Below, one piece after another: positions 1 through 64,000 of a stretch of 64,000 nt of DNA (the stretch's first letter is position 1; the number at the start of each line of letters is the position of its first letter). The notes below the pieces were generated by a model. It did not search any database and was not told where the DNA came from. It worked only from the letters and a program-made list of their open reading frames with translations. The position numbers and the translations under genes are program-made. The stretch spans positions 20,668,534 through 20,732,533 of the forward strand of contig CM120644.1 of the NCBI GenBank assembly GCA_051362555.1. Direction: 5' to 3'. The stretch comes from Lingula anatina. Its lineage: Eukaryota > Animalia > Brachiopoda.

Positions 1-355
1 CTAAGAAATTATTATTTTTGAAAAGGATCACTTAGATCCCACTCAGTTTTAAATATGTTCAAGGTAACAAGGGTTAATGTGAGCTGTCAGGAGTTGAGGG
101 GGAGGGGGGGGTTTGCTCAGCAAAAATTTTAATATAGACAAAATGTCATGTATATATCTTGATGCTTGTGCATTGTCGCTTGAGACATTCAATGTGTCTG
201 TATATATTCTGATCACTGTGTATATCTTTATTGTTGCTGTATGTGTTAATTATAATATAATAATATATATTTTGATCACTGTGTTATGTCTGTGTTGTAA
301 CTACTGTATGTGTCTACATATATATTTTTATTGATGATGTATTATCTGTTTTCAG

Positions 356-435
356 TAGAGATGAAGGTGTGTTTCCTGGATTATCATCACATTGAGGACA
401 ACTGAACTGATCTCAACCTAGCAGCCTCAGCACAG
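356..435 (+). ncRNA. Putative 80-nt non-coding exon (first copy; repeated in each A monomer)
   Basis: Preceded by tattatctgttttcag and followed by gtcagt. Stops in all three frames. Splice signals are kept in the diverged copies at 49,883 and 62,641. Expression cannot be seen from sequence. Confidence 0.5.
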
Positions 436-757
436 GTCAGTGCAACTATGATATTGCCAAACCGATGATTCTGTTCAATCGCAATGTGACCATTGCCACT
501 ATATGTTGTACCTAAGAAATTATGATTTTGGAAAAGGATCACTTAGATCCCACTCAGTTTTATATATGTTCAAGGTGACAAGGGTTAATGTGAGCTGTCA
601 GGAGTTGGGGAGAGGGGGGGGGGGGGTGTTCGCTTAGCAAAAATCTTGATATAGCCAAAATTTTATGTATACATTCTGATGCCTGTGCATTGTCTGTGAT
701 GACATTGAATGTGTCTGTATATATTCTGGTCACTGTCTATGTCTTTATTGTCGCTGT

Positions 758-955
758 AATCAAATCTAGTTCTACAGCCTTACATCATCAGCAAAAAAAG
801 GTCAGTGCAGTAATGATATTGCTACACTGGTGATTCTCTTCAATCCCATTTTGACCATCACTATATGTTGTAACTAAGAAATTAACATTTGTAAATGGGT
901 CACTTAGATCCAAACCAGTTTTAAATATGTTCGAGGTGACGGGTTAGTGTGAACT
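758..955 (+). repeat. Diverged B-type monomer segment (first of ~19), lacking the acceptor and the 5' half of the exon cassette
   Basis: tctacagccttacatcatcagcaaaaaaag|gtcagt aligns to A-type tctcaacctagcagcctcagcacag|gtcagt. The downstream part carries many fixed differences. Confidence 0.85.
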
Positions 956-2367
956 AGATCCCACTCAGTTTTATATATGTTCAAGGTGACAAGGGTTTAA
1001 GTGAAATGTCATGAGTTGGGTGGAGGGTTCGCTTCGCAAAAATCTTGTTGAGTTGAGGGGGAGGGGGGGGTTTGCTCAGCAAAATGTCTTTATAATATAA
1101 TAATATATTTTGATCACTGTGTTATGTCTGTGTTGTAACTACTGTATGTGTCTACATATATATTTTTATTGATGATGTATTATCTGTTTTCAGTAGAGAT
1201 GAAGGTGTGTTTCCTGGATTATCATCACACTGAGGACAACTGAACTGATCTCAACCTAGCAGCCTCAGCACAGGTCAGTGCAACTATGATATTGCCATAC
1301 TGATGATTCTGTTCAATCGCAATGTGACCATTGCCACTATATGCTGTACCTAAGAAATTATCATTTTGGAAAAGGATCACTTAGATCCCACTCAGTTTTA
1401 TATATGTTCAAGGTGACAAGGGTTAATATGAAATGTCACGAGTTGGGGGGAGGGTTCGCTTCGCAAAAATCTTGATATAGCCAAAATTTAATGCATACAT
1501 TCTGTTGCCTGTGCATTGTCTGTGATGACATTGAATGTGTCTGTATATATTCTGGTCACTGTCTATGTCTTTATTGTTGCTGTATGTGTTTATTATAATA
1601 TAATAATATATATTTTGATCACTGTGTTATGTCTGTGTTGTAACTACTGTATGTGTCTACATATATATTTTTATTGATGATGTATTATCTGTTTTCAGTA
1701 GAGATGAAGGTGTGTTTCCTGGATTATCATCACACTAAAGACAACTGAACTGATCTCAACCTAGCAGCCTCAGCACAGGTCAGTGCAACTATGATATTGC
1801 CATACCGATGATTCTGTTCAATCGCAATGTGACCATTGCCACTATATGCTGTACCTAAGAAATTATCATTTTGGAAAAGGATCACTTAGATCCCACTCAG
1901 TTTTATATATGTTCAAGGTAACAAGGGTTAATGTGAACTGTTAGGAGTTGGGGGAGTTGGGGGGCTTCTCTCAGAAAAAATTTTGATATAGACAAAATTT
2001 CATGTATATATCTTGATGTTTTGTGCATTGTCTGTGATGACATTAAATGTGTCTGTATATATTCTGGTCACTGTCTATGTCTTTATTGTTGTTGTATGTG
2101 TTTCTTATAATTAATAAATATATATTTTGATCACTGTGTTATGTCTGTGTTGTAACTACTGTATGTGTCTACATATATATTTTTATTGATGATGTATTAT
2201 CTGTTTTCAGTAGAGATGAAGGTGTGTTTCCTAGATTATCATCACACTGAGGACAACTGAACTGATCTCAACCTAGCAGCCTCAGCACAGGTCAGTGCAA
2301 CTATGATATTGCCATTGCCACTATATGCTGTACCTAAGAAATTATCATTTTGGAAAAGGATCACTTA

Positions 2368-2582
2368 GGCTCTGTTCTCACAACTTTTAGATCGATCTAT
2401 CACCGCGGGGAGTCTCACTAGATTACTGTCAGATAATCCCCCTTAAGTGTCCGTCCCCGCCTACTACAAGCTTTAAGGGGTAATTAACTTTCGTGTCCGC
2501 CCGGCTGACAGCTATTTAGCGTAAACCCCCAGGGAGTTAGGTCGATCCAATGTAGGTCGATCTAATCTATGAGAATGGGGTG
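2368..2582 (+). mobile_element. 215-bp MITE, PIF/Harbinger (Tourist)-like, copy 1
   Basis: Empty site gatcacTTAgatccc becomes gatcacTTA-[ggctctgttctca...tgagaatggggtg]-TTAgatccc. 3-bp TTA TSD, imperfect TIRs with inner tagatcga repeats. Confidence 0.85.
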
Positions 2583-3577
2583 TTAGATCCCACTCAGTTT
2601 TATATATGTTCAAGGTGACAAGGGTTAATATGAAATGTCAGGAGTTGGGGGGAAGGTTCGATTCGCAAAAATCTTGATATAGCCAAAATTTTATGCATAC
2701 ATTCTGTTGCCTGTGCTTTGTCTGTGATGACATTGAATGTTTCTGTATATATTCTGGTCACTGTCTTTGTCTTTATTGTTGCTGTATGTGTTAATTATAA
2801 TATAATAATATATACGTATTTTGATCACTGTGTTATGTCTGTGTTGTAACTACTGTATGTGTCTACATATATATATATTTTTATTGATGATGTATTATCT
2901 GTTTTCAGTAGAGATGAAGGTGTGTTTCTTGGATTATCATCACACTGAGGACAACTGAACTGATCTCAACCTAGCAGCCTCAGCACAGGTCAGTGCAACT
3001 ATGATATTGCCATACCGATGATTCTGTTCAATCGCAAAGTGACCATTGCCACTATATGCTGTACCTAAGAAATTATCATTTTGGAAAAGGATCACTTAGA
3101 TCCCACTCAGTTTTATATATGTTCAAGGTAACAAGGGTTAATGTGAACTGTTAGGAGTTGGGGGAGTTGGGGGGCTTCTCTCAGAAAAAATTTTGATATA
3201 GACAAAATTTCATGTATATATCTTGATGTTTTGTGCATTGTCTGTGATGACATTAAATGTGTCTGTATATATTCTGGTCACTGTCTATGTCTTTATTGTT
3301 GTTGTATGTGTTTCTTATAATTAATAAATATATATTTTGATCACTGTGTTATGTCTGTGTTGTAACTACTGTATGTGTCTACATATATATTTTTATTGAT
3401 GATGTATTATCTGTTTTCAGTAGAGATGAAGGTGTGTTTCCTAGATTATCATCACACTGAGGACAACTGAACTGATCTCAACCTAGCAGCCTCAGCACAG
3501 GTCAGTGCAACTATGATATTGCCATTGCCACTATATGCTGTACCTAAGAAATTATCATTTTGGAAAAGGATCACTTA

Positions 3578-3792
3578 GGCTCTGTTCTTACAACTTTTAG
3601 ATCGATCTATCACCGCGGGGAGTCTCACTAGATTACTGTCAGATAATCCCCCTTAAGTGTCCGTCCCCGCCTACTACAAGCTTTAAGGGGTAATTAACTT
3701 TCGTGTCCGCCCGGCTGACAGCTATTTAGCGTAAACCCCCAGGGAGTTAGGTCGATCCAATGTAGGTCGATCTAATCTATGAGAATGGGGTG
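3578..3792 (+). mobile_element. 215-bp MITE copy 2
   Basis: Near-identical to copy 1, same site and TSD. Confidence 0.85.
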
Positions 3793-6700
3793 TTAGATCC
3801 CACTCAGTTTTATATATGTTCAAGGTGACAAGGGTTAATATGAAATGTCAGGAGTTGGGGGGAAGGTTCGATTCGCAAAAATCTTGATATAGCCAAAATT
3901 TTATGCATACATTCTGTTGCCTGTGCTTTGTCTGTGATGACATTGAATGTTTCTGTATATATTCTGGTCACTGTCTTTGTCTTTATTGTTGCTGTATGTG
4001 TTAATTATAATATAATAATATATACGTATTTTGATCACTGTGTTATGTCTGTGTTGTAACTACTGTATGTGTCTACATATATATTTTTATTGATGATGTA
4101 TTATCTGTTTTCAGTAGAGATGAAGGTGTGTTTCCTGGATTATCATCACATTGAGGACAACTGAACTGATCTCAACCTAGCAGCCTCAGCACAGGTCAGT
4201 GCAACTATGATATTGCCATACCGATGATTCTGTTCAATCGCAATGTGACCATTGCCACTATATGTTGTACCTAAGAAATTATGATTTTGGAAAAGGATCA
4301 CTTAGATCCCACTCAGTTTTATATATGTTCAAGGTGACAAGGGTTAATGTGAGCTGTCAGGAGTTGGGGAGGGGGGGGGGGGGGTGTTCGCTTAGCAAAA
4401 ATCTTGATATAGCCAAAATTTTATGTATACATTCTGATGCCTGTGCATTGTCTGTGATGACATTGAATGTGTCTGTATATATTCTGGTCACTGTCTATGT
4501 CTTTATTGTCGCTGTAATCAAATCTAGTTCTACAACCTTACATCATCAGCAAAAAAAGGTCAGTGCAGTAATGATATTGCTACACTGGTGATTCTCTTCA
4601 ATCCCATTTTGACCATCACTATATGTTGTAACTAAGAAATTAACATTTGTAAATGGGTCACTTAGATCCAAACCAGTTTTAAATATGTTCGAGGTGACGG
4701 GTTAGTGTGAACTAGATCCCACTCAGTTTTATATATGTTCAAGGTGACAAGGGTTTAAGTGAAATGTCATGAGTTGGGTGGAGGGTTCGCTTCGCAAAAA
4801 TCTTGTTGAGTTGAGGGGGAGGGGGGGGTTTGCTCAGCAAAATGTCTTTATAATATAATAATATATTTTGATCACTGTGTTATGTCTGTGTTGTAACTAC
4901 TGTATGTGTCTACATATATATTTTTATTGATGATGTATTATCTGTTTTCAGTAGAGATGAAGGTGTGTTTCCTGGATTATCATCACACTGAGGACAACTG
5001 AACTGATCTCAACCTAGCAGCCTCAGCACAGGTCAGTGCAACTATGATATTGCCATACTGATGATTCTGTTCAATCGCAATGTGACCATTGCCACTATAT
5101 GCTGTACCTAAGAAATTATCATTTTGGAAAAGGATCACTTAGATCCCACTCAGTTTTATATATGTTCAAGGTGACAAGGGTTAATATGAAATGTCACGAG
5201 TTGGGGGGAGGGTTCGCTTCGCAAAAATCTTGATATAGCCAAAATTTAATGCATACATTCTGTTGCCTGTGCATTGTCTGTGATGACATTGAATGTGTCT
5301 GTATATATTCTGGTCACTGTCTATGTCTTTATTGTTGCTGTATGTGTTTATTATAATATAATAATATATATTTTGATCACTGTGTTATGTCTGTGTTGTA
5401 ACTACTGTATGTATCTACATATATATTTTTCTTGATGATGTATTATCTGTTTTCAGTAGAGATGAAGGTGTGTTTCCTGGATTATCATCACACTGAGGAC
5501 AACTGAACTGATCTCAACCTAGCAGCCTCAGCACAGGTCAGTGCAACTATGATATTGACATATTAATGATTCTGTTAAATCGCAATGTGACCATTGCCAC
5601 TATATGCTGTACCTAAGAAATTATTATTTTTGAAAAGGATCACTTAGATCCCACTCAGTTTTAAATATGTTCAAGGTAACAAGGGTTAATGTGAGCTGTC
5701 AGGAGTTGAGGGGGAGGGGGGGGTTTGCTCAGCAAAAATTTTAATATAGACAAAATGTCATGTATATATCTTGATGCTTGTGCATTGTCGCTTGAGACAT
5801 TCAATGTGTCTGTATATATTCTGATCACTGTGTATATCTTTATTGTTGCTGTATGTGTTAATTATAATATAATAATATATATTTTGATCACTGTGTTATG
5901 TCTGTGTTGTAACTACTGTATGTGTCTACATATATATTTTTATTGATGATGTATTATCTGTTTTCAGTAGAGATGAAGGTGTGTTTCCTGGATTATCATC
6001 ACATTGAGGACAACTGAACTGATCTCAACCTAGCAGCCTCAGCACAGGTCAGTGCAACTATGATATTGCCAAACCGATGATTCTGTTCAATCGCAATGTG
6101 ACCATTGCCACTATATGTTGTACCTAAGAAATTATGATTTTGGAAAAGGATCACTTAGATCCCACTCAGTTTTATATATGTTCAAGGTGACAAGGGTTAA
6201 TGTGAGCTGTCAGGAGTTGGGGAGAGGGGGGGGGGGGGGGGTGTTCGCTTAGCAAAAATCTTGATATAGCCAAAATTTTATGTATACATTCTGATGCCTG
6301 TGCATTGTCTGTGATGACATTGAATGTGTCTGTATATATTCTGGTCACTGTCTATGTCTTTATTGTCGCTGTAATCAAATCTAGTTCTACAGCCTTACAT
6401 CATCAGCAAAAAAAGGTCAGTGCAGTAATGATATTGCTACACTGGTGATTCTCTTCAATCCCATTTTGACCATCACTATATGTTGTAACTAAGAAATTAA
6501 CATTTGTAAATGGGTCACTTAGATCCAAACCAGTTTTAAATATGTTCGAGGTGACGGGTTAGTGTGAACTAGATCCCACTCAGTTTTATATATGTTCAAG
6601 GTGACAAGGGTTTAAGTGAAATGTCATGAGTTGGGTGGAGGGTTCGCTTCGCAAAAATCTTGTTGAGTTGAGGGGGAGGGGGGGGTTTGCTCAGCAAAAT

Positions 6701-7982
6701 GTCTTTATAATATAATAATATATTTTGATCACTGTGTTATGTCTGTGTTGTAACTACTGTATGTGTCTACATATATATTTTTATTGATGATGTATTATCT
6801 GTTTTCAGTAGAGATGAAGGTGTGTTTCCTGGATTATCATCACACTGAGGACAACTGAACTGATCTCAACCTAGCAGCCTCAGCACAGGTCAGTGCAACT
6901 ATGATATTGCCATACTGATGATTCTGTTCAATCGCAATGTGACCATTGCCACTATATGCTGTACCTAAGAAATTATCATTTTGGAAAAGGATCACTTAGA
7001 TCCCACTCAGTTTTATATATGTTCAAGGTGACAAGGGTTAATATGAAATGTCACGAGTTGGGGGGAGGGTTCGCTTCGCAAAAATCTTGATATAGCCAAA
7101 ATTTAATGCATACATTCTGTTGCCTGTGCATTGTCTGTGATGACATTGAATGTGTCTGTATATATTCTGGTCACTGTCTATGTCTTTATTGTTGCTGTAT
7201 GTGTTTATTATAATATAATAATATATATTTTGATCACTGTGTTATGTCTGTGTTGTAACTACTGTATGTGTCTACATATATATTTTTATTGATGATGTAT
7301 TATCTGTTTTCAGTAGAGATGAAGGTGTGTTTCCTGGATTATCATCACATTGAGGACAACTGAACTAATCTCAGCCTAGCAGCCTCAGCACAGGTCAGTG
7401 CAACTATGATATTGCCATACTGATGATTCTGTTCAATCGCAATGTGACCATTGCCACTATATGCTGTACCTAAGAAATTATCATTTTGGAAAAGGATCAC
7501 TTAGATCCCACTCAGTTTTATATATGTTCAAGGTAACAAGGGTTAATGTGAACTGTTAGGAGTTGGGGGAGTTGGGGGGCTTCTCTCAGAAAAAATTTTG
7601 ATATAGACAAAATTTCATGTATATATCTTGATGTTTTGTGCATTGTCTGTGATGACATTAAATGTGTCTGTATATATTCTGGTCACTGTCTATGTCTTTA
7701 TTGTTGTTGTATGTGTTTCTTATAATTAATAAATATATATTTTGATCACTGTGTTATGTCTGTGTTGTAACTACTGTATGTGTCTACATATATATTTTTA
7801 TTGATGATGTATTATCTGTTTTCAGTAGAGATGAAGGTGTGTTTCCTAGATTATCATCACACTGAGGACAACTGAACTGATCTCAACCTAGCAGCCTCAG
7901 CACAGGTCAGTGCAACTATGATATTGCCATTGCCACTATATGCTGTACCTAAGAAATTATCATTTTGGAAAAGGATCACTTA

Positions 7983-8197
7983 GGCTCTGTTCTCACAACT
8001 TTTAGATCGATCTATCACCGCGGGGAGTCTCACTAGATTACTGTCAGATAATCCCCCTTAAGTGTCCGTCCCCGCCTACTACAAGCTTTAAGGGGTAATT
8101 AACTTTCGTGTCCGCCCGGCTGACAGCTATTTAGCGTAAACCCCCAGGGAGTTAGGTCGATCCAATGTAGGTCGATCTAATCTATGAGAATGGGGTG
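7983..8197 (+). mobile_element. 215-bp MITE copy 3
   Basis: Same sequence, site and TTA TSD. Confidence 0.85.
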
Positions 8198-9192
8198 TTA
8201 GATCCCACTCAGTTTTATATATGTTCAAGGTGACAAGGGTTAATATGAAATGTCAGGAGTTGGGGGGAAGGTTCGATTCGCAAAAATCTTGATATAGCCA
8301 AAATTTTATGCATACATTCTGTTGCCTGTGCTTTGTCTGTGATGACATTGAATGTTTCTGTATATATTCTGGTCACTGTCTTTGTCTTTATTGTTGCTGT
8401 ATGTGTTAATTATAATATAATAATATATACGTATTTTGATCACTGTGTTATGTCTGTGTTGTAACTACTGTATGTGTCTACATATATATATATTTTTATT
8501 GATGATGTATTATCTGTTTTCAGTAGAGATGAAGGTGTGTTTCTTGGATTATCATCACACTGAGGACAACTGAACTGATCTCAACCTAGCAGCCTCAGCA
8601 CAGGTCAGTGCAACTATGATATTGCCATACCGATGATTCTGTTCAATCGCAAAGTGACCATTGCCACTATATGCTGTACCTAAGAAATTATCATTTTGGA
8701 AAAGGATCACTTAGATCCCACTCAGTTTTATATATGTTCAAGGTAACAAGGGTTAATGTGAACTGTTAGGAGTTGGGGGAGTTGGGGGGCTTCTCTCAGA
8801 AAAAATTTTGATATAGACAAAATTTCATGTATATATCTTGATGTTTTGTGCATTGTCTGTGATGACATTAAATGTGTCTGTATATATTCTGGTCACTGTC
8901 TATGTCTTTATTGTTGTTGTATGTGTTTCTTATAATTAATAAATATATATTTTGATCACTGTGTTATGTCTGTGTTGTAACTACTGTATGTGTCTACATA
9001 TATATTTTTATTGATGATGTATTATCTGTTTTCAGTAGAGATGAAGGTGTGTTTCCTAGATTATCATCACACTGAGGACAACTGAACTGATCTCAACCTA
9101 GCAGCCTCAGCACAGGTCAGTGCAACTATGATATTGCCATTGCCACTATATGCTGTACCTAAGAAATTATCATTTTGGAAAAGGATCACTTA

Positions 9193-9407
9193 GGCTCTGT
9201 TCTCACAACTTTTAGATCGATCTATCACCGCGGGGAGTCTCACTAGATTACTGTCAGATAATCCCCCTTAAGTGTCCGTCCCCGCCTACTACAAGCTTTA
9301 AGGGGTAATTAACTTTCGTGTCCGCCCGGCTGACAGCTATTTAGCGTAAACCCCCAGGGAGTTAGGTCGATCCAATGTAGGTCGATCTAATCTATGAGAA
9401 TGGGGTG
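9193..9407 (+). mobile_element. 215-bp MITE copy 4
   Basis: Same sequence, site and TTA TSD. Confidence 0.85.
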
Positions 9408-12400
9408 TTAGATCCCACTCAGTTTTATATATGTTCAAGGTGACAAGGGTTAATATGAAATGTCAGGAGTTGGGGGGAAGGTTCGATTCGCAAAAATCTT
9501 GATATAGCCAAAATTTTATGCATACATTCTGTTGCCTGTGCTTTGTCTGTGATGACATTGAATGTTTCTGTATATATTCTGGTCACTGTCTTTGTCTTTA
9601 TTGTTGCTGTATGTGTTAATTATAATATAATAATATATACGTATTTTGATCACTGTGTTATGTCTGTGTTGTAACTACTGTATGTGTCTACATATATATA
9701 TATTTTTATTGATGATGTATTATCTGTTTTCAGTAGAGATGAAGGTGTGTTTCTTGGATTATCATCACACTGAGGACAACTGAACTGATCTCAACCTAGC
9801 AGCCTCAGCACAGGTCAGTGCAACTATGATATTGCCATACCGATGATTCTGTTCAATCGCAAAGTGACCATTGCCACTATATGTTGTACCTAAGAAATTA
9901 TCATTTTGGAAAAGGATCACTTAGATCCCACTCAGTTTTATATATGTTCAAGGTGACAAGGGTTAATGTGAGCTGTCAGGAGTTGGGGAGGGGGTGGGGT
10001 TCGCTTAGCAAAAATCTTGATATAGCCAAAATTTTATGTATACATTCTGATGCCTGTGCATTGTCTGTGATGACATTGAATGTTTCTGTATATATTCTGG
10101 TCACTGTCTATGTCTTTATTGTCGCTGTAATCAAATCTAGTTCTGCAACCTTACATCATCAGCAAAAAAAGGTCAGTGCAGTAATGATATTGCTACACTG
10201 GTGATTCTCATCAATCCCATTTTGACCATCACTATATGTTGTAACTGAGAAATTAACATTTGTAAATGTGTCACTTAAATCCAAACCAGTTTTAAATATG
10301 TTCAAGGTGACGGGTTAGTGTGAACTGTCAGGAGTTGGGGGAGGGGGGGGGGGGGTCGGTTCACTCAGCAAAAATTTTGATATAGACAAAATTTCATGTA
10401 TATATCTTGATGTTTTGTGCATTGTCGCTTGAGACATTAAATGTGTCTGTATATATTCTGATCACTGTGTATATCTTTGTTGTTGCTGTATGTGTTAATT
10501 ATAATATAATAATATATATTTTGATCACTGTGTTATGTCTGTGTTGTAACTACTGTATGTGTCTACATATATATTTTTATTGATGATGTATTATCTGTTT
10601 TCAGTAGAGATGAAGGTGTGTTTCCTAGATTATCATCACACTGAGGACAACTGAACTGATCTCAACCTAGCAGCCTCAGCACAGGTCAGTGCAACTATGA
10701 TATTGCCATACCGATGATTCTGTTCAATCGCAATGTGACCATTGCCACTATATGCTGTACCTAAGAAATTATGATTTTGGAAAAGGATCACTTAGATCCC
10801 ACTCAGTTTTATATATGTTCAAGGTAACAATGGTTAATGTGAGCTGTCAGGAGTTGGGGAGAGGGGGGGGGGGGGTTCTCTTATCAAAAATCTTGATATA
10901 GCCAAAATTTTATGTATACATTCTGATGCCTGTGCATTGTCTGTGATGACATTGAATGTGTCTGTATATATTCTGGTCACTGTGTATGTCTTTATTGTTG
11001 TTGTATGTGTTAATTATAATATAATAATATATTTTGATCACTGTGTTATGTCTGTGTTGTAACTACTGTATGTGTCTACATATATATATTTATTGATGAT
11101 GTATTATCTTTTTTCAGTAGAGATGAAGCTGTGTTTCCTGGATTATCATCACACTGAGGACAACTGAACTGATCTCAACCTAGCAGCCTCAGCACAGGTC
11201 AGTGCAACTATGATATTGACATATTAATGATTCTGTTCAATCGCAATGTGACCATTGCCACTATATGCTGTACCTAAGAAATTATTATTTTTGAAAAGGA
11301 TCACTTAGATCCCACTCAGTTTTAAATATGTTCAAGGTAACAAGGGTTAATGTGAGCTGTCAGGAGTTGAGGGGGAGGGGGGGGTTTGCTCAGCAAAAAT
11401 TTTAATATAGACAAAATGTCATGTATATATCTTGATGCTTGTGCATTGTCGCTTGAGACATTCAATGTGTCTGTATATATTCTGATCACTGTGTATATCT
11501 TTATTGTTGCTGTATGTGTTAATTATAATATAATAATATATATTTTGATCACTGTGTTATGTCTGTGTTGTAACTACTGTATGTGTCTACATATATATTT
11601 TTATTGATGATGTATTATCTGTTTTCAGTAGAGATGAAGGTGTGTTTCCTGGATTATCATCACATTGAGGACAACTGAACTAATCTCAGCCTAGCAGCCT
11701 CAGCACAGGTCAGTGCAACTATGATATTGCCATACTGATGATTCTGTTAAATCGCAATGTGACCATTGCCACTATATGCTGTACCTAAGAATTAAATTAT
11801 GATTTTGGAAAAGGATCACTTAGATCCCACTCAGTTTTATATATATTCAAGGTGACAAGGGTTAATATGAAATGTCCTAAGATGTATGCTGTACCTAAGA
11901 AATTACCATTTTGGAAAAGGATCACTTAGATCCCACTCAGTTTTATATATGCATGTTCAAGGTGACAAGGGTTAATATGAAATGTCACGAGTTGGGGGGG
12001 GGGGGGGGGGGGTTCGCTTCACAAAAATCTTGATATAGCCAAAATTTTATGCATACATTCTGTTGCCTGTGCATTGTCTGTGATGACATTGAATGTGTCT
12101 GTATATATTCTGGTCACTGTCTATGTCTTTATTGTTGCTGTATGTGTTTATTATATTTTGATCACTGTGTTATGTCTGTGTTGTAACTACTGTATGTGTC
12201 TACATATATATTTTTATTGATGATGTATTATCTGTTTTCAGTAGAGATGAAGGTGTGTTTCCTAGATTATCATCACACTGAGGACAACTGAACTGATCTC
12301 AACCTAGCAGCCTCAGCACAGGTCAGTGCAACTATGATATTGCCATACCGATGATTCTGTTCAATCGCAATGTGACCATTGCCACTATAAGCTGTACCTA

Positions 12401-13422
12401 AGAAATTATGATTTTCGAAAAGGATCACTTAGATCCCACTCAGTTTTATATATGTTCAAGGTAACAATGGTTAATGTGAGCTGTCAGGAGTTGGGGAGAG
12501 GGGGGTGGGTGGTTCTCTTATCAAAAATCTTGATATAGCCAAAATTTTATGTATACATTCTGATGCCTGTGCATTGTCTGTGATGACATTGAATGTGTCT
12601 GTATATATTCTGGTCACTGTGTATGTCTTTATTGTTGTTGTATGTGTTAATTATAATATAATAATATATTTTGATCACTGTGTTATGTCTGTGTTGTAAC
12701 TACTGTATGTGTCTACATATATATTTTTATTGATAATGTATTATCTGTTTTCAGTAGAGATGAAGGTGTGTTTCCTGGATTATCATCACACTGAGGACAA
12801 CTGAACTGATCTTTACCTAGCAGCCTCAGCACAGGTCAGTGCAACTATGATATTGCCATACTGATGATTCTGTTCAATCGCAATGTGACCATTGCCACTA
12901 TATGCTGTACCTAAGAAATTATCATTTTGGAAAAGGATCACTTAGATCCCACTCAGTTTTATATATGTTCAAGGTAACAAGGGTTAATGTGAACTGTTAG
13001 GAGTTGGGGGAGGGGGGGGCTTCTCTCAGAAAAAATTTTGATATAGACAAAATTTCATGTATATATCTTGATGTTTTGTGCATTGTCTGTGATGACATTA
13101 AATGTGTCTGTATATATTCTGGTCACTGTCTATGTCTTTATTGTTGTTGTATGTGTTTCTTATAATTAATAAATATATATTTTGATCACTGTGTTATGTC
13201 TGTGTTGTAACTACTGTATGTGTCTACATATATATTTTTATTGATGATGTATTATCTGTTTTCAGTAGAGATGAAGGTGTGTTTCCTAGATTATCATCAC
13301 ACTGAGGACAACTGAACTGATCTCAACCTAGCAGCCTCAGCACAGGTCAGTGCAACTATGATATTGCCATTGCCACTATATGCTGTACCTAAGAAATTAT
13401 CATTTTGGAAAAGGATCACTTA

Positions 13423-13637
13423 GGCTCTGTTCTCACAACTTTTAGATCGATCTATCACCGCGGGGAGTCTCACTAGATTACTGTCAGATAATCCCCCTTA
13501 AGTGTCCGTCCCCGCCTACTACAAGCTTTAAGGGGTAATTAACTTTCGTGTCCACCCGGCTGACAGCTATTTAGCGTGAACACCCAGGGAGTTAGGTCGA
13601 TCCAATGTAGGTCGATCTAATCTATGAGAATGGGGTG
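13423..13637 (+). mobile_element. 215-bp MITE copy 5
   Basis: Same site and TSD, with a few substitutions (tccacccggc, gtgaacaccc). Confidence 0.85.
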
Positions 13638-16600
13638 TTAGATCCCACTCAGTTTTATATATGTTCAAGGTGACAAGGGTTAATATGAAATGTCAGGAGT
13701 TGGGGGGAAGGTTCGATTCGCAAAAATCTTGATATAGCCAAAATTTTATGCATACATTCTGTTGCCTGTGCTTTGTCTGTGATGACATTGAATGTTTCTG
13801 TATATATTCTGGTCACTGTCTTTGTCTTTATTGTTGCTGTATGTGTTAATTATAATATAATAATATATACGTATTTTGATCACTGTGTTATGTCTGTGTT
13901 GTAACTACTGTATGTGTCTACATATATATATATTTTTATTGATGATGTATTATCTGTTTTCAGTAGAGATGAAGGTGTGTTTCTTGGATTATCATCACAC
14001 TGAGGACAACTGAACTGATCTCAACCTAGCAGCCTCAGCACAGGTCAGTGCAACTATGATATTGCCATACCGATGATTCTGTTCAATCGCAAAGTGACCA
14101 TTGCCACTATACGTTGTACCTAAGAAATTATCATTTTGGAAAAGGATCACTTAGATCCCACTCAGTTTTATATATGTTCAAGGTTACAAGGGTTAATGTG
14201 AGCTGTCAGGAGTTGGGGAGGGGGTGGGGTTCGCTTAGCAAAAATCTTGATATAGCCAAAATTTTATGTATACATTCTGATGCCTGTGCATTGTCTTTGA
14301 TGACATTGAATGTTTCTGTGTATATTCTGGTCACTGTCTATGTCTTTATTAAAGCTGTAATCAAATCTAGTTCTGCAACCTTACATCATCAGCAAAAAAA
14401 GGTCAGTGCAGTAATGATATTGCTACACTGGTGATTCTCTTCAATCCCATTTTGACCATCACTATATGTTGTAACTGAGAAATTAACATTTGTAAATGTG
14501 TCACTTAAATCCAAACCAGTTTTAAATATGTTCAAGGTGACGGGTTAGTGTGAACTGTCAGGAGTTGGGGGAGGGGGGGGGGGGGCGGTTCACTCAGCAA
14601 AAATTTTGATATAGACAAAATTTCATGTATATATCTTGATGTTTTGTGCATTGTCGCTTGAGACATTAAATGTGTCTGTATATATTCTGATCACTGTGTA
14701 TATCTTTGTTGTTGCTGTATGTGTTAATTATAATATAATAATATATATTTTGATCACTGTGTTATGTCTGTGTTGTAACTACTGTATGTGTCTACATATA
14801 TATTTTTATTGATGATGTATTATCTGTTTTCAGTAGAGATGAAGGTGTGTTTCCTAGATTATCATCACACTGAGGACAACTGAACTGATCTCAACCTAGC
14901 AGCCTCAGCACAGGTCAGTGCAACTATGATATTGCCATACCGATGATTCTGTTCAATCGCAATGTGACCATTGCCACTATATGCTGTACCTAAGAAATTA
15001 TGATTTTGGAAAAGGATCACTTAGATCCCACTCAGTTTTATATATGTTCAAGGTAACAATGGTTAATGTGAGCTGTCAGGAGTTGGGGAGAGGGGGGTGG
15101 GGGGGGGGGGGTTTCCCTTATCAAAAATCTTGATATAGCCAAAATTTTATGTATACATTCTGATGCCTGTGCATTGTCTGTGATGACATTGAATGTGTCT
15201 GTATATATTCTGGTCACTGTGTATGTCTTTATTGTTGTTGTATGTGTTAATTATAATATAATAATATATTTTGATCACTGTGTTATGTCTGTGTTGTAAC
15301 TACTGTATGTGTCTACATATATATATTTATTGATGATGTATTATCTTTTTTCAGTAGAGATGAAGCTGTGTTTCCTGGATTATCATCACACTGAGGACAA
15401 CTGAACTGATCTCAACCTAGCAGCCTCAGCACAGGTCAGTGCAACTATGATATTGCCATACCGATGATTCTGTTCAATCGCAATGTGACCATTGCCACTA
15501 TATGTTCTACCTAAGAAATTATGATTTTGGAAAAGGATCACTTAGATCCCACTCAGTTTTATATATGTTCAAGGTGACAAGGGTTAATGTGAGCTGTCAG
15601 GAGTTGGGGAGAGGGGGGGGGGGCGGGTGTTCGCTTAGCAAAAATCTTGATATAGCCAAAATTTTATGTATACATTCTGATGCCTGTGCATTGTCTGTGA
15701 TGACATTTAATGTGTCTGTATATATTCTGGTCACTGTCTATGTCTTTATTGTCGCTGTAATCAAATCTAGTTCTACAACCTTACATCATCAGCAAAAAAA
15801 GGTCAGTGCAGTAATGATATTGCTACACTGGTGATTCTCTTCAATCCCATTTTGACCATCACTATATGTTGTAACTAAGAAATTAACATTTGTAAATGGG
15901 TCACTTAGATCCAAACCAGTTTTAAATATGTTCAAGGTGACGGGTTAGTGTGAACTAGATCCCACTCAGTTTTATATATGTTCAAGGTGACAAGGGTTAA
16001 AGTGAAATGTCATGAGTTGGATGGAGGGTTCGCTTCGCAAAAATCTTGATATAGCCAAAATTTTATGCATACATTCTGTTGCCTGTGCATTGTCTGTGAT
16101 GACATTGAATGTGTCTGTATATATTCTGGTCACTGTCTATGTCTTTATTGTTGCTGCATGTGTTTATTATAATATAATAATATATATTTTGATCACTGTG
16201 TTATGTCTGTGTTGTAACTACTGTATGTGTCTACATATATATTTTTATTGATGATGTATTATCTGTTTTCAGTAGAGATGAAGGTGTGTTTCCTGGATTA
16301 TCATCACACTGAGGACAACTGAACTGATCTCAACCTAGCAGCCTCAGCACAGGTCAGTGCAACTATGATATTGCCATACTGATGATTCTGTTCAATCGCA
16401 TTGTGACCATTGCCACTATATGCTGTACCTAAGAAATTATCATTTTGGAAAAGGATCACTTAGATCCCACTCAGTTTTATATATGTTCAAGGTGACAAGG
16501 GTTAATATGAAATGTCACGAGTTGGGGGGAGGGTTCGCTTCGCAAAAATCTTGATATAGCCAAAATTTTATGCATACATTCTGTTGCCTGTGCATTGTCT

Positions 16601-16988
16601 GTGATGACATTGAATGTGTCTGTATATATTCTGGTCACTGTCTATGTCTTTATTGTTGCTGTATGTGTTTATTATAATATAATAATATATATTTTGATCA
16701 CTGTGTTATGTCTGTGTTGTAACTTCTGTATGTATCTACATATATATTTTTATTGATGATGTATTATCTGTTTTCAGTAGAGATGAAGGTGTGTTTCCTG
16801 GATTATCATCACACTGAGGACAACTGAACTGATCTCAACCTAGCAGCCTCAGCACAGGTCAGTGCAACTATGATATTGACATATTAATGATTCTGTTCAA
16901 TCGCAATGTGACCATTGCCACTATATGCTGTACCTAAGAAATTATTATTTTGGAAAAGGATCACTTAGATCCCACTCAGTTTTATTAA

Positions 16989-18161
16989 CTCATTGTCCCC
17001 TACCGCCGTCATTTGCCGACAATGTTTTCTTATTTTTATCCCTAGCGTCGTCATTTGACGTCGTAATATTAATAGTACCCATTCCCGACTGTCGTCACAT
17101 GACGGCATCCAATATGGCGGGGCCCTTGCCTAGCGACTTCATATGACGGCATGAGAAAGAAACTTCGATTGGTAAGTTTTAAATAGCTCATTTTCTGATT
17201 GGTTGTTGCTTTTCTTTTGGCCAATAAAAAGGAGAGTACTATAGAACAAAATGTAAACATTTTGAGGGTTGCGGGAAATCTACACATGGAGGAAATACAG
17301 AGTATTTTTGATGAGAGCTCTGGGTCTGAATTTTCGGGATTTGTTAGTGACAGTGAGTCTGACAGCCATAATTTGAGCTATATTTCTTTTGAATAACACT
17401 TTACAGACATAGTCTGAAAGTGAATTAGGCAGCATTAGTGAAGATTTTAGAAGAAGTCAGTGGAAAAACAATCTGTGGGAGGTGGACAAGGAGCATTTCT
17501 GTGGTGAACTGCCTGGATTCACACATGAACTGACGGGTGACTAAGACGAACTAGACTTTAAAAACTGTTCTTATCTGATGAAATACTGAACAAATTGTTG
17601 GAAAATATAAATGCATATGCAACATACAATGACTCTAAATGGAAAGAACAACTAAAAGCATGTCTCGGTGTCAGGATTCATGCGGTATTTTTAAGTTGAT
17701 GTTTATCTTATCACAACTGCATAATATAGATAATAAATATATTTTTTTGTAATCTGATGCTCATCTTTTAATTATATTTTGTAGAATTTTCTTTTTTTGT
17801 ACCTGTTAATATAATCTAAATAAGTATTATGATGTATATTTTATTTATTTATAGACAGTTGTTGAACTTATATTCATTGTTCAATTTTTATAGACCAAAT
17901 TATTCCGACTTCTTCCCCATTCAATAAATAGCAATATTTTGAATATGTCCACTTATAAATAATTTCATAATATACCAATTTCATGCCTTAAGAACCCTGA
18001 AAATTTGAAACAAACAAAACAACAGACCTAGAAAAAGGCCATATTGAATTTCCTCAGGGATATAGGAGAGTGCTGACAGTGGCGCCACCACATGGTGGTG
18101 GCCAGATTTGGTGTTAATGGCTGTAGGGGATCATGCAGCAGTCACTGCAGGGGACAATGAG
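16989..18161 (+). mobile_element. Internally deleted piggyBac element (1,173 bp)
   Basis: TTAA-CTCATTGTCCCCT ... AGGGGACAATGAG-TTAA perfect TIR with TTAA on both sides. Subterminal gtcatNtgacg repeats and a transposase remnant inside. Confidence 0.9.
17286..17687 (+). pseudogene. piggyBac transposase N-terminal remnant
   Basis: Acidic MEEIQSIFDESSGSEFSGFVSDSESD, then after disruptions LFLSDEILNKLLENINAYA...WKEQLKACLGV, resembling the piggyBac F.LF..DE....I...TN.YA / W....ELKAFLG motifs. Confidence 0.75.
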
Positions 18162-21100
18162 TTAAATATGTTCAAGGTGACAAGGGTTAATGTGAGCTGT
18201 CAGGAGTTGAGGGGGAGGGGGGGGTTTGCTCAGCAAAAATTTTAATATAGACAAAATGTCATGTATATATCTTGATGCTTGTGCATTGTCGCTTGAGGCA
18301 TTCAATGTGTCTGTATATATTCTGTTCACTGTGTATATCTTTATTGTTGCTGTATGTGTTAATTATAATATAATAATATATATTTTGATCACTGTGTTAT
18401 GTCTGTGTTGTAACTTCTGTATGTATCTACATATATATTTTTATTGATGATGTATTATCTGTTTTCAGTAGAGATAAAGGTGTGTTTCCTGGATTATCAT
18501 CACATTGAGGACAACTGAACTAATCTCAGCCTAGCAGCCTCAGCACAGGTCAGTGCAACTATGATATTGCCATACTGATGATTCTGTTAAATCGCAATGT
18601 GACAATTGCCACTATATGCTGTACCTAAGAATTAAATTATGATTTTGGAAAAGGATCACTTAGATCCCACTCAGTTTTATATATATTCAAGGTGACAAGG
18701 GTTAATATGAAATGTCCTAAGATGTATGCTGTACCTAAGAAATTATCATTTTGGAAAAGGATCACTTAGATCCCACTCAGTTTTATATATGCATGTTCAA
18801 GGTGACAAGGGTTAATATGAAATGTCACGAGTTGGGGGGGGGGGGGGGTTCGCTTCGCAAAAATCTTGATATAGCCAAAATTTTATGCATACATTCTGTT
18901 GCCTGTGCATTGTCTGTGATGACATTGAATGTGTCTGTATATATTCTGGTCACTGTCTATGTCTTTATTGTTGCTGTATGTGTTTATTATATTTTGATCA
19001 CTGTGTTATGTCTGTGTTGTAACTACTGTATGTGTCTACATATATATTTTTATTGATGATGTATTATCTGTTTTCAGTAGAGATGAAGGTGTGTTTCCTA
19101 GATTATCATCACACTGAGGACAACTGAACTGATCTCAACCTAGCAGCCTCAGCACAGGTCAGTGCAACTATGATATTGCCATACCGATGATTCTGTTCAA
19201 TCGCAATGTGACCATTGCCACTATATGCTGTACCTAAGAAATTATCATTTTGGAAAAGGATCACTTAGATCCCACTCAGTTTTATATATGTTCAAGGTAA
19301 CAAGGGTTAATGTGAGCTGTCAGGAGTTGAGGGGGAGGGGGGGTTTGCTCAGCAAAAATTTTAATAAAGACAAAATGTCATGTATATATCTTGATGCTTG
19401 TGCATTGTCGCTTGAGACATTGAATGTGTCTATATATATTCTGATCACTGTGTATATCTTTATTGTTGCTGTATGTGTTAATTATAATATAATAATATAT
19501 ATTTTGATCACTGTGTTATGTCTGTGTTGTAACTACTGTATGTATCTACATATATATTTTTATTGATGATGTATTATCTGTTTTCAGTAGAGATAAAGGT
19601 GTGTTTCCTGGATTATCATCACACTGAGGACAACTGAACTAATCTCAGCCTAGCAGCCTCAGCACAGGTCAGTGCAACTATGATATTGCCATAATGATGA
19701 TTCTGTTAAATCGCAATGTGACCATTGCCACTATATGCCGTACCTAAGAATTAAATTATGATTTTGGAAAAGGATCACTTAGATCCCACTCAGTATTATA
19801 TATATTCAAGGTGACAAGGGTTAATATGAAATGTCCTAAGATGTATGCTGTACCTAAGAAATTATCATTTTGGAAAAGGATCACTTAGATCCCACTCAGT
19901 TTTATATATGCATGTTCAAGGTGACAAGGGTTAATATGAAATGTCACGAGTTGGGGGGGGGGGTTCGCTTCGCAAAAATCTTGATATAGCCAAAATTTTA
20001 TGCATACATTCTGTTGCCTGTGCATTGTCTGTGATGACATTGAATGTGTCTGTATATATTCTGGTCACTGTCTATGTCTTTATTGTTGCTGTATGTGTTT
20101 ATTATAATATAATAATAAATATTTTGATCACTGTGTTATGTCTGTGTTGTAACTACTGTATGTGTCTACATATATATTTTTATTGATGATGTATTATCTG
20201 TTTTCAGTAGAGATGAAGGTGTATTTCCTGGATTATCATCACACTGAGGACAACTGAACTGATCTCAACCTAGCAGCCTCAGCACAGGTCAGTGCAACTA
20301 TGATATTGCCATAGCGATGATTCTGTTCAATCGCAATGTGACCATTGCCACTATATGCTGTACCTAAGAAATTATGATTTTGGAAAAGGATCACTTAGAT
20401 CCCACTCAGTTTTATATATGTTCAAGGTGACCAGGGTTAATATGAAATGTCAGGAGTTGGGGGGAGGGTTCGCTTCGCAAAAATCTTGATATAGCCAAAA
20501 TTTAATGCATACATTCTGTTGCCTGTGCATTGTCTGTGATGACATTGAATGTGTCTGTATATATTCTGGTCACTGTCTATGTCTTTATTGTTGCTGTATG
20601 TGTTTATTATAATATAATAATAAATATTTTGATCACTGTGTTATGTCTGTGTTGTAACTACTGTATGTATCTACATATATATTTTTATTGATGATGTAAT
20701 ATCTGTTTTCAGTAGAGATGAAGGTGTGTTTCCTGGATTATCATCACACTGAGGACAACTGAACTGATCTCAACCTAGCAGCCTCAGCACAGGTCAGTGC
20801 AACTATGATATTGCCATTGCCACTATATGCTGTACCTAAGAAATTATCATTTTGGAAAAGGATCACTTAGATCCCACTCAGTTTTATATATGTTCAAGGT
20901 GACAAGGGTTAATATGAAATGTCAGGAGTTGGGGGGAAGGTTCGATACGCAAAAAATCTTGATATAGCCAAAATTTTATGCATACATTCTGTTGCCTGTG
21001 CATTGTCTGTGATGACATTGAATGTGTCTGTATATATTCTGGTCACTGTCTTTATCTTTATTGTTGCTGTATGTGTTAATTATAATATAATAATATATAC

Positions 21101-24100
21101 GTATTTTGATCACTGTGTTATGTCTGTGTTGTAACTACTGTATGTGTCTACATATATATTTTTATTGATGATGTATTATCTGTTTTCAGTAGAGATGAAG
21201 GTGTGTTTCTTGGATTATCATCACACTGAGGACAACTGAACTGATCTCAACCTAGCAGCCTCAGCACAGGTCAGTGCAACTATGATATTGCCATACCGAT
21301 GATTCTGTTCAATCGCAAAGTGACCATTGCCACTATATGTTGTACCTAAGAAATTATCATTTTGGAAAAGGATCACTTAGATCCCACTCAGTTTTACATA
21401 TGTTCAAGGTGACAAGGGTTAATGTGAGCTGTCAGGAGTTGGGGAGGGGGTGGGGTTCGCTTAGCAAAAATCTTGATATAGCCAAAATTTTATGTATACA
21501 TTCTGATGCCTGTGCATTGTCTGTGATGACATTGAATGTTTCTGTGTATATTCTGGTCACTGTCTATGTCTTTATTAAAGCTGTAATCAAATCTAGTTCT
21601 GCAACCTTACATCATCAGCAAAAAAAGGTCAGTGCAGTAATGATATTGCTACACTGGTGATTCTCTTCAATCCCATTTTGACCATCACTATATGTTGTAA
21701 CTGAGAAATTAACATTTGTAAATGTGTCACTTAAATCCAAACCAGTTTTAAATATGTTCAAGGTGACGGGTTAGTGTGAACTGTCAGGAGTTGGGGGAGG
21801 GGGGGGGGTTCGCTCAGCAAAAATTTTGATATAGACAAAATTTCATTTATATATCTTGATGCTTGTGCATTGTTGCTTGAGACATTGAATGTGTCTGTAT
21901 ATATTCTGATCACTGTGTATATCTTTATTGTTGCTGTATGTGTTAATTATAATATAATAATATATATTTTGATCACTGTGTTATGTCTGTGTTGTAACTA
22001 CTGTATGTGTCTACATATATATTTTTATTGATGATGTATTATCTGTTTTCAGTAGAGATGAAGGTGTGTTTCCTGGATTATCATCACACTAAAGACAACT
22101 GAACTGATCTCAACCTAGCAGCCTCAGCACAGGTCAGTGCAACTATGATATTGCCATTTCCACTATATGCTGTACCTCAGAAATTATCATTTCGGAAAAG
22201 GATCACTTAGATCCCACTCAGTTTTATATATGTTCAAAGTGACAAGGGTTAATATGAAATGTCAGGAGTTGGGGGGAAGGTTCGATTCGCAAAAATCTTG
22301 ATATAGCCAAAATTTTATGCATACATTCTGTTGCCTGTGCATTGTCTGTGATGACATTGAATGTGTCTGTATATATTCTGGTCACTGTCTTTGTCTTTAT
22401 TGTTGCTGTATGTGTTTATCATAATATAATAATATATATTTTGATCACTGTGTTATGTCTGTGTTGTAACTACTGTATGTGTCTACATGTATATTTTTAT
22501 TGATGATGTATTATCTGTTTTCAGTAGAGATGAAGGTGTGTTTCCTAGATTATCATCACACTGAGGACAACTGAACTGATCTCAACCTAGCAGCCTCAGC
22601 ACAGGTCAGTGCAACTATGATATTGCCATACTGATGATTTTGTTCAATCGCAATGTGACCATTGCCACTATATGCTGTACCTAAGAAATTATTATTTTGG
22701 AAAAGGATCACTTAGATCCCACTCAGTTTTATATATGTTCAAGGTAACAAGGGTTAATGTGAACTGTCAGGAGTTGGGGGAGACATTAAATGTGTCAGTA
22801 TATATTCTGGTCACTGTCTATATCTTTAATGTTGTTGTATGTGTTTCTTATAATTAATAAATATATATTTTGATCACTGTGTTATGTCTGTGTTGTAACT
22901 ACTGTATGTGTCTACATATATATTTTTATTGATGATGTATTATCTGTTTTCAGTAGAGATGAAGGTGTGTTTCCTGGATTATCATCACACTGAGGACAAC
23001 TGAACTGATCTCAACCTAGCAGCCTCAGCACAGGTCAGTGCAACTATGATATTGCCATACCGATGATTCTGTTCAATCGCAATGTGACCATTGCCACTAT
23101 ATGTTGTACCTAAGAAATTATCATTTTGGAAAAGGATCACTTAGATCCCACTCAGTTTTATATATGTTCAAGGTGACCAGGGTTAATGTGAGCTGTCAGG
23201 AGTTGGGGAGGGGGTGGGGTTCGCTTAGCAAAAATCTTGATATAGCCAAAATTTTATGTATACATTCTGATGCCTGTGCATTGTCTGTGATGACATTAAA
23301 TGTGTCTGTGTATATTCTGGTCACTGTCTATGTCTTTATTAAAGCTGTAATCAAATCTAGTTCTGCAACCTTACATCATCAGCCAAAAAAGGTCAGTGCA
23401 GTAATGATATTGCTACACTGATGATTCTCTTCAATCCCATTTTGACCATCACTATATGTTGTAACTGAGAAATTAACATTTGTAAATGTGTCACTTCAAT
23501 CCACACCAGTTTTAAATATGTTCGAGGTGACGGGTTAGTGTGAACTGTCAGGAGTTGGGGGAGGGGGGGGGTTCGCTCAGCAAAAATTTTGATATAGACA
23601 AAATTTCATGTATATATCTTGATGCTTGTGCATTGTCTCTTGAGACATTGAATGTGTCTGTATATATTCTGATCACTGTGTATATCTTTATTGTTGCTGT
23701 ATGTGTTAATTATAATATAATAATATATATTTTGATCACTGTGTTATGTCTGTGTTGTAACTACTGTATGTGTCTACATATATATTTTTATTGATGATGT
23801 ATTATCTGTTTTCAGTAGAGATGAAGGTGTGTTTCCTGGATTATCATCACACTGAGGACAACTGAACTGATCTCAACTTAGCAGCCTCAGCACAGGTCAG
23901 TGCAACTATGATATTGCCATACCGATGATTCTGTTCAATCGCAATGTGACCATTGCCACTATATGTTGTACCTAAGAAATTATCATTTTGGAAAAAGATC
24001 ACTTAGATCCCACTCAGTTTTATATATGTTCAAGGTGACAAGGGTTAATGTGAGCTGTCAGGAGTTGGGGAGAGGGGGGGGGGGGGGGGGCGGGTGTTCG

Positions 24101-25998
24101 CTTAGCAAAAATCTTGATATAGCCAAAATTTTATGTATACATTCTGTTGCCTGTGCATTGTCTGTGATGACATTGAATGTGTCTGTATATATTCTGGTCA
24201 CTGTCTATGTCTTTATTGTCGCTGTAATCAAATCTAGTTCTACAACCTTACATCATCAGCAAAAAAAGGTCAGTGCAGTAATGATATTGCTACACTGGTG
24301 ATTCTCTTCAATCCCATTTTGACCATCACTATATGTTGTAACTAAGAAATTAATATTTGTTAATGTGTCACTTAGATCCAAACCAGTTTTAAATATGTTC
24401 GAGGTGATGGGTTAGTGTGAACTAGATCCCACTCAGTTTTATATATGTTCAAGGTGACAAGGGTTAAAGTGAAATGTCATGAGTTGGGTGGAGGGTTCGC
24501 TTCGCAAAAATCTTGATATAGCCAAAATTTTATGCATACATTCTGTTGCCTGTGCATTGTCTGTGATGACATTGAATGTGTCTGTATATATTCTGGTCAC
24601 TGTCTATGTCTTTATTGTTGTTGTATGTGTTTCTTATAATTAATAAATATATATTTTGATCACTGTGTTATGTCTGTGTTGTAACTACTGTATGTGTCTA
24701 CATATATATTTTTATTGATGATGTATTATCTGTTTTCAGTAGAGATGAAGGTGTGTTTCCTGGATTATCATCACACTAAAGACAACTGAACTGATCTCAA
24801 CCTAGCAGCCTCAGCACAGGTCAGTGCAACTATGATATTGCCATACCGATGATTCTGTTCAATCGCAATGTGACCTTTGCCACTATATGCTGTATCTAAG
24901 AAATTATCATTTTGGAAAAGGATCACTTAGATTCCTCTCAGTTATATATATGTTTAAGGTAACAAGGGTTAATGTGAACTATCAGGAGTTGGGGGAGGGG
25001 GGGGGTTCGCTCAGCAAAAATTTTGATATAGACAAAATTTCATGTATATATCTTGATGTTTTCTGCATTGTCGCTTGAGACATTGAATGTGTCTGTATAT
25101 ATTCTGATCACTGTGTATATCTTTGTTGTTGCTGTATGTGTTAATTATAATATAATAAAATAAATTTTGATCACTGTGTTATGTCTGTGTTGTAACTACT
25201 GTATGTGTCTACATATATATTTTTATTGATGATGTATTATCTGTTTTCAGTAGAAATGAAGGTGTGTTTCCTGGATTATCATCACACTGAGGACAACTGA
25301 ACTGATCTTTACCTAGCAGCCTCAGCACAGGTCAGTACAACTATGATATTGCCATACTGATGATTCTGTTCAATCGCAATGTGACCATTGCCACTATATG
25401 CTGTACCTAAGAAATTATCATTTTGGAAAAGGATCACTTAGATCCCACTCAGTTTTAAATATGTTCAAGGTAACAAGGGTTAATGTGAGCTGTCAGGAGT
25501 TGAGGGGGAGGGGGGGGTTTGCTCAGCAAAAATTTTAATATAGACAAAATGTCATGTATATATCTTGATGCTTGTGCATTGTCGCTTGAGACATTGAATG
25601 TGTCTATATATATTCTGATCACTGTGTATATCTTTATTGTTGCTGTATGTGTTAATTATAATATAATAATATATATTTTGATCACTGTGTTATGTCTGTG
25701 TTGTAACTACTGTATGTGTCTACATATATATTTTTATTGATGATGTATTATCTGTTTTCAGTAGAGATAAAGGTGTGTTTCCTGGATTATCATCACACTG
25801 CGGACAACTGAACTAATCTCAGCCTAGCAGCCTCAGCACAGGTCAGTGCAACTATGATATTGCCATAATGATGATTCTGTTAAATCGCAATGTGACCATT
25901 GCCACTATATGCTGTACCTAAGAATTAAATTATGATTTTGGAAAAGGATCACTTAGATCCCACTCAGTTTTATATATATTCAAGGTGACAAGGGTTAA

Positions 25999-28900
25999 GT
26001 GTGTGTCCATGATAAGACCAGTCAGAAGGTGGCAAGGTGGGGGTCAACAGATTTCAACCAAATTCATAATATTGTTGCATATATAGGAGATATTAAGATT
26101 GAAGGCAACAATCCCAAAAGAAATCATTGGATATAATTATAATATGATATTATATGTTTTGGCCATTTTTGGCTTGATTTTCAGCTTCGGTCAATAAAGC
26201 CACTTCATAAGCGAATATGTCAAAACTGATGACTTTTTAAAATTAATTGAAAATTTACCTATTTAAACCAGCCATTTGTCATTGAGAATATGTTACTAAA
26301 TTTCAGTTTAACCCACAAACTAACGAGCCATGCCCATTTTTATGACCCCACCCCCCAAACTCACTTTTCTACCAAGCAATGTTCAAGCATTCATATCTCT
26401 CTTTTTGCAGGCTTGACAGCCATAAAATTTTATAGGGATCCTAAGCATATATTGGTCTCATCATACAAATTTCAAAAAGTGTGTTAAACACAACAGAAGA
26501 TATTGAAAAAGTGCCTCAAACTTTAGCAATTTTAGCATTTAATAAGTTATTACTGTGCATATCCAGTGTCATCAGCATTGTGTATATACCTTATTTTCAG
26601 GGAGTTATAGAGAAAAAAATTACAAATGATTTTTCTAAAGGTAAAAGGGAATGACTGTCTCATTTTATCAGTTTTCTCAAGTGCAACACTGATTAATCCA
26701 CTAGAAATGATTTATATTGTATTTTTCAACCATTCTTTTTCCTTTCAAATGATTCATAGGCTTTGTAAATACATGTGATATCTTGATATCTATATTCTTT
26801 TTCTATAAAGAAAATTAAAACAGAGTCAAAAACATACAATGACTGGAGGAGTACTTTATTTTCATATTATCAATTGGACAGTAAAAGAACAAAGCAGTTA
26901 CTTTTTACAAGAGTGAAATCAAGTTATGAATCTCCAAGGTTCCAATATCATGGTCATCTTTTCCATATACTGAACACAACAGTGATGGGTAGTGTTCCAC
27001 AGATTTTAATCTTATAACTGATTGATCCCCAAGTTTCTTCTTCTGGTTGAGAGATCCAGGGTCTCCTACAGTAATAATAATTCAGCAATCTTAGAATAAG
27101 TGTGGTAACTTGAAGCAACATGCCACTATAGTTTAGTGTGACTGAACTGTCAATTGTCAATATTTGTCAATTCAATGGCGCCAATCCTCCTTTCCTACAA
27201 AACTGATTGAGATTTCCAAGCCTAAGATGCACATTTGTTATGGGGGGTTGACCCAAGGTGGCTCTAAGTCCAATAGAGGTTTGCCAGGATATATACTGCG
27301 TCTACCTGAAGATGGCAGGACAGGCTGTCAAATGTATTAAACATATTTTAAACTCATGTTAATTGCTGTGTAAGAACAATTACTAAATAATATTCTGATC
27401 AAACAAATTGCATAAGTATAAAAAAGGAAATCGAATATGCATGATTGTAGCTACCAGAATTTAATGATAGAAAAAGAAACAAATGAAAAAAATGTAAACC
27501 TTTTTTCTTCTCCGTGGAAGTGTTCCAGGCATTACAAAGTTGGTGCTCACATCTGAATCTGATGAATTTGCCTGTGCAATTTCAGGTGACTTTTCTATTA
27601 TTGTCTGTAAGATTGTCCAGGTCAAGGTTCACATACAGGCCTAGAATGTAAAATCTGAAAAATAAACATTACATCAATAAATGCTTTACAACAACAGAGG
27701 CTTACTGTGTTCAGAATAGAAACTATTGTAGCAGGAATTAATCTATCTCAGCAAAGCAACATGAACAACATAATGGACCGCAAAGTTTTCCTGATTTTAC
27801 TAAAGTACCTTTAGTTACAAGTGTCCTATGTAATATGTAAGTCTTGAAATTGAAGCACACCGTGTTACAAAGTCATATAAAGCTAGGCGGTTAACTTCAA
27901 CTTCATTGTAAACACACATAAATCTGCATAGTGAATATAAAACTAAAATATAAAAAAACTAGCACAAGTAACAACCCCTAAAATGCCAAAACTTGAAACT
28001 GAATTTGTGTTACATACCTTTGATTCTGGGTAAGAAATTTCTAATGAAGCCGTCTTCAAGCTCAGTATAGTCCTTCACCGTTTGTGTTATGATAACACAT
28101 GTAACAAAACCCTAGAATTTAATGCAAAAATATACTTTATAAGTTAGATATACAGTTAATTCTTTTCAGCATACATGTTTACCATGAAACAGAAATCAAG
28201 TTAAACTCTGTGAATTGAAATATACCAGTACGTCTTTTAAATTTGCTTAATATTCTTTAAATTACTGAATAATATTCAAACTTATTATTTAAACTGGTTT
28301 GAGTTTTTAGTGTATCTGATTCTAGTATATGTTTGCCACCACTGATCACTTACCTTACAACAAACATCCAGAGCTAAATCGATGAGATGGATATATTGAG
28401 GAACCCAAGCCTGACAACAACAGTCTAAAGAGGTTCAACCAAAAATGCAAATTCTAAGGACGACCAGCTGCTATGGTCATTTCTTGTTATATTCTGGTGC
28501 ACACCAATCCTTCTGAGATGTACCCAAGCATCTCTAGTGCGTGTTCTTCATAAATTTAAGAAAATATTATGTTTTAACACTGTGAAGACGATGTGCTTTG
28601 CTCCACAGTTGCTCCGGTGATAATCCTAGTACCCGCCATGTTGAAAATAGGTCACAGAGTTAGCATCGTTATTTTACATTAAGTTTCTACAGCATAAACA
28701 AATTTAGAAAATGTATTTAAGCTTCATAAGTTCGTCTGCAAGGCAAACATAATTATTGTAAGGGCTTTTCACAAACCTATACATAGTTTTGACTTATTAA
28801 TTTAGTTGAAGAAACAGTTTAGCATTTAAGTAGTATAAAAATATTCGTTTTTAGGCCCTTTTTAAAATTGTTATAGTTCTTATTTTACAAGGTTTAACAC

Positions 28901-29400
28901 AGATTTTATTTTACAAAATTTATTTTCCAACCCTTTTCTATCAGCACATACCAAAATTATATGGATACAACCTGCAAAAAAGAAGTTGTGTGCATTTAAA
29001 GAAGGGGATGGGGTCAAGCATACGGAAAACATGCCTCATTAGAATCAACCTTGTGTGGTCATGACAGTGCCTTTTCAAAAAATCTGTACTGGATATTAAA
29101 GGTCTTTCCTTAACCTATTATGTGGCTTACCTAAATAATTCCTTATGATGTACATGATTTTTTAAAAGAATATTTAAAAATTATAACTTTTCAAGAGCTA
29201 CAAAATGCTATATTTTGGCAAAATTGCCCATAAAAAGATCTGCCCCCATATCTCTAAAACTAATGATCCAAAATAGGAAAGCCAGTGGCTCACAATACCT
29301 TTTATGTTGATGGTTTACCACACCAAAAATTATTAAAATCTGCTGACCCCCACCTTGCCGCCTTCTGACCGATCTGTCTGGCTTTCTCATGGACGCGCTC
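25999..29400. mobile_element. 3.4-kb non-autonomous TIR DNA transposon with TTAA TSD, Kolobok-like
   Basis: Empty site agggTTAAtatg is duplicated on both sides. ~55-65-bp imperfect TIRs (gtgtgtgtccatga...gtcagaaggtggcaaggtgggggtca versus reverse complement gagcgcgtccatga...gtcagaaggcggcaaggtgggggtca). G-starting termini fit Kolobok rather than piggyBac. No transposase recognised. Confidence 0.75.
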
Positions 29401-32400
29401 TTAATATGAAATGTCCTAAGATGTATGCTGTACCTAAGAAATTATCATTTTGGAAAAGGATCACTTAGATCCCACTCAGTTTTATATATGCATGTTCAAG
29501 GTGACAAGGGTTAATATAAAATGTCACGAGTTGGGGGGGGGGGGGGGGGGGTTCGCTTCGCAAAAATCTTGATATAGCCAAAATTTTATGCATACATTCT
29601 GTTGCCTGTGCATTGTCTGTGATGACATTGAATGTGTCTGTATATATTCTGGTCACTGTCTATGTCTTTATTGTTGCTGTATGTGTTTATTATAATATAA
29701 TAATAAATATTTTGATCACTGTGTTATGTCTGTGTTGTAACTACTGTATGTGTCTACATATATATTTTTATTGATGATGTATTATCTGTTTTCAGTAGAG
29801 ATGAAGGTGTGTTTCCTGGATTATCATCACACTGAGGACAACTGAACTGATCTCAACCTAGCAGCCTCAGCACAGGTCAGTGCAACTATGATATTGCCAT
29901 AGCGATGATTCTGTTCAATCGCAATGTGACCATTGCCACTATATGCTGTACCTAAGAAATTATGATTTTGGAAAAGGATCACTTAGATCCCACTCAGTTT
30001 TATATATGTTCAAGGTGACAAGGGTTAATATGAAATGTCACGAGTTGGGGGGAGGGTTCGCTTCGCAAAAATCTTGATATAGCCAAAATTTAATGCATAC
30101 ATTCTGTTGCCTGTGCATTGTCTGTGATGACATTGAATGTGTCTGTATATATTCTGGTCACTGTCTATGTCTTTATTGTTGCTGTATGTGTTTATTATAA
30201 TATAATAATAAATATTTTGATCACTGTGTTATGTCTGTGTTGTAACTACTGTATGTATCTACATATATATTTTTATTGATGATGTATTATCTGTTTTCAG
30301 TAGAGATGAAGGTGTGTTTCCTGGATTATCATCACACTGAGGACAACTGAACTGATCTCAACCTAGCAGCCTCAGCACAGGTCAGTGCAACTATGATATT
30401 GCCATACCGATGATTCTGTTCAATCGCAAAGTGACCATTGCCACTATATGTTGTACCTAAGAAATTATCATTTTGGAAAAGGATCACTTAGATCCCACTC
30501 AGTTTTATATATGTTCAAGGTGACAAGGGTTAATGTGAGCTGTCAGGAGTTGGGGAGGGGGTGGGGTTCGCTTAGCAAAAATCTTGATATAGCCAAAATT
30601 TTATGTATACATTCTGATGCCTGTGCATTGTCTGTGATGACATTGAATTTGTCTGTATATATTCTGGTCACTGTCTATGTCTTTATTGTCGCTGTAATCA
30701 AATCTAGTTCTACAACCTTACATCATCAGCAAAAAAAGGTCAGTGCAGTAATGATATTGCTACACTGGTGATTCTCTTCAATCCCATTTTGACCATCACT
30801 ATATGTTGTAACTGAGAAATTAACATTTGTAAATGTGTCACTTAAATCCAAACCAGTTTTAAATATGTTCGAGGTGACGGGTTAGTGTGAACTGTCAGGA
30901 GTTAGGGGAGGGAGGGGGGGGTTAGCTCAGCAAAAATTTTGATATAGACAAAATTTCATGTATATTTCTTGATGATTTGTGCATTATCGCTTGAGACATT
31001 AAATGTGTCTGTATATATTCTGATCACTGTGTATATCTTTGTTGTTGCTGTATGTGTTAATTATAATATAATAATATATATTTTGATCACTGTGTTATGT
31101 CTGTGTTGTAACTACTGTATGTGTCTACATATATATTTTTATTGATGATGTATTATCTGTTTTCAGTAGAGATGAAGGTGTGTTTCCTGGATTATCATCA
31201 CACTGAGGACAACTGAACTGATCTCAACCTAGCAGCCTCAGCACAGGTCAGTGCAACTATGATATTGCCATAGCGATGATTCTGTTCAATCGCAATGTGA
31301 CCATTGCCACTATATGCTGTACCTAAGAAATTATGATTTTGGAAAAGGATCACTTAGATCCCACTCAGTTTTATATATGTTCAAGGTGACAAGGGTTAAT
31401 ATGAAATGTCACGAGTTGGGGGGAGGGTTCGCTTCGCAAAAATCTTGATATAGCCAAAATTTAATGCATACATTCTGTTGCCTGTGCATTGTCTGTGATG
31501 ACATTGAATGTGTCTGTATATATTCTGGTCACTGTCTATGTCTTTATTGTTGCTGTATGTGTTTATTATAATATAATAATAAATATTTTGATCACTGTGT
31601 TATGTCTGTGTTGTAACTACTGTATGTATCTACATATATATTTTTATTGATGATGTATTATCTGTTTTCAGTAGAGATGAAGGTGTGTTTCCTGGATTAT
31701 CATCACACTGAGGACAACTGAACTGATCTCAACCTAGCAGCCTCAGCACAGGTCAGTGCAACTATGATATTGCCATACCGATGATTCTGTTCAATCGCAA
31801 AGTGACCATTGCCACTATATATTGTACCTAAGAAATTATGATTTTGGAAAAGGATCACTTAGATCCCACTCAGTTTTATATATGTTCAAGGTGACCAGGG
31901 TTAATGTGAGCTGTCAGGAGTTGGGGAGGGGGTGGGGTTCGCTTAGCAAAAATCTTGATATAGCCAAAATTTTATGTATACATTCTGATGCCTGTGCATT
32001 GTCTGTGATGACATTGAATGTTTCTGTATATATTCAGGTCACTGTCTATGTCTTTATTAAAGCTGTAATCAAATCTAGTTCTGCAACCTTACATCATCAG
32101 CAAAAAAAGGTCAGTGCAGTAATGATATTGCTACACTGGTGATATTCTTCAATCCCATTTTGACCATCACTATATGTTGTAACTGAGAAATTAACATTTG
32201 TAAATGTGTCACTTAAATCCAAACCAGTTTTAAATATGTTCAAGGTGACGGGTTAGTGTGAACTGTCAGGAGTTGGGGGAGGGGGGGGGGGGGTTCGCTC
32301 AGCAAAAATTTTGATATAGACAAAATTTCATGTATATATCTTGATGTTTTGTGCATTGTCGCTTGAGACATTAAATGTGTCTGTATATATTCTGATCACT

Positions 32401-34779
32401 GTGTATATCTTTGTTGTTGCTGTATGTGTTAATTATAATATAATAATATAAATTTTGATCACTGTGTTATGTCTGTGTTGTAACTACTGTATGTGTCTAC
32501 ATATATATTTTTATTGATGATGTATTATCTGTTTTCAGTAGAGATGAAGGTGTGTTTCCTGGATTATCATCACACTGAGGACAACTGAACTGATCTCAAC
32601 CTAGCAGCCTCAGCACAGGTCAGTGCAACTATGATATTGCCATACCGATGATTCTGTTCAATCGCAATGTGACCATTGCCACTATATGCTGTACCTAAGA
32701 AATTATGATTTTGGAAAAGGATCACTTAGATCCCACTCAGTTTTATATATGTTCAAGGTAACAATGGTTAATGTGGGCTGTCAGGAGTTGGGGAGAGGGG
32801 GGTGGGGGGTTCTCTTATCAAAAATCTTGATATAGCCAAAATTTTATGTATACATTCTGATGCCTGTGCATTGTCTCTGATGACATTGAATGTGTCTGTA
32901 TATATTCTGGTCAATGTGTATGTCTTTATTGTTGTTGTATGTGTTAATTATAATATAATAATATATTTTGATCACTGTGTTATGTCTGTATTGTAACTAC
33001 TGTATGTGTCTATACATATATATTTTTATTGATAATGTATTATCTGTTTTCAGTAGAGATGAAGGTGTGTTTCCTGGATTATCATCACACTGAGGACAAC
33101 TGAACTGATCTCAACCTAGCAGCCTCAGCACAGGTCAGTGCAACTATGATATTGCCATACTGATGATTCTGTTCAATCGCAATGTGACCATTGCCACTAT
33201 ATGCTGTACCTAAGAAATTATCATTTTGGAAAAGGATCACTTAGATCCCACTCAGTTTTATATATGTTCAAGGTAACAAGGGTTAATGTGAACTGTTAGG
33301 AGTTGGGGGAGGGGGGGGGGGGCTTCTCTCAGAAAAAATTTTGATATAGACAAAATTTCATGTATATATCTTGATGTTTTGTGCATTGTCTGTGATGACA
33401 TTAAATGTGTCTGTATATATTTTGGTCACTGTCTAAGTCTTTATTGTTGTTGTATGTGTTTCTTATAATTAATAAATATATATTTTGATCACTGTGTTAT
33501 GTCTGTGTTGTAACTACTGTATGTGTCTACATATATATTTTTATTGATGATTGCCACTATATGCTGTACCTAAGAAATTATCATTTTGGAAAAGGATCAC
33601 TTAGATCCCACTCAGTTTTATATATGTTCAAGGTGACAAGGGTTAATATGAAATGTCAGGAGTTGGGGGGAAGGTTCGAGTCGCAAAAATCTTGATATAG
33701 CCAAAATTTTATGCATACATTCTGTTGCCTGTGCATTGTCTGTGATGACATTGAATGTTTCTGTATATATTCTGGTCACTGTCTTTGTCTTTATTGTTGC
33801 TGTATGTGTTAATTATAATATAATAATATATATTTTGATCACTGTGTTATGTCTGTGTTGTAACTACTGTATGTGTCTACATATATATTTTTATTGATGA
33901 TGTATTATCTGTTTTCAGTAGAGATGAAGGTGTGTTTCCTGGATTATCATCACACTGAGGACAACTGAACTGATCTCAACCTAGCAGCCTCAGCACAGGT
34001 CAGTGCAACTATGATATTTCCATACCGATGATTCTGTTCAATCGCAAAGTGACCATTGCCACTATATGTTGTACCTAAGAAATTATCATTTTGGAAAAGG
34101 ATCACTTAGATCCCACTCAGTTTTATATATGTTCAAGGTGACAAGGGTTAATGTGAGCTGTCAGGAGTTGGGGAGGGGGTGGTGTTCGCTTAGCAAAAAT
34201 CTTGATATAGCCAAAATTTTATGTATACATTCTGATGCCTGTGCATTGTCTGTGATGACATTGAATGTTTCTGTGTATATTCTGGTCACTGTCTATGTCT
34301 TTATTAAAGCTGTAATCAAATCTAGTTCTGCAACCTTACATCATCAGCAAAAAAAGGTCAGTGCAGTAATGATATTGCTACACTGGTGATTCTCTTCAAT
34401 CCCATTTTGACCATCACTATATGTTTTAACTGAGAAATTAGCATTTGTAAATGTGTCACTTCAATCCAAACCAGTTTTAAATATGTTCAAGGTGACGGGT
34501 TAGTGTGAACTGTCAGGAGTTGGGGGAGGGGGGGGGGGGTTCGCTCAGCAAAAATTTTGATATAGACAAAATTTCATGTATATATCTTGATGTTTTGTGC
34601 ATTGTCGCTTGAGACATTAAATGTGTCTGTATATATTCTGATCACTGTGTATATCTTTGTTGTTGCTGTATGTGTTAATTATAATATAATAATATAAATT
34701 TTGATCACTGTGTTATGTCTGTGTTGTAACTACTGTATGTGTCTACATATATATTTTTATTGATGATGTATTATCTGTT

Positions 34780-37700
34780 TTCAGTAGAGATGAAGGTGTG
34801 TTTCCTGGATTATCATCACACTGAGGACAACTGAACTGATCTCAACCTAGCAGCCTCAGCACAGGTCAGTGCAACGATGATATTGCCATACCGATGATTC
34901 TGTTCAATCGCAATGTGACCATTGCCACTATATGCTGTACCTGAGAAATTATGATTTTGGAAAAGGATCACTAAGATCCCACTCAGTTTTATATATGTTC
35001 AAGGTGACAAGGGTTAATGTGAGCTGTCAGGAGTTGGGGAGAGGGGGGGTGGGGGGTTCTCTTATCAAAAATCTTGATATAGCCAAAATTTTATGTATAC
35101 ATTCTGATGCCTGTGCATTGTCTGTGATGACATTTAATGTGTCTGTATATATTCTGGTCACTGTCTATGTCTTTATTGTCGCTGTAATCAAATCTAGTTC
35201 TACAACCTTACATCATCAGCAAAAAAAGGTCAGTGCAGTAATGATATTGCTACACTGGTGATTCTCTTCAATCCCATTTTGACCATCACTATATGTTGTA
35301 ACTAAGAAATTAACATTTGTAAATGGGTCACTTAGATCCAAACCAGTTTTAAATATGTTCGAGGTGACGGGTTAGTGTGAACTAGATCCCACTCAGTTTT
35401 ATATATGTTCAAGGTGACAAGGGTTAAAGTGAAATGTCACGAGTTGGGTGGAGGGTTCGCTTCGCAAAAAGCTTGATATAGCCAAAATTTTATGCATACA
35501 TTCTGTTGCCTGTGCATTGTCTGTGATGACATTGAATGTGTCTGTATATATTCTGGTCACTGTCTATGTCTTTATTGTTGCTGTATGTGTTTATTATAAT
35601 ATAATAATATATATTTTGATCACTGTGTTATGTCTGTGTTGTAACTACTGTATGTGTCTACATATATATTTTTATTGATGATGTATTATCTGTTTTCTGT
35701 AGAGATGAAGGTGTGTTTCCTGGATTATCATCACACTGAGGACAACTGAACTGATCTCAACCTAGCAGCCTCAGCACAGGTCAGTGCAACTTTGATATTG
35801 CCATACCAATGATTCTGTTCAATCACAATGTGACCATTGCCACTATATGCTGTACCTAAGAAATTATGATTTTGGAAAAGGATCACTTAGATCCCACTCA
35901 GTTTTATATATGTATGTTCAAGGTGACAAGGGTTAATATGAAATGTCACGAGTTGGGGGGGGGGGGGGGGGGTTCGCTTAGCAAAAATCTTGATATAGCC
36001 AAAATTTTATGCATACATTCTGTTGCCTGTGCATTGTCTGTGATGACATTGAATGTTATTGTATATATTCTGGTCACTGTCTTTATCTTTATTGTTGCTG
36101 TATGTGTTAATTATAATATAATAATATATACGTATTTTGATCACTGTGTTATGTCTGTGTTGTAACTACTGTATGTGTCTACATATATATTTTTATTGAT
36201 GATGTATTATCTGTTTTCAGTAGAGATGAAGGTGTGTTTCTTGGATTATCATCACACTGAGGACAACTGAACTGATCTCAACCTAGCAGCCTCAGCACAG
36301 GTCAGTGCAACTATGATATTGCCATACTGATGATTCTGTTCAATCGCATTGTGACCATTGCCACTATATGTTGTACCTAAGAAATTATCATTTTGGAAAA
36401 GGATCACTTAGATCCCTCTCAGTTTTATATATGTTCAAGGTGACAAGGGTTAATGTGAGCTGTCAGGAGTTGGGGAGGGGGTGGGGTTCGCTTAGCAAAA
36501 ATCTTGATATAGCCAAAGTTTTATGTATACATTCTGATGCCTGTGCATTGTCTGTGATGACATTGAATGTGTCTGTGTATATTCTGGTCACTGTCTATGT
36601 CTTTATTAAAGCTGTAATCAAATCTAGTTCTGCAACCTTACATCATCAGCCAAAAAAGGTCGGTGCAGTAATGATATTGCTACACTGATGATTCTCTTCA
36701 ATCCCATTTTGACCATCACTATATGTTGTAACTGAGAAATTAACATTTGTAAATGTGTCACTTAAATCCAAACCAGTTTTAAATATGTTCGAGGTGACGG
36801 GTTAGTGTGAACTGTCAGGAGTTGGGGGAGGGGGGGGTTCGCTCAGCAAAAATTTTGATATAGACAAAATTTTATGTATATATCTTGATGCTTGTGCATT
36901 GTCGCTTGAGACATTGAATGTGTCTGTATATATTCTGATCACTGTGTATATCTTTATTGTTGCTGTATGTGTTAATTATAATATAATAATATATATTTTG
37001 ATCACTGTGTTATGTCTGTGTTGTAACTACTGTATGTGTCTACATATATATTTTTATTGATGATGTATTATCTGTTTTCAGTAGAGATGAAGGTGTGTTT
37101 CTTGGATTATCATCACACTGAGGACAACTGAACTGATCTCAACCTAGCAGCCTCAGCACAGGTCAGTGCAACTATGATATTGCCATAGCGATGATTCTGT
37201 TCAATCGCAAAGTGACCATTGCCACTATATGTTGTACCTAAGAAATTATCATTTTAGAAAAGGATCACTTAGATCCCACTCAGTTTTATATATGTTCAAG
37301 GTGACAAGGGTTAATGTGAAATGTCACGAGTTGGGGGGATTGTTCGCTTCGCAAAAATCTTGATATAGCCAAAATTTTATGCATACATTCTGTTGCCTGT
37401 GCATTGTCTGTGATGACATTGAATGTGTCTGTATATATTCTGGTCACTGTCTATGTCTTTATTGTTGCTGTATGTGTTTATTATAATATAATAATATATA
37501 TTTTGATCACTGTGTTATGTCTGTGTTGTAACTACTGTATGTGTCTACATATATATTTTTATTGATGATGTATTATCTGTTTTCAGTAGAGATGAAGGTG
37601 TGTTTCCTAGATTATCATCACACTGAGGACAACTGAACTGATCTCAACCTAGCAGCCTCAGCACAGGTCAGTGCAACTATGATATTGCCATACCGATGAT

Positions 37701-40700
37701 TCTGTTCAATCGCAATGCATGTGACCTTTGCCACTATATGCTGTATCTAAGAAATTATCATTTTGGAAAAGGATCACTTAGATCCCTCTCAGTTATATAT
37801 ATGTTTAAGGTAACAAGGGTTAATGTGAACTATCAGGAGTTGGGGGAGGGGGGGGGGTCGCTCAGCAAAAATTTTGATATAGACAAAATTTCATGTATAT
37901 ATCTTGATGCTTGTGCATTGTCGCTTGAGACATTGAATGTGTCTGTATATATTCTGGTCACTGTGTATGTCTTTATTGTTGTTGTATGTGTTAATTATAA
38001 TATAATAATATATTATGATCACTGTGTTATGTCTGTGTTGTAACTACTGTATGTGTCTACATATATATTTTTATTGATGATGTATTATCTGTTTTCAGTA
38101 GAGATGAAGGTGTGTTTCCTGGATTAGCATCACACTGAGGACAACTGAACTAATCTCAACCTAGCAGCCTCAGCACAGGTCAGTGCAACTATGATATTTC
38201 CATACTGATGATTCTGTTCAATCGCAAAGTGACCATTGCCACTATATGTTGTACCTAAGAAATTATCATTTTGGAAAAGGATCACTTAGATCCCACTCAG
38301 TTTTATATATGTTCAAGGTAACAAGGGTTAATGTGAACTGTCATTAGTTGGCGAGGGGGGGTGGGGGGGTTCGCTTATCAAAGATATTGATATAGCCAAA
38401 ATTTTATGTATACATTCTGATGCCTTTGCATTGTCTGTGATGACATTGAATGTGTCTGTATATATTCTGGTCACTGTCTATGTCTTTATTGTTGCTGTAT
38501 GTGTTCATTATATTTTGATCACTGTGTTATGTCTGTGTTGTAACTACTGTATGTGTCTACATATATATTTTTATTGATGATGTATTATCTGTTTTCAGTA
38601 GAGATGAAGGTGTGTTTCCTGGATTATCATCACACTGAGGACAACTGAACTGATCTCAACCTAGCAGCCTCAGCACAGGTCAGTGCAACTATGATATTGC
38701 CATACCGATGATTCTGTTCAATCACAATGTGACCATTGCCACTATATGTTGTACCTAAGAAATTATTATTTTGGAAAAGGATCACTTAGATCCCACTCAG
38801 TTTTATATATGTTCAAGGTAACAAGGGTTAATGTGAGCTGTCAGGAGTTGGGGGGGGGGGGGTTTCGCTTAGCAAAAATCTTGATATAGCCAAAATTTTA
38901 TGTATACATTCTGATGCCTGTGCATTGTCTGGGATGACATTGAATGTGTCTGTATATATTCTGGTCACTGTCTATGTCTTTATTAAAGCTGTAATCAAAT
39001 CTAGTTCTGCAACCTTACATCATCAGTGAAAAAAGGTCAGTGCAGTAATGATATTGCTACACTGGTGATTCTCTTCAATCCCAGTTTGACCATCACTATA
39101 TGTTGTAACTGAGAAATTAACTTTTGTAAAAGGGTCACTTAAATCCAAACCAGTTTTAAATATGTTCGAGGTGACGGGTTAGTGTGAACTGTCAGGAGTT
39201 GGGGGAGGGGGGGGGGGCTTCGCTCAGCAAAAATTTTGATATAGACAAAATTTCATGTATATATCTTGATGCTTGTGCATTGTCGCTTGAGACATTGAAT
39301 GTGTCTGTATATATTCTGATCACTGTGTATATCTTTATTGTTGCTGTATGTGTTAATTATAATATAAAAATATATTTTGATCACTGTGTTATGTTTGTGT
39401 TGTAAATACTGTATGTGTCTACATATATATTTTTATTGATGATGTATTATCTGTTTTCAGTAGAGATGATGGTGTGTTTCCTAGATTATCATCACACTGA
39501 GGACAACTGAACTGATCTCAACCTAGCAGCCTCAGCACAGGTCAGTGCAACTATGATATTGCCATACCGATTATTCTGTTCAATCGCAATGTGACCATTG
39601 CCACTATATGCTGTACCTAAGAAATTATGATTTTGGAAAAGGAACACTTAGATCCCACTCAGTTTTATATATGTTCAAGGTAACAAGGGTTAATATGAAA
39701 TGTCACGAGTTGGGGGGATTGTTCGCTTCGCAAAAATCTTGATATAGCCAAAATTTTATGCATACATTCTGTTGCCTGTGCATTGTCTGTGATGACATTG
39801 AATGTGTCTGTATATATTCTGGTCACTGTCTATGTCTTTATTGTTGCTGTATGTGTTCATTATATTTTGATCACTGTGTTATGTCTGTGTTGTAACTACT
39901 GTATGTGTCTACATATATATTTTTATTGATGATGTATTATCTGTTTTCAGTAGAGATGAAGGTGTGTTTCCTGGATTATCATCACACTGAGGACAACTGA
40001 ACTGATCTCAACCTAGCAGCCTCAGCACAGGTCAGTGCAACGATGATATTGCCATACCGATGATTCTGTTCAATCGCAATGTGACCATTGCCACTATATG
40101 CTGTACCTGAGAAATTATGATTTTGGAAAAGGATCACTAAGATCCCACTCAGTTTTATATATGTTCAAGGTGACAAGGGTTAATGTGAGCTGTCAGGAGT
40201 TGGGGAGAGGGGGGGTGGGGGGTTCTCTTATCAAAAATCTTGATATAGCCAAAATTTTATGTATACATTCTGATGCCTGTGCATTGTCTGTGATGACATT
40301 TAATGTGTCTGTATATATTCTGGTCACTGTCTATGTCTTTATTGTCGCTGTAATCAAATCTAGTTCTACAACCTTACATCATCAGCAAAAAAAGGTCAGT
40401 GCAGTAATGATATTGCTACACTGGTGATTCTCTTCAATCCCATTTTGACCATCACTATATGTTGTAACTAAGAAATTAACATTTGTAAATGGGTCACTTA
40501 GATCCAAACCAGTTTTAAATATGTTCGAGGTGACGGGTTAGTGTGAACTAGATCCCACTCAGTTTTATATATGTTCAAGGTGACAAGGGTTAAAGTGAAA
40601 TGTCACGAGTTGGGTGGAGGGTTCGCTTCGCAAAAAGCTTGATATAGCCAAAATTTTATGCATACATTCTGTTGCCTGTGCATTGTCTGTGATGACATTG

Positions 40701-43380
40701 AATGTGTCTGTATATATTCTGGTCACTGTCTATGTCTTTATTGTTGCTGTATGTGTTTATTATAATATAATAATATATATTTTGATCACTGTGTTATGTC
40801 TGTGTTGTAACTACTGTATGTGTCTACATATATATTTTTATTGATGATGTATTATCTGTTTTCTGTAGAGATGAAGGTGTGTTTCCTGGATTATCATCAC
40901 ACTGAGGACAACTGAACTGATCTCAACCTAGCAGCCTCAGCACAGGTCAGTGCAACTTTGATATTGCCATACCAATGATTCTGTTCAATCACAATGTGAC
41001 CATTGCCACTATATGCTGTACCTAAGAAATTATGATTTTGGAAAAGGATCACTTAGATCCCACTCAGTTTTATATATGTATGTTCAAGGTGACAAGGGTT
41101 AATATGAAATGTCACGAGTTGGGGGGGGGGGGGGGGGGTTCGCTTAGCAAAAATCTTGATATAGCCAAAATTTTATGCATACATTCTGTTGCCTGTGCAT
41201 TGTCTGTGATGACATTGAATGTTATTGTATATATTCTGGTCACTGTCTTTATCTTTATTGTTGCTGTATGTGTTAATTATAATATAATAATATATACGTA
41301 TTTTGATCACTGTGTTATGTCTGTGTTGTAACTACTGTATGTGTCTACATATATATTTTTATTGATGATGTATTATCTGTTTTCAGTAGAGATGAAGGTG
41401 TGTTTCCTGGATTATCATCACACTGAGGACAACTGAACTGATCTCAACCTAGCAGCCTCAGCACAGGTCAGTGCAACTTTGATATTGCCATACCAATGAT
41501 TCTGTTCAATCACAATGTGACCATTGCCACTATATGCTGTACCTAAGAAATTATGATTTTGGAAAAGGATCACTTAGATCCCACTCAGTTTTATATATGT
41601 ATGTTCAAGGTGACAAGGGTTAATATGAAATGTCACGAGTTGGGGGGGGGGGGGGTTCGCTTAGCAAAAATCTTGATATAGCCAAAATTTTATGCATACA
41701 TTCTGTTGCCTGTGCATTGTCTGTGATGACATTGAATGTTATTGTATATATTCTGGTCACTGTCTTTATCTTTATTGTTGCTGTATGTGTTAATTATAAT
41801 ATAATAATATATACGTATTTTGATCACTGTGTTATGTCTGTGTTGTAACTACTGTATGTGTCTACATATATATTTTTATTGATGATGTATTATCTGTTTT
41901 CAGTAGAGATGAAGGTGTGTTTCTTGGATTATCATCACACTGAGGACAACTGAACTGATCTCAACCTAGCAGCCTCAGCACAGGTCAGTGCAACTATGAT
42001 ATTGCCATACTGATGATTCTGTTCAATCGCATTGTGACCATTGCCACTATATGTTGTACCTAAGAAATTATCATTTTGGAAAAGGATCACTTAGATCCCT
42101 CTCAGTTTTATATATGTTCAAGGTGACAAGGGTTAATGTGAGCTGTCAGGAGTTGGGGAGGGGGTGGGGTTCGCTTAGCAAAAATCTTGATATAGCCAAA
42201 GTTTTATGTATACATTCTGATGCCTGTGCATTGTCTGTGATGACATTGAATGTGTCTGTGTATATTCTGGTCACTGTCTATGTCTTTATTAAAGCTGTAA
42301 TCAAATCTAGTTCTGCAACCTTACATCATCAGCCAAAAAAGGTCGGTGCAGTAATGATATTGCTACACTGATGATTCTCTTCAATCCCATTTTGACCATC
42401 ACTATATGTTGTAACTGAGAAATTAACATTTGTAAATGTGTCACTTAAATCCAAACCAGTTTTAAATATGTTCGAGGTGACGGGTTAGTGTGAACTGTCA
42501 GGAGTTGGGGGAGGGGGGGTTCGCTCAGCAAAAATTTTGATATAGACAAAATTTTATGTATATATCTTGATGCTTGTGCATTGTCGCTTGAGACATTGAA
42601 TGTGTCTGTATATATTCTGATCACTGTGTATATCTTTATTGTTGCTGTATGTGTTAATTATAATATAATAATATATATTTTGATCACTGTGTTATGTCTG
42701 TGTTGTAACTACTGTATGTGTCTACATATATATTTTTATTGATGATGTATTATCTGTTTTCAGTAGAGATGAAGGTGTGTTTCTTGGATTATCATCACAC
42801 TGAGGACAACTGAACTGATCTCAACCTAGCAGCCTCAGCACAGGTCAGTGCAACTATGATATTGCCATAGCGATGATTCTGTTCAATCGCAAAGTGACCA
42901 TTGCCACTATATGTTGTACCTAAGAAATTATCATTTTAGAAAAGGATCACTTAGATCCCACTCAGTTTTATATATGTTCAAGGTGACAAGGGTTAATGTG
43001 AAATGTCACGAGTTGGGGGGATTGTTCGCTTCGCAAAAATCTTGATATAGCCAAAATTTTATGCATACATTCTGTTGCCTGTGCATTGTCTGTGATGACA
43101 TTGAATGTGTCTGTATATATTCTGGTCACTGTCTATGTCTTTATTGTTGCTGTATGTGTTTATTATAATATAATAATATATATTTTGATCACTGTGTTAT
43201 GTCTGTGTTGTAACTACTGTATGTGTCTACATATATATTTTTATTGATGATGTATTATCTGTTTTCAGTAGAGATGAAGGTGTGTTTCCTAGATTATCAT
43301 CACACTGAGGACAACTGAACTGATCTCAACCTAGCAGCCTCAGCACAGGTCAGTGCAACTATGATATTTCCATACCGATG
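34780..43380 (+). repeat. Higher-order duplication with offset 5,166 bp (5,683 bp after one extra 517-bp monomer)
   Basis: Identical ORF pairs 34,932/40,098, 35,448/40,614, 35,866/41,032 and 36,368/42,051. Shared rare variants (aaaaagctt, ttttctgtag, gtcggtg). Confidence 0.9.
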
Positions 43381-44463
43381 ATTCTGTTCAATCGCAAAGT
43401 GACCATTGCCACTATATGTTGTACCTAAGAAATTATCATTTTGGAAAAGGATCACTTAGATCCCACTCAGTTTTATATATGTTCAAGGTAACAAGGGTTA
43501 ATGTGAACTGTCATTAGTTGGCGAGGGGGGGTGGGGGGGTTCGCTTATCAAAGATATTGATATAGCCAAAATTTTATGTATACATTCTGATGCCTTTGCA
43601 TTGTCTGTGATGACATTGAATGTGTCTGTATATATTGTGGTCACTGTCTATGTCTTCAATCCCATTTTGACCCTCACTATATGTTGTAACTGAGAAATTA
43701 ACATTTGTAAATGGGTCACTTAAATCCAAACCAGTTTTAAATATGTTCGAGGTGATGGGTTAGTGTGAACTGTCAGAAGTTGGGGGAGGGGGGGGGGGGT
43801 TCGCTCAGCAAAAATTTTGATATAGACAAAATTTCATGTATATATCTTGATGCTTGTGCATTGTTGCTTGAGACATTGAATGTGTCTGTATATATTCTGA
43901 TCACTGTGTATATCTTTATTGTTGCTGTATGTGTTAATTATAATATAAAAATATATTTTGATCACTTTGTTATGTTTGTGTTGTAAATACTGTATGTGTT
44001 TACATATATATTTTTATTGATGATGTATTATCTGTTTTCAGTAGAGATGAAGGTGTGTTTCCTAGATTATCATCACACTGAGGACAACTGAACTGATCTC
44101 AACCTAGCAGCCTCAGCACAGGTCAGTGCAACTATGATATTGCCATACCGATTATTCTGTTCAATCGCAATGTGACCATTGCCACTATATGCTGTACCTA
44201 AGAAATTATGATTTTGGAAAAGGAACACTTAGATCCCACTCAGTTTTATATATGTTCAAGGTAACAAGGGTTAATATGAAATGTCACGAGTTGGGGGGAT
44301 TGTTCGCTTCACAAAAATCTTGATATAGCCAAAATTTTATGCATACATTCTGTTGCCTGTGCATTGTCTGTGATGACATTGAATGTGTCTGTATATATTC
44401 TGGTCACTGTCTATGTCTTTATTGTTGCTGTATGTGTTCATTATATTTTGATCACTGTGTTAT

Positions 44464-47400
44464 CCCAGATAGCAAGCATACGTTGGGCCAACGTAGGGGA
44501 ATCGTTGGTTTGTTGGCACATAGTTGGCGTTGGTAGTAATACGTTGGCCCAACGTTGGCCCAACCACATCATAATATGCACAACATAACTGCAATATGCT
44601 CACGTTGGCCCAACGTTGGGCCAACGTATGCATATTTATTGCATACGTTGGCCTAACGTTGGGCCAACGTATCCAAATAACAACTCAATAGAAATGAATA
44701 ATGTTTCTGTTATAATAAAAATGTTTCTGTTCACAACTGAGAATCACATGTGCTTATAAATATCTATTGATCAGTAACATACAGTTTTTAGGATTAAAAA
44801 AAATAATTTTTTTTAATGAAGAGTTTGTCAAATTCCTTGGGTTTAAAAACAGTTTTCTGCTTTTATTTGTCTTCCAAGCTATATACTCTCATATATAGTA
44901 CATAGACTTCACCTATAAAAAAATAACTGAGTGAACAGATTTATATTTTTAAATAATGCTGTGAAACATATGTATTATTATTGCTATTATTATTATTGTT
45001 ATTGAAATCAGAAAAATGATTGAAATCTTATTATAATGTACAATTGCACAATATATAAATTTTAAACTTTATAGTTAGCATCAATTGACTTTTGATTAAA
45101 GTAAACCAGTAACTTTCACTGGACCAGATTCATTACAAGCCAGGTGTTTATCTTAACTGTCAGTTTGATATAAACAGTTTGCCTACTGCCTGCTCAAACA
45201 GGTCAAATAACTATGCATAGCACAGTACGTCTTAAGCGCGCAGCCGTTGAGCCAATTCAAAAATTTAAGCCAGAAGGTCAGAAATGCTCTAAGGAAGAGG
45301 CAAGAATTAAGACTGAAAGCATTGATTTCTGGATATAAAAAGAAGATATCTTTTTGGAAATTAGAAAAGGAAGAGATAAAGAGACAGGATAAGAAGTGAG
45401 CATGAAATGGTAAGTGACTTTTTAATTGTGTATTTTCCCATTATTTACTGATGCACCAGGATCCATACAGCCTTGAAAAGTGTTCAAATTTAGTCCAGCA
45501 CTTTGGACTAGTTTTAATGTAACTAGTTTAAATGTAACTTTGAAAAGTACTTGAAAATGCTATTAGGCTTGAAAAAGGTTTGCACTTCAGCATTTTGTCT
45601 TTGTAAAAATATTATTTAAAACTTTGTAGTTTATTGACATGAATACAGACAATAATTCACAGATGGGGGTATACCTTAAGTTTTAATACATCATAACTTG
45701 TACTTTTATTTTCAACTTTTCATCATCAATGTGTTACAAAGACAAAGTTAAAATGAAATGAGTCCTTTTTCCTTTGGTATGTACACTTTAAAATAACTGT
45801 ATTAATGTATAACTTGCCCTCATTAGTTAAAAATCATTGAAAATGATTTGAATTAGAGCCTTAAAAGTCCTTGGAAACCAATTGTTCTTATGGGTCTGTA
45901 TGAATCCTGGCCAGTAAATTCTGTGATAGAGTTGTTGGAATGATTAAATGATGTGGAATTTAGTGGTACATTACAGTTGTCTAAAAATTGAATTCATGCA
46001 TGGTCAAGTGTACACGTAAGAAGTAATTTAAATAAATCACTATAAATTACTGCACACAAGACACACTTTTATAGTTAAGATTTTGGCTGTTGCCTAACTT
46101 ACATGTAGAAAAGGTGGGGAGATTATCATATAATACACACCTACTAGTACTAGTTTGTATATGAAAACAGTGATGGGGGAAGAGGTACAGTCATGTTATG
46201 CACCATACCAATTCTAGCATTATATTTCAAGTGTTTTTAATATTTAAATTTGTAGGTGCAGCACACTCTTCTGTGACTGGTTAGACAAATATATTGAGGA
46301 TACATCCAACTAATTGTGCTTTGCCAAAGATCACACAGGTGCCTGCAGGGCAGGAAAGAGAGAAAAAACACAAAGATTGAACTCATATGACCACTGACTT
46401 GATTTTTAAAGAGACAATGTCTGAGATTTTGCCTGAAGGAAGAGACTGTGATTTTATAGACTTGACATATAACTTATGAAAAGCATCTTACCTGACATTG
46501 ACAAGGGTTTCTGGTTTAAATTTTGATTTAATGAAAATATTTTTAAAAATTGAAATGAGGCAAAAAAGACTACTAGTAGAAAAATGCCTTGACTCCACAA
46601 ATAAGGTGATAAGTCATAGGACTGTAATATTTTTTCTTGATGTGAATCATGTAACAATTGATATAAGACACACTTATTAATGTTTAAATTTAATATTATA
46701 GTATCTTATAAAATTTTTCTTTGTTGTCTTTTTGTATTATATTTCAATTCACATATCATTATTTAGTTGGTATAAGGTATTTGTTTTATGTAATGTTATG
46801 AATTAATTAAACAGTTCAAAACATATCACTAATCTTTTTGTTTCAACCACAATTATTAATTGACAATTTTCCAGGTGTAGTGTAAATGATCACAGGCAGA
46901 TCAAGTCCTCTGAAGGATTCATCCCTTAGAAAGCTTTCTAATTTTTCAGTCATATCTTGCAGTTTGCAGATTTCAGATGCTCAAGATATTTCATCAGGAC
47001 ATTGATCTGCCTATGCATCAGACGTGTAATTACAGTGCCCTACTACCTATGTGATTCCAAAAAAGTTATTTTGCCTTCAGCTCAATGTTGGGTCACTGTA
47101 AATCACCGTGCCCCTGGTTTTAGGTTGGGTCATAATTTGTTGTGCAAATTGCAGATGACTTGGTGACCAGTTGGCCTACCGTTGGGCCAACGCGGATGCA
47201 TTGTTGGTTTGAGGTTGGGTAATTGTTGGACTGATGTTGGTTATTAGTAGAACCAACGTAAATGCACTGTTGGTTACAGGTTGGGGAATTGTTGGACTAA
47301 TGTTGGTTATTAGTTGGCCCAATGTAGGGCCAATGCAGTTTGGTTGGGTAATTGTTGGACTGATGTTGGTTACAGGTTGGGAAATTGTTGGCCCAATGTT

Positions 47401-47598
47401 GGTTATTAGTTGGCCCAATGTAGGGCCAACGCAGTTTGGTTGGGAATACGTTGGCAATGCGTTGGCATTCAAAAGACTTTCAGCCAACCGTTGGCCAAAG
47501 TGAGCACTTAGATGGAAACCCAACGTTGGGCCAACGTTGCACGGTCAACCAAGGCAACGTTGGGCCAACGTTGGCCCAACGTATGCTTGCTATCTGGG
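44464..47598. mobile_element. 3.1-kb non-autonomous CMC/EnSpm-like DNA transposon
   Basis: Perfect TIR CCCAGATAGCAAGCATACGTTGGGCCAACG. 2-bp TSD AT against the empty site gtgttATgtctg. Many subterminal quasi-palindromes ACGTTGGSCCAACGT at both ends. Confidence 0.85.
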
Positions 47599-50074
47599 AT
47601 GTCTGTGTTGTAACTACTGTATGTGTCTACATATATATTTTTATTGATGATGTATTATCTGTTTTCAGTAGAGATGAAGGTGTGTTTCCTGGATTATCAT
47701 CACACTGAGGACAACTGAACTGATCTCAACCTAGCAGCCTCAGCACAGGTCAGTGCAACTATGATATTGCCATACCGATGATTCTGTTCAATCACAATGT
47801 GACCATTGCCACTATATGTTGTACCTAAGAAATTATTATTTTGGAAAAGGATCACTTAGATCCCACTCAGTTTTATATATGTTCAAGGTAACAAGGGTTA
47901 ATGTGAGCTGTCAGGAGTTGGGGGGGGGGGGGGTTTCGCTTAGCAAAAATCTTGATATAGCCAAAATTTTATGTATACATTCTGATGCCTGTGCATTGTC
48001 TGGGATGACATTGAATGTGTCTGTATATATTCTGGTCACTGTCTATGTCTTTATTAAAGCTGTAATCAAATCTAGTTCTGCAACCTTACATCATCAGTGA
48101 AAAAAGGTCAGTGCAGTAATGATATTGCTACACTGGTGATTCTCTTCAATCCCAGTTTGACCATCACTATATGTTGTAACTGAGAAATTAACTTTTGTAA
48201 AAGGGTCACTTAAATCCAAACCAGTTTTAAATATGTTCGAGGTGACGGGTTAGTGTGAACTGTCAGGAGTTGGGGGAGGGGGGGGGGCTTCGCTCAGCAA
48301 AAATTTTGATATAGACAAAATTTCATGTATATATCTTGATGCTTGTGCATTGTCGCTTGAGACATTGAATGTGTCTGTATATATTCTGATCACTGTGTAT
48401 ATCTTTATTGTTGCTGTATGTGTTAATTATAATATAAAAATATATTTTGATCACTGTGTTATGTTTGTGTTGTAAATACTGTATGTGTCTACATATATAT
48501 TTTTATTGATGATGTATTATCTGTTTTCAGTAGAGATGATGGTGTGTTTCCTAGATTATCATCACACTGAGGACAACTGAACTGATCTCAACCTAGCAGC
48601 CTCAGCACAGGTCAGTGCAACTATGATATTGCCATACCGATTATTCTGTTCAATCGCAATGTGACCATTGCCACTATATGCTGTACCTAAGAAATTATGA
48701 TTTTGGAAAAGGAACACTTAGATCCCACTCAGTTTTATATATGTTCAAGGTAACAAGGGTTAATATGAAATGTCACGAGTTGGGGGGATTGTTCGCTTCG
48801 CAAAAATCTTGATATAGCCAAAATTTTATGCATACATTCTGTTGCCTGTGCATTGTCTGTGATGACATTGAATGTGTCTGTATATATTCTGGTCACTGTC
48901 TATGTCTTTATTGTTGCTGTATGTGTTCATTATATTTTGATCACTGTGTTATGTCTGTGTTGTAACTACTGTATGTGTCTACATATATATTTTTATTGAT
49001 GATGTATTATCTGTTTTCAGTAGAGATGAAGGTGTGTTTCCTGGATTATCATCACACTGAGGACAACTGAACTGATCTCAACCTAGCAGCCTCAGCACAG
49101 GTCAGTGCAACTATGATATTGCCATACCGATGATTCTGTTCAATCACAATGTGACCATTGCCACTATATGTTGTACCTAAGAAATTATTATTTTGGAAAA
49201 GGATCACTTAGATATCCCACTCAGTTTTATATATGTTCAAGGTAACAAGGGTTAATGTGAGCTGTCAGGAGTTGGGGGGGGGGGGTTTCGCTTAGCAAAA
49301 ATCTTGATATAGCCAAAATTTTATGTATACATTCTGATGCCTGTGCATTGTCTGGGATGACATTGAATGTGTCTGTATATATTCTGGTCACTGTCTATGT
49401 CTTTATTAAAGCTGTAATCAAATCTAGTTCTGCAACCTTACATCATCAGTGAAAAAAGGTCAGTGCAGTAATGATATTGCTACACTGGTGATTCTTTTCA
49501 ATCCCATTTTGACCATCACTATATGTTGTAACTGAGAAATTAACATTTGTAAAAGGGTCACTTAAATTCAAACCAGTTTTAAATATGTTCGAGGTGACGG
49601 GTTAGTGTGAACTGTCAGGAGTTGGGGGAGGGGGGGGGGCTTTGCTCAGCAAAAATTTTGATATAGACAAAATTTCATGTATATATCTTGATGCTTGTGC
49701 ATTGTCGCTTGAGACATTGAATGTGTCTGTATATATTCTGATCACTGTGTATATCTTTATTGTTGCTGTATGTGTTAATTATAATATAATAATATATTTT
49801 GATCACTGTGTTATAACTGTGTTGTAACTACTGTATGTGTCTACATATATATTTTTATTGATGATGTATTATCTGTTTTCAGTAGAGATGAAGGTGTGTT
49901 TCCTGGATTATCATCACACTGAGGACAGCTGAACTGATCTCAATCTCACAGCTTCAGCACAGGTCAGTGCAACAATGATATTGTCATACTGATGATTCTT
50001 TTTAATCATATTGTGACCATGCATTGTCTGTTGTGACATTGAATTAGTCTGTATGTATATTGATCATTGTCTAT

Positions 50075-50268
50075 GACCCCATTCCCAGAGATTAGATCGA
50101 CCCAACTAGATCAACCTCTCTGGGGGTTCATGCTAAATAGCTCTCAGCCGAGCGGGCACAAAAGTTAATTACCCCCCTTACAGCTTGTAGTAGGCAGGAC
50201 GGACATTTAAGCTGGATTATCTGACAGTAATCTAGTGAGACTCCCCACGGGGATAGATCGATCTAAAA
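50075..50268 (-). mobile_element. Diverged, inverted, end-truncated copy of the 215-bp MITE family
   Basis: Reverse-complement match to 2,368-2,582 (attatctgacagtaatctagtgagactcccc, gatagatcgatctaaaa), at a different position in the monomer. Confidence 0.85.
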
Positions 50269-50667
50269 CCTATGTCTTTATGTATGTTTTTATTTTAATA
50301 TAATAATATATTTTGGTCGCTGTAATTTCTGCGTTGATTATCTTCCTTAAATGCTTTTCATCAACTCCAAGTTCTTAGAAAATCCTTTTAAAAACCTTTT
50401 CTACAAGCAGTTATAAAATAAAAATGCCTGTGCATTTTCTGATCGTTATGCATTCCAAAATTTCCCAAACCAAAATAATATTAATTGGCCAATGTTTGAA
50501 TGTCTGTGATAATTTAGTGAGAGAACATCCGAGAAGGCGTTTTGTTAATTAACTTAGATAGTAGGATGACTGATTTTGTAGTCTTTGATCATTGTGTGGA
50601 TACATATAAATGAGCGAAAGATCAACTGGCTGTACAAGGTCCATGTACGGGCAGGTGAGACTCTACA

Positions 50668-51000
50668 GTGAAATGTTTAATACTTCCTTTGGGGCACAGG
50701 TTCCAGCAAGACAATGCGCCCATGCATACCAGCAGGTCGACAGCCACGTTCTTTGAACAGCACAACATCAACTGGTTCAAGACGCCCCCCGAGAGCCCTG
50801 ATTTGAACCCCATCGAGATGCTGTGGGCTGAACTGAAGTACTTAATCAGGAACTGGGCGGAACCAAGAACGAAAGATCAACTGGTGGTTGAAGAATTCTG
50901 GACCACCGTGGATCAGGCTAAGTGTGTTAAGTATATTAACCACATTCAGAAGGTAATGCCCGAAGTAATTCGTGTTGAAGGCAGAGCCACAGGTTATTAA
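50668..51000 (+). pseudogene. Tc1/IS630-type DD34E transposase C-terminal fragment
   Basis: FQQDNAPMH...TPPESPDLNPIEMLW with 34 residues between D and E, ending GRATGY*. No TIRs or N-terminus found. Confidence 0.88.
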
Positions 51001-52900
51001 GTTACTGCCCTGTCTGTCCAAGTATTTTTAGGCTTTGACTTTGTAAATATGTACAGTATTGTAAATGTGTTATTTTTATGTACTCTGAAGTGCCAAATAA
51101 ATGTGCCGGCACGTTTATTTTTTTCCTGGAAATTTTCCACCCGGCACGATCTTATTTTCCCAGCAGGATTAATAATTTTCCCCAAATTTTCCACACGGCA
51201 CGGTTATTTGGCAGTCACTGTGCCGGCTAGAAATATTGTTAATCGATTCTGAAATGTTGATGATCGTTTCATTGGACAAGTTACACTGTAATTTTTATAA
51301 ATGACATGTCGCAAGCACTACACTCGAACTTGTTTTTAGCGTAAATAAAAGACCAGTGTTTCCCCTGCATTTTAATTTGCAAGCTCCTTGCTCGAATTTG
51401 TCAAAAGCACCGCCTCGCTGGGTTGAATGGAACAACAAAGTATATTTTTACTCATGCTAACTAAAAATTATATTTATTTCTGAGCATATATGGCATTCTC
51501 TTTACATACTGTACGTAATCCCATGCTTCTGAGCACTTAATTTAGTAGTAGCGGAAATATGCATGCGCGTATGCCTAAAAATAACCAGCAGTTACTACCT
51601 CCCTGTGAGTGCCTTGTTTTCGCAGTTCTCTGCCTTATTTGAAGTATACGAGACAGAGCAAAACGAGACAACTGTTCTTGACAACATTTAGTCACTTGTC
51701 ACAAATACACTTTCTCTGTCACTTCAGGTTCTGAAAATTAGACCGCCTATTGTGTGTTTTTATAGTTTACGTATATTCACTGATAAAAATGGAGCAAATA
51801 AAGTGCACTTTGTTGATTTTATAAACTTGGAGAAGATTTTCTATTGATTTCAGGTTAGTTTTGTGAAAGCAGTAGAGTTGTAAAACTGGGTCACGTCAGT
51901 ATTTCCCGTGGAAAGCCATGCATTGCATATGAATTTCCATGACTGAATATAACCATATAAATGAACAAACGAAGAACTCAAATTGATGATAAATGTGATT
52001 TTTATCACTTTAATTCTGAAGAATTCATTTCACGGTGTTTGAAGTTGTTGATTATAAATTACATCTCAAACTACGTATAACTGGTAGTGGGAGTCGCTTT
52101 GCGCTGAACTAGGGGAGAGAGAACTTTTTTTGCGGCAGTTTTATTTAAGGATGAAGCCCTCCAACACGCAAAGTCAATTGACCAGTTACTTTCAGGAAGG
52201 TGAAAAATGGTAAGAACAACATATTTTACACAGCACAAAAACAAATCTTTCCAAATTTTCAGCCTCCGCGGAATGACGTCGGAACAGTGCAAGCTGGCCT
52301 TTACAATGCGCGACTGAATGACGTTTTTCCGCGCAGGAGTACCCCTTTCTCTTTTACACAGCCTTTCAACAGGCGTAATCTTGTTCATCTTTCTCGCGAC
52401 TGAACAACGTTTTTCCGCAGGGGTCCTGCCTTGGTATTATGGGATGGTTGTTATTGGATTGTGACTGACATTTAAGAACATGAGATTTCAATGGAACTGA
52501 AAGATTTATATTGTTAATTCCATTGAAAATTTCATTTTATTATCTTAGGTGCGCTACATGTATATACTGTCGAAAGGCGTGATCATCCCGATCATAAGAA
52601 CATCTCTCCTGAGGAAGCTTCCCCCGAGGGCTTATCATATTTTGTTATTCATCATTTCTCTTTGCTGATTTATCTCTAAAAGTTGTATTTGATCTATCAA
52701 ATCCAGTCCAATTCGTCTCAAAAACCATTTTAAATTAATACAGATTGCTTGGAAGCGATATCAAAGTCTATATTTAAAGCATGATCATTATTTCCATAAA
52801 ATTGCAATGAATTATAATGAATAAGACTTGGTCAAAGGCCATGCTGTTTGATTATTAAAAGTTTGGCCGCGGCCTTGAATAATGCAACTCTGGTTGCAGC

Positions 52901-53084
52901 TACCCTCTAGCAGGGTGAGTGATAGATTTTTTAACAGATATTCACAGATATGTCTCTAGCTAGATAGATGGTCATTTTCAGCTAAACTCATCTATCAGTT
53001 TAGCTGAAAATGACCATCTATCTAGCTAGAGACATATCCGTGAATATCTGTTAAAAAATCTATCACTCGCCCTGGTAGAGGGTA
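52901..53084. mobile_element. 184-bp fold-back MITE with 9-bp TSD (Mutator-like)
   Basis: 88-bp inverted arms (3 mismatches seen) around an 8-nt loop. GGTTGCAGC directly repeated at 52,892-52,900 and 53,085-53,093. Confidence 0.88.
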
Positions 53085-54441
53085 GGTTGCAGCAATGCAA
53101 GTCAATTAGCGGACACAAAACTGACTAGCATTTAACTTGTCGCTTGTACTTGTAATTGTTAATCACACTTGCGCTTACAATCTGGATTTTATAGGATACG
53201 TTTTAAGGTGTCTCCGGAGTAAAAATCATTTCACTGAAATCATGATACACAGTCAGTGTATTTTTAATTTTTATCTTTTCAGTTAATAAGGTGTATTAAT
53301 AAAGATTCCTTTGACGATCGCGATTTAGACTGTGGCAGTTTAAATAGATCTTAAGTTTATTAGACTGATGGACAAGATGTAGTGCTTATGCATTGAATCA
53401 GCGTGTGCAGTGGTACAACCAATCTTTAATTAATAGGGGAGTTGGAAGAACCAGCGGGTGACCGTTAAACGTTCTAATATTTAATCAACACTGAGCGGAG
53501 AACAAACAAAAAAGGATAAAGATTTGTCACTCTATACGCTGGTGGCCGAGGAAGTTTTAACAAAGCTCGACTAACAACAATGTTTGTCACGGTCAGCTTC
53601 AATATTTCATCCAGCTAAAAGACGAAAACAAAAATATTTTAATACCAATGTTGACTGGAGATGAATTAAAACATTTTTTATTTGATGAATAAGTATTGCC
53701 CCACAACTGATCGTAGTACATCCCCCGATAAAATTTCGCTCGATAGACCATGTCTAGAACCATTAGTAAACCATTTGTTCTAAACTACATGTAGCTGTCA
53801 TAAAAACCTTGCTTGAAAAACTGAATAACTATAAGACCATTGTTATTTTGCAAGGTTAAGCAGCGATAAATATGTTGATATATAGCAAACATTATCAGTA
53901 TGATGTGCCGTATTACGTATAAAACAGGAGTACTTTTCTATTGATGATGATATCTTGCTCACAGTGGGTGACGAAGAGAAGGGGGTGGTTAAACCACGTA
54001 AGTGAAGAATCACTGCACATTAAACGTGCATAGTGTGCCACTTTTACACAGTTTCTACTAATGAAAATGTATCATATCGCAATATACTGATTTCTTCATA
54101 GAAGTTCATTTTTCACAAGTCAAAAACGGCTATTTTGTTTATAAGTTCTGGGCTTTGACAGAGAAGGGCAGGCCTGCTTTAGATGACAGCCAGATTCGGT
54201 TGTATTTGTATGGGGATTGCTACCAGTAATTAACATAGTTTTCACATGCAGTACCATTGAAACACGATGGTCGAGAGATGACTCATGAGCTGAGGTCAGT
54301 ATAACAAGCAGCATGATGGCCAATAAGCTATTTAACCTTTTATGTAACCTCTTTCCAACCGCGGTGATGAAGGCTTAAACCAAGTGTTTTGGTTTCTTAC
54401 TTCTTTGTTTAAGCACAGTCCCCCCCTTTATTCCGGGACTC

Positions 54442-54486
54442 TGCAGCTGATGAAGGTCACTTGTTGACCGAAAAGTGCTTTCTGCA
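54442..54486 (+). ncRNA. Minimal type I hammerhead ribozyme (Penelope-type)
   Basis: TGCAG-CTGATGA-a-GGTCA cttgt TGACC-GAAA-AGTGCT-TT-CTGCA: intact core, 5-bp stems I and II, quasi-palindromic short stem III. Confidence 0.75.
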
Positions 54487-55405
54487 ACCAGTCCAACTCC
54501 CCGCCTTTTTTCGTTTCCCCCGCCGCACTGTGCGTATCTCGCACAGTTGTCCCTTCAGGTCAAACGCATACAGAGGCGAGACACCTCTGTCACATCATAC
54601 CGAAGTGAAACAACAGCCGATAATATTGAATACGGCAATAAATAGTTATCTAACATAATTCGAATCAGAATTATAAGATGGACACGTTCTATCACCGTTG
54701 TCATCTCTTCACAAACACATGATAACACATCTAAGGGACTTTTATACTTCAATCTAAACTCTAACGTCCCAAAAGCAATCTCAAAGCTTTTAATCAGCGG
54801 CGCTGTCAAAAAACACGTCCCCAGGGGCCCAGTCCTGCATCGTGTTATTTTGATAAGAGTTAGTTTAACTAAGACATGAGCCGACCACCCCCAAACAACG
54901 AATATTAAATCGCAACTACAAAGGGGAGGATGTGGTGTGGTGTGAAGATAGCCACAGAGACATAGTACAAAGTAAATGTACAGGAAAAACGAGAGTATGA
55001 AGACAGTGGTTTTATTCCTTTTGTTATTTTCATAATATTAACTTATTTTCATTTTTGATAATTGATTCTCAATGTGTGTTGATAAATTACCAAGTCTTTG
55101 ATTTATTACATTCTCCATGTCTGTTGTGGTGGTACATGCATTCTTGTAATTCTCAATCCTGATACTTTCTCTGAATTTTTTTTTTTAGTCAGACATGCTG
55201 TTCCCTTTACCCAGTTATGTTTAATACGTTATTACACATTATATTTTGATATCATTTCATTATATCTTAACAGAAACCGTTAAGAAGGACACCGCACTGG
55301 AAAAAAGGAAAGGGCGATAGCAGCACCGAACAAGGGGAAGGTGTTGAAAGGGCAACAGCAGAAATATCTAACGCGAGGGTCTGCCAGGCTAAAGAAGTGC
55401 TCAAA

Positions 55406-55477
55406 TTGATGTGTGGAAAATAATTTACACGCAAGGGCGATTTGATGTGAGGAAAATAATTTACACGCAAGGACAAT
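55406..55477 (+). repeat. 36-bp direct tandem duplication
   Basis: ttgatgtgWggaaaataatttacacgcaaggRcRat, two copies. Confidence 0.85.
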
Positions 55478-56774
55478 TTGAGTCCACAGTTGTAGATTAG
55501 ATAATATCACGGTATTCTACATGAAAAATGTTAATATATCTCCTTTACGGTGATTGATTTTTACTTACTGTTTTTTATATATATTGTTATTACAATGAGA
55601 TCAGTACTTCTTATATTTGAACATATATTTGTATATTATTTTGCTGTGATCTGCAAACTGATATGTTTTAATTCAGGCCCAGTCTTGAAAGTCCAATTGG
55701 GGAGGGGAATGACCACAGTACGCGGGAAGCTAAATCATCAATACACAAATCACAGTGTATTATTATCTCACTGATAGTAGGCATTTTAACAATATCCTGA
55801 AAATCACGTATCACCGGGTATAATGTCTTCGTTTAACGAAGGGCGGAGAATAAACAATTGCATTCATAAGTCGTGTGAATGGGGTGCTTCACGAATCAAA
55901 CTAAATAAGATGAACGTTTCACACACCTCAAGAAATAAGTAGCTGTATTTTCTACAGATTTATTCTGAAAGTACATTTTTCTCTTAGAATTTGAGAAGCA
56001 TTTATTTGATTTTGATTAAATACTTTAAGTTAGTCGGATATTTCAGGTACATGTTGTGTTGCGTTTTTCTTGTTTTTAATTTTCCCATATTTTAATGTTA
56101 TTTTATTTCTTTAGCCTACGCATTTTGTAGGGGTTTTGGTGACAATATTTCATCTTTCCTTGGAAGCTAGGCTTCATCGCCTTACTCAATGTGAACAGAA
56201 ATACCTACTGAGTGTAATTTTTAAAACGGGGTCGGGCAATTAGGGCACACATAATTGGCATGTTATTTAACGAGTGGCCACTCTCTGCAAATACATTAAG
56301 TCAATGGATAAGTAGTAGTCGTTTTCATTTTCATCATATGTTTACCAGATGTCGGATAAATAATGGAAAAGCCCGACTACTTATGAAACTGTGACATTCC
56401 TATAATTGTACTTTTGCTTAGATTTTGTTCTGGAAAGTCGTATTTAAATGTGGTTCGTATTTATTTGCGCAATTATTTTACTAGGTAAATCTTTTAATGG
56501 TATTCGCTATTGTTTAGGGTGTGCGTATAATGAGTATACAAAATAATACATTAATTAGTGTAAGATTACTTTCCACTTGTGAAATATAGTAGCTGTATTG
56601 TGCTTTATAAGCATAATTCCCACTGCATTGTAATGGTTATTGTTGTTTTTTTGCAATAAATTACTATAATTGAAAATTCACAAGCCTTCCTCTCATTAAT
56701 GCTCAATAATGGAATGCTATTTGAATTTGAAACATTATCAGTGCTATAAGTAATTGAAATAACTATAATCGTTC

Positions 56775-56980
56775 TTATTTGATTAGAAAAGGGTAGTAAA
56801 GACTTACCTAAAATCGCCTTTATTTGATCGGAAAAGGGTTATAATGACGTACCTCATATCGCATTTACTTCATCGGAAAAGGGTTATAGAGACGTGTCAA
56901 AAATCGCCTATATTTGATCGGAAAGGAGTTGTAAAGAGGTTGTTTTGAGACGCCTATACTTGATCGGAAAGACGTAGTAA
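56775..56980 (+). repeat. Degenerate 45-bp minisatellite, ~4.5 copies
   Basis: Recurrent ttatttgatcggaaaagggttata...atcgcct at 45-bp spacing. Confidence 0.8.
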
Positions 56981-57224
56981 TAGTGCAACTACAATTTTAA
57001 GCTTAGGCATAAAAGGGTAGTAAACCCGTAGACCCTGACCTTTCCGGTAGAGCTTTACACCGTTGAAAAGGCTTGTAAAGAGAATATTCAGACCCATTTC
57101 CTGAAGAGTAAAAGAGCTGAAAATTGACTTTTTGTGCTGTGTTATCATCTTTTTGGTTAATCCCAAAATAATTTAATGTAGTAAAGCCCTTTTTATTGTT
57201 TCTTGTAAGTATATTAAAGTAGTT

Positions 57225-57227
<3 letters not shown>

Positions 57228-57269
<42 letters not shown>
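57228..57269. repeat. Poly(T) tract, 42 nt
   Basis: Uninterrupted T run. Confidence 0.95.
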
Positions 57270-57270
<1 letters not shown>

Positions 57271-57411
57271 AAAGAGTATGTTCTATAATTTTTGAAAGTT
57301 TTAATTAGCATTATAGGAACTGCTGCTGCTGAACCTTAAACTTCAAGATTGACACAGGATGCTATTTCTAATGCTTCTTGCTTTACTCTCATATGTGTTT
57401 TGGTTTATCAG

Positions 57412-57567
57412 GGGAGGACCACTCTGAGAAACAGGCTGGAGAAGGATCACCTCTCTGCCTGTATAAAAATTTCAGGTTTTGGCACAAACCCTAAAGAAAC
57501 AGATTTTGGACAGTTGGTGTGCTCCTTTTATTTGAGGCATCCCAAAAGAACAGACAAGTATGCCTAA
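57412..57567 (+). pseudogene. hAT transposase C-terminal (dimerisation-region) remnant, ZNF862/C17orf113-like
   Basis: RTTLRNRLEKDHLSACIKISGFG...ETDFGQLV...PKR resembles the hAT K/RT.LRNRL....L..L..IS..G....FDF motif. A hAT-like terminus CAGTGTTTCCCCT sits at ~51,354, but no matching right TIR was found. Confidence 0.55.
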
Positions 57568-58456
57568 GATGACTGTGAGATCTGTAAACTGTAAAGGACT
57601 AAACTGAGTGGATGCACAGACTGGAAAATAAATTTTGTCTAAACCTTCCTTGATGTCATTACTGAATTTATTCCTCAAAACATCTAAAACAAGAGAAGTC
57701 ATTGCCACATAAAATGTAAAAAAATCAGTTCTAAATACCTTAAAATGTACCAAATTGCACCTCGTTTGAAAAAAATTTCCAGAAATTATTAAATTTGATA
57801 AAATTTTTCGGGGGCACTATTATTAAATATCGGGAATTTTTCCAGGGGGCACAGTTATTCTGCTAGGCACTGTTATTAAATATTGGAAATTTTTCCAGGG
57901 GGCACAGTTATTCCGCTAGGCATGTAAATAATTTTGGAAAGTTTTCCAGGGGGCACTGTTATTCTGGTAGGCACGTTTATTTGGCACTTCAGAGTAAATA
58001 GCTGTAATTTTTATATAGATTAATTTTATATTTATTTACTTTGTATATACTTTACTTTGTATTTATTTTTATACACCAACATTGTATATATGTATTATAT
58101 TATGTTTAATTTACATGTAAATATGTTTCAAATCAGTATTTTATTTTACAACATACTGTATATATTTAGTGTAGTTTACTGCTTTACAATAAGGGGGACG
58201 AATGAATAGATCTACACTCCTGCCGCGCCATCATCAGATTCTGTAATGGAAAATGCTGCTACATTTTTCGCAGCTTCATTGTCAATTTCATAACAGCATC
58301 TAGTATTGGGACGTCATAAGTGCAGATCTGTTCAAACTCTTTCTTACTGGTAGGACATGTATAGATACTGTATATATTTATCATATGTATATAATTTTTT
58401 AATTCAGAATTTTAATTTATAGAGCAGTGCTTAATTCCACTTCTTTTTTATTGCAG

Positions 58457-58507
58457 TGCCTTGGCTATTAGACTGACATGTCTCTGGCTTGGCCTGACTA
58501 AAGGAAC
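58457..58507 (+). other. Isolated 51-nt exon-like segment
   Basis: Strong acceptor ttcttttttattgcag and donor AAC|gtgagt, on the same strand as the array cassettes. One open frame (ALAIRLTCLWLGLTKG). Confidence 0.4.
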
Positions 58508-58540
58508 GTGAGTGTTGTTTTTATTTTAACTATGCAGATA

Positions 58541-59001
58541 TGGGTAATCTCATAAAATTCCACACCACCGGTGCATTCGGGGTATTGTGAAATTACCATG
58601 ACCCATTAACACTTAATCACCCTCTGCAGTGTGTCAGAAGGCATGTAATACAACTGTAAGGTGAACGGCTATCTATTTCGATGTACTGTTTATAACATTA
58701 AATTCTTAATCTGTATTTTTTATTAGTGACTGTAAGCATATAGCCGTTTGTGTTATCAATCAGGCTCTGCAAAGGTTCTGCAACCTGAGGGTTCCTTCTG
58801 ATCTGCGTTCCAAACCTATTATTGTTCCACCTGCAGTTATGACGAAGTTATTTGCGCAAGAGAATCTCTCCTATCATTCCGTAATTTGACGTACAAGTCA
58901 ATTGATATTATCATCGTCGTCTTAACCTCCATTTTGAATACTCCGTGCCGCTCCATAATTAAAAGTAAAAAAAAAAAAAGAAAAACATGATAGATTACCC
59001 A
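58541..59001. mobile_element. Possible small non-autonomous element with short inverted ends and an internal palindrome
   Basis: tgggtaatct ... agattaccca ends, with hairpin ggtaatctcataaaattcc / ggggtattgtgaaattacc at the left end. No TSD seen. Confidence 0.3.
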
Positions 59002-60521
59002 GTCCCTGTTGTTCTTCACGATCAAAAATGATGTTAAAAGGTTAAGGCAAAGCCAGGTTAAACTGCAATCAATTATATGTTCAAAATTTATAATAATGTG
59101 AGCATTTCAGTCTAATAATTTGAGCTGAAATTGATGCCTCAAGGAAAAACGTAAAATACGCCGTCTTATTTGGGTTATGGATCCTTATTTTCAATATTTA
59201 GAATCAACAACACACGGGAATTTTAAAATTTACAATACAATTTACAGCAAAAAATCTGTAACTATGTGCTATATACGCAGCAAAAACGTCTATTGAAACA
59301 ATTTTAGGAGTGACATTTAATATTGTAACCGAGCCTTGAGAACCAAGACATCGTTAAGAAAGAAAATACTGTCTAAAGGATGAATACAATGAAAGCATGC
59401 CACATACACACACTGGACAATAGAAGTGTCACCCCCTAACTCAGAGTAATAAATAAATCTTGGGTAGTTATAATGCCTGGTCTACTTATAATGTGACTAA
59501 TGAGTATAAAACCGCTATACCATGGAATTGTATTGTTGGTCTTGTACATGTACAGCAAATGTTATTCCTGTCTTCCTCCAATATGGCAAGATACAGGCAA
59601 TTATCTAACGGAAGAGGCGGAATATAAGCAAAGTCAGAATATCGAAACAATTGTTCAGTCGGAACCGTGCAGAGGGTCTGGTCTCAGTATAGAAACACTG
59701 GATCAAGAGACAAATTGCCTCTGATGGATCGTCCAAGAAAAACTACTGGCCGTGAAGACAGACGACTGATTTTGATATCCAGGTTGTCAAAGTTCGACAC
59801 TGCTTGTCAGTTGACAACACCATGGAACAAATTTCACACATAAGAATGTGTCTGTGAAAATTGGTAGGCGTCGGTTACATGCTCATAGAGTGTACAGCAG
59901 GGTAGCAAGACTGAAACCTCTTATATCATTACAAAACAGGCAACGTAGAGTGAACTAGGGTCAACAGGATCTGGAACTGGACAGTCTATGACAATTGGTC
60001 CTATATATTTTTTTCTGATGAGTGTCGCTTTGGTCTGACCTCTGATAACAGACGGGTACGATGCTGGCGAACTGTTGGTAAAGCATTTGAATTACATGCA
60101 CTGAATTTTCGAACCCGGAGCAGCATATTCATCATGGTGTAGGGCTGCATCAGCATCCATGGCTTGGGCGAATTGATAGTGGTTGATGGAAACAGGAATC
60201 ACTAGAAATATATCGATGTTTTGGAGTCAGGCTTGCTACCATCTATTACTAACATGTTTGGTGACTGGAATTATCCATTTGTTCACCAGGATGACAATGC
60301 TCCTGCACAGGCCCAGAGCAGTTGATGATTGGTTTGACCAACAGGACATTCGCAGGGTGATGTGGCCTGCCCAGAGTCCGGATGCAAACATAATAGAAAA
60401 TGTGTGGAATGATATGCCAAAACTTTTGATAAATGCCCGTCTAACCAGCAGAGAAACTCTTTTATATTCAGACTTGTGAAGATTCTTTTGTCTATAGCTA
60501 TTTATATTAGTTTGATCTTAC

Positions 60522-60566
60522 CATCCAATATTTCATCTGCTTGCAGTCAGATTTCATCAGGGAATG
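60522..60566 (-). ncRNA. Minimal hammerhead ribozyme in the Penelope pLTR
   Basis: Minus strand reads cattcc-CTGATGA-a-ATCTG actgcaag CAGAT-GAAA-TA-TT-ggatg, with palindromic ATAT in place of stem III. Confidence 0.75.
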
Positions 60567-60616
60567 AGGTTGTGACAGGTATGACAACCTGTCACCCCCT
60601 CTGGTGTGCTATTTGG

Positions 60617-61826
60617 TCAGATCCCCCCCCTTTTCTGCCCCTCCCTTAGGAGTGGTAGGTAGAGGTTGGGTAGCTCAGTCCCATCATTCCGATTCAACTT
60701 GGCCCCATGTAAGCGGATGTTAATTGCTTCAAGAACTTTCCGGTGTGGATCTCGTGGCTCTCTTTCCAAGATTTTTATGTCTTCTATGGTTGTTGATGTT
60801 ATACAATGCCCTGTCTGTTCCTGGTGTTGGCTGAGGGCAGATTTTTTATCATGTTTTTTGATCGATTTTTGATGTTCAGCGATTCTTTCTGTTAAGGAAC
60901 GTCCTGTCTCTCCGATGTATATCTCTCCACACACCTGACACTCACACTGGTATACAACTCCACACTGTTCTCCTGGGTCTAATTTGTCCTTTGGGGATAC
61001 TAGGATGCCTCTTAATGTCTGTCCTGCCTTATGGTGTAATACTACATTCCTTTTTCTGAATGCTCTTTTTAGTTTTTCACTAACCCCTTTCATGTAAGGT
61101 AGTACCGCATATCCTTTGGGTTTTTCTTTTTCGGTCCTGTTCACTAGCCTTTGTTGTTTTTCTCTTCCTTTCTTTTCCCCTTCTTTTATAGCCCATTCCG
61201 GGTAACCACAGTTTCTAAAAGCCACTCTGATTTTATCCTTCTCTATCTCTACCTTGGGTTTCTCTTTTATCAGTGTGTCTGCCCTATGCATCAGCGTCTT
61301 AATGATTCCTATCTTCTGTTGGACAGGGTGGTGGGATGTCCACTGAAGGTAGTGGTCTGTATGCGTAGGTTTTCTATAAATGTCTGTTGTGACTTTACCA
61401 TTCTTCCTAGTAAGTTGTAAGTCCAGCATGGGTAATGTCTGGTTGTCATCTTCCCTTTCTATTGTAAACTTAATGCTGTCATGTTGTGCATTGATATGTC
61501 GGAAAAGCTCCTCCTCGTGTTGTTTCTGTATTATAACCCCTGTATCATCGACGTATCTGGCCCAAAATTTTGGTGGGTGGGTGGCTGTTCTTATTGCCTG
61601 CTCTTCAAACTCTTCCATGAATAGGTTGGCCAGGACAGGAGAGAGTGGAGAGCCCATTGCCATATTCCATATACCTGTTCGTAAATACGTCCTTGGTACC
61701 AGAAGTAGGTTGTCTCAATTGTTAGCTTTAGTAAGTCCCCAAAATCCTCTGGAGGAAGCAGTGTTCTGTTTTCCCAGGTTTTATCCTTCTTGGCCCTTTC
61801 TACTGCCATACTTGTCACTTCGTTGC
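60617..61826 (-). pseudogene. Penelope reverse transcriptase / GIY-YIG endonuclease, N-terminally truncated, one frameshift near 61,665
   Basis: AMGSPLSP, RYVDD, YRKPTHTDHYL, GVVYQCEC..C..IYIGETGRSL..R..EH, EAINI...LNR..G. The upstream frame TYFWYQGRIYEQVYG joins after a 2-nt shift. Confidence 0.95.
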
Positions 61827-61880
61827 CTGACCAAATAGCACACCAGAGGGGGTGACAGGTTATCATACCTGTCACAACCT

Positions 61881-61924
61881 CATTCCCTGATGAAATCTGA
61901 CTGCAAGCAGATGAAAATTGGATG
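61881..61924 (+). ncRNA. Second hammerhead copy in the inverted pLTR (1-nt deletion after GAAA)
   Basis: cattccCTGATGAaATCTGactgcaagCAGATGAAAattggatg. Confidence 0.6.
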
Positions 61925-62589
61925 GTAAGATCAAACTAATATAAATAGCTATAGACAAAAGAATCTTCACAAGTCTATTACAATAACATAGCTAATGAAA
62001 CTGTTCTACTCTTTTATATTCAGTGTTTCATGCTTGGGCCAGCATAAGCCCTGAACGCATCAGACAATTATATGAATCCTTGCCTCGTAGACAGGCACCT
62101 GTTATTAGGTCACGTGGCTATGCCACTAAGTACTAATTTTGGACTTGAAACTGCATATTTTGGTAGAATGTATATTTTGTTCTCATTTTGTGATTTTTTG
62201 TGAAATTTGATGTTAATCAAATGATACCAGGAGCATATCATTCCACAGTCATTTATCTCCCCCATAGTATTGGTTCAGTAGGGGTGACACTTCTATTGTC
62301 CAGTGTGTGTATAGATGAACAATGATTGTGTGCAGTCGGGCAGATAATCATTGGGAGATGGGACTTGGGAGATGAAAATAAACGCTGTCGCTCAGCAGCA
62401 TCAGTAGAGGAAGAGGTGGCAATTAAGGCTGTCACTCATCACCTCAAACGAGACAAACTCAACTTACTTCCTTTAACCCAGCTGACTTACTCTAAGCATT
62501 GTGGCCTATTCTGTTTACCCTGTACTTACTATGTTTAATGTGCGGTACGTAAGATTAGGGTGGATTATCCATATGCATAATGTCACCTT

Positions 62590-62853
62590 CTCTGTGTATA
62601 TAAGTATATATTTTATTGATGATGTATTATCTGTTTTCAGTAGAGACGAAGGTGTGTTTCCTGGATTATAATTACACTGAGGACAGCTGAGCTGATCTCA
62701 ACCTCGCAGCCTCAGCACAGGTCAGTGCAACAATGATATTGCCATACTGATGATTCTCTTTAATCGAATTGTGACCATCGACACAATATATGTATGTGGT
62801 ACCTGACAAATTATTATTTTGGAGAAGGTTCACTTAGGTCCCATTCTGTTTTA
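62590..62853 (+). repeat. Orphan diverged copy of the array monomer including the 80-nt cassette (62,641-62,720)
   Basis: ttttattgatgatgtattatctgttttcag|TAGAGACGAAGG...CTCAGCACAG|gtcagtgcaac, with flanks more diverged than the cassette. Confidence 0.93.
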
Positions 62854-64000
62854 CACTAATGCTCATAAGTTAAGCAACACCCAGATTTTTTCAAAAGTTT
62901 CTTCTATCATGATCATTATTTCATTTGTTAGTGGAATTATGTATATTTCTTTCATATTTTATAAATAACCTATTCAAATTGAATATTTCTGTTAATGAAA
63001 TACACCACATAGCTTATTGTAATAATCAAAATAACTTTATTAATCAAACAGTACCAAAATAGGCCAAACCATGTGTCTAAAAAGTATGCTCACACAGCAT
63101 CAAGTACGTGCTGATTAAAACAGCTTATCATGAAAAAATAAAGTTCAATCATCTAAGAATTAGTTTTAATAAAAGAAGACTGTAGATAATAAATGATTAA
63201 TCGTCTATTATCCAATAAATATTGGGTGTGCCTTCCCTATTTTTGAACAACAGCTTCACAATGTCTCCTGCAATTTGCCACCAAATTCTGTCAATCTTGC
63301 ATTGTGAGCCTGTTCCATTCCTAAATTACTGCCTGCTGGAGCTTTCTTATGTTTCCGACTGGAGGTTGTCTCTCATTAACTGCTCTGTCAATCATATCTT
63401 TAGCATGTTCAATTACACTGAGAATTGGCGAATATTGCAGGGCCATCCAAATTTGGAATACCATGCTGTTGCAGCACGATTTGCACGGACCGTGCTTTAT
63501 GAATGGGCAAATTGTCCTGCACCAAAATGATATTTCTTCCTGGATTTGCTTGAATGTGTGATTGCAAGCTCCCCAATGGTATTTCTTTTCTGTATCGTTG
63601 ACCAGTGTATCTCCCTTGCATAACGTACAGTGGCAATTTTTCATCATATGAGAAAGCGCACCATACTATGACGGGTACTCCGCCATCCTGAATACGTGGG
63701 TGATCACAATCATCCTGAAACGCTTGGTTTGGACCTCTCCAGACTCCCAGCCAACCATCTGCATACATCAAAGTGAATCTGCTCTCGTCAGTCCACAGGA
63801 CCCTTCACCCAGTCCTTAGATTCTATCTTTCTCGGCATCTGGCTTATGCCAAACTTATCTGCTTGTGTCTTTTGGTCGACGGTGGCTTTTTAGGAGGCTT
63901 TTTAAATGAAAGTCCAGCTTCTAAATTATGCCTGTTGACTGTCTGCCTACTGATTCGAGCTCTTCCTAATCCAGGCCAGATGTTTCTCAGCTGTTTAGAC
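62854..64000 (-). mobile_element. Degenerate Tc1-like transposon running off the window
   Basis: TA-CACTAATGCTCATAAGTT terminus. Minus-strand motifs WTDESRF, GG..V.VWCAFSY, VQDNLPIHKAR and IEH..D.IDRAV. Confidence 0.88.

Follow-up and report, generated by a model that had tools for sequence, protein, structure and literature searches.

A tandem array of 80-nt cassettes in Lingula anatina and its relation to a family of spliced non-coding exons

Can DNA that is built like a satellite serve as the exons of a spliced RNA, and does such an array itself supply the exons that are found in the RNA? The question is raised by a 64-kb window of the Lingula anatina genome, the window being the whole stretch of 64,000 nucleotides that was analysed. 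About 66 tandem copies of an 80-nt cassette had been claimed at 340..49970; we counted 66 (A cassettes) at 356..49962 on the + strand, and one more copy that the original prediction did not list at 62,641-62,720, 67 in the whole window. The array has a simple period of 505-521 nt and runs past the left edge of the window. Its head-to-tail monomers, subtypes and higher-order block duplications are those of complex satellite DNA, with recent block duplications of 4.7 kb at 99.3% and 2.0 kb at 98.3%. Along the array G exceeds C and T exceeds A on the + strand.

A representative unit consists of the majority cassette, identical in 23 copies, at 29796..29875 (+), followed by a GT-AG intron of 425 nt at 29876..30300 (+). 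The distance from acceptor to donor is 80 nt and the CAG/GTCAGT donor is intact in all 67 cassettes, so the donor is indeed unchanged in every A copy. The wider claim of intact splice sites holds for the donors and has to be amended for the acceptors, as TTTTCAG is found in 65 of the 67 cassettes and TG replaces AG in the copies at 35,700 and 40,866. The broken parts of the array are these two acceptors, one whole cassette, missing from the unit near 33,550, and 19 exons of B units, donor-only remnants in which the acceptor and the cassette's 5' part are gone. A representative B remnant at 30697..30738 (+) retains the 3' end and the donor of another exon type, which is longer, and RNA reads show this end within a full-length exon from elsewhere. 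The last A cassette, at 49883..49962 (+), is diverged (75/80 against the array majority), and its 3' end is like a sister-exon end in the reads.

The invariance of the donor is in itself unremarkable and within chance expectation, because just 22 of the 80 cassette columns vary, as against none of the six donor columns. None of the 67 cassettes has an indel, and the spacers have many; that the spacers form diverged subtypes with indels was seen, as predicted, in 65 aligned intervals, 28 of which are simple monomers. Between spacer subtypes (58 units) the difference is 0.138 in the mid-spacer, 0.029 in the cassette and 0.021 in the acceptor region, a contrast that is partly circular since the clusters had been defined on the mid-spacer, and one that gene conversion without selection could produce. 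The cassette sequence does not track the spacer subtype, and variation within the unit is greatest in the mid-intron. Per-column diversity, which had been proposed as a check, gave a divided answer: the cassette is little diverged (pi = 0.024) compared with the mid-spacer, but the donor columns stay within chance and the 45 intron bases upstream of the acceptor (pi = 0.012) vary even less than the cassette. Five insertion events all fell outside the cassettes, which is also within chance because the cassette makes up only 16% of the unit. The fold of the repeated cassette is ordinary (z +0.75).

RNA reads filed under the same species, from four (X1, X2, X4 and X7; three studies) of nine ordinary RNA-Seq runs, were aligned to one monomer. 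The depth was highest on the cassette in all four runs, with peaks of about 32, 70, 130 and 17, and zero or near zero in the intron, where reads were aligned over the first 225 nt (0 at 29,906-29,973 in every run, and at most about 2 beyond). The exact cassette-to-cassette junction that the original prediction had proposed to search for was present in three of the four runs, in 23 reads (19 in X7, three in X4, one in X2, none in X1). It takes the form of a joint that goes back 80 nt with three shared letters, which corresponds to donor 29,875 joined to acceptor 29,796 at the two ends of the majority cassette, and in X7 this donor is also joined to exon starts that differ slightly. First mates on the cassette lay on the - strand, all of them in X1 and X4 and about 15 to 2 in X2, and by the first-mate convention usual in most stranded libraries this points to an RNA of the + strand. 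With 39-146 reads per 9.5-12.4 million records, the family is expressed at a low level.

A joint of this kind may also have sources other than linear cis-splicing, such as trans-splicing, a circular 80-nt exon, or a (retro)copy without introns at another place in the DNA, as a circle and a linear chain give identical joints on a one-monomer reference. We regard this as very improbable. Adjacent exons within reads vary in sequence and length, which is impossible for a single circle, and the loose read ends belong to sister exons in every run, so that neighbouring exons in the RNA differ, as expected for a linear chain. The exon family is also present in libraries made by poly(A) and oligo-dT selection. 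Spliced-leader genes are not known to have both an acceptor and a donor, whereas every cassette lies between the two. The junction reads in three of the four runs and the exon-confined depth are those of a transcribed, spliced multi-exon RNA, and we are confident that the exon family is spliced and non-coding, its exons being joined at the predicted GT/AG ends.

The stops that had been noted in all three frames are there: in all 66 array copies, each of the + strand frames is closed. When 65 cassettes were spliced in silico on the + strand, the longest stop-free run was 33 codons and the longest from a Met 14 codons, and the exons in the reads (80-, 84-, 91- and 95-nt forms, and one 2-nt deletion) have lengths that do not preserve a frame, which leaves no protein-coding capacity. 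A repetitive protein gene, read by means of stop read-through (e.g. selenocysteine) or a shifted acceptor, would agree with the lone copy being open in one frame from its second AG, and with one TGA that varies to sense codons in the reads. Such a gene is nevertheless extremely unlikely, as 80 and 77 are both non-multiples of 3, the mixed exon lengths break any frame, the Met-started frame of the spliced model is as short as stated, and the stops in cassette columns 7-9 and 38-40 have no variant among the rows listed. Coding and selenoprotein readings of the cassettes were rejected. Spacer ORFs of 101-133 codons were rejected as well; their start codon is not fixed, they span a G-run whose length varies, and no reads cover them in the aligned monomer.

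Repeated non-coding exons flanking introns are also what is found in a snoRNA host gene of the SNHG14 type, and the exons could be carriers only, with splicing freeing a snoRNA or miRNA precursor from each intron as in SNHG14 or C19MC. The layout is that of SNORD115 cluster 1 as far as the source describes it, repeated host exons around intronic snoRNAs (10.1101/2021.07.27.453820), the lone copy has a C-box-like and D-box-like pair after its donor, and one + strand window folds at z -2.5. However, Rfam gave no match in the window at gathering thresholds, nor in 29,700-31,300 at E up to 5. A + strand C box (at most one mismatch), D box and 4-bp stem occurred together in none of 86 spacers, an exact C box with a D box in just one of the 86, and 14 of them retain the candidate D box; no box C/D snoRNA per unit was found. 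For H/ACA snoRNAs the analysis covered Rfam, again with no match, and a general folding scan. The folding scan of one array monomer and the lone unit found no long miRNA-like hairpin, and the best + strand 80-nt window (-15.8 kcal/mol, z -2.5) has many interrupting loops and is no pre-miRNA hairpin. That the mid-intron varies most also speaks against a cargo. The release of repeated intronic RNAs, suggested earlier, is accordingly not borne out by the Rfam, C/D-box or hairpin searches, and we consider a host of this kind improbable. Two further signals were rejected: a - strand pattern resembling C/D boxes, seen in 19 of the 86 spacers (one C-box mismatch), which is antisense to the RNA, and the best folding scores (z -3.1 on the - strand, -2.5 on the + strand), which are uncorrected over about 100 windows.

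The exons seen in the reads are for the most part not those of the array. Only 2 of 311 aligned reads were at least 99% identical to the monomer and 239 were at 90-95%; most expressed exons are diverged sisters, some of them longer (about 95-100 nt), that are absent from the window. Two exon-like loose read ends had no match in the window at up to three mismatches, and a third matched B units only (eight matches at three mismatches). Cassette column 46 is A in 65 of the 66 array copies and G in the reads of X1 (12/12), X4 (39/39) and X2 (10/10), the array base being found in none of the 61 covering reads of these runs. The reads of X7 that are compatible with the array are at most 44/106 at column 46 and at most 9/58 at column 65; this run has 54 reads that are at least 95% alike, and the shorter arm of its junction reads measures up to 62 letters. 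The runs possibly come from other individuals with other array alleles. We lean slightly towards the array at 356-49,962 being itself spliced, in at least some samples. As to the predicted spliced lncRNA of an 80-nt tandem repeat, a spliced non-coding RNA of repeated exons does exist, but the reads do not show a ladder of about 5 kb made of 80-nt units from the array, most read exons being diverged sisters outside the window.

The surroundings of the array bear on the same question. The lone unit at 62593..62853 (+) comprises about 180 nt of homologous flank and the cassette at 62,641-62,720, which matches the majority at 74/80 and has its acceptor and its donor; this cassette is not significantly more conserved than its flanks (74/80 against 142/165 matching, Fisher p 0.20). 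Between it and the last cassette lies a gap of 12.7 kb (49963..62640, +) with decayed monomer and transposon pieces, which may be one expanded intron. Transposon-like insertions interrupt the spacers at 16989..18161 (terminal inverted repeats and a TTAA duplication), 25999..29400 (TTAA duplication) and 44464..47598 (long terminal inverted repeats and a 2-bp AT duplication), and a spacer element of about 200 bp (2385..2587) has been copied with the array to five places, with an inverted relative at 50,070-50,268. No further cassette homologues were found in the three large insertions, nor in 50-64 kb except the lone copy. A flanking retroelement has named relatives from marine invertebrates.

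It is conceivable that the RNA family is real and the array mostly silent, a satellite that budded from one exon-intron unit, has its splice sites intact through youth, and is, perhaps like the RNA, without a selected role. Three of the four runs lack any read with the array base at column 46, the cassette diversity is just 0.024 with a donor invariance that chance allows, broken units have been amplified alongside intact ones, the lone cassette shows no excess over its flanks, and array and gap are full of transposons. Against this neutral origin stand the closely matching and junction reads of X7, the lack of indels in the cassettes when the spacers have many, the cassettes not tracking the spacer subtypes, and the possible other alleles in the sampled individuals. 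We find it a serious alternative, though one with about a one-in-three claim.

The reading we prefer, with about an even chance, is that the cassette belongs, as an exon, to a spliced non-coding RNA family, and that the array is a probably young, satellite-like expansion that would supply a Firre-like scaffold RNA with repeated modules for protein docking. The RNA family would be built from many related exons of 80-100 nt, and the array would go back to a small number of older, diverged units, namely A, B and no fewer than four spacer subtypes, tandemly multiplied and mixed by unequal crossing-over, with a faster homogenisation in the cassette and acceptor region than in the mid-spacer. The array would lie inside the transcription unit of the exon family and may be spliced in at least some samples; neither a promoter nor a first exon nor a poly(A) site was located for this unit. 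By analogy with the Firre RRD and hnRNPU, the mature RNA may stay nuclear and bind many copies of one RNA-binding protein via the repeated exon; this scaffold role is tentative, and we hold it to be somewhat less probable than its absence. A stronger version, an 'exon satellite', seems unlikely: a lncRNA gene whose exon-intron cassettes expand and homogenise like satellite DNA. Such a gene would carry neither snoRNA nor miRNA as cargo, and the valency of the scaffold RNA would be tuned by the number of copies and by the combinations in which dozens of related non-coding exons are spliced. If true, the Firre/SNHG14 layout would have a case outside mammals on the scale of a satellite, which may belong to an unrecognised class hidden by repeat masking in many eukaryotes. 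What any pipeline would mask as satellite is here an exon of a spliced RNA, which links satellite turnover directly to the number of lncRNA modules and offers a tractable system for the origin of repeat-built lncRNAs and for whether module count matters.

How does this locus compare with known systems? C19MC and other intronic miRNA clusters consist of repeated exon-intron cassettes in a non-coding transcript, but the monomer here, unlike C19MC, has no pre-miRNA-like hairpin or Rfam match. Scans of metagenomes with the cassette motif and the donor-side motif returned 0 loci each. In the literature searched there was no invertebrate lncRNA of tandem exon-intron units, which is weak evidence of absence as subscription papers lie mostly outside its coverage. 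Drosophila hsr-omega is likewise an invertebrate lncRNA with a long tandem repeat, but in the available account it has two exons, one intron and a tandem-repeat stretch (10.1101/695486), whereas here the repeat units are each spliced as separate exons. Octopus Zmast is also a marine-invertebrate lncRNA, and is a different thing, described in the accessible part of the report as having one or two large exons, with no array of repeated exons (10.1101/2024.12.09.627507). SNHG14 of placental mammals, in its SNORD115 cluster 1, has tandem non-coding exon-intron units that are highly similar, spliced and polyadenylated as in our family, with the difference, going by the portion of that work at hand, that intronic box C/D snoRNAs were not found here and the mid-intron is least conserved (10.1101/2021.07.27.453820). 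Firre, to which we liken the RNA family, is a spliced non-coding RNA where many exons are copies of one locus-restricted repeat and further repeats lie in introns; its RRD accounts for 7 of 13 exons in human and 11 of 23 in mouse, keeps the RNA nuclear and binds hnRNPU, according to the text available (PMC4820808). The present locus instead has no fewer than 66 exon-intron units, head to tail and nearly identical, and block duplications like those of a satellite. The likeness is one of architecture only, homology to the RRD being neither expected nor claimed, as Rfam gave no match and the named relatives of the flanking retroelement come from marine invertebrates, and nuclear retention and protein binding are features of Firre that would apply here by analogy. 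With Firre and SNHG14 as precedents in mammals the architecture itself is already known, and the system is not undescribed as had been proposed; the array is a variant of such a layout.

With a single cassette plus flanking sequence as the query, a regular repeat series was found over the first 50 kb of the window. The array consists of 66 cassettes, each 80 nt long, from 356 to 49,962, and a lone copy lies apart from it at 62,641. The spacing between acceptor and donor is 80 in 67/67 cassettes, the donor is intact in 67/67 and the acceptor in 65/67, and none of the 66 array copies has an open frame on the + strand in any frame. The original prediction, which described some 66 tandem copies of a non-coding 80-nt cassette with intact splice sites, was accurate in this respect. 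The simple repeat period is 505–521 nt, 19 units (B units) have kept the donor and lost the acceptor, and one unit lacks the whole cassette. The spacers house three large insertions and one 200-bp element, and two blocks were duplicated recently, one 4.7 kb long (99.3%) and the other 2.0 kb (98.3%).

The run search itself listed no RNA run as a carrier. It did offer nine raw RNA-Seq runs labelled as the same species, and four of them, from three studies, were used, with about 6, 6, 25 and 6 percent of the runs being read. Reads were placed on one monomer (cassette 29,796–29,875) at 90% likeness, giving 49, 77, 146 and 39 reads by run, and the depth was highest on the cassette, about 32, 70, 130 and 17. 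Past the donor, at 29,906–29,973, the depth was 0 in all four runs, and in the upstream intron (29,668–29,786) it was 0 in three runs and 4–8 in run X7. First mates on the cassette were on the − strand, all of them in runs X1 and X4 and nearly all in run X2, which points to an RNA of the + strand, the strand of the splice sites. A joint going back 80 with three shared letters corresponds exactly to donor 29,875 joined to acceptor 29,796. It was seen in 19 reads of X7 (15 starts), 3 of X4, 1 of X2 and none of X1, and the exact cassette-to-cassette junction by which the predicted splicing could be checked was thereby found in three of the four runs. Since consecutive cassettes in the window are never less than 349 nt apart, the joined form is absent from the local DNA. 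It was also possible to observe a separate + strand transcript which has 36 nt in common with the spacer (29,624–29,659; up to 11 reads in X1, 6 in X4 and 21 in X2) and continues on both sides into sequence that is spacer-like though unrelated. This could represent a sister unit's terminal exon or retained intron.

Between 75 and 98% of the reads continue into sequence unlike the monomer. These loose ends are the ends and starts of related exons, with lengths of 80, 84, 91 and 95 nt by arithmetic on the joint tables, and the RNA is therefore a linear chain of differing related exons. A further form, about 100 nt long, has an end resembling that of the B remnants (X7, 24 and 28 reads), which implies that B is what remains of a second, genuine exon type; a 19-letter piece of this exon matches 19/19 B units at 0–1 mismatch. 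Two more loose ends are exon-like but not of cassette type and had no match in the window: one is joined before 29,793 in X4 (7 reads) and may come from a unique upstream exon, the other is joined after 29,875 in X7 (10 reads) and may belong to a distant exon type. When 65 window cassettes were spliced in silico the longest Met-started frame was 14 codons, and as the exon lengths also break the frame, the cassette-family RNA is non-coding. The acceptor of the monomer has two tandem AGs offset by 3 nt (29,796–29,799), and 6 loose-ended reads in each of X1 and X2 are compatible with use of the second AG or with a sister exon 3 nt shorter. In the lone copy one frame is stop-free from the second AG (62,644–62,720) over 25 codons, since stops are lost at 2 of the 6 positions where this copy differs, probably by chance. 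The gap before this copy holds a candidate exon of 51 nt (58,457–58,507), with a pyrimidine tract, AG and a GTGAGT donor.

The reads establish splicing of the exon family; splicing of this array itself is plausible, but only for some of the X7 reads. Just 2 of 311 reads were at least 99% alike to the monomer. Cassette column 46 is A in 65/66 array copies and G in 61/61 reads from X1, X4 and X2, and in X7 at most 44/106 reads at column 46 and at most 9/58 at column 65 are compatible with the array. The RNA runs may stem from other individuals than the sequenced one. The read bases at both columns are those of the lone copy, and the array thus looks like a derived expansion.

Diversity over the 66 copies was 0.012 for the 45 nt preceding the acceptor, 0.024 within the cassette and 0.044–0.059 over the 120 nt that follow the donor; in the mid-spacer, with all spacers pooled, it was about 0.09. 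When the four main spacer subtypes were compared (58 units with a cassette following, out of 83 blocks found), the divergence was 0.138 in the mid-spacer as compared to 0.029 in the cassette, a contrast partly built in by clustering on the mid-spacer. Even so, it is clear that the cassette does not track the subtypes, which fits either selection or biased homogenisation. Counting against selection, the donor invariance lies within chance expectation and the lone cassette shows no significant excess of conservation over its own flanks (p 0.20). The chief rival explanation, that the array is a neutral satellite offshoot, is possible rather than probable.

Another explanation, that the array is a host gene releasing a snoRNA or miRNA from each intron, has become less likely. 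Rfam gave no match, no box C/D snoRNA with C box, D box and stem was present on the + strand in any of 86 spacers, the single candidate D box was intact in only 14/86, and a folding scan of one array monomer and the lone unit found no miRNA-like hairpin.

No recognisable host gene was found in the window. Its last part, 50–64 kb, contains DDE_3 transposase fragments and a retroelement with RT plus GIY-YIG, whose named relatives are from amphioxus, brachiopod, brittle star and coral and would suggest a marine invertebrate as host; two metagenome scans gave zero matches. A Tc1-like element with 32-bp inverted ends and a DDE_3 fragment (59,404–62,312) has a Penelope-like retroelement piece nested in it, with a 365-codon RT plus GIY-YIG frame at 60,617–61,714 (− strand) bordered by 151-bp inverted copies. 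Additional DDE_3 fragments lie at 50,659–51,000 and 63,409–63,804. A 31-bp inverted pair (93.5%) surrounds 6.9 kb of DDE-free mixed repeats (51,077–58,000), including a near-perfect palindrome of 186 bp (52,900–53,085) as well as 42 consecutive T at 57,228. Of the three large insertions in the spacers (16,989–18,161, 25,999–29,400 and 44,464–47,598), all DNA-transposon-like, two have TTAA duplications and the other combines a 2-bp AT duplication with long subterminal repeats.

The reads document a spliced non-coding RNA, Firre-like in that its modules are exons. From the sequence, it appears that one exon-intron unit would have expanded by unequal crossing-over, and by analogy the repeat RNA would most likely act as a multivalent protein-binding scaffold. 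Systems for comparison also include C19MC and the spliced-leader genes, and no comparable invertebrate case was found in the literature searched. In Firre, the exonic repeat RRD makes up 7/13 human exons, keeps the RNA nuclear and binds hnRNPU (PMC4820808). SNORD115 cluster 1 is laid out in the same way, as repeated exon-intron units, except that it carries snoRNAs (10.1101/2021.07.27.453820), and Zmast is built differently from this repeated-exon layout (10.1101/2024.12.09.627507). The layout is already known from mammals, and what is new here is its satellite scale, its probably invertebrate host and that it is, as far as tested, free of cargo.
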